Shown in pieces: positions 1 through 64,000 of a stretch of 64,000 nucleotides of DNA (position 1 is its first letter; each line of letters starts with the position of its first letter). The translations under genes and the position numbers were made by a program. Below the pieces are notes generated by a model. That model had not been told where the DNA came from. It searched no databases and saw nothing but the letters and a program-made list of their open reading frames with translations. Location: assembly GCA_951406725.2 (NCBI GenBank), contig OX597818.1:63736001-63800000 (forward strand), read 5' to 3'. Origin of the DNA: Octopus vulgaris. Its lineage: Eukaryota.

Positions 1-446
1 TGCCAAACATTGTTTTATAAAACGCCCAGTGTACCAGCACACATCAGTCACTGCCCACATGGCATAACAAACTAAGAATGGAATGCGATAAAAAGCGAAA
101 CAAGGCGAGGAGGACAATATATCAAAAGTGGAAGGTTGAAGCATCTGAAAACGAAAAGTAATCAGAAAGATGTACAAGGGAAATAAAATTCATTATCCGT
201 AGACCATAAATCATAATGCTGAAAAGGTTCTGGCTAAAAGCCCAGAGTTATTCAATCCGGTGGGTGAGTTACTTCTCAGTTCTTGAACAGAAATTTCACA
301 TATGCGTACAATCGCTGAAAATTTCGGATACAGTGTTCAACATTAAGTTATAGTTGCTAGATCTGAAAATGTCTGGCATTTTCTTAGCATTTTCTTAGCA
401 AATGCAACTAATAGTAATACATAAAAGCATATATGTCTTCACTAAA

Positions 447-490
<44 letters not shown>

Positions 491-492
<2 letters not shown>

Positions 493-1020
493 TCTTTAAT
501 CTTACCTTCAGGGATTTTATTCTTTATTTTTGTTTTTACTAATCTTCTTTCTTCTTTCTCTTTAATTCTTTCCTTCTCTCCTCTTTTTATCTCTCTCTTT
601 TTTTCTTTTAAACACAAACCTCGAATCTGCTACATTCTATATAAATTCCCTACTGGGAATGACCAACTTTAAGAGAATCTTACGTTGCTTATAAATTTTA
701 CATTTGGATGGACTCATATTAAACTCATATTGGACTTTTGGATTTTACTCAACGGATATTGGAATAATACACATATATACCATTATGCCTATAAAACGGA
801 TTTATGAACTCAATAACCGTACATATCTTACATATGTTTTCTTTCCTCCACCTCACTCTCTATATCACATGGAAACTAACTATGACTTCACTTTTCCTCT
901 CACACCATCTCCGATGAAGGGATATTATTAATTAATATCCTAAAAACAGCTGTAAGACCTTCTATCTATAAATACTCTAATATCTATACAGCCTTGTTTT
1001 GTTTATCTCATTACGCAAAA
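491..1020 (+). mobile_element. Degenerate Penelope-like pseudo-LTR remnant carrying a decayed hammerhead
   Basis: Non-coding block bounded by (TA)n on both sides, containing an HHR-like motif at 908-957. Confidence 0.45.
908..957 (+). ncRNA. Minimal type I hammerhead motif, decayed (CCGAUGA core, G12 lost)
   Basis: tct-CCGATGA-ag-ggatatt(attaatt)aatatcc-taAAA-cagctg-TA|aga; stem I tct/aga, 7-bp stem II, palindromic ACAGCTGT stem III. Confidence 0.55.
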
Positions 1021-1060
1021 AATTCATATATATATACATATATACATATATATATATATG

Positions 1061-2678
1061 TAGGCCCTGATAGATTTCCCGCTAGTCTCCTGAAGGAATG
1101 TAGATATCAACTTGCTGTCCCTCTGACCAACCTCTGGAGAAACTCGTTAGACGCAGGTTATATACCGAAACAGCTTCTATCCCAGTCGGTCATCCCGGTT
1201 TTCAAACAGGGAAACAGATCCCTCGCAGTCAACTATCGCCCAATCTCACTCACCTCCCACATCATTAAAGTGTTTGAAAGAGTGTTAAGATCAAAGATAG
1301 CTGACTTCCTGGAGACCCACAAACTCCTAAATTCAAATCAGCATGGCTTTCGCTGTGGCAGGGACTGTCTAACACAGCTCTTACACCACATTGAAGATGT
1401 ACTCAAAGCCTTGGGAACAGGTTCGAACTCTGACGTCATATATCTTGACTTCAGTAAAGCGTTCGACAGGGTAGACCATAACATCCTACTCTCAAAATTG
1501 GCAAATGTTGGAATCCGTGGAAAAGTTCTACGCTGGATTCAGTATTTCCTGGCGAATAGAACACAACATGTTGTAGTTGATGGAGTCCACTCAAACCCAG
1601 CAAAAGTCACCAGCGGTGTTCCCCAGGGAACTGTTTTGGGTCCGCTACTCTTCATAATTTACGTAAACGACCTTTCCAGTGTCGTACATCACTGCAAAGT
1701 GAAAATATTCGCTGATGACACTAAGCTCCAGCAAATCGTCAATGAAGAAGCAGACCGAACTCAACTCCAGTCTGATCTATATGCTGTGAGTCAATTGGCA
1801 GACAGAAACAAAATGCAACTGAATGAGGGAAAATTTGAGCTGATGCATTTTGGAAGAAATTCCTCACTAAAACAACCATACTCTCTTCCTTCAGGGGAAC
1901 CGCTCACAACCTCTAACAATATCAGAGACCTGGGTGTAATTGTTGATGAAGATCTCAGTTGGAGTGCACACATCAACAAGAAGGTCGATATAGCTCGTAG
2001 GATGAGTTCCTGGATCTTAAGAACTTTCCGGTCCAGAGAACAAGGTGTCATCATACCACTTTTTTCCTCCTTTGTACGGCCACACCTTGAATACTGCTGC
2101 CCACTGTGGTCTCCTCACACAAGACAAAACATCTCCAGAATTGAGTCACCCCAGAGGGCTCTCACTAAACAAATTGAAGGCATGGCTGCTCTCGATTATT
2201 GGGATCGCCTTAAAGCCTTGAAACTTTACTCCCTCCAGCGTCGCCGTGAGCGGTACATCATTTGTACGATGTGGAAAATATACCGCCAACTTTGCCCAAA
2301 CGACCTAAACATTAGCTTCAAGGTTCATCCAAGACTTGGACCACGGGCTATACGTCCCCTGCCAAATTCAAGATCACAACATACATGTACACTGCAACAT
2401 AATTTCTTTTCCCCAACAGGCTCTGCCCTATTTAACATTGTCTCGAGGGAGATCAAAGAGGAAAAGGATCCCATCAACTTCAGACAGAGTCTGGATAGAT
2501 TCCTTCAAAGAATACCAGATAAGTCACCCATAATTGGATACAACTCACCCAACAAGAACTCACTACTTGAACAAAACTTGACTTAAACAGGATTCGAATA
2601 ATCCTATCTGTTGCTGCTATTAAGTTAGACATGGCCTGGACCAATCTCTGGTCGAAACATATCTAAGTTTTATCTAAG

Positions 2679-2682
<4 letters not shown>
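1061..2682 (+). mobile_element. 5'-truncated CR1-clade LINE
   Basis: Open RT frame to 2586, short 3' UTR with hairpin gacca-atctc-tggtc, tail (TATCTAAGTTT)x2; both ends abut (TA)n. Confidence 0.9.
1063..2586 (+). CDS. LINE ORF2 reverse transcriptase and C-terminal domain (partial, no endonuclease)
   Basis: GPD, NYRPISLTS, QHGF, YLDFSKAFD, GVPQGTVLGP, FADD, RPHLEY, LYSLQRRRER. The ORF-track start at 994 is read-through from flanking DNA. Confidence 0.92.
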   Translation, partial: GPDRFPASLLKECRYQLAVPLTNLWRNSLDAGYIPKQLLSQSVIPVFKQGNRSLAVNYRPISLTSHIIKVFERVLRSKIADFLETHKLLNSNQHGFRCGRDCLTQLLHHIEDVLKALGTGSNSDVIYLDFSKAFDRVDHNILLSKLANVGIRGKVLRWIQYFLANRTQHVVVDGVHSNPAKVTSGVPQGTVLGPLLFIIYVNDLSSVVHHCKVKIFADDTKLQQIVNEEADRTQLQSDLYAVSQLADRNKMQLNEGKFELMHFGRNSSLKQPYSLPSGEPLTTSNNIRDLGVIVDEDLSWSAHINKKVDIARRMSSWILRTFRSREQGVIIPLFSSFVRPHLEYCCPLWSPHTRQNISRIESPQRALTKQIEGMAALDYWDRLKALKLYSLQRRRERYIICTMWKIYRQLCPNDLNISFKVHPRLGPRAIRPLPNSRSQHTCTLQHNFFSPTGSALFNIVSREIKEEKDPINFRQSLDRFLQRIPDKSPIIGYNSPNKNSLLEQNLT

Positions 2683-2730
<48 letters not shown>

Positions 2731-2796
2731 TAGATATATAGATATATAGATAGATACATAGATAGATATATAGATATACATATATATGTATATTAT

Positions 2797-2866
<70 letters not shown>

Positions 2867-2914
2867 CTGTATGTATGTATGTATGTATGTATGTGTGTAT
2901 GTAGACACACACAT
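2683..2914. repeat. Compound microsatellite (TA)n/(TAGA)n/(CA)n/(TATG)n
   Basis: Seen directly. Confidence 0.95.
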
Positions 2915-3893
2915 ATAGGTAAATTAACTAGAGTTTGTTCCTGGCAAAGTTATCAAAATATCAAAGTAGAAGACGGGTGCAGTATAATTCCAGAAAGGAA
3001 TTTATGCTGTCATCTCGTCCTTAGATATAGTTCGTTGTAAAGCTAACACCGTCAGTAACTGCATGTAAATAAGATTAGAAAAAGATCAAAAGGAACTGAA
3101 TGAGTTCAAATGGAAATGATAATATTTTTATTGAAGCATAGCCTGCGATGTGACAGTTGAAACCGAACTAAGAATCAATGCTTTACAATCCCTCTTACGA
3201 ACCGATAATCTGTCACAAAAGGTATCGTTTTTATACATACACTTGCATATTGCTTGTGTATGCATGCTTTTAGTACGTAGGTTGCTTCGTTGAGCCAGGA
3301 TTAACATTAATACATAGAACCCCAACCGAACCAAATATTTGATTACACTGTGTAATATGAAACCCAAGTCTGTTGCTTCTCCATTCCACAAATTTTAATC
3401 ATTTCCATTATTTTACTTTAGAATGATATGATATCTGCCTCCTCAATACTTCTTAATAGCAAACTGTAATTGTCACGTATGAAATAAATTTTACATTTTA
3501 TCGAATTTTCTTTACTTCTTTTAGGGAATATATCATATTTTAAGTTGCGTTTCTTCCTTTGTCTTCTTCGTTTATTCGATATTATTTGTTAATATTAACG
3601 CAATGAAAACATATTCGGATTGACAATATGTTTTACTGTTTTTGCCATGTTGATATTATTTTGAAAAATATTTCCCGAAACAATATCAGTTTAAATAATG
3701 TCAAAAGAAACATCTTATGCATGCAACATATGGGAACTAACTACAAATGCACCATCGACCCAATGGCGAAACATTATGCAAAGTGGTATAATGTCGTTTA
3801 GCCATCTTGCAAATGTAAACAAGAGTTATCTCAAATAACAGACTATTGTCGTAAATGAAAATGACATTTGAAAATCGGATCCGAAATATGATG

Positions 3894-3947
<54 letters not shown>

Positions 3948-4589
3948 TTATATGCCTGTGTTTATGCATGCGCCTCTGTGCTTCTGTTTGGTTTTCCATT
4001 TGTGTAAGTGCGTTGTGTAAACGGAGCTGTGGTTCAGTTCTGTTTGTATCACAGGTACATTTGATTAGAACTGACACGGAGATAACAAACAGCAACAACT
4101 GGAACGTGATCATATTCTTCTACATATATGTTTGTATTGCTGTGTTCAAAACCTCTTATAGCTACAGGCAATAATATCGAGAGAAAAAAACAAGCGATTT
4201 TTATTTTTGACATTTTTTCTGGAAGTTAATCATGCTCATATGCTTTTCTCTGCTATCAACAAGAAACTCATCAATGATGTATAATATTTGAATATAAGCC
4301 TTCAAGTTTCCTTGTCTCCTAAATAAAGAAATATCTCTGCTAGAACGAGTAAACGCAATCCTTCTGTTAATAAAGACTAAGAACAGCAAGCAATAAGAAA
4401 AGAAATGTGATAACTACATATAACTGAACACTCTTCTCAACGACATTGGCGTAAAATGATTCTGATATTATTATGATGGATATATTTCGTGCATCGTGTA
4501 TTATTCCTTAATGATATGAAATATTTTTTTATATCCATTTTTATATTCGTATAAGCAATCTTTTTGCTTCACATGATTTCAGTCACGTT

Positions 4590-4765
4590 ATTCTTTTACG
4601 TTTACTCGTTTCAGTCATTAGACTGCAGTCATGCCGCGGTAGATCCTTGAAACATTTGTAGTCGAATGAATCGACGGCATTATTAACATCTTAAGCCTGC
4701 TATTTACGGGGGCGTAAACACAGCAGCGACGGTTGTCAATCGGTGGTGGGGAACAAGAAGAAACA
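4590..4765 (-). mobile_element. Degenerate family A SINE, 3' part
   Basis: tttactcgtttcagtcattagactgcagtcatgc matches the reverse complement of the 63259 copy's tail. Confidence 0.65.
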
Positions 4766-4799
4766 CAAGGACACACACACACACATTATATATATATGT

Positions 4800-5243
4800 A
4801 TATTAATTACAATCATAATGTTTCAGTGAATATCTTCGTAAGAACCTGGTTATTAACATCTCGAATTTTACAATTAAAATATCAAATTCCAAAGAATTGT
4901 CAAATACATTTTACTAAAAGGATATTTGAACCATGATTTGAATTTCAGAGAAGAAATATATCGTGTGTTCGAAAATTTTAAATCGAGGATCAATTAAATA
5001 TTGAGGCTAAGCCTTTTCAGTTTTTTGTTGTTTTTTTTTTAGTATAGACGTTTCAAATTACCACGAGTCGAAATATATTTATAATGACAATTTATATCTA
5101 CTGTATGTCGTCAAACTCACTGAAACCAAAAACCATTATAAAGGAGGAATAGTCAATATAATACAATGAGAATTTAATAGCAATGTAATTGTCACTGAAA
5201 TCGCCTCCAAATCCTTTTCAGTCTACCGTATTGCTGTCGGTAA
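4800..5243. repeat. Old inverted duplication, arm 1 (arm 2 at 7797-8232)
   Basis: Collinear reverse-complement matches, e.g. aatcataatgtttcagtg/cactgaaacattatgatt and attgaggctaa/ttagcctcaat. Confidence 0.85.
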
Positions 5244-5359
5244 GTGATACGCCGTATCTTACCAAAGCCGATGACGTTGTCAATAATCATTCACAGACTA
5301 TGTAGAATTGGCATCACATTGGTAACAGATTTTGCAGCTGTTTAAAAGAAACTACATGC

Positions 5360-5510
5360 GTATACGATGGGCTTGTTACAGTCGCTAACTATCAAATCCA
5401 CTCACACGAGTTTAGTCTATCGGCGGCTATATAGTAGAAGACAATTGCCCAACTTGCTAGGCAATGTTACGGAGGCCGGAACCATAGGGTTGGAAAGCAA
5501 GATCCTTACA
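5360..5510 (-). mobile_element. Degenerate family A SINE, 5' part
   Basis: tcaaatccactcaca...ctatatagtagaagacaattgcccaa...ccggaaccata. Confidence 0.6.
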
Positions 5511-5624
5511 TTATTAGAAGTTAGTGTGTAATATATGCTAAAACATAAAATTAATTCGTTGACGGATAATAATAATAAAATTCACGTCATATACAAATGA
5601 ATTGCTATATTACTACATTCTAAT

Positions 5625-5770
5625 GCGGTGACCTGGCACAATAGCTAGCACGCCAGACAGAATGCTTAGCGGCATTTTGTCGACGACAATAAGTATCAGT
5701 TGTGTATGGGGGTCGATGCAATCGATTTACACACCTCGCTCAAATTGCTGGCATTGTGCTAAAATTGGAA
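5625..5770 (+). mobile_element. Degenerate family B SINE
   Basis: gcggtgacctggcacaatagctagcacgcc...gaatgcttagcggcattt...ggggtcgatgcaatcga. Confidence 0.6.
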
Positions 5771-6089
5771 ATCTATATGGATACGTTCTCTAGTAACGTT
5801 AGATTACGATGACTGTGATAGAAGTAGGTCCTGTGTGTATAATAACGAAAAAGCAGAACTTTGAATAGGTGATGTGCTGCGATATATAAGTAGACGAAGT
5901 GCTAAAGAATGAACAGACATTATTATGAGCAGATGATAGCAAAGAAATAGATAGGCAATGTTTGCAGCAAAAGGTCAAAAGACTAAAATAAACCTTATAC
6001 ATGAGAGGATTAGTCTGATACGACGATCACGAGGTAGAAAATAGACTATACATGTTATTAGTATCGAGAGATGCAGAGACGTAGGTGAA

Positions 6090-6415
6090 AACATTGTGCA
6101 TTTTAGGGTTATATGTATATCTGTGTACATATGTTTATGTGTGTGTGCATGTATTTCTACGCATGCATATATATATATATATATATAATCTCCAAAACGA
6201 AGGAAACTACACAAGAAAAAACAGCAACGCGAGGATGTGGTACATGCAAAGCACACACATACACTTGTGCACGTACATGCATATAGGGCTGTATATAAAG
6301 TTGCATACGAAATTGTAACTAGCTTCATAGTCAACGTATTGGGGAATGCGACTGTTTTATAAACTGAACATTGAATAACAATAATGTGGCATTAATATTG
6401 ATAATCACAACAATG
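6090..6415. repeat. Direct duplication, copy 1 (copy 2 at 7355-7726)
   Basis: Shared gtggtacatgcaaag, caacgtattg, ataacaataa, taatcacaacaat in the same order. Confidence 0.85.
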
Positions 6416-6432
6416 CGATATGTCAAAACGCA

Positions 6433-6433
6433 A

Positions 6434-6490
<57 letters not shown>

Positions 6491-6503
6491 ACATAGTAGT
6501 AGT
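6433..6503. repeat. (AGT)n microsatellite
   Basis: Seen directly. Confidence 0.95.
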
Positions 6504-6618
6504 AATTTCTTTATTCAAAGACACATAAAATGGCATTGTTATATGGAACAGGAAAATGGAGAATAATGTCGCTCATGACTTTTACACAATCGTTAATAGC
6601 TCAATAATAGTATTAGCT

Positions 6619-6672
<54 letters not shown>

Positions 6673-7121
6673 TATAAAACTAGGTCAGCGCATTGACTTA
6701 ATAATAATTTATGTCTTTCATTTTGACTGTCAACAAATCCACCTTCACTTGAAGATTTTGCTAAAGATGCATTCTAGATATCAGATTCTTACTGGACCCA
6801 TTTATATAGCAAAGTGTATGCGTATTGTTGTAGATTGAATAAGATATAATAATCTCTTTTCTTTATAATTTTATAGTTAACGGTAGAAGTTTTTACACAA
6901 TAGGTAATACGCTACAAGATTTTTGCTTCGACTCCCTGCCGTTTAGGCTGATGTCTCACCGATGTTATGTTTGAATTTCTTTCTTCCGGTGTCGATGAAA
7001 AAATCTACAACTGAAGTGCTTTAATTTCAATATTTGAGAGTTGGAGGAGATATCGTATATCTTTGCTGAATTTGAGAATCTTGTATAAGTTTCATTATTT
7101 CGTTCCTGTTAATATTACAAA

Positions 7122-7172
<51 letters not shown>

Positions 7173-7354
7173 GTATGTATAAAATAGTTCCACTTAGGCT
7201 AAAGTTCACATGTTTATTGATTAGAAACCCCGTATATAATATTCCTGCTTTGACTTTGGAAGAGTGATGCTTAGAAACTTGTCTGTACTAAAGTTACCAG
7301 AAGTTAGTTTTTATTGCCCCCGTATTAGAATGACACATACCAAATGGAAATGCA

Positions 7355-7459
7355 TTGTGAATTTATGGTTATATTTATAACTGTGTGCATATGTATATGG
7401 GTGTATGTATGTATTTATATGTATGTGTGTATATCTATCTGTCTCTTTCTCTCTCTCTC

Positions 7460-7504
<45 letters not shown>

Positions 7505-7726
7505 CGAAGAAAAATACAAAAGAAAAACATCAACGCTAGGACGTGGTACATGCAAAGAATACACACACACACACCATTATGCCCGTACATGTATATAGGT
7601 CCGTATATAATCCTTAATACGAAATCGAAGCTAGATTTTTATTCAACGTATTGAAGAATAAGACTGTTTCATAAAGTGATCATTAAATAACAATAAAGAG
7701 AGATTAATATTAATAATCACAACAAT
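7355..7726. repeat. Direct duplication, copy 2
   Basis: Matches 6090-6415. Confidence 0.85.
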
Positions 7727-7796
7727 ATTTAAGAAGGTAAATCTAACGGAATATATCCTGTCCGCTGAAATTAAATTTGCAAATGTTTAAGAAAAA

Positions 7797-8232
7797 ACTC
7801 ACCGACTGCAATACGGTTGACTGAACATGACTTGGAGGCGTTTTAAATCAAAATTACATTGATATTATACTGAACCCTCTTTCATAATGGTGTTTGGTTT
7901 CGGTGGGTTTGGCGACATACAGTAAATATAAACTCTCATTGTTGATATTTTGAGTCGTGATAAGTTGAAACGTCTCAACTACAAAAACTGAAAAAGTTTA
8001 GCCTCAATAGTTAATTAATCCTCGATTCTATGATTTCGAACACCCGATATATTTCTTCTCTCAGATTCAGATCATGCTACAAAAATCCTTTTAGTAAAAT
8101 ATATTTTCCAATGAAAGTAGAAATCAGTCTTTGGAATTTGATATTTTAATTGCAAATTTTGAAAAGTTATTAACTTTTCAAACCATGTTCTTACAAAGAT
8201 ATACACTGAAACATTATGATTGCAATTAATAA
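7797..8232. repeat. Old inverted duplication, arm 2
   Basis: Reverse complement of 4800-5243. Confidence 0.85.
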
Positions 8233-11200
8233 TCAAAAACATATTTTACAAAAAAAAATGTTAACAGTAAAAAATGAAACACTTGCAATAATAGTTATAA
8301 CATGTTCATATACTATTATTTTTTAAAACTATTATTGCATTTCTTATCTACATTTTATTCCCTTCTAAAAGTTGACAGTAATTTTTGGAAATGGTGTTAA
8401 TTTGATGTAGTGGAAAATCAGAAAATAATTTGTTCATCACTGCATCATTTGCACTTCTTAATATATGTATGTCTGTTCTCTGTGTGTTTGTATCTTAATC
8501 TGCATATGGGAACTAATGAAATTTAACTTAAGGTAGCGTGATTGAAAATTTTCCCACGGATTACGATAAGTGTAACATTGTAAAATATTTTATTCCAGCA
8601 AGTAAATCTGACATGTTATTTAAGATAGATAACTGGAAGTTTGGAAACACATTACTGTTTGGAAATGTAAATTGAGATGCTGAGGGAAAATGGAAATACA
8701 TGACGATGTTTTCAAACTATGTTTTTTGCATACTAATTTTAAATGATCTTAACGATGAAGCTGCTTAGGATACCATAAATATTCTAATTATGTGAATACT
8801 CATATTTCTCTGCAAATTACACTAGAATGGTAAAAGATAGAATCATGTAATATTGATTACATATTAGAAGGATTTTATTAATGTGTGCACACAAAATTAT
8901 ATTTACAAGCTGTATCCAACAAATATCTATCTCGAAGACTTATCCAAAATATATATATAGATATATTTAGAGGCCCTATCTAACCAAAGCATACTATGTT
9001 GTCAGTAATCATTCGCAGACAATGTAGAATTGGCATCATCCTCATATAGCAGATTATGCAACTATTTAAATGAACATACGTTACACGTGTTATTGGTGAT
9101 GCGGTATAATATAATGCACAAAAGTGTGGAACGGTATATTCACACAAAATCTGTGATTTATTAGATATTTGAATATTTGAAAATGATACAATGCAGTATG
9201 GCGTAAAGAAGATTACATCTCATTTGATATAAACAATATAATTTGGAACTGGATCCATCTAAGCGACAAATACTCAAGTTGTCATCGATGTGTAATGTAC
9301 TCCCCAAACTGCCATCACGAAGGAGTAGATATCAATACTAATACGACTGGACTCTCTTCTAGAATAGAAATGTATTCTAATGTACATATACTTCGGAATA
9401 TTTAAGTGGGATAACTTCAACGAGCGCGCACGGCTTTCAGGAATTGCTAATTGATATCACTGGAGATGCTCAATGATAAATCGTTACTTGTTTCGTAAAA
9501 GATGTGTAACAGAATCACAACAAAAACAAAAAAGAAAATTCAATCTAATATTTATAAAATATAGAATAACATTCGCTGTGTAGTTTATACTATCGCTGGT
9601 TAATAATTGCCAAAATTGCCTACAGTTTAGAAATTTTCGATTAATTTAATGTCTAATAATCTGATTGTCATATAACTGTGCGAGAGATTGCAGAGAGGTT
9701 GGATGTATTATACACAGCAATTGCAAATCAGTTACTGTATATTGGACTCGTTAAGAAGGTCGATATTTAGTGCAAAAACACTCTTCTATTTGTTGCGATA
9801 TTGCATGTTTGAACGTTAACAAGTATACTTCAGCTGCAAAGAAACGAGTAAGCTTCTGCTGCTTAACGGCTGTTATCTGAAAAATGTGTGAGGTAATATG
9901 TTAGTGCAATGTTTAAAACTTATTCAGAGCATTACAAATTGTAGATAAGTCCTTAACAATGCTATTTCATGTGCATTTTGAAATTCAATGTATATTTTGC
10001 CATCTCATTAGATTTTATTGTTATTAATCAGTTTACATATGGTTTTTTATCGTCAACTTTCTATAAGAAGAATGTTTTTAAGTCGGTTTAGACATCTTGT
10101 GTCAAAAAAAGGAATAAAAGAGAATTCAATAACGAAATATAATAATCTTCGAGTTTCTAAATATATTAGTAAATCTTACACACAGCATTAATATTGGAGC
10201 CTACCAAGTTTTATGTCTGCCTCGTTATAGTCAAGAACACCATTAATTTAATAGCAACGCTATTTACAATCAAATATTATTAGCCCTCATACGAGGATCA
10301 ATGGCGACTGCATTCTATATACAAACTTCAACTGCCTTTGCTAATAGAGTGATAAAAAAAGCAATTGTGATTTGTTTTACACTGTTTTCTAAACTAACAA
10401 TTAATATGATGAAAAATCAAGTAAAAAATATGAATAGATCTGAAAAGAATATCAGAGTCAACAAGTGAATTACTACTGAAATGTTAGTATCGCAAAAATT
10501 GCAGCAGATTAAAATGATTATAATATGAATAAGAAAACAATTGCCGAGAACAAATAAAACTAAAATATTTTCTAGCAAAAAAGAAATTAATCATTATTTT
10601 CGTTGTAACAAATACGAGAGAAGAAAGAACGCAGGAGTTTGCGAAGATTGCGAAAACCATGATTCATATGTATATTATGTAATTACAAAAGATTGAATTT
10701 ATCATTGCCATATGGCGATTTAGTCTTACACAAATACTATGATTCTCAGTAAAGCAACACAAGTATAATGATGCAAATAAGGCTTCGTACAATTGATTTA
10801 ATACGTTTAAAATGAATAACATGAGGCATATACTTTCTTTACATGGTAGGCACAATGTTATGATAAATTAAATCGTGACATCCTCACAGGTTTGTTTCGT
10901 TGACGTTGTTCTTTACATCATACATCAAATTAATGTTCACCCAAACCGTAAGAATACCATAATTTACTAATGCATCTCAAGCCACACAAAATATATTGCA
11001 TTTATTTCTGGCCACATATACACGACAAGTTCAATGTCCGCTGTTTAAAATGTATGTTGTAATTGTATACTATAGTTAGATATACACTTAGTCGTGTGTA
11101 CAAAAAAAATTGATTTCTTCCATATTATATCCTCTGCTATTTCTAAACATCACCCATCATAAAATTAAGTGGTATCTAATATTTCACTGAACTTATAACG

Positions 11201-11667
11201 AGAGCATCTACTTCAGTAAATTTTCCTATACAGTCACAACTACATAGTTCCGGGTTCAATCCCGCTGCGTCGCAACGTGGGCGAGTGTCTTCTACTATAC
11301 TCTTAGGTATTTCAAGGCCGTGTGACTTCAGTAGAAAAGAATATTAAAAGATTTTTTAAAATTGTAAATAATAAAACGTGCAAATCCGACCAATTTGGAA
11401 TTGCATACACACGGAAAAATGGCAAAAGGACATCGAAAAAAAAACGGAAACTTGATCAAAATTCATTCTTTGTAAGAAAAAAAATGACATTTCACACTAA
11501 TAAAACCGAAATTACTTTCCTGCCAAGCCAATATATGTGATTAATGCGAGAGACGGAAAGTGGAATATAAGAGAATAGTATATACAGGAACTACATGTAT
11601 TCATAAAATAAAAGAATATGTACCAGCACACACACAATCACATACAAGTTTCTTGCCATATACATAG

Positions 11668-11691
11668 ATATATATATATATATATATATAT

Positions 11692-11733
<42 letters not shown>

Positions 11734-11734
11734 C

Positions 11735-11814
<80 letters not shown>
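11668..11814. repeat. (TA)n followed by (GATA)n
   Basis: Seen directly. Confidence 0.95.
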
Positions 11815-11815
<1 letters not shown>

Positions 11816-12174
11816 TACAAATGGATTCAAGATGGTGAAAAATCCAGCGTCTTCAAAACAAAGCCAGAAATCGTTTCTCAGTTTATACACTTTAATTATG
11901 TCTTTCAACCGACAGACCACTGAAGCAGTGGGAAGATGAACGTTTGAAACTCTATGCTAACCCAGAGCCTTGTCTTTCAAATGCTTCAATTTGCCAATGT
12001 CAAAGAGATAATCCAGAGCTCTGGAAAGAACAGTGTTAGTTTGAATGCAAACTTAATGCTTGCATGGCAAAATAATGAACGTTTGATGTTGGTGGTTGCG
12101 TTTTGCACAAAAGAACATTTCAAAATCTCAGATTGAACATTTCTTAGAAATGGACAATAAGAATTCATACCTGC

Positions 12175-12519
12175 ATATATACATGCACACATACACACAT
12201 ACATACATACATACATACATACATACATACATACATACATACATACATACATGCAGATGCATATATACACATATATAAATATATATACATACATATATAC
12301 ATGTATATATATATATACGAGGGTGTGTATTTATACTCATATATACACATATATATAAAAATGAAGAAATGAGTAATATAGGTATCCACTTTATATGTAT
12401 ATATATATATACATATATACATATATATGTATATATGTATATATATATATACACATATATACATATATATGTGTATATATAAATGTATGTATAATTATAT
12501 ATATGTATGTATATATATA

Positions 12520-12578
<59 letters not shown>

Positions 12579-12579
12579 G

Positions 12580-12637
<58 letters not shown>

Positions 12638-12640
12638 TAT
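12175..12640. repeat. (TACA)n/(TA)n low-complexity tract
   Basis: Seen directly. Confidence 0.9.
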
Positions 12641-12899
12641 ATATTTCTCTTTTTGAACACTGTTTGAGAAGATTACTTGGAAGCAAACATCAACGGTAGA
12701 ATCGATTTACCAAAGCGCATTTTCAAAGGAATAAAGGGAAATATACCTTACGTTTCTTGGTTGTTGTTAAAGAATGATTACTTAGCTTACTTCAGAGCTG
12801 GAAGATGCATTTCAGGATATAGAATATAAGAATACATACATTGTTATCATTTTGATTATTCTCTGAATATATCCGAAATGACGTTTTTAGTAAGTATGC

Positions 12900-13096
12900 A
12901 TTCTGGTGTATACTTCCGTGTACCTTACTTAATATTCAGTACAGCGGTGTCAATAAGTATGTGATGGAACAATATCAGTGCAAGTTGTCTGTGGGATGCC
13001 CCATATACGACTATAAAAGGTTTCACCAGGTGGTGCTATTAAGTTAGATATGGTCTGGGCCTATACGGGCCGAAACCTATCAAAGTTATCAAAGTT
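12900..13096 (+). mobile_element. Degenerate CR1-clade LINE 3' end
   Basis: gctattaagttagatatggtctgggcctatacgggccgaaacc plus (TATCAAAGT)x2 aligns with 2615-2682; the 5' boundary is approximate. Confidence 0.7.
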
Positions 13097-13166
13097 AATT
13101 GCAAAGAACTAAATTGTAGCTGTCTCTCTATACATGTATCTATACATTATATACGTGTATATATAA

Positions 13167-13216
<50 letters not shown>

Positions 13217-13262
13217 TTCTGCCTGTCTCCTTCTCTCACTCCCTCTGTATGTATATATATAT

Positions 13263-13567
13263 ATCACATGATCACATGACCGACCAGACACTCAGATGTT
13301 GTTACACATCGCTGGTCACAATGTGTTCGCATTGTTTTAGCCTTTGAATGACGCCACCCCGCTGGCTAAGCGAGCAGGCCAATAGAAGAAAGAGTAGGAG
13401 AAAGAGTGGTGAAAGAGTACAGCAGGGATCACCATCCCCTGCCGGAGCGTCGTGGAGCTTTTAGGTGTTTTCGCTCAATAAACACTCACAACGCCCGGTC
13501 TGGGAATCGAAACCGTGATCCTACGACCGCGAGTCCGCTGCCCTAACCACTTGGCCATTGCGCCTCC
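13263..13567 (-). mobile_element. tRNA-derived SINE, family C head (Arg-TCG-like)
   Basis: Reverse complement begins ggaggcgcaatggccaagtggttagggcagcggactcgcggtcgtagg...ggtttcgattccc (A and B boxes). Confidence 0.88.
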
Positions 13568-14859
13568 ACATAAATATATATATATCACCATTTTGATCTT
13601 CAATGCTTTCCTAAGATTGTTCAATTCAATTTTTGTGTGAGCAAATACGTATATCTGATTTCATGTTACAACCTCGTAGGTTTACATTTTTCTGAACATT
13701 TTATTAAAGTAATTGTAAGAGAACTTTCTTTACTAAAGAGCTATGAAAAGTATGTCTCTACATCGAGTTCGTAAATGTCTTGCCACTCAACAAACATTTC
13801 ACTATTTTAAATCATATATTCCGTGTCAATAAGATCATCAACAGAGACTGATAACATTGCCGATGTTTTTATTCCCTAGTTAACACAATTCTGAAGCTTC
13901 AGAACTTTGCTATCATACATGTACACTTTCTAGATAATAGACGTAGAAAATCAGTCTAGGAAAATCAACGGTCTTTGCTTGTTTTCTTTCTCTGCAATGG
14001 CGTAGACTTTTCGGCAATTGGAGCTTCTAAAATGATTCAGTCACTTATATTTTGCAAGGATATTTGATCAGCCTCTCCGTTAACTCTCTTCTAGATTGTA
14101 GGATGTGTGAGAACTTCACTGCATCTTGACTCCACCGTGTCACTTTCTAAATAATTTTCCCAACACTTAGAAAACCATTGTTCTTACAAAATATGAAATA
14201 TGAATGGTTAGAAAACCATTGTTTATACAATATATGTTGCGGAGTAAACAGCCATAAAATGAGATAAACAACTGAAGAGAGAAAGCAAGAGAAGAGAGAG
14301 AGAGAAATTACTCTAGCAACGAAATTTTATATCACATATGATGCCCAAAGTGATGAGAAACAATATTAAACTCGGTAAGATTTGCACACATAGCGAAGAA
14401 CGATAGAATATAATCTGAAATGTATAATGGTTTGTAGTTGATATAATTATCAAACAAACCAGGATATATTGCAGGAGAGGCTTCTGTTTGTCGGCCAGTT
14501 TGTTCATTAATACACATATTGAATAATATTATTAATACAAAAATCTTGATTTATGATATCGAATCTTACATTATGATATCAGAATATATATTCCCTTAGG
14601 CAAATACGGCAATATCCCCTTCAACACATCGAAAAAGTTAAATGAATGAAAAAAATAATACTAATCAAATTCCATATTGTTTCAATATATTTTCGTTTCA
14701 ATAAATGCAGGGATATATTTTGTAATAACCAATGATTCTTAACCTGATTGCAAACATTAAAAAATTATATCATACATTCATATATATATATATACACATT
14801 CATATATATATATATATATATATGTATATGTGTATATGTATATATATATATAGAGAGAG

Positions 14860-14945
<86 letters not shown>

Positions 14946-14996
14946 TTAGATAGATAGATAGATAGATAGATATATAGATAGATAGATAGATAGATA
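14860..14996. repeat. (GATA)n microsatellite
   Basis: Seen directly. Confidence 0.95.
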
Positions 14997-14999
14997 TTA

Positions 15000-15228
15000 G
15001 GGCAGTGAGCTGGCAGAAACTTTAGCACACAGGGCGAAATGCTTAGCGGTATTTCCTCTACCGTTACGTCCTGAGTTCAAATTCCGCCGCGGTCGACTTT
15101 GCCTTTCATCCTTTGGAGGTCGATAAATTAAGTACCAGTTACGCACTGGGGTCGATGTAATTGACTTAATCTCTTTGTCTCTCATTGTTCGTCCCCTCTA
15201 TGTTTAACTCCTTGTGGGCAATAATTAA
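15000..15228 (+). mobile_element. tRNA-derived SINE, family B
   Basis: gagctggcagaaac...gagttcaaattcc B box...gtcgactttgcctttcatcc core; several copies in the window. Confidence 0.88.
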
Positions 15229-15260
15229 TTAAGATAGATAGATAGATACACACGCACACA

Positions 15261-15309
<49 letters not shown>

Positions 15310-15984
15310 GTACACGCACATATGCACACAGACACACACTTGTATGTAAAAGTGTGTGTGTATACATGTGAGTATATATGCGTGCCTCCATATGTGTGAT
15401 TGTGTGAGTGTGTGTGTGTGTGTATGTTTAAGTGTGTGCCTGAGTCTATGCATGCGTGCGTTATATATGTATGTGCTTGTGTGTATGTGTGTATTCGATC
15501 GATATGATGTGAATGAAATGTTCTGGCTTGTAGCCATTTCTTATATGAGCAAAACTATAACAAGGTAAATATGTTTGTGTGTCGGTGTTGGTGTTAGTTA
15601 CACTGGCGTCCATTTGTTCTCGTATTGAATGATTCATGTATCATCATTAGAAATGTCTAGAGGAACACATACAAATATAATAAAATACATACGTTAGAAT
15701 AATTGGAAATGGAATTGAAGAATAAAGCCATTTGTTTAAAATTTCATTCGAATTATTTGAAGAACAAATGTATGTTTAATAGAAAATTATTAGCTGAAGT
15801 TTTGTTTGACGTATTATATTGCCGTTGCTGAAATCGATTCATTTACGGAGAGTCTAGGTAACTCCATTCATAATTCAATAATGATAATAATCTCCATTTA
15901 CGTTCGTTGCAGAATTGAATGAGTTTAAAACTGCATATACTCTGAAATTCTAAATAAACCCTTTTCGTCCTTTCTATTGTAATA

Positions 15985-16042
<58 letters not shown>

Positions 16043-16827
16043 ATCCCAGATATTGATATTTCGATGTTTTGTTTAGGGCTACTTAAAATAAAGCAAGTGT
16101 TTCTTGTCTGTTACAAGCCAAGAAATCTTATGGCAGTTCCTTATTCATAAAAACAAAATTAGTATTTATTACGTGTATTTATTTTCCGTTAAGGGTATAG
16201 TTTTGTATCGAAATCCCTTCTGTATGTTGCTTTAGCATATGGCATGAGATCTCACCATAAAGGAATTGCCCATGTGCTAAGATAACAAACTGTTTGTAAG
16301 ATATGCACTTTAATTATTTCTCATTGTTATAAGCACATTGCATTATCATTTCAGAGAAACATGTTGTTAGAATATAATTGTTACACTTGATGTTGATTTA
16401 ATCATTCTTACTTTAGGATCAGGCGTACCAAGAACACCTGTGTAATTACGGTGTTTTAAGGAAGGGAAATGTACAGGTAATTGTACGCTAAAGACTCCTG
16501 AGTGAGGAAGTGAAGAAATAATTTAATTGAAAAGCAGTATTTCTTAAATAAAGCAGAGATTGGAGAACGCGATAATTGTAATATATTTAATGTTTTTATT
16601 CATGAATATCATATGCATTCGCTATGTAAACTCTAATTCTATTTTCCATCAACATTCTGTAGGATCAGTTGAGATGAGACTATCTATGCAAAGTTAGACC
16701 TGCTAAAAATAGCAGACCCATATCCTCACACATAAGCTCAACTTGTATATTGTCTTTTTTAGGCACGAAAGGATAGAGAAAGTGGTTAACGAAAACATTT
16801 GCCCCTTCAAAATAAGTGTCTATTTAG

Positions 16828-17010
16828 GGCGGCGAGCTGGGAGAAACGTTAGCACGTCTGTCTTAACGTTGTGAGTTCAAATTCCGCTGCGGTCGACTTG
16901 CATCCATTCGGGGTCGAAAAATTAAGTACCAGTTGGTTTCTAGGGTCGATCTAATTGACTGGCACCCTCCCCCAAAATTTAGGGCCTTGTGTCTAGAGTA
17001 GGAGAGATTA
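16828..17010 (+). mobile_element. SINE family B (variant tail)
   Basis: ggcggcgagctggg...gagttcaaattccg...ggggtcgaaaaattaagtaccag. Confidence 0.82.
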
Positions 17011-18801
17011 TAAGTAACTGTGTATCTGTATATCTATTGATATATCCACCGGTCAAATGAACGGCCTACTCGTGATCATTAAGAGAAAAGTGGTTGAGCA
17101 ATGCACAGACACGCATAATCTTAAAAATCTGCAGTATCTATGCAGTATCATGTGTATGTATATATATAGAGAGCAACATAAACAAGAGTAGGTGGCTTAT
17201 ACTCCACTCCCACATATTTTCTGGAAACTCCTATCTTCTATGATTGTCATCATATATATGTGAGTGTATGTGTGCTTCCTTTTCCAACTTTCTTCGCTTT
17301 GGCACCACCAAAATTAACTCCAACATTAAATCTGGTGTAAGTTTCTTTGACACAACACAACAGCACTTTAGTCGTTACATATGCTAACTCAACATTTCCA
17401 CATCTGCGCACACACCAGGTTACTCGACGAACGTGCTCAGGCACACGTAAACACCAGAGATGGGTACATACACACATGACACAACATGCAAACATACATT
17501 CACCCACATGCACACGCACGTCCACATGAAGCAAATAATGCTAATACGCACACGAACACACTGTGGACACTTACGCATGCATACGCAACAGGTATGCACA
17601 CGGTCATTCATACATTAGGGATACCTATCACATTTAATGGCCGGCAGCTGGTGTCGCTAAAGGTTCTCACACATTAATTAGAAAGCGTAGTGCCTCCAAC
17701 ATGTTCAAAGACGCAGTCCGAAAAATACATGTTGGGCTTCCTGTTTCTTGTCGCTGTAATTCAGTACCAAAATCACCCACCATATTCGCCATATTCGTAT
17801 CTGATTGTCCTTTATTCCGCAATCATCAAAATCATTTGGTCGGAACATAGAATGAATTCTGTAGACGAAGTCAGAACAATACTGAAGGAGTATATTTGGT
17901 CACAGAAAAATAAATTTTTGGAATTCTAGCAATTCTACCCGTTATATGGAAGACCATTTTAGAAAATTAAGGAGAGTATATTTTAGATTTAAAAGATAAT
18001 TTGCTTCTCATGAAAAATAAAAGAAGTATAAAGAAACAAAAATATTATTTACGGGATAACCCAGTATATACAGATATGACAAAGAAAATGTTACTTTCAT
18101 CCAATTAAAAATATATCTGATGAATTATGCTAATTATAACGAAAATTTTGTATGTATATAATATGAAGATTTTTTTTACCGATTTGCTTATATTGTGTGA
18201 ATAAATAAAGTATTACAAAAAAAAAATAATAAAATAAAATAAGCGATGAATATCATGATTGCTGAAGTGAAATGAAGTGAAATACGTAAAACCTGTTATG
18301 CTTGTGAATATATTTTAATGCAGTGCTAACTCATGATTTATGTTCGTTAAAAATCCATGCATATAGCTTGAGGTAATGTGTACTTTAGTCAAGATTTGTT
18401 ATTTTCATATTTCTTGCACATACTCGGATGTTCACATATTGCTTTACAAAGTCGCATGATTTTCTTAGAAATCTGTTCAATGCATGCATCTGTAGAAACA
18501 GGATTATTTTTTAATATCTGTTCATTTATCAAGTACGTTTATCACAACTGAAATGCGTATCTTCTCTGGATTTCTTTTATAAATTACAACGGACCTTATG
18601 TTTCTTATCAAATACAGGTTTGTGCATTCAATGACATATGCAATATTGCCCCAGAAAAAACATTTTTTCCAGCTGGGTCTGCCACGTTGCGTTGACAAAT
18701 ACACTTTACTCTACAGTACTGTTACTACACATTTCTGTCTCAGATATACAAAACTGGTCGTTTTTCTCTCTCTCTATATATATATGTATGTATGTATGTA
18801 T

Positions 18802-18839
<38 letters not shown>

Positions 18840-18842
<3 letters not shown>

Positions 18843-19156
18843 CAATATAGGGTGGCAAAAAAAATTTTGTAGAATTCTTTTGCCACCAGCGGCCTAGTGG
18901 GAAAAAATTAAATAGTCATAAACCATTTTTAAGTTCAACATCACAATCAAGGAACGGCCATAATAGGCCATTCACCCACTAGAAATACAGCCAAAAGCTT
19001 TAACGCAAAATAACGTCAATTCCAAACCAGGAGAAAATTTAAAAAATTATGTTTTTTAATTTTCTCCTGGTTTACGGAATTGACGTTATTTTGCGGTTAA
19101 AGCTTTTGGCTGTTATTTCTAGTGGGTGAATGGCCTATTATGGCCGTTCCTTGATT

Positions 19157-19161
<5 letters not shown>
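18840..19161. mobile_element. Unclassified repeat with terminal hairpin and long foldback
   Basis: ggtggcaaaa...ttttgccacc hairpin; 18940-19046 is inverted at 19052-19161; second copy at 52257-52468. Confidence 0.8.
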
Positions 19162-19206
<45 letters not shown>

Positions 19207-19334
19207 AGATAAGAAAATGGAGAAATACATCTAAATCAAATATCAATTACCAGACAATACTCAATCACATACTTTATTAAACCACCATATGTTATCCCAT
19301 GGCGGGTTGCATTTACAACCCCTATCTCAATTTG

Positions 19335-19362
<28 letters not shown>

Positions 19363-19365
<3 letters not shown>

Positions 19366-19739
19366 TTGCGTCAGAAATTAATTAGTACTTCTCAAATTTC
19401 TACATTAAATAGGTTAAATCAATTAACCTATGAGCTGTTCAAAACGTCTTACGCGATGAGAAAACTTAGTATGGTGTGATTTCTGTCCTTGCCAGGCGCT
19501 ACCTATATCTATTAAACAAAGGAAGATTTATCTGCATCCGCACTCCAAGTTGTTGTTGCACTGCTATGTCAACATCATAAGGCTGTAGACTCTCAAACTG
19601 CTCTGCAAACAAAGTTAAGTCATCGTTCTGCGCAACAGTGAACTCGCAACAAAGCAATAGTTCGAGATATGGCCACTAGGTAACAGCACATACCTTGAGT
19701 GAAGAGCAAATCAAGGGTGCTAATTAATTTCTGACGGTA

Positions 19740-19742
<3 letters not shown>
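19363..19742. mobile_element. Tc1/mariner-type MITE or deletion derivative
   Basis: About 27-bp TIRs cacttgcgtcagaaattaattagtac / gtgctaattaatttctgacggtagtg, TA on both flanks within (TA)n. Confidence 0.85.
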
Positions 19743-19775
<33 letters not shown>

Positions 19776-19802
19776 CTCTCTCTTTCTCTGTCTCTCTCTC
19801 TC

Positions 19803-19833
<31 letters not shown>

Positions 19834-20299
19834 ATGTTTATAGCTGTTATTGCATTCTTAGGCAAATATATCCCATTTTCTCAAGCATGTTTCTGTAATA
19901 CATTAGCTAACGCTGAAATTTAGAATGTATAAAGAGACATTACTATCACATGTATTTGACTTCCAGAACGGACGTAGAGCTTGAAAGAGAGAGAAATAGT
20001 TACAGACTTTGTATTGTATGAATAGTTTGGCGGTAATTTATTCTGCTGATCAAAATGTATTTCATGAAGTAGAATATTATCAAAACACATATCCTGGAAT
20101 ACAATTATAAAATTAGACTACAATACAAATCATGATGTCTCATTGTGTGTAGTATCACGAATACTATTTAAATGGCGTATGTAATTATACTAAAACAAAT
20201 CACACATACTGTGAACATATAATGCTTTGTTACTTTGTCTCAGATTAGCGTGTAATTCACTAAAGAATTTACAATATATTAAGATATATTAAGTTAGGT

Positions 20300-20915
20300 G
20301 AAGGCATGGGGAAAAATCTTGGTTTGCAACGATGTTGCTTTGTGTTCGGTCACCATTCACGATGCCTTCTTCGAATATCTTGAACTATTGCCACGGGTTG
20401 GTCAATGATTTTTGTGAACGATTGTCACGCGGAGACTGTCTAGAAGCACGTGTTATATATGTATTTCTTTACTAACCACAAGGGGCTAAACACAGAGGGG
20501 ACAAACAAGGACAGACAAAGGGATTAAGTCGACTCCAGTGCGTAACTGGTACTTAATTTATCGACCCCGAAAGGATGAAAGGCAAAGTCGACCTCGGCGG
20601 AATTTGAATTCGGAACGTAACGACAGACGAAATACGGCTACGAATTTCGCCCGGCGTGCTAACGTTTCTACCAGCTCGCCGCCTTAAGCACGTATTATAT
20701 ATGGATGTGTGTCTGTATGCGCATGTGTTACTTCATGTGTGAGTGCAGTAATATCTGATTTAGTTACCGAAAAGTACTTGACAGACAATGTGGTTCGTTT
20801 ACGGTCCACAAAAATAGCCGGTAATGCAAGTACTAAACTTAATTAAAAGCAAATAATTGTGTCTCTCTGACTAACGCCAATTAACGCGTCACTATTAACT
20901 GAAACAAGTAAAATT
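20300..20915 (+). mobile_element. Highly decayed family A SINE interrupted by a family B SINE
   Basis: gaaggcatgg...gttcggtcacc...gactgtctagaagcacg, resuming after 20703 with cttgacagacaatgtgg...actgaaacaagtaaaa. Confidence 0.55.
20462..20684 (-). mobile_element. SINE family B with 18-bp TSD
   Basis: Near full length; aagcacgt(g/a)ttatatatg at 20444-20461 and 20686-20703. Confidence 0.92.
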
Positions 20916-21599
20916 GAGAAAGGAATCACAACTTAAAGATAAATAAAATGTTCAATAACTCTACGGACTGTTGCTTTATTGCAACCGAGTATAAGTACGC
21001 CGAGAAGACGCAGATAAGGGCACAGCATGCGAAATTCTTAGTGGCATTTCGTCCACATTTACTTTCCCAAATGCCGCTATTCATTCTTTCGTGTGCGATA
21101 ATGTCATTGCCAATTGGAAACTGGATCCTACTTCCACCCCCGAAATTACTGGCCTTCTACCAACACGTGAAACCAACATAACACAGGATATTTAGATACA
21201 ATATTTGAATGAGTGCAGACTAAATATAAGCCTGTTTACTTGGTGAGTATTTGCTAAATTTCTAGCAAAAGAAAAACTTGATATTTATGTTTTGAATTAT
21301 TTATATCAGTCACGTATAATATATATTATCTAAATATAAATAATATATTCACATTTTGCTATTTCTGTAAACAAAAAAGCAACACACACATATGGGCATA
21401 TTTTTATTGATGATGTTATATACTTTCACTTCAGAAGAGATTTCAAACGGCGCCGTTAGTTTATTTGCTGGCGAAAATATTTCTCACCTCATGTCCCCAA
21501 TAAAAGTCTAGTGAATATTAATAAGGGTAATATACTTTGCTGTCAAGAAAGCGGCCACGTTATATTTATATATATTAGCCAATGTTTATAGGATATCAA

Positions 21600-21631
21600 T
21601 ATCAATCAATCAATCAATCTATATATCTATC

Positions 21632-21698
<67 letters not shown>

Positions 21699-21730
21699 TT
21701 ATCTGTCTGTCTATCTCTCCCTATCTCTCG

Positions 21731-21779
<49 letters not shown>
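21600..21779. repeat. (ATCA)n/(ATCT)n/(TA)n microsatellite
   Basis: Seen directly. Confidence 0.9.
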
Positions 21780-21782
<3 letters not shown>

Positions 21783-22065
21783 TAGAACTGTTTACAAGTC
21801 TGACTTTGTGCGGCTGTCCTAGTATGCAGTCCTGCAAATTATATTCATCTGGACGGTCACACCGATGATCTACGGATATTTATGTAAGTAAAATTACGTA
21901 AAATGTTAATAGTGAAACATGTATGCGAATAATCCATATTTTTATTGCTTTTTCTTTTGTCTTGCTCGATTACGTTTTGGTTGTTTTGCTAAATTTTTCT
22001 GGAGGACATTTCTTAGTGGTAAGACCATAGCGGATCTATTTCTAGCATAAGGATCTATTTCTAGC

Positions 22066-22106
<41 letters not shown>

Positions 22107-22199
22107 TATACACACACGCGCGCGCATACGCACACACATACACACATATATATATATATATATGGATGGACTAACACAAATATATAAAGATACCATGCA

Positions 22200-22894
22200 T
22201 TCATCACTTCAAGCTAAAACTTATATTCTTTAAATATCATTTTTACTATTGTTGTTATTACTATCATTTTTATTATAAATGATATGACAATTTGAAATGC
22301 AATTGTCTATGCAGATTTATATAATTAGAAAATAATATAAATAAAGTGTTAAAATCTGAAAGTTAAGTTAACAAGCAATTATATATATAAAAAAGATAAC
22401 GCAAATGAAGCTAAAATGATAATTTTATAATTTGGGTTTTATTGAAGAACTCAAAAGAGTTGTCTCCCCTTACTCACAACACAGGAACTAAAGAACCAGA
22501 ACCACAATTACTACTACTTCCTGTCCTGCAAACATGCTGAATTTAACAACACAACACATGCTCTTAATCCCTTTGGATCTTAACACCTCAAGGTAATTTT
22601 TTTCGTGAACAACCATAAAACTCAAGATACACAACGAACTCACAATGTATCGGAGAACTTATTTTTTAATTTTTGTACATTTTTATCATTATTCTTTTAC
22701 AAAAAACAATACAATTTTCTTTTTTCCCCCTTTCTAATTTTTAAAAAAACTTTTTAAAACATAAATATTCTTGACAAGTCATACAATGACGAAAACCGGT
22801 TGAATAAATATATATTTATATATTTTATCAATTTCTCATTTTATTAAAATTTTGTTTCATTTGAGCATTCTGCATTTTTAAAAAAATTTTTCCT

Positions 22895-22897
<3 letters not shown>
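22200..22897 (+). mobile_element. Penelope-like pseudo-LTR remnant
   Basis: Ends like the 29.9 kb PLE terminus: HHR, then aataaa, gcatttt...ccttac and (TA)n. Confidence 0.55.
22766..22806 (+). ncRNA. Minimal type I hammerhead motif with U3:A8 core
   Basis: tattc-TTGACAA-gtcat(aca)atgac-GAAA-a-ccggTT|gaata; 5-bp stems I and II; one extra A after GAAA. Confidence 0.7.
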
Positions 22898-22949
<52 letters not shown>

Positions 22950-23030
22950 CGTATATAGTATTCAATACTAAGAAAAGGGGAGATTTATCCGATAAACATC
23001 AATTTATTAACACCTTAATAAAATTGTCTG

Positions 23031-23130
23031 CTACCTACAATTGTTTCCATATTCAACTCACTCTATAACGAATTTAATAAATTAAAACTGAATTTTGAAA
23101 ATAGCAAGTTAAATACTTCATCAGGATGAG
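23031..23130 (-). ncRNA. Type I hammerhead motif with long stem II insert
   Basis: Minus strand: catc-CTGATGA-agtatt...aatatg-GAAA-caattg-TA|ggtag; palindrome ACAATTGT; stem I is weak. Confidence 0.55.
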
Positions 23131-23266
23131 AAGTAAAACAGAGAAGAAAGTACATCCTAATTGACCGGGTGACCATTAACAGAATAAACATTTTAAAATT
23201 CGTGTATGTATCTGTGTGTGCGTGTTCATGGTGTTATTTTGAAAAAAAGCCGTTAAATATGTATAT

Positions 23267-23509
23267 ACTCTTTACTATTTCTCTCTCTCTCTTTTACTTG
23301 TTTCAGTCATTTGACTGCGGCCATGCTGGAGCACCATCTTTAGTCCAGGAAATCGACCCCGGGACTTATTCTTTGTAAGCCAAGTACTTATACTATCTGT
23401 CTTTTTTGCCGAACCTCTAAGTGACGGGGACGTAAACACACTAGCATCGGTTGTCAAGCAATGCTAGGGGGACAAACACAGACACACAAACACACACACA
23501 CACATATAT

Positions 23510-23542
<33 letters not shown>

Positions 23543-23680
23543 CATATATACGACAGCTTTCTTTCAGTTTCCGTCTACCAAATCCACTCACTAGGCACTG
23601 GTCGACCCGGGGCTATAGCAGAATACACTTGCCATGTGGTTGGTTAGAAAGCTACTAACCACACAACCACTCCTGCGCCT
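23267..23680 (-). mobile_element. tRNA-derived SINE, family A (internally deleted head)
   Basis: Reverse complement of the 63259 copy, including its internal (CA)/(TA) tract. Confidence 0.9.
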
Positions 23681-23734
23681 ATGTCTTTTGTTTATATTTA
23701 TTTGCGTGCAAGTGCGTCTTAAATTTGATTTAGC

Positions 23735-24075
23735 GTGTGCGTGTTAATGTCTTGGTGGTAACACCCTTGCTTCACAACCACATGGTTCCGTGTACAGTGC
23801 CACAACAGTTCCTTAGGAAGTGTCAGCTACTATAGCCTCGGGCTGACCAAATCCGGTGAGTGGATTTAGTTGACGGAAACTGAAAGAATCCCGTCGTATA
23901 TATGTATATATGTATGTGTGTGTGTATGTGTGTTTGTGTTTGTCTCACCCCAATTGCTTGACAACCGATGTTGCTATGTCTATGTCGCCGTAACTGAAGT
24001 TTCTCCTGAAGATCAGTAGAATAATTACTATGCTTACATATAATAATTCCTGGGGTCGGTTTGTTAGACCCCATA
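23735..24075 (+). mobile_element. Degenerate family A SINE
   Basis: caaccacatggttccg...ctatagcctcgggctgacc...gacggaaactgaaagaa...gcttgacaaccgatg. Confidence 0.8.
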
Positions 24076-24469
24076 ACTTATGGATTGAAACAGATGACAA
24101 ACTTATATACATAGACACATTGAATCTCGCTCACGCAAAGATGTAGAGGTACACACATTCACAAATACAGAAGCACGCACACACAAGAATACATGCGTAT
24201 GCAAAACACATACATACATACATAGTACATACACGCATGCAAACATATATACATAAATATGTGCATGCATACATTGCATACACAAGCACAAAAGTGCACA
24301 CAAACGCAACATGATGTCAAGCAGACAAAAGGTAGGTATCTCCGATAACGGAAAGAATGAACCCTATCAACAAAATGAATGAACTGTAAATACAAATTTT
24401 AAAAAATGAGTAGAAATTGAACTGATGAATGTCTTAAATACTAAGGAGGTGTGACCCTCTCCAGCAACA

Positions 24470-24556
<87 letters not shown>

Positions 24557-24590
24557 CATATGTATATACATATGTATATACATATGTAGA

Positions 24591-25511
24591 AAACTACAAA
24601 TAAAACCCATCCAAAATGAACCAGAAAACCAAAAAAACCTCAGGGAGAAACTAGCTTTTGAAAAATTCAAAACGGAAGTAGAACTCTTGCGGCTCAGAGC
24701 CAACACCAGTGAAGAAAAATCCAAGACCCTTGACAATGAAATGCAGATTGAAATCTCAAAACACTGTGAAGGAGCACTCCTTGATGAAACCACCAAACTC
24801 TGGAGAAAAAACTGCGAGGATGAAGAAATAACATCCCTCCAGCGAATGGAAAAAAACAGCTGGTTCACCAATTATGAAACAGAGTTCACAAAGGAACACC
24901 TTTCAAGCAACCCATATTTTAAAATATCTACTTCAACTCACACCCCTCGCCAAAAACAAAGAAAACCAACCACAAAACACCGAACACACACCACCCCTAA
25001 CATCGACAACAACAACAACAGAACTTACAGACAGCACTACAATCCCATCAAAAGAACCGAGACACCCATCATCACACGACAAAACTTTACCAGACAACGT
25101 AGACCCCAACCCACACAAGAACCGTTCCAGATTCGGAGATCCTACCCATCACTTAGAAACCCATCTCTGAACTATGATTGTAGATTCCAACCCAAACCGC
25201 TCCTAACTCAGAGTTCTCCCCCAACATATAGGAATTCACTCCTAAACCATGAATATAGTTTCCAACCCACTCTAAGGAACCAACATTACACCCAGGACAA
25301 ACGACCCAAACCCTGGAATAACCAAAACTCTTCCAGGAGGCCACACCAACAACCCAGACCCTGGAACAACCAAAACCTCCTCAACAGACAACATAGCAAC
25401 GGGGGACAGAATCACAACAACCAAAACCTCTTCAACAGACATGTCAACGGGGGACAGAATCACATACAGCAAAATACCGCAAATAGAAGAACCCCAGGAT
25501 TCCTTTTTTAG
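24591..25511 (+). CDS. PLE upstream ORF (5'-truncated): helical charged N-part and Q/N/R/P-rich repetitive C-part
   Basis: Open from the element edge (KLQIKPIQNEPENQ...) to TAG 25509-25511; repeats PWNNQN x2 and NGGQNH x2. Confidence 0.7.
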   Translation, partial: KLQIKPIQNEPENQKNLREKLAFEKFKTEVELLRLRANTSEEKSKTLDNEMQIEISKHCEGALLDETTKLWRKNCEDEEITSLQRMEKNSWFTNYETEFTKEHLSSNPYFKISTSTHTPRQKQRKPTTKHRTHTTPNIDNNNNRTYRQHYNPIKRTETPIITRQNFTRQRRPQPTQEPFQIRRSYPSLRNPSLNYDCRFQPKPLLTQSSPPTYRNSLLNHEYSFQPTLRNQHYTQDKRPKPWNNQNSSRRPHQQPRPWNNQNLLNRQHSNGGQNHNNQNLFNRHVNGGQNHIQQNTANRRTPGFLF

Positions 25512-27816
25512 GCAAGGGCATCAGTTTCCACGACACCAGATGGTAGATACCAACCCCGAAAAACCAAAAATAGTGAATCTTTCTAACCTAAACCTGTCGA
25601 CACCACAAATAAAAATCCTTTCAAGAGGACTGAAATTCACCCCAACTCCGCAATACCCTAACCTGAGGGAAATACAGGATGACATCTCGCACTTTTGCAG
25701 AAAATTACGCCTCACAGAGGAATTTTTTGACAGAAAAACTAATAATAACGACGAATCAATGGTCTGTAACAAAAGCAACTATAATCCCATAAAAGGCAAA
25801 AACAAAACCTTAGACAAATTTTGCGATTACATCTCCAACTTCCCTTATGGTGAACTCCCACAACCTAAACTCAAACCCAACACCAGTAAAAGAGAATGGG
25901 AAATCATCCATACACTACGAGACAATCATGACGTCACAATAAAGGAAGCTGATAAGGGTAGTACGGTCGTTGTTATGAATACTGAGCAATATAAAAACTC
26001 TGTATCTCTCCTTTTAGAGGATACCACATACTACGAAAGAGTAGTCGACTACCAGCAATCCAAAACAATGACCAATCTGAAGGCACTCATTTACCAACAC
26101 CGGAATGACTTGACAGCAAAGGAATGCGACTACATTACTAAATTTAATTGCAAAACCAGCACACTCTATGGCCTTCCAAAAATACACAAGAGTCAAATTA
26201 TCACAGAAGCTTGCAAAAAGTCCACTTCAACCTGCATCACTATACCACATCCCACTGATCTCAAACTGAGACCAATAGTGGCAGGCCCAAGTTGTGAAAC
26301 ACACAGACTTAGCAACTTTATAGATATCATCTTAAAGCCAATACTGAAACACATTCCAAGTATTGTAAGAGATGACCTGGACCTATTAAACCATCTCCCC
26401 AAACATGCCGATAAAGACACCTTAATCGTTTCTTTTGATGTTATTAATCTTTACACCACAATCCCACATGAATTTGGACTGGAAGCCATTAAATTCTGGC
26501 TGGATAAATATCCCAATGAGATCCCGGAAAGAATTAAAAAAGAATTCATAATTGAGGGCCTCAAATTTATTCTGCAAAACAACTTCATGTATTTCCACAA
26601 CAACACTTACAGACAGGTCTCAGGGACTGCAATGGGTACGAAAGTTGCACCTACCTATGCAAACCTGGTGATGGCCTACCTGGAATCACATATCTATGAA
26701 AAATCCAAATATAAGTACGGCCAGTCTTTCCACAAATACCTGTTGGAGAACTGGAAACGCTACTTAGATGATTGCCTCATCCTATGGTCCCACACACTCG
26801 ACCAACTTATAGACTTCAAAAACCTTATCAACAGTGTAAATAACAACATTCAATTCACAATGGAATATAGTCAGGACCAACTCCCTTTTCTTGACATCCT
26901 AATCATTAAAAAAGGCGTCAACATTGAAACTGACATCCATTACAAACCCACTGACTCTAAACAATACCTTCTATTCACCTCCAATCACCCAAAACACACA
27001 AAGACAAATATCCCCTTCAACCTAGCGAGAAGAATCTGCACTATTGTCTCAAATGACACAACACGAAATAGAAGACTCCGGGAACTAAGGGCAATTCTTC
27101 TCGAAAGACATTACCCGGCATCACTAGTAGACAACGGAATAGAACGGGCCAAATCAATCAACATTCAAGACCTTCGAAAACCCAAACACATCCACAGTAC
27201 AGTCAATAGCCTCCCTTATCTCTCAACACACAACCCAAGGAATGCAGAAGCTTACACTATTATATACAACAACATTCCACAACTAAATCAAGACCCACGC
27301 CTGAAAAAAATACTGGCAGCTCATAAAATAATAAAAAGTAAGAGACAACCTAAATCCCTAAAAAACCTCCTCACCAACGCAAAATTACACAACACAAACC
27401 CACCGCCCACCATCAAAAAATGTGGTCGCCCCAACTGTAAGACCTGCATCCACCTCATTGAGGGATCGTCGTACAAGTTCCACTCGGGACACACATTCAT
27501 CATAAAAAATAACTTCACGTGCGCATCAAAAAATTTACTCTACGTCATAAGGTGTGAAGGATGCCACGAAGACTACATAGGGCAAACGAGCCTTACCCTC
27601 AGAGACAGAATGACAGTTCACCGACAACAACTGAGGGACCCCTCCACAAGACAGATACCACTAAGTGGACACTTAGACCTTTGTGCACACAATAAGTCCC
27701 CCAAATTCTTAGTCTTCCCACTATACCAATGCTCGGACAACACCACAGACCAAACACGAATAAATAAGGAAAGTAATCTTATTCAAAAATACAGACCACA
27801 ACTAAACATACTCTAA
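25441..27816 (+). CDS. PLE reverse transcriptase and GIY-YIG endonuclease
   Basis: LSRGLKFTPTP, ADKG, YGLPKIHK, LRPIV, SFDVINLYTTIP, GTAMGT, RYLDD, LPFLD, CGRPNCKTC, LLYVIRCEGC..YIGQT, RMTVH; 791 aa with no stops. True start uncertain. Confidence 0.95.
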   Translation: MSTGDRITYSKIPQIEEPQDSFFRQGHQFPRHQMVDTNPEKPKIVNLSNLNLSTPQIKILSRGLKFTPTPQYPNLREIQDDISHFCRKLRLTEEFFDRKTNNNDESMVCNKSNYNPIKGKNKTLDKFCDYISNFPYGELPQPKLKPNTSKREWEIIHTLRDNHDVTIKEADKGSTVVVMNTEQYKNSVSLLLEDTTYYERVVDYQQSKTMTNLKALIYQHRNDLTAKECDYITKFNCKTSTLYGLPKIHKSQIITEACKKSTSTCITIPHPTDLKLRPIVAGPSCETHRLSNFIDIILKPILKHIPSIVRDDLDLLNHLPKHADKDTLIVSFDVINLYTTIPHEFGLEAIKFWLDKYPNEIPERIKKEFIIEGLKFILQNNFMYFHNNTYRQVSGTAMGTKVAPTYANLVMAYLESHIYEKSKYKYGQSFHKYLLENWKRYLDDCLILWSHTLDQLIDFKNLINSVNNNIQFTMEYSQDQLPFLDILIIKKGVNIETDIHYKPTDSKQYLLFTSNHPKHTKTNIPFNLARRICTIVSNDTTRNRRLRELRAILLERHYPASLVDNGIERAKSINIQDLRKPKHIHSTVNSLPYLSTHNPRNAEAYTIIYNNIPQLNQDPRLKKILAAHKIIKSKRQPKSLKNLLTNAKLHNTNPPPTIKKCGRPNCKTCIHLIEGSSYKFHSGHTFIIKNNFTCASKNLLYVIRCEGCHEDYIGQTSLTLRDRMTVHRQQLRDPSTRQIPLSGHLDLCAHNKSPKFLVFPLYQCSDNTTDQTRINKESNLIQKYRPQLNIL

Positions 27817-27964
27817 CATACCCCCTGGAAGCACATCCAGAGCAAGCACACAGGGACGCGCGCACGCTCACAGCATATCGTGCGGGCGGGCACATGCGCG
27901 CATCGGCACGCATAGGACACACTAGCGGGCATTGACCGCACACATACGTGGCATGCACGCGCAT

Positions 27965-28113
27965 GCATTATATATATGTAGGTGATATATGTGTGTGTGT
28001 GTGTGTGTGTGTGCACTGTGTGCGTGTGTGTGTATATGTGTGTGTGCGCGCGTTGTATGTGTTTGTGTGTGTGCACGTGTGTATATATGTGTGTGTGTGT
28101 GTGCACTGTGTGC

Positions 28114-28148
<35 letters not shown>

Positions 28149-28185
28149 CATTGTATACGTGTGTATGTATTTACATATGTATCTT

Positions 28186-28231
<46 letters not shown>

Positions 28232-29258
28232 TGTGTGTGTATATGCATGGTATGTGTGTATATGTTAGTACTTTGTTTGTGTGTATGTGCGGCATGTAGA
28301 GATATATTTGAATGTGTACGCTATAGGTTTGTAATTTGTGTGTGTGGGGGGTGGTGAATTTTTTATATATATATGTGTGTGTGTATGTGTGTGAAAAAAT
28401 ATATGTATGTGCATGTATGTATGTATGTATGTGTGTATATATATATATATATATGTGTATATATATGTGTGTGTGTGTATGTGTGTGTGTGTATATTTAT
28501 TTGCATGTTTATGTGTGTATAAACATGTACATTATTTGCATGCGCATTGTATATGTGTATATTGTATGTATGTGTATTGGATATGTACGTGTACAATTAA
28601 GTGTATATATTTGTGTGTATGTGTGCACTGTATATATGTATATTGTAGGTGTGCTATATGTGCATGAATACATGTATATGCATTATGTGTATATATATGT
28701 ATGCATTGTGTGTGTATGTATGTTATGTGTGTGTGTGTGTGTATATATATATTATATGTATGCGTACGTGTATGTGTATGCATTGTGTGTATGTGTGTTG
28801 TGTGTATATGTGGTACATTTATGTATGTGTATGTAAACACTATTTATATGTATATGTGTATATATGTATATGCATTGTCTATATATATATATATTGTATG
28901 TATGTATTGCGTATGTATATTGCATGCATATATTGTGTATGTATATTACTTACATGCTGTATGTGTGTATTGTATGTGTATATATATATGCTAGGTGTAT
29001 TTGTGTGATATTTATATTATGTATGTATGTGTGCGTGTGTGTTGTGTGTGTGTGTGTGTATGTGTGTTATATATCTGTGTATATTATATATAGATACATG
29101 TTATATTTGTGTGCTGTGTATATATGTGATATATGTGGGTGCGTTGTGTGTGGGTGTGTGTGTGTGTTGTCTGTATGTGGTTTGTGTTTGTATACTATGT
29201 GTGTGTGTGTGTGTGTTGTTGTGTGTGTGTGTGTTTGTGTGTATATATATGTGTGTGA
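27965..29258. repeat. Degenerate (TG)/(TA)-derived cryptic microsatellite
   Basis: About 1.3 kb of purine/pyrimidine alternation with many interruptions. Confidence 0.9.
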
Positions 29259-29612
29259 CAAACAGACGCTGTCTGACCAGCAGGCACGGACACATCTATT
29301 CACACCCGCATACTAACCTCCTGATAACCCCAAAATCATTCATGCATAAAGGGGAAGTATACACCACATTGGCTACTTCTGTTCTCTCAGTTCAGCCTTT
29401 CTGCTAATACTAACAGGTCAGTAAAAACATACTTAGAATATTCTGAGATGGACAAAAAATCCATTTTAATTTTTGCTGTCAAAACGCTGTATATATATAC
29501 CAAAGATTGTATATATATACATGTAATGTGACAATTTGCGACAACCAATAATTAACGCAACCAATTCCCAATAATATATTTGTTTTATCCTTTTCTGCCA
29601 AATTTTCCCAAA

Positions 29613-29843
29613 TAATGTGACAATTATGTATAAAAAAACATTTTTGAATTCATAATATCCAATGTGACAATTATGTAAAAAACTTTTTTGAATGCATAAT
29701 ATTCAATGTGACAATTATGTAAAAAACTTTTTTTGAACCCATAATATCCAATGTGACAATTATGTAAAAAACTTTTTTGAATGCATAATATTCAATGTGA
29801 CAATTATGTAAAAAACTTTTTTTGAACCCATATTATTCAATGT
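29613..29843. repeat. About 44-48 bp minisatellite, 5 units
   Basis: Unit aatgtgacaattatgtaaaaaactttt(t)ttgaa(tg/cc)cataatat(t/c)c. Confidence 0.92.
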
Positions 29844-29856
29844 TTCCTTAAATGTA

Positions 29857-29897
29857 ACTTTTGACAATCTTTTACCAAAGAGTGAAACCGGTTAAGT
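29857..29897 (+). ncRNA. Minimal type I hammerhead motif with U3:A8 core at the PLE 3' end
   Basis: actt-TTGACAA-tcttt(tacc)aaaga-gt-GAAA-ccggTT|aagt. Confidence 0.7.
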
Positions 29898-29941
29898 AAA
29901 TAAACATCGTTTAAATTGCATTTTCAAACCTTTTTTCTTAC

Positions 29942-30198
29942 ATATATACATATATATATATACATATACATATATATATGTATATGTATGTGTTTATGTA
30001 TGTATATATATATACATATATACATATATATATATATATACATATATATATGTATATGTATGCATAGATGTATGTACTTATGTATATACATATATATATA
30101 TATATGTATATACATATGTATATATATATATGTATATATTCATATATATATATACATATACATATATATATTTATATGTATGCATAGTTGTATGTATT

Positions 30199-30248
<50 letters not shown>

Positions 30249-30252
30249 TATA
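29942..30252. repeat. (TA)n/(TACA)n tract with internal repeated blocks
   Basis: Seen directly. Confidence 0.9.
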
Positions 30253-30396
30253 TTATTTACATTATTTACAATTCACGATATTTGTCCTCATCATATTTGT
30301 TTTTAACATAACGTTTCGGCTGATATACCCGCCACCCTTCATCAGGTGTCCTGGGGAAATTTCGAACCTGGGTTCTCATTCCTAAGGTATTTTTGA

Positions 30397-30463
<67 letters not shown>

Positions 30464-30607
30464 ATTATTATACAGGGTACTTCCTGGAATCGAACTCGAA
30501 ATCTTGGGGTTAGTAGCCCGCGCTTTTAACCACTATGCCAAAAGCCCATGGGCAAATATTTACAATTGACAAATATCCGTCAATTCCTCATCTCTTAAAT
30601 ACAGAAC

Positions 30608-30608
<1 letters not shown>
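30253..30608 (-). mobile_element. tRNA-headed, hammerhead-bearing SINE/retrozyme-like element
   Basis: Minus strand: tRNA-like head 30481-30540, (AAT)n, HHR 30305-30350; terminal direct repeats 30263-30292 and 30557-30592. Confidence 0.75.
30305..30350 (-). ncRNA. Minimal type I hammerhead motif
   Basis: gacac-CTGATGA-a-gggtgg(cgggtata)tcagcc-GAAA-cgTT|atgtt; one mismatch each in stems I and II. Confidence 0.78.
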
Positions 30609-30658
<50 letters not shown>

Positions 30659-31984
30659 TTAGATAGATAGAGATGGATAATTAGATAGATACATTGATAG
30701 ACAGACAGGGAGAGAGAGATACATACTTATGTTTGCTTGTGTATAGACACGAGTTTGCGTGAGTTTGTGTGCTTGCATATAATAGTAATTTCTATAATTA
30801 TCGCTTCTAAGCCTTAAGAGACACTTGACTTAGTAACTATATAGCATATGCGCAAATCTACGCATAAGCTGCAAGCTAGATTTGAATAACGAAATCTTGA
30901 AATCATCCTAAAATTTAATCATATGCATTACACATTAACATAGTATCTACGTATACTATGTATAAACTGTAATGGCTTAGTGTTCACACAGGTAACCATT
31001 GAATTTCGATGATGTTAAATTTAAATAAATTTGAATTGTCCATGAGTTATTCATGCATTAAAATTCAAACTACGTCGTGTATTGTTTATGTCAACAGACA
31101 TTGCATTGCCCCCATTTATAACATCTACACTTTTGCAGTACATCTTATACACGGCTTTAACGTAGTCGGATATATTCAACAACATTCCCTTCGTCGAGGC
31201 ATTAACGTATAAAGCAAGCAAAATGAGCAGCTATTTCTAGTAAATAGAGAGACAACCTACACGCTCATTCGCTACAAAGAGTGGTAGTCAAATAATCATT
31301 AACAGATATAGAGGTGTTCTTTTTTTTCTCTAAAGCAAACTTTAGTATAGCGACAGCTTCGGAAACGTTTAAATATTTAAAAATAAATCGTGACTTGCTT
31401 CCTCAATGAGAAACAGAAACACATAAAAACGATTAAAGACGCAACCGAACTATAATTTTGCGTTGCAAACACTCTGATGGAATTTCACTTTCCTATTTAC
31501 AATGGGTTACACAACGAATGCAGCCCCAAGGTAAGACAGGGATATATTTGTATAAAATTTACATTTCTATTAAAATGTGTGAAAACGTTGCATTAAATAA
31601 GTATATTGAATATAATTTTATTGTTCAGAAAATGTATTCAAATGGAAGAGAAAACACAATTGTTAGATGCAATAGGTGATATAATTGCTATTCACACAGT
31701 AAGGTTAGTTTGTTTTCTGGCAAATATGATGATATAGCGCTGTCTGCATTTGACATATAGTTTTACTATTCGAATTGCTAAATGTCACATATAACAATAT
31801 TAACATCCACCAGTGTTAGTCTTCCCACGAACTTGAATATCCAGCTTAGTATAGCACCGGCTGAAATATATTGACTCTGAATATAACGATGATTTATAAC
31901 AATTATTTAGAAATAAATTCTGCGGCAACCATGAAGATTTCAACTTAAACGGTAAATATACGGGGTAAGTGTGTAGGCACATGA

Positions 31985-32590
31985 ATGGCAGTGTTGGAAT
32001 TAATTTGCTTCCATAGTTTTTTTTTTAGTTCAGTTTCACTGCGTGGCGTCTTGGGAGAGTGATTTCTAGTATTTTTCTTTACTACCCACAAGGGGCTAAA
32101 CACAGAGGGGACAAACAAGGACAGACAAAGGGATTAAGTCGATTCCATCGACCCCAGTGCGTAACTGGTACTTAATTTATCGACCCCGAAAGGATGAAAG
32201 GAAAAGTCGACCTCGGCGGAATTTGAACTCAGAACGTAACGGCAGACGAAATACGGCTTCGCATTTCGCCCGGCGTGCTAACGTTTCTGCCAGCTCGCCG
32301 CCTTTCTAGTATAGTGATTTCTAGTATAGCCTTGGACCGACCAATGCCTAGTCACTGGATGAGGTAGGCGGAAACTGCGTATATATGTGTATATGCGTAT
32401 GTATGTATGTGTGTGCGTGTGTATGCACGCATGTGTGTCTGTTTTTTTGTGTTTATTTTTCACAATTGATTGGTAACCAGTGTTGGTATGTTTACGTCTC
32501 TATAACGCAACGGTTTGGCTGAAAATGTACTGGGATCAATTCATTCGACTAAAGTTTGGTCAAATGACTGAAACAAGTAAATGACAAAAC
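31985..32590 (+). mobile_element. Degenerate family A SINE interrupted by a family B SINE
   Basis: gttcagtttcactgcgtggcgtcttggg...atagccttggaccgaccaatgcc...ggtcaaatgactgaaacaagtaaa. Confidence 0.75.
32073..32302 (-). mobile_element. SINE family B, full length, 15-bp TSD
   Basis: agtgatttctagtat at 32058-32072 and 32313-32327. Confidence 0.93.
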
Positions 32591-34464
32591 ATATAAATAT
32601 TATTTTTTTAAATTGATGTAGGATAACAAAGATGTACAAAAGTGCATTTGGCTCTTGGAAACAGTTGATATTACCACTAATAATTAACACATACAAATCG
32701 TAGAATCATCTCTTTGACGACCTGCCTTGGCATGAATTACCATATGTTCTGAACTACGACAATAGGAAGGGTTATGCAAAACTATTTTTTTAGCATATTT
32801 CCTGTTACATTATTTGTGTATATAAAACAAATGCTCCACTAATTAAATAATCCAACATTGAAGACTTGTAATATTAACAAAATATTTCCATATATTCATT
32901 GTAAATAACCTATTGATTTTAATTTAAATTAACTCACCTTACATTTTCGAAACATCACAATATCGTTAATTAAATTTTCTTGAGGCATATTTTAAACATT
33001 GAATTTGATTGCTCTCTAAAATTGTATTTGATTGGCTGCTATGCTGAGATGTTCAGCGCATTTCCAAGCTGAAAAGAATATCTATTTGTTATTACTATCT
33101 CCTTTAAATTAAATAATTTAGTGTTGTGCAAAATTCTCAATAGAAATTGCAATTGACTATACAACACAACGAAAATACTCTCAAGATGCACAACAGAACA
33201 AAAATACAGTCACGATGCATGTTAACTATTGACAAAGACACCTTTAATAATATATTAAATGTTCGGCATATGAAAACAACATCATCAGAATATTACCAAA
33301 TTAAAGAAATAAAAGAAATATATTGTTTGATAATTTACTGTAGTCTTCTCAAATGAGATAATAATCATGGTCGTGATAAATAGTCAAGACTTCGAAATTC
33401 AGGATTGTAAAATATAAGGGATAAGGAAGATGTAAAAAGAAATGCTGCCACAGACGGTATTCTATTAAATCCAGTTATGAGACATAATGTGTTGCTACGC
33501 ATATGTACAAATTATGTATAGAAGTGAAAAGAGGAATCGCCGATGTTGAGGGTAGCGCAATAATATGTTCGTGCAAACACACGTGTGAGATTTTAGCTAT
33601 GACTAGGTTACCCAAAACTCCACGCAATCTGCTTAAACGTGAAATTGGTTACCTTTGGAGCAAATATTACCATGGACTCTTTTAAAAAGTACTCTTCATA
33701 AAAGTGCATATATGCATGAATCCAGGTAGGAGTAGCGGTTCAGAAGAATGTTAACAAATATGTAAGGTAATATTCAGACCTATATTATTTATGTTTTGCC
33801 TGTAATTTAAGTACTGTTTGTACCTAAATTATAAAGAACTTGGAAAATTAGCATCCTGAATACTTACAGTTTTAACATACAGATGAATATAATATGGAAT
33901 AGGTGAGTGATGTTTTCAATCTTGTTTTTAGCATTAGTTAAATTGCTACCAAGGTATCTTTTTTCTATAGGAGAAATTAGTAGAAAGACTGCGACCATAT
34001 TATTGATATTCGAGCTTCAGACACATGAATAAATTGGTTATTCACATCGATTGAACTTGTAATAGATTCAAAACAGAAAATAGTGTAATAGAAGAAAGAC
34101 ATGAATTTCACAATAACAAAAATCAAACACAACTTCAATGTAATCAATAAATGAACTACAAATTGAAAAAAAAATCTTATTATGACAAACTTCATAATTA
34201 AACAAAAACTACAAACGAATGTAGGATGCACTCAAATTTTGAATAATATCGAACACGAAAGAAAAGATTAAAAAGAAGCATTTCATTTGAAGAAAATCTT
34301 GGAAATTTGAAGTAGCATTCAGCAGGGAATGAAGTGCCATATCAACCCGAGGGAAAATTAATCTAGATATAGAAATATATAATTTTTTTAAAATCACTCC
34401 AGAGTCCTAAAGAAGACAACATAGAATTATCATGAGTTCTTACAAAGTGAGTTTAGAGATATGC

Positions 34465-34497
<33 letters not shown>

Positions 34498-34500
<3 letters not shown>

Positions 34501-34932
34501 CGAAATCAAAATCAAAATCAAAATGAATTCGATGACTGGCATCCATGCTATCGGGGTGCCAAGAGCTCCATTCGAGCGTGTACGTTGCCAGAGCAGCCAA
34601 CTGGCTTCTGTACCATGGCATGTAAAAGGGCATCATTCGACCGTGATCGTTACCAACGTCGCTTCACTGGCACCTGTGCCGGCGGCACGTGTAAAAAGAT
34701 TCGAGTGAGGTCATTGCCAGTACCGTCTGACTGGCCTCCGTGCCGGTGGCACGTAAAAAGCACCCACTACACTCTCGGAGTGGTTGGCGTTAGGAAGGGC
34801 ATCCAGCTGTAGAAATTCTGCCAGATCAAGATTGGGGCCTGGTGCAGTCATCTGGCTCGCCAGTCCTCAGTCAAAATCGTCCAACCCATGCTAGCATGGA
34901 AAGCGGACGTTAAACGATGATGATGATGATGA
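34498..34932 (+). mobile_element. Non-autonomous retroposon with RTE-type 3' end and (GAT)n tail
   Basis: GC-rich; internal repeats of ggtggcacgtaaaaag; ends ggcgttaggaagggcatccagc...cccatgctagcatggaaagcggacgttaaacgatgatgatg. RTE link from recall. Confidence 0.75.
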
Positions 34933-37695
34933 TATATATATATATATTTATATACCAAATTTATGACTTCTAATCACTCTTTCATGCTGCAACGATTCCT
35001 GTTCAACATTATACGTTTATCAATATCATACATCAGTGAATCCTCGGTTTATGTAAGCTATTGTGGCTGCTGTTGCAATATTTTGGATGTTTAGCTCCGC
35101 TTCGTGTTTCATATAGCAGACTAACCATTATAGGCTTTCCAGCTATGACAACCCCGACATTCATTGAAGATATTGCCCACTCCGTATATATATTTCAACG
35201 CCGCTAGAGTTATCATCTAGAACGTGATATGAGAAAGAAACATGTCTGTTATTTCCTGCAGCTCTAATGATCAGGTTATTCAATATTATGATTAGGAAAG
35301 CACGTATTTGGAAGAGTTGTTAGAATGCCTTGCATTATTCTTATTTCTTCGAATTTCATAGAACTCAACTTTATATTTCATGCAGTCAATTACGATAAAT
35401 TGCCGGTCAAATAATCGAATCCATTAATCGTATCTCACTTTATCGCTCTACATATTCTGCTTCTGTTTCAAAATTGGATGCGTTCTACCGTTAAAGTCCA
35501 ATTAAAACACCGACTCTCTTACAAACAGAGGAACAGTTAAATGAATAACTAACAGTCTGTTCTCATTGGGAAAAGATGTTACTGAAATTGTCTATGAAAC
35601 GATCAGCAAGGAAAGCATCAATGTAATAGGTGAAAAAAAGTGGCATGGCTTGGCTCTCCACTGGATGAGAGTAAAAAAATCAAAATCAGAAATCAATATG
35701 ATCCACCAAATAAAAACATCAAAAAATTGAATAATATGTGTATTATATAAAAAATATATATCTGAATTTGTCTACAGATTTGAGAGAAAAAATGATACTT
35801 TTAAGAATTTAATCAATACATGCAATCGCAAAACAATGAAATCAGCAAATTTGAGATTTCAATTCAGAACTAAAACTATTTCATTGAAATCCCCTTAGTT
35901 AAACCAGAAAACTTAACATTCTAAATATATATTAGAATAGAAGATAGATTTAAAAACTTCACAAGACACTCTTGCTATTTTTACATGGCCCTCTATGTCA
36001 TGGATATGAGATAGATATACAGAATTATGTATGCATGTTTGACAAAATTTCTTTTTCTAAGTAGTATAGATAAAGATTGAAAAAACATACACAGATATAA
36101 AAATAATAATTCTTAACTAAACGATAAACGGTAGAAATCACAGATTTGGATGCTGGTTTGTCGGTCATTCTAAATGAAAGAAAAGCAGACAAAATATCGT
36201 TAGGGGTTGGCTGCGATGTTTATTTGAAATAATAGGTCAGATCTGAGAAAATATGATTAGAGGAGAGGAGTCAGAAGGGTGCTTTACAGTCACGGGTAAA
36301 AGTTGTAAGGTCTAATGGACAGAGCAAGGTTAGTAACAGTTCCCATTATTAAGAGTTCCCGTTGATCTATCTATCTAACAGCCTGCTCGTGAAAATAATA
36401 TGCAAGTAGTTGAGCACTCCACAAACATGAGTACATGTAACGTAGGTCTCGGGGAGATTCAGTGTGACGCAGGAGTCTGGCCCTTTCAGTTAGTCGAACT
36501 CACAAACTTCAGCTGAATTCTGTTCACTAAGGCATGCGCTTTCACGTTCACCTATGCAACACTTCTCGTTAGATTTGTGTGAAAGCAGCGGCGCAATTAA
36601 TTAATTTTTTTGTTCAATTGAAATTTATTTCACGTTGCGTGCTGATATCGAAGGAAGCCTTGTGGGCAACCTCGCCTTTGTATATCACTACTCATATATG
36701 GTACTATGCATGTAGTGGCAACTTTTTAGAGTTTCAGCAAATTAATAGGGCTCTGTGTTGATATTATTCTTTTTATATTGTGTGACAATGGTGGTCATTG
36801 CGCCGTATCTTGTTTTTATAGAGTGTTTCGAAGTTGGCGACAATGAAATAGACTTCGTTAAACTTTGTGCCAAACATCCATTTATAGTTGCTGTTGTTAA
36901 GATAAATGATAAAAATACCACCAGTACGCTAAATAAATACGCCTCCCAGCCGACAATATCGTGTATATTTCTTATTGATCAGTTTTTAAGAAACAGTTCA
37001 CTATGTGTCCAACAATAATTCGAAGACAGCATTGAAGATTTTGTAGGTTAAATCTTATTGCAATATTTTCTACTTCACAACTGTATGCAAAACAAACTAA
37101 ACTATCAGAAATAATACTATTAAGTATATATGTAAGTTGCACAAATATTGATTTCTATATAAATAACGTATATATTCTGTTTTGACAGATAAAGAAGTAA
37201 ATATTTGATTATCTGAAATGAAATTTTATAAATGGTTTTATTGAGGCAATTTTATCTTAATCGGTTAGTTTACTGAATGTCTATTTATATGACCATGGTA
37301 CGACATGAAGAAAACTCAAACTGTTTCTATTACGTTTAAAAATACCTGTGGAGCAGGGAATTTAATCTTGATTCGTGTCATTGTGAATCACATTTGTTTT
37401 AACCTTTGTCGACTGAGATTAAAAAAGATATTTTATGTCCACCATTCTGAGAGCCTGAAATAGCATTTCAGATAAAATTTAGATTGTAAATTATTGGACA
37501 AGAATGTTGCTAGAGGTTTAACATCCACAGACATCAGTCACATAATTTTTGGAGCGTAAAATAGATATTATACATATTAGTGCATGGACGTACGAGTTGG
37601 TATGTGTGTAATATATTGTGAATGTGTGCATTCGTAGAAATTTGTAGATATCTTTTTGTCTATATATAAAAAATATGCGTAGATTCTCATTGTAC

Positions 37696-37753
<58 letters not shown>

Positions 37754-37827
37754 ATATCTATCTATCTATCTATTGCTTCTTCTCTCTCTTCTCCCTCTTT
37801 CTTCGTGTATATATATATATATATATA

Positions 37828-38146
37828 GTGAGGGCGCGTGGCTTAGTGGTTAGGGTATTCGGCTCATGATCGTAAGGTTGTGAGTTCGATTCCCGCCGAC
37901 GCGTTGTGTCCTTGAGCAAGACACTTTATTTCACGTTGCTCCAGTCCACACAGTTGGCAAAAATGAGTTGTACTTGTATTTCAAAGGGGCAGCCTTGTCA
38001 CTCTCTGTGTCACGCTGATTATCCCTGAGAACTACGTTAAGGGTACACGTGTCTGTGGAATGCTCAGCCATTTGCACGTTAATTTAACGAGCAAGCTGTT
38101 CCGTTGATCGTATCAGCTGGGACCCTCGTCGTCGTAACCGGCGGAG

Positions 38147-38148
<2 letters not shown>
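37828..38148 (+). mobile_element. tRNA-derived SINE, family D head
   Basis: gagggcgcgtggcttagtggttaggg...gagttcgattccc, then gtgtccttgagcaagacac; tail shared with the 39543 copy. Confidence 0.88.
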
Positions 38149-38185
<37 letters not shown>

Positions 38186-38188
<3 letters not shown>

Positions 38189-38308
38189 GCCTGCTCGCTT
38201 AGCCAGCGGGGTGGCATCATTCGAAGGCTAAAACAATGCCAAGACGCATTGTGACCAGCGATGTGTAGCAACATCTGATAGCCTGGTCGGTCATGGTGAT
38301 CACGGTGA
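38186..38308 (+). mobile_element. SINE 3' tail fragment
   Basis: Matches the tail of the 13263-13567 SINE (ttggcctgctcgcttagccagcggggtgg...ggtcggtca). Confidence 0.85.
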
Positions 38309-38354
38309 TATATATATATATATATATATGTATCTATCTAAATATATGTATGTA

Positions 38355-38687
38355 GTGAAGGCGCATGGCTCAGTGGTTAGAGCGTCGAGCTTACGATCGT
38401 GAAGTTGTGATCTCGAATCATGGACCGGGCTGCGTGTTGTGTTCTTGAGCAAGAGACTTTATTTCCCGTTGCTCCAGTTAACTCAACTGTAGAAATGAGT
38501 TGCGACGTCACAGGTGCCAAGCTGTATCGGCCCCTTTGCCTTTTCCTTGGATAACTCTGATGGCGTGGAGAGGGGAGGCCGGTATGGTGGTCTTCCATAA
38601 ACAACGTTGCCCGGACTTGTGCTTAGGAAGGTAACTTTCTAGGTGCAATCCCATGGTCAGTGTCGTGACCGAAGGGGGTCCCATATC

Positions 38688-38690
<3 letters not shown>
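38355..38690 (+). mobile_element. tRNA-derived SINE, family D-like head with a different tail
   Basis: gaaggcgcatggctcagtggttagagcg...gtgttcttgagcaagagactttatttc. Confidence 0.85.
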
Positions 38691-38731
<41 letters not shown>

Positions 38732-39059
38732 ACGTAGATTGATTGCAGTACTCTACGGTTGTTTCCGACGTGTTATTTAAAGTCAATAAACCGGTTTAAA
38801 TGATCTCTGCATTTTCAAATCCTCTTTCCTATATATAAGTGGTATTTACTAGACCCAGGATGGCAGGTAAGGCTATGTAAGTGCTACGGAAGGACCGTAG
38901 CTACACTCTCGGTTCCATTGTGATACGAGAGAGGAATCAAACGTGGGTGCAGTGTGTGCATATATATATGAAATAAAATGAGACAACAAAGCCAAGTGTA
39001 TATATATATGTATATAGGTGTGTGTATGTGTTTATATATTTATATCTGTATATATATAT

Positions 39060-39272
39060 TCAAAATGTGACCGCGTGTGTATCGTTGGCGATTTTTTCGC
39101 CTCCGTCTTCCCTTCCTTGGATCTTCCCTTTTCCCATGTTTCTGACGAAGAGCTCCGCTCGAAACGTTAATTCCAACTTTTCTTTCCTTTCTTGAGCGTC
39201 CAATAACACTATACTTGTTCCACGTTCTCGCGTTGTTTTGTTTTTTTCTCTTTGAGTTTTCATGTTTGGATT

Positions 39273-39276
<4 letters not shown>
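39060..39276 (+). mobile_element. Short hammerhead-bearing pLTR-like element in (TA)n
   Basis: About 215 bp between TA tracts with a central HHR. Confidence 0.65.
39138..39172 (+). ncRNA. Minimal type I hammerhead motif
   Basis: gttt-CTGACGA-a-gagc(tcc)gctc-GAAA-cgTT|aatt; core intact, stem I short. Confidence 0.75.
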
Positions 39277-39333
<57 letters not shown>

Positions 39334-39542
39334 CATACATACATACATATGTTCATACAAACACTCACACTCACACATACTCAGATACGCGCATATTTGC
39401 ATTTCCCTCTATATACGTATGCACCCCATACCCATATCAATGTAACTAGACCTGTATCACTTTTGTTCATCAATAAAGAACACATCTGAAATAGCAACAC
39501 ATCAATGCCTTTGTTTTACACTTCACCAAATAATACGATTAT

Positions 39543-39927
39543 GGAGGCGCAATGGCCCAGTGGTTAGGGCAGCGGACTCGCGGTCATAGGATCGTGGTTT
39601 CGATTCCAGACCGGGCGTTGTGAGTGTTTATTGAGCGAAAACACCTAAAAAGCTCCACGAGGCTCCGGCAGGGGATGGTGGTAATACCTGCTGTATTCTT
39701 TCACCACAACTGTCTCTCACTCTTACTTCCTGTTTCTGTTGTACCTGTATTTCAAGGGGCCGGCCTTGTCAATCTCTGCGTCACGCTGAATATCCCCGAG
39801 AACTACGTTAAGTGTGCACGTGTCTATGGAGTGCTCAGCCACTTACACATTAATTTCACGAGCAGGCTGTTCCCTTGATTCGGATCAAGCGGAACCCTCA
39901 TCGTCGTAACCGACGGAGTGTTTCCAC
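39543..39927 (+). mobile_element. SINE family C with 12-bp TSD
   Basis: aataatacgatt at 39529-39540 and 39928-39939; tRNA-Arg-like head. Confidence 0.93.
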
Positions 39928-40607
39928 AATAATACGATTGGATCTGCCGTCTATAGCCGACAGTTCAATACGTTCGTTGATCACGCCAAGTATCACTTTG
40001 ATAACACGTCGTGTATTCAGTCTGTATTTGTGGATCTATGCGAAAGTGGAATGACAAATCCGTATTTACTGTAGTAAGTACGTATATATCAGTACAAATT
40101 GTTGGTAGATAATTGCTCGAGAAATTCCTCTCACAATCCATTAACTTCAAGTTCGAAAATACGAAACTGCCGTATTGCTATCAATTTTACGAAATGTACT
40201 TTAGAGATTTGGTCGAGAGAATCTGCAGGATAAACATTACAATGGAGTGAAAGTCATATTAGATAAAAAGAAAGCATTGCCCAGCACCGAGTAATTCCTG
40301 TCCAATCTGAATAATACCTGGATATAATTAACTTTAAGGAGATAAAAATGATAGCAGATTTGTAAAATTTAAATTTACTGCACCAAAATAACTGTCAATG
40401 TTTGTAATGACATTTACATATACAAAATTATTAAGTTAGGTTGTCTTCTACAGCAATCGGATTCGAATACACTAAGATATACTTGCAAATAGTTACATAT
40501 ACACAAACACACGAAATCGTGCACGCAAACGCACACATGCAAAGACACACATTTACACACATATTTAAAGCTTTCACTCAAGAATGTACACATGGATATA
40601 TTATTCT

Positions 40608-40741
40608 CTATATATATACATATAAATATATGTGTACATATCTATATATATATATATATACATACACACACACACATATATATATATATATACATATGTA
40701 TATCCTTATATATATATATATATATATATACATATGTATAT

Positions 40742-40787
<46 letters not shown>

Positions 40788-40794
40788 GTATATC

Positions 40795-40843
<49 letters not shown>
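40608..40843. repeat. (TA)n tract with repeated catatgtatatcctt spacers
   Basis: Seen directly. Confidence 0.9.
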
Positions 40844-40850
<7 letters not shown>

Positions 40851-43344
40851 TCTTGTCTCTATGAAAATATGTATGTTGACATATAGATATGTGTGTATTT
40901 ATGTGTGACTGTGTATATATACGTATATACATATACGTTCAAACACACACACTCGGGTATATATGTGAGCATATATACACACACGCACATTCATAGACAG
41001 AGAGAAAAAGAGAGAAAGAAGAGAGAGAAAGAAGAGAGAGATAGAATAGAGGAAGAGAGAATAGAGAGATGCAGAATATATATAGAAAGGGAGACAATCT
41101 CAATATAGAATACATTTTGTAGCGCTCAAATTTATATATATATATTGGCGAAGGTATGTATTCATGTATGTATGTATGTATATATGCGCGTTTAAATCCG
41201 TGCGTGCGTGAGAGAGTGTACGTGTTTGATCTGTTCTTACATAAGCAAATATTCATGCATTTCAAAATATAATATTTCGTATTTTTCATCATTAACTTCC
41301 CTGCATACCCTCAACAATTTTAAGAAATATTAATTCTCACTTTTCAAACACAAATCGCTCATAAATATTTGTTTATGTGTGTATATACATACACTTGCGC
41401 GTGCACACACATACACACATGCACGCAAACACACACACGTATGTGTATAAATATATTTCCACTTAGACACATGTGTGTGCGTGTCTTTGTGTAAACATAT
41501 ATGAATATCTCGGGGAGATTTTCTATCCAAGACATAGCGCTTCCAATGTTTGTTTTGCCAGTAAATGTGAAATTATAAACGAAACTATGCTAAAGTTCAT
41601 TGAAGGAAAGATATTTGTAAATAATAATGTATGAAAGAAACCGAGAACTGGTTTTAATTCACCTGTCAATATTGTAGCTCAGCATAAATTTCGTGTTTTA
41701 ATATCTCACAGAATAAATAGTTTCGTGAATTTGATTAAATATCTAACATTTATTCATGCATATATACATTTATGCGTACATAAACACACGGCACATTTTT
41801 CCCTACCAAATCTTGCTTATGTATGCATCTCTCATCATATATGTTGCCTAGAGACATGTCAGATAGCTTTGGGCGTTTGTATTTGTATTAATACAAATTT
41901 ATTGCAATGAATAAATTTGTTTATATTTCGCTTATTTCATAAATAAGGTGTTTCCAGTTCAAAAGGAAATAACCTCGTAAATACATGTTACATGCATGAT
42001 GTAAAACATTTAAGAAATTTGAATGTCATTTACTATCTATTTACATTACATACAGTTTCTTTTCATGTTATGTATATGTTTCAATCTTAAGTTTTACTTC
42101 CCATCATAAGCGGCAGAATTTAAACAACTATTTTGACTTCTGTATAGAGCAAACACAAATATAGAAACTGCTAATTTAGTATTTGGATGTTTCATGAATC
42201 ATAAAATATTCCACATAATGAATAATTTAATTTTATATTAAGCTTTTCATTTAATGTTGTGGGGAATAATTTTATGAATAATGGCTGACATTATGCTATA
42301 TATAGTAATTCGCATATGTTCCTGCACTATGATATGAATATCTCAAACTAATATATGTTTAATATTTCTTTAGTATGTTTGGTTGTGTGAATTTCCGTCG
42401 GAGTGTTAATTTAAAAGATGGACATGTTGAATGTGGTAGATAATGATATACAATTTAGTAAATAAGTATTATAGTTTAGCCCCTGGCCAACCAGGATCGA
42501 CAAAAATACAATCAATTATATTCGACCTCAAACTAATTTCTGATGAAATTATACTGAAATTTGCAAATTATTCTGTGATATTCTATCAAAGAAAATCTAA
42601 TTATGAATAGCAAATAAGTATTTTATATCGCTGGCAAAATGGTTGTAATTCCAGGAAGTGTCGCAATATGCTGCTATCCATAGGTTCACTTCAGTCTTGA
42701 TGTTAGTAGCAAAATAATCAAGGAATCTCCACTCACACATGATCGATTACCTGCTAATGTTTACTCGTCAACTTGAAGTATTCTTTGTTACGGTTATACT
42801 GATTGGAATCACAGAATGCCTATTGCAATCCTTAGTGGTTTCTCAGGAAATATCTTACTGAATGACGTGTGCAATATCATCCAATCGTGTTGCAATACTT
42901 ACGAAAGACACGAGTGGTTTGCATCATCTGAAACATTATGAACTAATAATGAAAATAGACCAACAATACTTATGAGATGTATATTCGGCAATTCAGGCGA
43001 TTTAAAAACATTTCTATAAACACACTATCCGTATACTTTAGCAATTCGATAGCGTATGGAACTGTTAATAGGCATCTATAAAATATCCATTCTTCAGAAA
43101 CAAAATTACCATTTATAGGTGGAAGTGCTACATATTTCCTATCAGACTGTGGATTTTCCCCTACTCATTCCCCGAGATGTAAAAGGAATGTTTAGGAATT
43201 TTACGAGGAAGTTCTTTTGCCGCAGGAATCATTTCATTCACTCATTTGTGTCGTTCAATGTAGACCGAAATAAATATTAAGTAGTCCCAAAAAATAGATA
43301 TTCTTGTCATGCTTGATGTATGTATTTTAAAAATATAATATTAT

Positions 43345-43472
43345 TTTACTCATTTACATTTTTCAGGGAGCACCGCCTTTATTCGATCAAATCGACCCTA
43401 GGACTTATTCTTTGTAAACCTGGTACTTATTCTCTTTGTATCTTATGCCGAACCGCTACGTTACGGGGACTT
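43345..43472 (-). mobile_element. Family A SINE tail fragment
   Basis: ggagcaccgcctt...aaatcgacccta...tgccgaaccgcta. Confidence 0.7.
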
Positions 43473-43806
43473 AAACCCAGAGTTTATATAGTAATGATTA
43501 GTGCAGTATCTAGTTTGCCGATATCATTCTCTTGCAACTGTTTTTCGTAAATTCTTCACAAACCGAATAATTTATTCTATGCCTAGGAGAATGTTCTCTA
43601 CATGTAAATTTCAGGATGGTGTGTATAGCTAAATTTTCGAATTTCACTTCAGACGTAAATGCTATGCTTCTAAATTATTTGATTTACTAACCCGTATATG
43701 TACACATCTATCATCGATATTTTTCCCGTTGTATTTCGCTTAAGGCTACTGGTTGATCTGTATTCTGACTTTATTAAGAATATAGCATTTATGACTAGAA
43801 TTTTAA

Positions 43807-44070
43807 GGAAGCGCAATGGCCCAGTGTTTAAGGTAGCAGACTCGCGGTCAGAAGATTGCGGTTTCGATTTCCAGACCGGGCGTTGTGTGTGTTTATTGAG
43901 CGAAAACACCTAAAGATCCGCGAGGCTCCGTTCACCCCAAATTTCTCTCACTCTTTCTTCCTGTTTCTTGAGTGACGCTGCGATGGACTGGCGTCCCGTC
44001 CAGCTGGGGGAACACATACGCTAGAGAAACCGGGCCTATGAGCTTGGCTAGGCTTTAAAAGGGCGCATAA
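43807..44070 (+). mobile_element. SINE family C head with a third tail type
   Basis: Head as 39543; tail ctgcgatggactggcgtcccgtccag...gaaaccggg resembles the Meta domain from recall. Confidence 0.82.
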
Positions 44071-44560
44071 AAATAATTTTAAAAAATCATGATTTGAATT
44101 TTAAACTTTAGTGTCATCATAAAGTGAATATGACAACCGATCTTATTGCCGTATCACGTCTCTGTATATTATTTTCTCATTCTCTCCTCTCAAAATCAAT
44201 CGTCTCCTACCAAATCTAGTACTATCTAAATAATTCAACTTCAGTTCACATCAAACTATAAGAGTAGCAGCACTTTGATAAAAGCTCCAGAGAGGCATAA
44301 CCAGAAGCTTAACCTGGATGCAACTGTAAACCATATTGGGAGACATGAATGGAAGAAAGAAATATGTCGGACAGAATTAAATTAAAGGCGGTGTATAGTT
44401 CTCTGTAAGAATGAAAGTGGTGTAGACGTAATTTTATCCGGATTTGTTTTTATTCTCTTGGATATCAATTCAGAAAACTATTCCACCCGATTTACCCAAC
44501 GGGTGGAAAACGCTGAGATTCCATACAACGAAAGGCCATAGGTTACGCTTTAACATATAT

Positions 44561-44650
<90 letters not shown>

Positions 44651-44706
44651 TAGATAGATAGATGGATAGATAGATAGATAGATAGATAGATATATGCATA
44701 AATATA

Positions 44707-44764
<58 letters not shown>

Positions 44765-45489
44765 AGGAGAGTATATAAGAATACAGGAATAAATTATCTA
44801 AGCGATTACAGTGGTAGCCCTCACCAGGTATAATCCCGTATACGTCTAACCGTATCAAGCAGTAATAAGCGTCAATATAATAATCAATTAGCGTTAGAAA
44901 TCCCGCTATAATTCCTCGAATCGATAACTCTAGCTTCAGAGATCTTGAACATGAATATCATCAGGAGGGTAGATGTCGAAACTCGCTTGTTGAAAGATAC
45001 TGAATGAAGGTGCACATAAAATAATGCTGGTTTTCATAAGCAAGTGTACATATAATGTGCATCAGAAACACGTTCGCTCATTTTCAACAACTAATTATAC
45101 TGTATGAATAACTGTACAATTATAAAAATATCCAATTCAGTACAAGTTTGATATTTTGATAATATTTGATGTATATATATTCGTCTCTGTTGCGTTTACA
45201 TTCTTTCCTTCTACCAAGAAATCTAATGCCCATAGCTTAGTTTTTTCCTTGGGGCTGGCCGAGTTGGAGCAAATATCAGAATTAAACAGCCGAAATTTGC
45301 CATGATGATTCGGTTTCTGATTGAAGATTGAAGGCTTCGAATGACTTGTCTGTTTTCCGTGTTCGTCCCTTCGTGTATTTCACGTTTTTTATATATAAAT
45401 TTTTATTCCTATATGTAAATATATATGTATATCTTTACTCTTTGTAGCGAAAACGTGAAAAATATGTAATAATATAAATATGTTAAATT

Positions 45490-45860
45490 CTAGAAAGGGT
45501 CAGTACCTCATATCGGCATTGAACTAGACGCCCTTTTATTATACCAAAGCTACCATCCACGCCATCGAAATTCAGGAACAGGCACTGCAATAGTTTAGGG
45601 TTCAGAAGCCCTCAGCTGTTCAATTATTTGTCACAAAACCTAAGAAATCTATATCAGGGGGTAGTAGTTATCTTCAAAAGGAAACTAGACATCCTCATCA
45701 CCTGAAACAAGAACCCGACATAAGAAGCAGATGAACGTAACTGAAACAAATTCCCCTCATGCACCAAATGGGTCAACAAGTGGAAGAGTGTCACATACAG
45801 GAGTGGTGGTGTTAAACACACCAGACTAAGGAAATCGGAAGGATCATGGTGGAGGTCCCG
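45490..45860 (+). mobile_element. CR1-clade LINE C-terminal relic
   Basis: Translates PKLPSTPSKFRNRHCNSLGFRSPQLFNYLSQNLRNL...FKRKLD, homologous to the end of the 1063-2586 ORF (LFN...F...LD). Confidence 0.7.
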
Positions 45861-45941
45861 CTCCACACACACATACACATATATACATATACATATATAA
45901 TATATATGTATATATGTATACATATATATAGATATACACAC

Positions 45942-45972
<31 letters not shown>

Positions 45973-46022
45973 TACATGTTTGTGTCTATGTGCGTGTGTA
46001 TTTATATATATATATGTGTGTG

Positions 46023-46089
<67 letters not shown>

Positions 46090-47686
46090 ATATGTATGCA
46101 TGTGCGTATGCATACATACATCAAATTTTGGGATGCCTGTAAAACGACAAGCATAGACAGCTCTTTGAATCCTAGAATCAAGGGAGGCAATTGTTTAAAA
46201 CTTAATTTGATTCCAAAACTAATATTATAATTTCTTTTCATATGAAATAAAATTACAATTATGTATAATACAATAAATATTATTATTGTAACTAAAAATA
46301 TAATTATACCGAAGTGCACCTTTCACTGTTAATTATAAGTTACGGACTAATAGGAAATTACGAAAAAGCAATTAAATTGCAGTAGAAATTAAATATTAAA
46401 GTTAATGAAATTTTTTCAAAATCATTTCTTATATATTTGCTATGTATAATTGACTTAAAATATCGGTCAATTCATTTATATATGATTTAATTAAGAGCAG
46501 TAAATACAATATTTATTTCACTGTTTCATTTATTCATCTATCCTTATGACACTAACATGGATCTTCAACACACATACAGACACAAATACTTGTGTGTGTT
46601 CGGATGGATACATATACTGATGCGTATATATCCACACATATGTATGCTGTATATGTGTTTGTGCGATTGTGCTTGCTTGCATGTGTGTGTGTGTACATAT
46701 GAACGCGTTTGTAAGAGAAATTAAAACGTGCCTCTTCAAACAGATGGTTTTGATCATTAATAAATGAAGATTAATTATAATATGAAATATAACGCTATGG
46801 AATAAATGATGAGAAATATTCCACTGATTAAGTTCTGTTTCATTTATTATGCATGCTCTATACACTTTGTCATCGATTTTGTAAACCTCAAACAGATTAG
46901 AATAATCATAACTGATTTTTTTATGAATTTCTCTATTTTTTCATTTAATATAATGAAATAAAAAAATAACAAAATTGCAAGTGAAGAAGAGGGAGATAAC
47001 ACATTTATTTTTAATTACATTATTCACTAATATGAGTTAAAATTGGATAAAGAATGAAATGCCTTAAAAATGCGATAAACACGTAATTGAATCGGTATCC
47101 TGGAAAACGTTATTTATAATGGAACGCTTCTTAGTATAACCTAAGATGTATTTAGGTACATCTGTTAGTTTTTATGTTAAACCCCATATGCTGTATTCCC
47201 TTCGGGTTCCTTTCGTCTCGTTAATACAGTTCAATAATGAATAGTTATTAACTATGGACATATAAGTAATAAAATATAATGATAAATACATCGTTACATA
47301 GTCACGTGGAGCAAAACTTCTGATTTAAAGTAGTCTGATGCTAATGGCACTGTGGCAATATATAATTCATATTTAAATAAATATATGATAGATATTGGTT
47401 ATATAAATAATCACTCACTCACATACACACGCACATACATAAGTGCGCACAAACGCTTGTGCTGTTGCTATGCATGGATACCTGACGGTGGAACGAGCTC
47501 ACATGCTGTATGTATCCACATAATTTTGTGTATGCGTAAGAGATCGGGCATTTCTTTAGGTGACATTGTTAGCAGGAATGTTAAGTAGCCAGGGTATAAT
47601 CAATTAGTATTAGATGAATATGAATATATACATACATGCATAAACATAAACACACACTTATATATATATACAAATATATATATATA

Positions 47687-47888
47687 GTCGCCATGATAGA
47701 TCGTTAGCTACTACACAGATTTTTTTCTTTCCTTGTTTCTCTCCTTGTTTTTTTCTGTGACCCTTTCAGTAGAAGAGCGTAGGCTCGAAACGTAAAATAC
47801 TTTTTCTATTCCTGAGCGTTATACAAATACATCTGTTTGTTTTGTACACCTCCTGTCTTCGTCTTTTGTTTTTTTCGTAAAATCTCCC
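47687..47888 (+). mobile_element. Short pLTR-like element with decayed hammerhead (47763-47797)
   Basis: ttt-CAGTAGA-a-gagc(gtag)gctc-GAAA-cgTA|aaa; same stem II and downstream tgagcgt as the 39060 element. Confidence 0.6.
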
Positions 47889-47934
<46 letters not shown>

Positions 47935-47995
47935 TGTATGTATGTATGTATGTATGTATGTATGTATGTATGTGTATATTTATATATATATACAT

Positions 47996-48370
47996 ACTCT
48001 TTACTCTTTTACTTGTTTCAGTCATTTGACTGCGGCCATGCTGGAGCACCGCCTTTAGTCGAGCAAATCGACCCCGGGATTCATTCTGTGTAAGCCCAGT
48101 ACTTATTCTATCGGTCTCTTTTGCCGAACCAGCATCGATTGTCAAGCAATGCTAGGGGGACAAACACAGACACACAAACACACACATACATATATATACA
48201 TATATACAACAAGCTTCTTTCAGTTTCCGTCTACCAAATCCACTCACAAGGCATTGGTCGGCCCGGGGCTATAGCAGAAGACACTTGCCCAAGATGCCAC
48301 GCAGTGGGACTGAACCCGGAACCATGTGGTTGGTAAGCAAGCTACTTACCACACAACCACTCCTGATCCT
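47996..48370 (-). mobile_element. SINE family A, near full length
   Basis: Near-identical reverse complement of 63259-63648, sharing an internal deletion relative to the 23267 copy. Confidence 0.92.
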
Positions 48371-48419
48371 ATATATGTATATGTATAGATGCATATATCG
48401 AGACACATAGATACACGTA

Positions 48420-49135
48420 GACACAGTATGCACACACCCAGTCTAGAGGCGGAACGAGCGCTGAGTACAATTGAACACAAGAAACCATGGGATAGAATGA
48501 AGTTTGAGTCCAAGAAATCCAGGTCTACGGGGATCTGGGGAGGCAAATTGACAAACAAAATCGTGCTGCAACAGCAAGGAGAAAATAATCCGTCAATAGA
48601 GGGAAATCCACTCAAATGCCTTGCAAAGAGTTTTTACAATTTCCTTTCTGGCCTATCGAATGACATTTATGCTCAGAAGCAGGCTGAGAGGTGGCTGCCG
48701 AGGAGGGGAAGATCAGGGCTTCCTGGGAAATAAAAGGCACGGTTCTACCGAAAATGACTGCTCCCAATATTCACATGCAACAATGGCTTGTTCAATCTTA
48801 CGAGTACAAATGCGTCATGGAGTGGGTTTCGATAGGGTAACGTGGAGAAGAGGACATTGATGACTTTTTCCCAGTAGAGATTATATGTATGAGATTCTCT
48901 GCTCTTTCACTATTGAGGATGCTTACAGCTGTTGCAATGAGAGGAAAAAGTGAAATGTGATGGAAGAGCACCGTGTAGGAAGTGGAGCAAGACGGAGGAG
49001 TTGAGCCGGAAGCCACAAAGAAATCACAACTTCTGATTTGGTCATTTCTGCGGATGCACCAACAAGAGGTTGGCATGTTTCAGGGTCAAAAACTCCTGAT
49101 GCTCATTGGACACCGTCTATTGACATCCTACTGAT
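48420..49135 (+). mobile_element. Internally deleted HERO/R2-group (RLE) non-LTR retrotransposon relic
   Basis: WDRMKFESKKSRS..GK...QGE.NPSI..NPLKCL...WL...RSGLPGK (RT C-part), then FPVEIICMRFSALSLLRMLTA (RLE PVEVGCRGF-like), then 3' UTR. Confidence 0.75.
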
Positions 49136-49232
49136 CAATACACCATTCTAAGTGTTATCAACAACGCGCGCGCAAACGCATAATCTCGCACACGCACACA
49201 CACACACGCACTTACATATACACAAATATACG

Positions 49233-49297
<65 letters not shown>

Positions 49298-49451
49298 CAC
49301 ATATACATATACATATACATACATACATACATATACATATATATATATATACATATATATACGTACATATATATACACATACATACATATAATATATATA
49401 TACATATATATACATACATATATGTGTATTTATATGTGTATGTATATGTGT

Positions 49452-49494
<43 letters not shown>

Positions 49495-49760
49495 TTTATA
49501 TATATATATATGTGTGTGTGTTTGTGCGTTTTCTTATTTTGATACCTTTACGTATTAACCCATCTCTTATAAGTTATTAATGTTCTGAAGGAGAAATATA
49601 GACTTTCTAGTTACTTAAATCTAGAAGACTTTATTATAACATACCCATGATAAAGTACAAATGTTTGTTTATATTTGCATGTGTGCACATAGCTAAATGT
49701 GTGTATGTATCTGCGCACAACTTATATTTCCGATTTTTTTCTCTGATTGTTATGTATTAA

Positions 49761-50525
49761 CAGGGTGCGTGAGATAATTGAGGGTTTATGTTTATAGAAA
49801 ATAGATATATAATAACAGATTATATCGTTTTAATCAAAAAATTGTCATGGTACAAATAAACATTCTTTTCTATAATGTTATTCAATAAAGCCACCTTCAG
49901 CATCAACAACTGCTTCTAGTTTGAAACCATCTAAAAGCTCTAATCAAGTGGTCCTGGTTCATTTGGGACGTTACTCAGTCTATAGAAGATTTCAAAGAAT
50001 CTTTGCTGTTATGTGCGTTTTTATTGACATCTCTCTCAAAAACACTCCAGATTTAATAATCCAGTTGATTGAGATTTGGGGAATTACGAGGCCAAATTTT
50101 AGGGGTTATTTGATCGGGAAAAATTTTCAATCGGAGTCATGTGTCATAGTGTAGAGCCTTATTGAAACACATATGGCCTCCCTTTGCATACAAACTCTAC
50201 CCAGGGCTTTACAGTTATTTCCAGCATCCCAATGTGGGCGGCAGAATTTGCCGTAAAGGCTTGTGGAAAGAAGTAAGGAGGCATTACATGCCATTCATTG
50301 GTGATAACATCTAAAACCATGACAGATACAAGGAGTTTTGTATGCATAACACTTGGAACTTCAGAAGGGTTTGCACATAACCATCTGTCATTTCCTCTGT
50401 GATCTTAGTCGAAGTTTTTCTCGTTTGAGAAAAACGAAATCAAATCTTCTGCTTTTTAAGAATCATTTATATCTGATGTAATGATTTTCGTTTGCTTTTC
50501 CTTACAAATTGATCTTCCCTCATCA
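49761..50525 (-). mobile_element. Decayed Tc1/mariner-superfamily transposase, 3' half with one TIR
   Basis: FFSNEKNFD, SVMVL.VI..E.HVMPP, KPW...YVFQ, WPRNSPNLNQLDY; end cagggtg; contains stops and frameshifts. Confidence 0.85.
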
Positions 50526-50700
50526 TACAGAGCAGTTCCCTGCGGGATGCCCCATAAGATATGACTTTCCTCAGAAAGGGAACCATTTGCTACGACGACC
50601 TGATTTCTGTCTTTAAGCAAGATATGTAGCCACTCACCCAGTTTCGCAACAATACCAAAGTCCTTTAGCATATGAAGTATCATGCCGTGATCTACATTAT
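50526..50700 (-). mobile_element. CR1-clade RT fragment
   Basis: DHGMILHML...GIVAKLGEWL..LKDRNQVVVANG...GIPQGTAL. Confidence 0.8.
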
Positions 50701-51070
50701 CATTTCTGGATGGATCCAGGTGTTCTGGTGATTTCAGAGCCTTTAGAATGCTTTTTATGCTTTGATACTAGCTCCTTACAAAATTTGCAGACGAAAGATC
50801 TGGTAACTTTTATGAATCGAAATTTATAAATCGCTATGCACATCCTTTATAACCACAATAATAGCATGCGTCTTCATTTCTTGAGTAAACTGAGGTTCTG
50901 CCATTATTAATTTTTGAATAAAAGAGTTAGCAATGAACCAAAAACGTATGTCCTCAAACATCTTACGCATACTGTACATGTAATTTTGTATTTGTGTTTA
51001 TACCTTGCATTATGCAATGCCCTTAAAAACCCATTTACGCTATTAGGGTGCCTGATGTCATCAAGAGTAT

Positions 51071-51568
51071 GAACCATGTGGTTGGTAAGCAAGCTACTTA
51101 CCACACAACTACTCCTGATCCTATATATGTATATGTATAGATACATATATCGAGACACATAGATACACGTAGACACAGTATGCACACACCCAGTCTAGAG
51201 GCGGTACGAGCGCTGAGTACACTTGAACACATGAAACCATGGGATAGAATGAAGTGTGAGTCCAGGAAATGCAGGTCTTGGGTGATCTGGGGAGGCAAAT
51301 TGACAAACAATATCGTGCTGCAACAGCAAGGAGAAAATAATCCGTCAATAGAAGAAAATCCACTAAAATGCCTTCCAAAGAGTTTTTACAATTTCCTTTC
51401 TTGCAGAACGAATGACATTTATACTGAGAAGCAAGCTGAGAGGTGGCTACCGAGGAGTGGAAGATCAGGGCTTCCTGGAAAATAAAAGACACGATTCTAC
51501 CAAAACTGACTGCTCCCAATGTTCACTGCAACAATGGTTTGGTCAATCTTACGAGTACAATTGCGACA
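51071..51568 (+). repeat. Local copy of 48319-48817 (SINE A head and HERO fragment)
   Basis: Collinear high identity; flanked by a direct repeat at 50982-51071 and 51568-51657. Confidence 0.92.
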
Positions 51569-52108
51569 ATTTTGTATTTGTGTTTATACCTTGCATTAAT
51601 CAATGCCCTTAAAAACCCATTCACGCTATTAGGGTGCCTGATGTCATCAAGAGTATGGATATAAGTGCCATTGGATTCACTTCAGGAATTCTTTCGCCTA
51701 TCTAGCGATTTTAACGTACGAGAGAAAGAGAAAGAAAATGGGATTTAAGAGCTTTGCAATCGAAGCCGTTTCGTCATGAGTCTCATTTGGTACATGCAGA
51801 GAAGGTACATATTAAAATAGGAAAATAGGAAAATATTTTACATTTTGCTTTTTTTCTTTATCCCGCATTAGTTATTTGTTTTTTAACAAATAGGAATTGT
51901 ATAAGTATATGTAGAAGATTACCAATTTTCTTAACCAAATTACAAACATACATTTGATTGAGCTAATATAAGGCATTGCATATTAATCAGAAACCATATA
52001 TTTGAGAAGGATATAATGATGAAACATCACGATATTAGTAAAGTGACAGTGTCAAGACTGATGTATTATACATACACAGGAAATATGTCTGTGTATATAT
52101 ATATATAT

Positions 52109-52153
<45 letters not shown>

Positions 52154-52256
52154 AAGAAGGGAAAATAAACTCGTATGCACGCACACTTAGATACATTTGA
52201 GCAGCGGTGTGTGATTTCATGCTTATATATATATAAATCATATATAATATATAATT

Positions 52257-52468
52257 AATCAATATAGGGTGGCAAAAAAAAATTTTGTAGAATTCTTTTG
52301 CCACCAGCGGCCTAGTAGGAAAAAATTAAATAGTCATAGACCATTTTTAGGTTCAACATCAACAATCAAGGAACGGCCATAATAGGCCGTTCACCCACTA
52401 GAAATAACAGCAAAAGCTTCAACCGCAAGTAAAAGTCAATTCTGTAAACTAGGAGAAAATTTAAAAAA
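52257..52468. mobile_element. Second copy (single arm) of the 18840 repeat
   Basis: atcaatatagggtggcaaaa...ggagaaaatttaaaaaa. Confidence 0.9.
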
Positions 52469-53621
52469 GTGAAAGAATAAACTCGTATGCACGCACACTT
52501 AGATACATTTGAGCGAGCGTGTGTGTGATTTGCCATGCTTGATAGGTAAATGTGAATGATCAAATCAGTTTTCTTTATAAAAGTAATTTATAAAATAAAT
52601 ATATATATATATATATATATATATCTCTATATATTATATATGCATGTATGTAAGTATGTATGTATCCGTGCCTGAATGCTATATTCGTTTCATGTGCGTT
52701 GCTATGTTTATATGAATATAGGTTTGTGCATGCAAATAGGCTTTGGGTGTGACTTAATATATGCTAATTAGAAATTAGAAATTTCGTGTAGAAATCTAAG
52801 TATCTGTGATGCTATTTTGATATCAGTTGTTACCAAATGTCGAATTATGCAGGTGCTCTGTGTTGGATACGAGAACTTATACTAAACAATATATATCATA
52901 ATAACATTTGCTCAACAAGTATATATAAACGGTATATGAGTTGCATGGTCGTACTCAGTGCAAGTTTAATTGCTTCCTTCTTCCATGTTCCATTAATAGA
53001 AAATTGAATAAATCTTCTTATGTGCGCACTATCTACAATCCTTCAAGCAATTTATTTGCGTAACGAACGTGTCTAGATGTGAAGATCGATGTCTCACATA
53101 ATGTTTGCTAGTGCAGTCATCTTTGCATGAAAATATGTACATATATAGTTTTAGTTCTCATACATAACTAGACTGAACGACACTAACTTAGCACGTTTTT
53201 ATCTTTGATAAGGATATTTATATATATCCGTATATGTTATGTGACTTTAACTCCAGTTCGACTTCTATAACAATATAATATGATGTATTCTTTTTTCCCA
53301 CTGAGGAGAATAATAATATGCAATTAATTAAATTATGATTAAATCAATTTCTAATTTTTTAGCTTGTTATTTACAAGTTAACATTACCGTACGAAACGCT
53401 CGTATGCATGGATTAAATTCCTTTTATACTTTTAACACCTTTTCTTCTCCAACTTTAATTGCTTCTATAGGATATGTGTTCTATAAATACTCATAACACA
53501 CCTTATACTTGTAGCACTTTCGTATTCGGAAAGGAAGCTAACAATGTAATGTGAAGAATATTTACTAGAAATCGACCTTTGGATCCGCGCAAAGTAAAGG
53601 ATGTAATAGAACGCAAAATCT

Positions 53622-53682
<61 letters not shown>

Positions 53683-53960
53683 GGGAATAACTTGTAAGTG
53701 GACATCCATTATGCTAGAAGTAGATCAGCTATCATCTAACCACTAAGAAAAGAATGTTCTCAAGAAAATTTATTTTGTATCTTTTCATTTATCTTCCTCG
53801 CTTGCGTTCTGGCGTTTGCTAAATTTTCTTATAGTATGACATTAAATGGTTAAATACAACTGAAAGTGACTTGTGAATGTAGTGGTGATACAATTCATGA
53901 GGCGTCTCTTTTGAATGTATTATTTATAAAATATGCGAAGGTGTTATTCTAAACAGCATA

Positions 53961-53994
<34 letters not shown>

Positions 53995-53999
<5 letters not shown>

Positions 54000-55355
54000 A
54001 ACAAGAATGACTCCGGCAATTTGGTACGATCGTTTCGTACTACATCATTTTATTAAATGTTGTAAGTATTACAACAGATTTAAAATGCCGAGTACTCAGC
54101 AGCCAATTATAGAAGTTTTCCATTAATACAAAAATTTTCACATCAAGTGGCAACATTATAGAGAAGGTAGATATATAGACAAAGATGTGGCTGTAAATTT
54201 TAAGAACATTTGAGGTAGTGGAGCCCATCAACTGACTGACCACGATTTGGTTGATCCAAACTACTGTAGGGTTGTGAGAAGGAAGAATAAGTTGAAGGAG
54301 ACAATAAAGATTTTCTAATTATAGAAATGGGGAAAGGGGGTTTCAGAGCTCCATATAAGGAATTTATGTGGAAGACAGAATTGTCACTACTAAATACGAA
54401 TTACTACTATTTGATGAACAGATTCGGCGTTAGGAGAGCTAGATCAATGTCAAGTGGTCACAATCCCATTCACAGAGAGTGCAAAGACCTTACAAACCCT
54501 ATGCACATCAACACAACAGTTGGTCTATAGAATCAAGGAAAAATATAAATCTAAAATTTATTCAATTTGGAGAAAAAGACTATCACTTATTATGAGTAGG
54601 CATAGTACCTATTAACTGGGGAAAATCTTATTAATCAAGTGAACCTATTATGGGTTAAAATATATACTAAGAAAGATGGAAGAGGGAAAAATCAAAGAAA
54701 GAAGATTTAGAAGAATGTAATATTTTATAATGTGAGAGGAGGTAATTTAGAAGTGTAACTTATTCAAATTTTATGGATGGTGAGTTGATATTAATGAATT
54801 AAAAAATAGGATCTATTGGGGATAAAATTTACTACCTGCGGATAAAAGTTAATTAGTTAGGTAAAAATATATTAGGTTAATTATATATTAAGAAATGAGA
54901 TTGTGATAATGGGGATGGACCAAATAGTTACCCTAGGGACATAGGATTAATACTACTTAGTATTAGAGAACATTATAAAAATAAGAATCTAATTCTAAGT
55001 TTATAATGAAGTTCTTCAATCATATATTAGTATTAAACTAAAACCAGTATGGTATATTCGTTCCTATTTGGTTAAATATATATTTTGTAAAGATATCTTA
55101 GACTAATTATATATTAAGAAATGGAAGTGAGGTAATCAAGGTGAACCGAATAGTTTCTTTAGTGACATAGGATTCATACTATTTAGTATTCCTACTATTT
55201 GGGATTCATACTATTTAGGATTCTAACTATTTAGATTAATGCAGTTTAATTTTAGGAAAACGAATTCAATTTTAAGTTTGCAGTGAAGTTTTTTTAGTCA
55301 TCTATGAATGTTAAATTGAAAGCCAGCATGGTATATTCCTTCTTATTTGATTATA
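53995..55355 (-). mobile_element. Decayed Penelope-like element 3' part with internal tandem duplication
   Basis: HHR at 54019-54107; weak minus-strand NIPYWF.FNTNI..KNF similarity to the PLE post-RT region; 54881-55078 is repeated at 55107-55355. Confidence 0.5.
54019..54107 (-). ncRNA. Type I hammerhead with long stem II and A6C core change
   Basis: ttgg-CTGCTGA-gtac...tgttgtaa(tac)ttacaaca...gtac-GAAA-cgatcg-TA|ccaa. Confidence 0.75.
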
Positions 55356-56383
55356 AAGAATTAAAATTTGAAAAATATTGGAATATTCATAAAATTATTA
55401 TTTAAAGTATTTAAACGTTCGGGTCGTACGATGTATATAAGAATATCTCAGCTCCAAACGGTTATTCAACAGATTTGTATTACTCTGATGTTTCAAAATT
55501 TCATAAGTTTCCATAGAACAAAGTTGACAACAATTCCTACTATTTGTATAAGATTTCACCCTTCTTACTATATCCCATTTTAGGTTGAATTCTATATTAT
55601 TTGTTTTTAGTTCCCAAATTTTGCTAGATAATGTTGTGCGACCTGCCTTATGTTTGAGCCTAAAAGAGGAAAAATGATTGCTTAAGACGTTGTTTAAAAT
55701 CTACCGAACAACCGAAATAAAGAAAGCTATTATTAGAAGTTATAATCGTGCATTTATAAATTACGTTTTGGACCAAATATATATATATATATACATAAAC
55801 ACACAGACATATATATGTATGTCGTCAAAATATTCATTGTTGGAAAACAACCGGCAGCTAGAGTGGAAGGTGACACAGTTTGTAAGCATTAGTTTAAATT
55901 TCCTGCTCCCAAATTTTCTTTTCCATTTGAATTTCATGAAGAATTATAACTATATATAGCTTTCTCTACAAAACCCAAATTAGTAAATTATTTGACTCTA
56001 ATAGCAATAATGGATTAGATTCATAGCATATTAAATTCTCTATGGTACTAGATCAATAAATAGCCTAAGATCGACCGAGATATTCCGAGCACTAATATGT
56101 TGTCTGATTGACCACATAAATTAGCTTATAACTGATGCACTGCTTTTTTGAGCACAAAATAGGAATAATTCTTTTAGCATGGCGATCACTGAAAGTTATT
56201 CTTGCTGTGGCTCATGCAAAACATCTTTGGATTTATCACATGAATTAATTTCAGTTCAGTTATTTAATTATTTCCCAAAATTGTTATAAATGATGCTGAA
56301 AATATTATAGCTCCGTGTCTGTGCTATTTTATACTCAGGAATTGTCGTTTTTTCTTTTCTGTGTTTCTTCTGATGCAAACCAC

Positions 56384-56672
56384 ATTATATTAAATACAGC
56401 TTCATTCATCTTACAAGTTTTCCCGATTAAAATTCAGTCATATTTGGGCTACACATTGGAAGGGATTTGGTTGTATTAAGTTCACAAAGTATCTAATTTT
56501 AACGCAGGTATATAATCTGATAATTTTAGTCTGCATTGTTATATTTCGAAATACTGCTAATGGGCATACATCATATGTTTTCGGTGAATCATATATTTTG
56601 CACTGTGTTGTTACACATCTCGGCAATTTTAAATGTAAAGGTATTATATTCACTTTGGGCGAGGTTAATTTT
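56384..56672. repeat. Inverted duplication, arm 1
   Basis: Reverse complement of 58931-59219; near-identical translations in the ORF track. Confidence 0.95.
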
Positions 56673-57164
56673 CTCTGCAAATATTTAATCTCGTGGTCAA
56701 GAGATGTATCACTATATGAGATACCGGATAATGTTTTTATCTGGAAACATATAATTCCCTTAAAAATATATTTGAATTATTCCCTAATCTATGGTGCCTG
56801 TTTCCAATCATTTTCACTGTTACAGTAGCAGATTGATGATAATAATCGCAGAAAAATGCAGATAATGATATTGGCGCTGATGACAGACATGTCTTGTTCT
56901 TGTATATTTAAACAGAAATCGGTGTCAAAAATGAGTAAAAATATGTTTACCCAAATATAATTTAATATATTATGAAATAAGTCGTCTGTACTAGCAGGGC
57001 GGTCCTATGCAAATACCTATCAGGCAAACATTGCAACTTATCATGTACATATGTACATACACACATGCGCGGACACACACACAAGCATACATACACTTTA
57101 TGAGAGGGATTTACTCGCTCTCTTTCTATCTATACATATATCTCTCAATCTCTCTCCCTTTCGC

Positions 57165-57215
<51 letters not shown>

Positions 57216-57497
57216 TATCTAGTTAGTCTCTTCTATGTCAACGTGCCAAATTATAGACAACATCGTAAGTAGCCGTACGCACGAAGATTTCAATCACGCT
57301 CACAAACGGAGTTAAGCAGGCACATACGCTACGTACACGCTAACATACGCACATATAATTATATATAGATATCTATGTACGGGTACACATGTATATGTAT
57401 ATCTATCTATATATCTATCAATCTGTCTGTCTATATATATATATATATATATATATACATACACATATAGATGTGTATATAGACATGAATACATATA

Positions 57498-57573
<76 letters not shown>

Positions 57574-58930
57574 TATATAACGCATATATCTTAAATTCAC
57601 ACCCATACGCACTCATATCTATATGTATGGTAAGAATTTAAAAATAAATATGTATATATTTGTCGTAGAGATTCAATTTGAAAAACGAAAATAGCGTATT
57701 TATGATATCCAACTTTTTTACAGCCAGAAGCTAAATACATTTCTTTCCTTCCTTAATACGAGTTTACTGGGCCAATAAACAGCATTTACCACTATCCCAC
57801 ATCCAGACATCTTTTTTTTCAGATTTAGCTCAAATAACTTGTTTTGCGGCTGGCTTACTATATTTATGAAATTAAGATTTATATATGATGGAAATTATGG
57901 TAATTATATTTTCTATTATATATAATACGAAGAAAATTACTATGTATTTGAATAAAACATGGTTATATTCACGATTTCCATTTATAATATGCATTAATAT
58001 GAAAAAATACCGTGCATATATAGAAACCTAACTGAATTTTCTAAGAACTCTCCCAACTCGTGTCATCATATTTAAAGATACGTGATGTAGACACATTGTA
58101 ACAATTTTCTTATAAACATACAATGCAGTACTTCATTTAATACATGCATAAGCATTCATAAACTGCTATTCAAAATCCAGCGGGTCCAGTATTTATTGGC
58201 TCAAAAAATATATATTTGTGTGCGTTTGTTTGTGTGGAGGAGCGTCTGTGTACGTATGAAACGTAAATTTATGTGTTGCTTAGTGCATTGCATTTTTCGT
58301 TAAACATAATGGTTTGCCGCGTTATTGTGTAATATCTTAATACTTTTGTAGGCCGCATCTGTCCAACGCTACAAAACTAACACAAGCTCATAGGAAACGT
58401 TTCAATCAGAATCGTTTTCAGTTGAGATATTATTCGTCATAGTTGAAGCTAATCTTCGGGTTTTAATTCAAACTTTGCATGCTTGCTAATTAAAGATGTT
58501 ATTAATATGTGTCCAGAAATCTTCCCACAAGTCTATTAGGCCGAAAAGTTTTCTCCTCCTTACTTTTTAATACAATTTTAGTTCTGAGAAATTCAGAATC
58601 AAGTCTTGGTACCAATAGCCTCCACTTTAATCAATTGATATTACATCTCCTGCAAGCGATACTAATGTGTAAAATAAAACGCTTCCTTCATATCTTACAT
58701 TACAGCAGTCACAGTGAAGTTGACCGTAGGAAAAGCCGATACCTCCATATTTGCTATTTCAACCTGGTGGTTTTGGAAAAATTATGTGTACTCAGTTTGT
58801 CATGCTGGAAAATACATAAATACTCTGCAGACACTAATTTAAATAATTGAGCGCATTTATATGTCGACAATATGCTGTTCGTCTCTTGCATGGATTCGTG
58901 TTTGCAGTGAGAGAAATTATCAGGAGGGAT

Positions 58931-59219
58931 AAAATTAATCTCATCCAAAGTGAATATAATACCTTTACATTTAAAATTGCCGAGATGTGTAACAACACAG
59001 TGCAAAATATATGATTCACCGAAAACATATGATGTATGCCCATTAGCAGTATTTCGAAATATAACAATTCAAACTAAAATTATCAGATTATATACCTGGG
59101 TTAAAATTCGGTACTTTGTGAAATTAATACAACCAAAATCCTTCCAGTGTGTAGCCCAAATATGACTAAATTTTAATAGTGAAAACTTGTAAGATAAATA
59201 AACCTGTATTTAATATAAT
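58931..59219. repeat. Inverted duplication, arm 2
   Basis: Matches 56384-56672. Confidence 0.95.
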
Positions 59220-59465
59220 CTTCTTGGGACACTGATTATTTTCGCTTTACAAATATGTTTCGAAAATATTATATACGGCTGTTTATTTTTGTTTGTTTCG
59301 CGTAGCCTTCCCAATGCTACTGAGACCTGGGTGTAACGCATTTCCTTTAATCGTGTAGTCCCCCCCACCCCAAATGTTCTTAGCTATTTAGCTGAAAAGA
59401 AAAACTGTTTTAGCAGTTGTCACTGTTTTCGAAAAGTATGCCTTCAGTTGTCGGGCGTCTTAACA

Positions 59466-59537
59466 TTGTTGTTGTTGTTGCTGCTGTTTTAATTATTATT
59501 ATTATTACTATTATTATTATTATTATTATTATTATTA

Positions 59538-59607
<70 letters not shown>

Positions 59608-59647
59608 CATTATTATTATTATCATTATTATTATTATTATTATTATC
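59466..59647. repeat. (TTG)n followed by long (ATT)n
   Basis: Seen directly. Confidence 0.97.
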
Positions 59648-60511
59648 CGATGTCTCTTACTAACACAGATGGTTTTCATTAGTACAGGATTATAATTTCG
59701 CAAATGATGTTTGAGAGTGAATTGTCCTTGCTAATTATATTAATTCATGCAATCTAACTTTGAGTTAGTTCAAATGGAATGAAACACGTTTAGCTCCATG
59801 CCCACAGAGAGGAATCTTTATATAAAATACAATTTGATTATATCTTTTGGTGGGGTTTCTCTGCTATTGATTTGATATTTTAAGAAATTGTGCCTGCGAA
59901 TTTATTCTTAAAATTTAGTCATTGCTATGTTGCTTCTTTGAAAGTTTGAATCCTTCCAGCTATTTCGCTTTCAGGTTGTTAATTACATGCACTGATTTTG
60001 TTTTTACCTGAATGTTTGCGGTATCTTCAATAATTGCCATAATATGAAGAGTTTCTAAAAAGTTCCAATAATACTTCACGTGAAGAATACATTATTTGTT
60101 TTAGTTTTCCTTTACATAATCTAAAAAATATTAAAACAATTTTAATCATTGCAATACTTCTGTTTGGTAAAACAGTTTAGAAGATGTCCATGAAATCTTC
60201 ACCAAAAATTTATTACATTTTAAACTACAAATAACAGTAAGACACTGAACGTGCGCTTAAATTTGCGGTGAATTTTTCCAGAATAGGCTCTATAGAATCC
60301 TGGAAGATATGAAATTAATAAGCGTCTACAAAATACTTTGCGAATTTTAGAGATGAACGTACACAGCTTTAAGAATTGAAGAGAAGAGCACTTTGAACAG
60401 ATTGGCCAATAGTATTACAAAATTAGCTAAAAGAATATCTGAATGCGATATATCGTCACAAATGAAATAAAAAACAATAAAGTTGCTTCTCTTACATTTA
60501 ATACTCTACAT

Positions 60512-60825
60512 CATAGGTACTCAAAGTGTGTGCTACCTCCCATCGGTCGGTGTTGGGACGGTCCAGGTGGGCGCTGGTGCCCAAGGGGTGGTAGAAAAAA
60601 GGAGAAATCGGGAGGAAAGCAGTTGATTGGGAGGACACTTTGAATTTATCATAATATTATTATAGTATTGTATACAAATTATGTAATATATGAAATATCA
60701 AAAGATTCATAGTATAAAGTAGTAAAATATAAAATATTTATTTATGCATAAAAATAGGGGTGGGTCGCTGATGGTAACATGTGGCCATGACGGGGTCCGT
60801 GGCGCAGAAAGTTTGAGAACCTCTG
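60512..60825. mobile_element. hAT (Charlie-type) MITE
   Basis: TIRs cataggtactcaaagt / agtttgagaacctctg; perfect 8-bp TSD ctctacat at 60504-60511 and 60826-60833. Confidence 0.9.
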
Positions 60826-60924
60826 CTCTACATTATATACGGAGACACAACTGTGTAAATAGGGCAATAAACATGCCAGTGTTCAGACTATTGTCTTGTA
60901 AAAAAAAACTTGAGGAAGCAAATT

Positions 60925-61088
60925 GGTTCTGAGTTCAGTTTCCGCCGAGGTCGACTTTGCCTTTCATCCTTTCGGGGTCGATTAAATAAGTACCAGTTAC
61001 GCACTGGGGTCGATATAATCAACTTAATCCGTTTGTCTGTCCTTGTTTGTCCTCTCTGTTTAGCCCCTTCTGGGTAGTAAAGAAATAG
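60925..61088 (+). mobile_element. SINE family B, 5'-truncated
   Basis: gttctgagttcag...gtcgactttgcctttcatcctttcggggtcg...gtagtaaagaaata. Confidence 0.9.
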
Positions 61089-61142
61089 GTATATAGAATA
61101 CAAAGTAACTAACAACCGTAGTTTTAAAAAAATAAATAATAA

Positions 61143-61282
61143 GCGCAGGCGTGGCGCTGTGCTAAGAAACTTACTTCTCAATCACATGGTTCCAGGTTCA
61201 GTCCCACTTAGTGGCACCTTGTCTACTATAACCTCGCGCTGACCAAAATCTTGTGAGTGGATTTGGTCGACGGAAACTTAAA
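61143..61282 (+). mobile_element. Family A SINE 5' half
   Basis: gcgcaggcgtggc...ggttcagtcccact...gtgagtggatttgg. Confidence 0.8.
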
Positions 61283-63258
61283 AGCAAACAATACAATATT
61301 TAAAAATATATTTAAAATATATTTAAACTATATTGAGTGTGTGCATTTTATTTCTTTTATACAAGGGGTGGGTACACACACAAAAATGTTTCGTAGTCAT
61401 AACACTTTAGCACATACGTATAGTTGATATACATACGCAGCTGATACAACCACATGGAACACCCACACATAGGCACACATATCCACTCATCCACAAACCA
61501 GGCACATCTCACGTACGTCCCTCACAAATATTTTCCAGACACCGATGCACCACCAACATCCTGTCCAGGCACTTGGCACAAGCAATACAGGCTGTTGATG
61601 CATGTCATCTCACTGATATTTCAGTATCCTTATCAACAACAATATGTGACCTGCTTTGAACAGTAGCAGCCACGTTCCAAGAAGCCATCTGGTACTTCGT
61701 TCCTTTCCACATTCGGTTGCCTGAAACTGACGTGCGAGTATCTAGTGCCGTACCTACGGAACATTAAATTTCATTGGTAGAATCAAATTCAGAGAAAAAA
61801 TGTGAGAGAGAGAGAGAGAGAAAAGGACAAGGAGAGGAAGAAAGAGGGAGAGAAAAGGAGAAAGAGACAGGCAGAGAGAATGAGCGTAAAACTGAAGATG
61901 TGTTAGAACAAACTCAATATTTCTACTGAGTGACGTTGAAAACTCGTACGCTAATTAATAATTCTTATAATTTCCATAGTTCATTTGCTTTTATAATAAA
62001 CCTCCAAAAGACGTACACAATACGTTTGACGATTACTAAGAGACGATTTTTAAATTTCATTTCTCGTTAATCTATTTCCTGCGAGTATTAATCTGAAGAA
62101 AACGCAAATGCATTCATCTGTAATTGTTATATCTAAAGAAGTACATTCATGATTAAAGAAAAAAATATAGGTGTGTTGCTTGTGCGCATGTAGGACTGCA
62201 TACATATGTGAGTGCGCACTTGTGTTTGTTTGCAGTTGTGTGCGTGGGCGCATGTGTGTGCTTGCAAGCGTGCATTCGTCTGTGTGCAGGAGTGTGTTGG
62301 TAGAGAATGACCAAACTGCTGAATATTTTTAATTCTCATGCATCTCCCAGCTTTTATGAAGCTGCGCTGCATCTTACACAAATGTCATTTACCTTCACCA
62401 CTTGTCAACCCATTAGTTAAGAGGGGAATTTCGTCGGTTGAAATTGTATAGAAATCCATCCAGTTGTTCAGATTTAACTGGGAAATCATTGTCGTATTCG
62501 TTGTCATTCAGATTCTTAGAAAAACCCTAAATTTACCTGATGTCAGTGGAATTCTCTGACAGTTATTTATTTCAAGTTCAGATAATTCATTTAATGAGAA
62601 AAAATTAACCCGCGTTGTTGAATGTTTTGAGATCACTACACCTCTTGCACATAAATACGCTTAGATACAAGGCACATCTCTTTATTACAAGCTCTACTTT
62701 TTGAAAAATCGATTATAATTCCTTTATTGCAGATTTCTTGTCATTTGAAACACTTAATATTATGCTGTGTGTAAGCGTTCTAACCAACCCCAAATTTGAA
62801 ACTTAATCGACTTCACATTTATGTTCGTTCTCTATTGGTTTTGCTTGTCACTCTTCGTCTAGAGTACATTATTATCTTGAAGGTAGGTTCATATGATTTC
62901 CGGTTGACGTTTCTCCCTAGCAATTTGTTTTTCGTTAGATATGTAGTTTGGATTTGAGATTCAATAGTAATAAAACTTTTGGAAGAGTTAGACACAAGCG
63001 GACTTCACGATGACTTCATGTGCGAATTCTTGATGTATTTTCTGAAAACTATATCAGTTTGTAAGTAATTTCTGAAGATTGACACGTTATTGAGGATTCA
63101 ATTGAAAGCTTCTTGTAATGAGAAATGGATTACATTTCCTTAAGCCTTAATTTATTGAAAGACTCCTTATTAAATTCGTAAAGTATTTTCCTCGTAACTG
63201 TTGTTTGCATGATACGGCTTTCCGTAAATATATTATATAGTATATAGTATATAGTATA

Positions 63259-63648
63259 GGCGCAGGAGTGGCTGTGTGGTAAGTAGCTTGCTAACCAGCC
63301 ACATGGTTCTGGGTTCAGTCCCACTGCGTGGCATCTTGGGCAGGTGTCTTCTGCTGTAACCCCGGGCCGACCAATGCCTTGTGAGTGGATTTGGTAGACG
63401 GAAACTGAAAGAAGCCTGTCGTATATATGTATATATATATAAGTGTGTGTGTATATGTTTGTGTGTCTGTGTTTGTCCCCCTAGCATTGCTTGACAACCG
63501 ATGCTGGTTCAGCAAAAGAGACCGATAGAATAAGTACTGGGCTTACAAAGAATAAGTCCCGGGGTCGATTTGCTCGACTAAAGGCGGTGCTCCAGCATGG
63601 CCGCAGTCAAATGACTGAAACAAGTAAAAGAGTAATAGAGTAAAGAGT
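63259..63648 (+). mobile_element. SINE family A, near full length
   Basis: ggcgcaggagtggctgtgtgg A box, gggttcagtccc B box, internal (TA)/(TG) tract, tail agtaaaagagtaa. Confidence 0.93.
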
Positions 63649-64000
63649 AGAATATATCAAAGTCTTTGTCAGTAAACTATTATGTGTAGTGCCATTGTAT
63701 TATTCAGAGCTTTCTAATAAAAAAAACATGTACAGCAGATAAGTGTGTCATGTTTAATTCGCACGATGTCTCCATTAAAAAAAGCGGGAAGTAATAATTT
63801 CTGTCTGGGAAATTATCTTGTTTTGCTTAGACGGAGATTGTTCGAAATAAATTTGTTTCCGGAAAAAAAGAAAAGTTTTTTACCTATGTTGAAGAATCAT
63901 GATTTTCATATTATCCATTAGTAAACAAATAAATAATTCTCATTATTTACTTATTTTATATGTTTTCTAATAAACAACCATCGAAAGACGAACACAGCAG

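Follow-up and report, generated by a model that had tools for sequence, protein, structure and literature searches.

The closest described motifs are the minimal hammerhead ribozymes in the terminal repeats of Penelope-like retroelements (PLEs), which possess an extra base between positions 9 and 10.1, a G10.1-C11.1 pair, a helix I of 4-5 bp and a palindrome at 15.2-16.2, and for which a U3-A8 core variant with ~1300 matches in Schistosoma has been described (PMC4209133). PLE hammerheads are located close to 3' ends, and (TA)n is favoured by some PLEs (PMC8557442); the dimer model of these hammerheads is reviewed in PMC6765202. Hammerheads are also described for non-LTR retrozymes of animals (Cervera and de la Pena 2020, PMC7229834; Li, Clavereau and Pollet 2026, preprint, 10.64898/2026.07.22.740005) and for SMalpha and Sjalpha, SINE-like retroposons of schistosomes (Ferbeyre 1998 and Laha 2000, via PMC8490949 and PMC6765202).

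Palindromic sites in the tails of repeat families

A first-pass annotation of the window (the whole 64,000-nucleotide stretch of Octopus vulgaris DNA analysed here) listed eight minimal hammerheads, each with a palindromic stem III. A sequence check confirmed all eight palindromes at their places as well as the count of five different kinds (Table 1). Every site occupies the tail of a repeat family, and the hammerhead motifs lie 45-120 bases from the 3' ends of PLEs and short non-autonomous elements. The (TA)n said to bound the hosts was found 43-116 bases downstream (in motif orientation) at all eight sites (distance computed for six sites and read off the sequence for 908 and 22766). We consider it likely that the sites represent minimal type I hammerhead motifs in the tails of PLEs and of short, (TA)n-inserting non-autonomous elements, with predicted self-cleavage as dimers.

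Genomic copies reveal a minimal type I hammerhead in seven of the eight families; site 23031 is not supported as the eighth. The copies in the window are uneven: the core is canonical in just two (30339-30345, minus strand; 39142-39148, plus strand) and reads TTGACAA, the published U3-A8 variant, in two others (22771 and 29861), and the remaining four copies (sites 908, 47763, 54019 and 23031) are degenerate. The core originally assigned to 54019 was wrong, because the real one sits 59 bases upstream and reads CTGCTGA here. With their disabling changes, most window copies are probably inert relics.

Table 1. Positions of the repeat copies and hammerhead parts in the window, with family architectures taken from the commonest real genomic copies (square brackets, helix II; slashes set off the helix I strands).
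Site	Family	Strand	Repeat copy	Hammerhead span	Helix I, 5' strand	Core	Unpaired base	Helix II	Unpaired base	GAA box	Palindrome	H17	Helix I, 3' strand	Other features	Architecture
908	D	+	488-1039 (5'-truncated, (TA)n end)	907-958	907-910	911-917 CCGATGA	918 A	919-941	942 A	943-945 AAA	946-953 ACAGCTGT	954 A	955-958		GUCU/CCGAUGA-A-[9 bp]-A-GAA-ACAGCUGU-A/AGAC
22766	C2	+	22162-22898 (5'-truncated 3' UTR of PLE)		22766-22770	22771-22777 TTGACAA (U3-A8)		22778-22790		22791-22794 GAAA	22795-22800 ACCGGT	22801 T (predicted cut after 22801)	22802-22806		UAUUC/UUGACAA-[GUCAU ACA AUGAC]-GAA(A)-ACCGGU-U/GAAUA
23031	E	-	22958-23110							23043-23047 GAAAC	23037-23044 ACAATTGT				
29857	C1	+	24590-29944 (full-length young PLE)	29856-29897	29857-29860	29861-29867 TTGACAA (U3-A8)	29868 U	29869-29882	29883 U	29884-29886 GAA	29887-29892 ACCGGT	29893 T (predicted cut after 29893)	29894-29897	open frames 24438-25511 and 25276-27816 (RT, CxxC linker, GIY-YIG); TG/TA tract 27970-29260; tandem repeats 29631-29852	ACUU/UUGACAA-U-[CUUUU ACCA AAGAG]-U-GAA-ACCGGU-U/AAGU
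30305	B	-	30252-30558 (SINE)		30350-30346	30345-30339 CTGATGA	30338 A	30337-30318		30317-30315 GAA	30314-30311 ACGT	30310 T	30309-30305	tRNA-like head 30547-30475	GACAC/CUGAUGA-A-[GGCUGG..UCAGCC]-GAA-ACGU-U/GUGUU
	C3	+	38728-38838 (decayed copy of third C-type PLE tail)								38790-38795 ACCGGT				
39138	A	+	39066-39285 (discrete ~220-base non-autonomous unit ending in (TA)n)		39137-39141	39142-39148 CTGACGA	39149 A	39150-39160		39161-39163 GAA	39164-39167 ACGT	39168 T			UGUUU/CUGACGA-A-[GAGC UCC GCUC]-GAA-ACGU-U/AAAU
47763	A2	+	47659-47893 (discrete unit, relative of A)			47767-47773 CAGTAGA		47775-47786		47787-47789 GAA	47790-47793 ACGT	47794 A			CCUUU/CUGUAGA-A-[GAGC GUAG GCUC]-GAA-ACGU-A/AAAG
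54019	F	-	54000-54903	54108-54018	54108-54103	54102-54096 CTGCTGA		54095-54037 (GUAC/GUAC around 51-base insert)		54036-54034 GAA	54033-54026 ACGATCGT	54025 A	54024-54018		UUGG/CUGAUGA-[GUAC..51 nt..GUAC]-GAA-ACGAUCGU-A/CCAA

In the seven hammerhead families, helix II closes beside the core and stem III is palindromic; since the sites had been chosen for palindromy, this last property is not countable as evidence. In its true register, helix I forms four or more contiguous pairs in all seven families, against 0-3 when shifted to six slid registers; random window positions reach four or more pairs with a probability of 0.033. The sequences of helices I and II vary among families with both strands changed; e.g., pair 2.1-1.1 is U-A in C1 and C-G in C2, and pair 2.3-1.3 is C-G in C1 and U-A in C2. 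H17 is never G, and the sole polymorphism seen there is U/A.

PLE families

Family C1 comprises very young PLEs that are autonomous, encoding both RT and GIY-YIG. The RT is an RVT_1 domain match, and GIY-YIG scores 24.2 bits (cut-off 22.6); the tail is 100% identical in 40 of 40 scored genomic copies, and C1 loci show tandem, inverted and 5'-truncated arrangements. Its 3' UTR contains a variable TG/TA tract and tandem repeats of 44-45 bases. The C1 hammerhead, matched in Rfam only by Hammerhead_HH9 (11.6 bits), lies 50 bases from the 3' end of this full-length element, which supports the proposed link to PLEs. The same link is supported by C2, whose genomic copies (98-99% identical) contain an ORF whose identity to the C1 protein is 54-59%. 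At the C2 and C3 loci, the tails adjoin PLE ORFs, and the ORFs are 50-68% identical to the C1 protein. The C3 tail was absent from the first-pass list.

Non-autonomous and unassigned families

In family D, the core CCGATGA has C at position 4; this core, GAA and ACAGCTGT are jointly kept in 17 of 24 genomic copies, 15 of which have a helix I of 4 bp. The window copy has lost G12 and reads ATCT instead of GTCT (most copies) in the 5' strand of helix I. Family F shows variable 5' truncation, and its core is CTGATGA in 22 of 24 copies; for an intact copy, the best Rfam family is Hammerhead_1 (end-to-end alignment, 19.6 bits, E 0.018). Most A2 copies have CTGTAGA (U at position 6) where the window copy has CAGTAGA. 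No same-strand abutting neighbours of A and A2 were present among the 43 and 41 matches listed. SINE B consists, on the minus strand, of a weakly tRNA-like head (Rfam tRNA score 17.6 bits versus 29; no tRNA predicted in it by ARAGORN), (AAT)n and the hammerhead-bearing tail; the window copy differs from most copies at 1.1 and within helix II. Family E is old (copies 73-86% identical), and neither a recognisable 5' core nor helix II was found at 23031 or in 24 relatives, and this site is not supported as a hammerhead.

A tail in common with a coding PLE was not found for A, A2, B, D or F. Nevertheless, these families, including the tRNA-headed SINE B, were probably copied by the PLE machinery, because they resemble PLEs in targeting (TA)n and in forming head-to-head inverted pairs.

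Motif searches and shuffled controls

The strict core CTGANGA..GAAAC has 2 matches in the window (0.39 expected; at least 2 in 4 of 100 shuffles). Whether the motif density exceeds the background depends on the definition. A loose one that captures the annotated sites (AA plus an AC..GT palindrome, core with at most 2 mismatches within 4-40 bases) gives 40 sites versus 35.2 +/- 6.1 in global and 30.7 +/- 5.3 in local shuffles (200 each), and this count is shuffled background. However, the full descriptor (at least 4 bp in each of helices I and II, canonical or U3-A8 core, GAA(A), A..U palindrome, H17 not G) is far above it, with 2 sites and 1 more with a one-mismatch core against ~0.05 expected in total (shuffle means 0.009, 0.0007 and 0.037); at least 2 strict sites or at least 3 of any kind occurred in 0 of 2764 shuffles. 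(TA)n follows within 140 bases downstream at 7 of 20 GAAAC-palindrome sites (13.4% at random). An Rfam scan of the window at gathering scores revealed no hammerhead, no site reached a hammerhead gathering score, and 39142 and 30345 had no Rfam hammerhead match even at E 10.

Predicted dimer cleavage and alternative readings

The palindromic stem III would allow two copies to pair into a double hammerhead, which is predicted to be cut after H17, as the literature proposes for PLE hammerheads. Folding predicts the double hammerhead as the homodimer of lowest energy for D and C2 (gain of -13.3 and -11.3 kcal/mol over two monomers) but a different dimer for A, A2, B, C1 and F. In C1, an 8-bp hairpin competes, and the 4-base palindrome ACGU contributes little to the energy of pairing. 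As 0 of 29 sampled C2 copies begin at the predicted cut site, the genome shows no footprint of cleavage. The master cores of the high-copy families D (C4) and A2 (U6) are altered at a conserved position, and such deviations are reported to lower or abolish cleavage (Ruffner 1990, cited in PMC8490949). Published PLE hammerheads, dimers included, cleave poorly in vitro (PMC4209133).

Alternatively, the fold could be kept mainly as a structural tag of the 3' end, with self-cleavage being dispensable; the PLE reverse transcriptase or another factor would hypothetically recognise the tag, and non-autonomous elements would copy it for mobilisation. This would fit the location of the fold 45-120 bases from (TA)n-tailed 3' ends in families without other common sequence, and also the spread of D and A2 (at least 2649 and at least 2216 first-look genomic candidates) despite C4 or U6 in their commonest cores. 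Furthermore, the 29 sampled C2 copies include none with its start at the cut site but six that begin 9-23 bases upstream of the motif and therefore always contain it whole, and Naiad PLEs are described as proliferating without canonical hammerheads (PMC8557442). However, precisely the catalytic letters stay invariant, H17 is restricted as described above, and U3-A8, the one double change observed, preserves the C3-G8 pair (PMC4209133, PMC3884650), a sign of selection acting on the catalytic core. We regard a structural tag as unlikely compared with hammerheads predicted to cleave as dimers.

It had also been suggested that the identity of the stem III palindrome acts as a family-specific pairing code, restricting dimerisation and cutting to transcripts of the same family. 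Indeed, five different palindromes hold the same position, and the longer ones (ACAGCUGU, ACCGGU/AACCGGUU) prevail in the dimers predicted for D and C2. But ACCGGU is common to C1 and C2, which are distinct (the proteins being 54-59% identical) and both young, and SINE B has ACGU in common with A and A2, to which it is unrelated; there are therefore just five palindromes for eight families, distributed as descent alone would lead one to expect. These comparisons do not support such a code, which is very improbable, and the first-pass annotation is partly confirmed in its observation and partly supported in its interpretation.

Least credible of all, chance look-alikes in AT-rich, repeat-rich DNA would agree with the loose count, the lack of Rfam matches at threshold and the missing core and helix II of 23031 and its 24 relatives, but a chance origin is refuted for the seven other sites by the full descriptor, the pairing of helix I in the correct register only, the fixed position near (TA)n-tailed 3' ends and the motif inside a coding PLE, and stands only for 23031.

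Comparison with known systems

In Rfam, the intact F copy aligns to all 45 positions of Hammerhead_1 (RF00163), although its score lies below the gathering score of 34 bits, and the other families have no or a trivial match. SINE B resembles SMalpha and Sjalpha, as these are described in PMC8490949 and PMC6765202, in being a SINE-like unit whose promoter-bearing head precedes a type I hammerhead, but its own head is only weakly tRNA-like, its hammerhead is minimal with a 4-base palindrome, and (AAT)n inside the unit and (TA)n as its tail are further differences. Families A and A2 are, like the non-LTR retrozymes of animals, protein-free units of ~220 bases with a type I hammerhead that coexist with PLEs, their proposed mobilisers (PMC7229834; 10.64898/2026.07.22.740005). 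In contrast to the retrozymes described in PMC7229834, they are dispersed single (TA)n-tailed units rather than tandem arrays, and their hammerheads are minimal rather than canonical with loop-loop contacts.

From the minimal hammerheads of metazoan PLEs, as far as described in PMC4209133, the motifs of the window differ in belonging to a different animal genome, in C4 or U6 in the commonest cores of two families, in the single unpaired U on each side of helix II in C1, and in the 51-base insert in helix II of F. They share with them the boxes CUGANGA and GAAA or the U3-A8 covariant, the extra base between A9 and 10.1 (in A, A2, B, C1 and D), a helix I of 4-5 bp, a palindromic stem III without a real loop, the location near PLE ends, and a high sequence diversity between families of one genome. 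The motifs thus match those of Cervera and de la Pena (2014) and are of a kind already described in other animals.

Hammerhead motifs in the window

The octopus genome is confirmed to house many families of Penelope-like elements (PLEs) together with protein-free riders, each carrying a minimal hammerhead near its tail. The first-pass annotation had reported about eight minimal hammerheads in the window, each with a palindromic stem III. All eight palindromes were found at the positions that it gave, and the observation is real but uneven among the window's own copies. The palindromic 15.2-16.2 (stem III) is present at 8/8 sites, which were picked by that very feature, and a (TA)n tract lies 43-116 bases downstream of every site in the orientation of the motif (8/8); the window is AT-rich (30-40% G+C) and contains 66 (TA)n tracts of at least 12 bases. 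The catalytic boxes (CUGANGA plus GAAA, or the core variant UUGACAA, designated U3-A8) are intact in just 4/8 of these copies, and at the spots where cores had been placed for 54019 and 23031 there is no acceptable core.

Repeat tails and other features of the window. First-look candidates are those of a search of the 2.8-Gb genome and are not copy numbers.
Feature	Position (strand)	First-look candidates	Identity of copies	Core of window copy
Family D	site 908 (+)	2649	about 91%	CCGATGA; AAA replaces GAA
Family C2	site 22766 (+)	1135	98-99%	TTGACAA
Family E	site 23031 (-); extent 22958-23110 (-)	68	73-86%	
Family C1	site 29857 (+)	915	100% over 151 bases (40/40 scored copies)	TTGACAA
SINE B	site 30305 (-); extent 30252-30558	2742	about 92%	
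Family A	site 39138 (+)	2292	about 90%	
Family A2	site 47763 (+)	2216	90-95%	CAGTAGA
Family F	site 54019 (-)	1264	96-98%	CTGCTGA
C3 (ninth, decayed, C-type tail)	38728-38838			
Full-length PLE ending in C1	about 24590-29944			
PLE frame, short	24438-25511			
PLE frame, long	25276-27816			
LINE-type reverse transcriptase frame	886-2586			
Further GAAACGT(C) sites	7967 (+), 5054 (-), 12756 (-)			
SINE-like heads, three copies	16843 (+), 20668 (-), 32287 (-)			
tRNA-like stretch	37834-37903 (+)			

Motif density relative to shuffled sequence had been named beforehand as a test that could refute the annotation, and it is answered both ways, as the loose motif is at background and the full fold above it. 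A strict core pattern (CTGANGA, 4-30 bases, GAAAC) has two matches, 30313-30345 (-) and 39142-39165 (+), versus 0.39 expected, and 4/100 shuffles also get two. With a loose definition, wide enough to include the annotated sites and compared with dinucleotide shuffles, 40 places were found versus 35.2 +/- 6.1 in global and 30.7 +/- 5.3 in local shuffles, which is background. GAA with an AC..GT palindrome after it is in excess, at 20 occurrences versus 7.5 expected (0/200 shuffles get that many), because several repeat families contain GAAACGT. The full descriptor (at least four pairs in each of helices I and II, a core of the canonical or U3-A8 type, GAA(A), a palindrome of the A..U form, and a base other than G at H17, the predicted cut-site base) is matched at 22771 (+) and 29861 (+), and with a one-mismatch core at 54102 (-). 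The means over 2764 local shuffles are 0.009, 0.0007 and 0.037, and 0/2764 of these shuffles contained two strict matches or three of any kind.

The window has more GAAACGT(C) sites within repeats; at 12756 (-) the core has a single mismatch, and a (TA)n tract follows 122 bases downstream. Another SINE-like head, containing GGCGAGCTGG.AGAAACGTTAGCACGCC, is present in three copies, and a tRNA-like stretch (31.9 bits) is the sole Rfam match noted at gathering scores in the window. These heads and the tRNA-like stretch make up part of the GAAACGT excess.

Formally, the sites do not belong to the Rfam hammerhead families (RF00163, RF00008, RF02275-7), none of which matches in the window at its gathering score. 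The best Hammerhead_1 score is 19.6 bits versus a gathering score of 34, obtained for an intact F copy (window F copy, 12.3 bits); the best hammerhead score of C1 is 11.6 bits versus 52, and A and SINE B have no Rfam hammerhead match. In a search of the whole window with E up to 10, no hammerhead is among the 150 matches listed, most of which are (TA)n look-alikes of microRNA families.

The hammerhead fold in the repeat families

The fold was read from 24-29 aligned genomic copies of each family and from the commonest real copies, and at this family level most of the annotated sites are rescued as predicted hammerheads. The commonest copies of A, SINE B and F have a canonical core and those of C1 and C2 the U3-A8 core, and neither form of the core is found in those of D (CCGAUGA), A2 (CUGUAGA, 19/24 copies) and E (none). 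In F, canonical CUGAUGA stands 59 bases upstream of GAAAC and is intact in 22/24 copies; helix II (GUAC/GUAC) encloses an insert of 51 bases, and helix I (UUGG/CCAA) is continued past a bulge. SINE B can be written as GACAC/CUGAUGA-A-(6 bp)-GAA-ACGU-U/GUGUU and is intact in 19/24 copies, with five helix I pairs complete in 10/19 of these and a mismatch at 1.1 in 8/19. The corresponding string for D is GUCU/CCGAUGA-A-(9 bp)-A-GAA-ACAGCUGU-A/AGAC, intact in 17/24 copies. The commonest D core, CCGATGA (window 911-917; loci L122-L145), contains a CpG, and CTGATGA occurs in 1/24 D copies, so CpG decay converts the variant core to the canonical one.

Helix I has 4-5 contiguous pairs in the true register in 7/7 families and 0-3 in slid registers (random chance 0.033). 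A, A2, SINE B, C1 and D have an additional base, unpaired, between A9 and 10.1, which C2 and F lack. Helix II is closed by G10.1-C11.1 in A, A2, SINE B, C2 and F, by G.U in D, and by a C-G pair flanked by two unpaired U in C1. Between families both sides of the helices vary and the core letters are constant, and H17 is U or A in 7/7 families. At 29893 the predicted H17 is A, not T, in the contigs of 3/4 runs, either letter being permitted at a hammerhead cut site.

Family E was left out of the hammerhead count; GAAAC and the palindrome are present, and the core and helix II are absent in 24 relatives. In E (loci L147-L170), GAAAC and the palindrome precede the word TTTTGACAAT, which also opens the C1 motif, and the order is thus GAAA strand, then cut-site strand, then core strand. 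A type II reading of E (GAAAC, palindrome, UUGACAA) was rejected as too weak, with six pairs in helix II (three of them G.U) and three in helix I.

A full-length Penelope-like element and its riders

The C1 tail belongs to a full-length PLE with (TA)n at both ends, whose two open frames overlap in different reading frames. The long frame contains a reverse transcriptase (RVT_1, 32.8 bits), a GIY-YIG endonuclease (24.2 bits versus the Pfam cut-off of 22.6) and, in its translation, a C-x4-C-x2-C linker. Reverse transcriptase and GIY-YIG endonuclease stand together in one ORF, as in PLEs. The 3' UTR of 2.1 kb contains a variable TG/TA tract of 1.3 kb and, in four tandem copies, a repeat of 44-45 bases. 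Contigs of three runs fuse 29564 to about 29852, with an intervening 4-9 letters of other sequence; they represent a C1 subfamily without the tandem repeats, in which the hammerhead module is kept from 29852 on.

Among the C1 loci there are 5'-truncated copies, tandem copies (L034, L051) and inverted ones (L045, L060), and such tandem, inverted and 5'-truncated arrangements have been described for PLEs (PMC8557442); truncation points vary between copies. The element is very young, its scored tail copies all being identical, and pieces of its ORF from other loci have 99.8-100% identity. C2 loci have an ORF 54-59% identical to the C1 PLE protein; it stops ~620 bases short of the tail query, whose start is ~30 bases ahead of the motif, and C3-type loci contain ORFs 50-68% identical to that protein. 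The hammerhead is accordingly located at a PLE 3' end in C1, with its full element, and in C2 and C3, whose loci contain PLE ORFs, and the tie to PLEs that had been drawn in the first-pass annotation is borne out by these elements.

The search for a coding partner within 1.5 kb of the A, A2, SINE B, D and F loci was negative. A and A2 each form a discrete ~220-base unit, with no same-strand abutting pairs among the matches listed, and the flanks of 29 A copies contain no adjoining unit. In D and F the 5' truncation is variable, and head-to-head inverted pairs of A, D, F and SINE B are present among the matches listed. The head of SINE B is weakly tRNA-like (17.6 bits versus 29 for Rfam tRNA, E 0.14; no tRNA found by ARAGORN), precedes the tail by at most 400 bases in 13/24 loci, and has pol III box-like words as judged by eye.

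The (TA)n tract 22900-22957 is shared by C2 and E, and 29940-30255 by C1 and SINE B, with the two different elements lying tail to tail in each case; the arrangement fits repeated targeting of one microsatellite. The LINE-type reverse transcriptase frame (RVT_1, 105 bits), with its first ~60 codons being microsatellite, begins directly after the (TA)n that closes the family D copy.

Dimers, cleavage and copy starts

According to the published model, which we adopt, two-copy transcripts, or two transcripts, would pair via the palindrome into a double hammerhead, which would then be cut after H17. Indirect backing for this model comes from the catalytic letters, which are conserved across families otherwise unrelated in sequence, from the U or A at H17 in seven families with the single U-to-A polymorphism at 29893, and from D and C2, whose predicted minimum-energy dimers are double hammerheads. 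The predicted dimer is another structure in 5/7 families. Dimer folding was dropped as general support for the double hammerhead, as it yields that structure in 2/7 families. These 5/7 dimers, the C4 (D) and U6 (A2) cores of two successful families and the lack of copy starts at the cut weigh against the cleavage model. The contigs of 4/4 runs (29262-29935) span the predicted cut site; they are assembled contigs of putative RNA origin and are uninformative on cleavage.

Copy starts were followed in 29 C2 copies (loci L247-L275) retrieved with only the 97-base stretch that follows the predicted cut. None of them (0/29) begins at the predicted cut site and none inside the motif; 16 extend further upstream than the window copy, and two are an internal-deletion variant. 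In 6/27 independent copies the start is 9-23 bases upstream of helix I, within a 15-base stretch (window-equivalent 22743-22757) that is a possible transcription start in the terminal repeat. As none of the sampled C2 copies begins at the cut, the template that was copied seems to have been uncut RNA.

An uncut template, together with the whole motif always contained in the short class of C2 copies, keeps alive an alternative that we nevertheless regard as unlikely, i.e., that the fold is a shared template handle for the PLE reverse transcriptase-endonuclease, on which a guild of otherwise unrelated parasites, a pol III SINE among them, would have converged near their (TA)n-tailed ends. Catalysis would then be optional, which would account for families with C4 and U6 cores reaching thousands of copies.

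The first-pass annotation had further proposed that palindrome identity acts as a family-specific pairing code, and this is not supported, as palindromes are common to distinct families. There are five palindromes among eight families; ACCGGU is found in C1, C2 and C3, and ACGU in A, A2 and the unrelated SINE B. C1 and C2, whose proteins are 54-59% identical, are co-active young PLE families with an identical palindrome. This distribution is the opposite of a family-specific code; the palindrome may have an effect at the level of lineages.

The natural master sequences with C4, U6 and U3-A8 cores are useful to ribozyme biology, as are a SINE that joins a weakly tRNA-like head to a minimal hammerhead tail and copy starts that avoid the predicted cut. 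The core variants, SINE B and the C2 copy starts bear on the question of what PLE hammerheads are for.

Comparison with published hammerheads

A literature search on hammerhead ribozymes and octopus gave, among the papers listed, no description of such motifs in octopus; the word "hammerhead" is absent from a paper on Octopus vulgaris repeats (PMC13282606), and the string "mollus" from the main text of PMC4209133. The motif itself was defined in PLE terminal repeats by Cervera and de la Pena in 2014 (PMC4209133); their definition combines the catalytic boxes with a helix I 4-5 bp long, the palindromic 15.2-16.2, a G10.1-C11.1 pair and a base between 9 and 10.1 that is left unpaired. For these minimal hammerheads weak in vitro cleavage was reported and a dimer proposed, and the U3-A8 covariant has about 1300 matches in Schistosoma (PMC4209133); in the active ribozyme C3 is paired with G8 (PMC3884650). 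The dimer model has been reviewed together with the promoter-plus-hammerhead SINE-like elements of schistosomes (PMC6765202). Non-LTR retrozymes form arrays in which units of 170-400 bases, each with a type I hammerhead, are repeated in tandem, whereas family A is without neighbouring units; animal genomes have been proposed to contain protein-free hammerhead units that ride on PLEs (PMC7229834; preprint 10.64898/2026.07.22.740005). As the kind was already known, the observation made in the first pass is accounted for by the published family, and the octopus sites, judged by their sequence, appear to be further members of the PLE minimal hammerheads rather than a new category.
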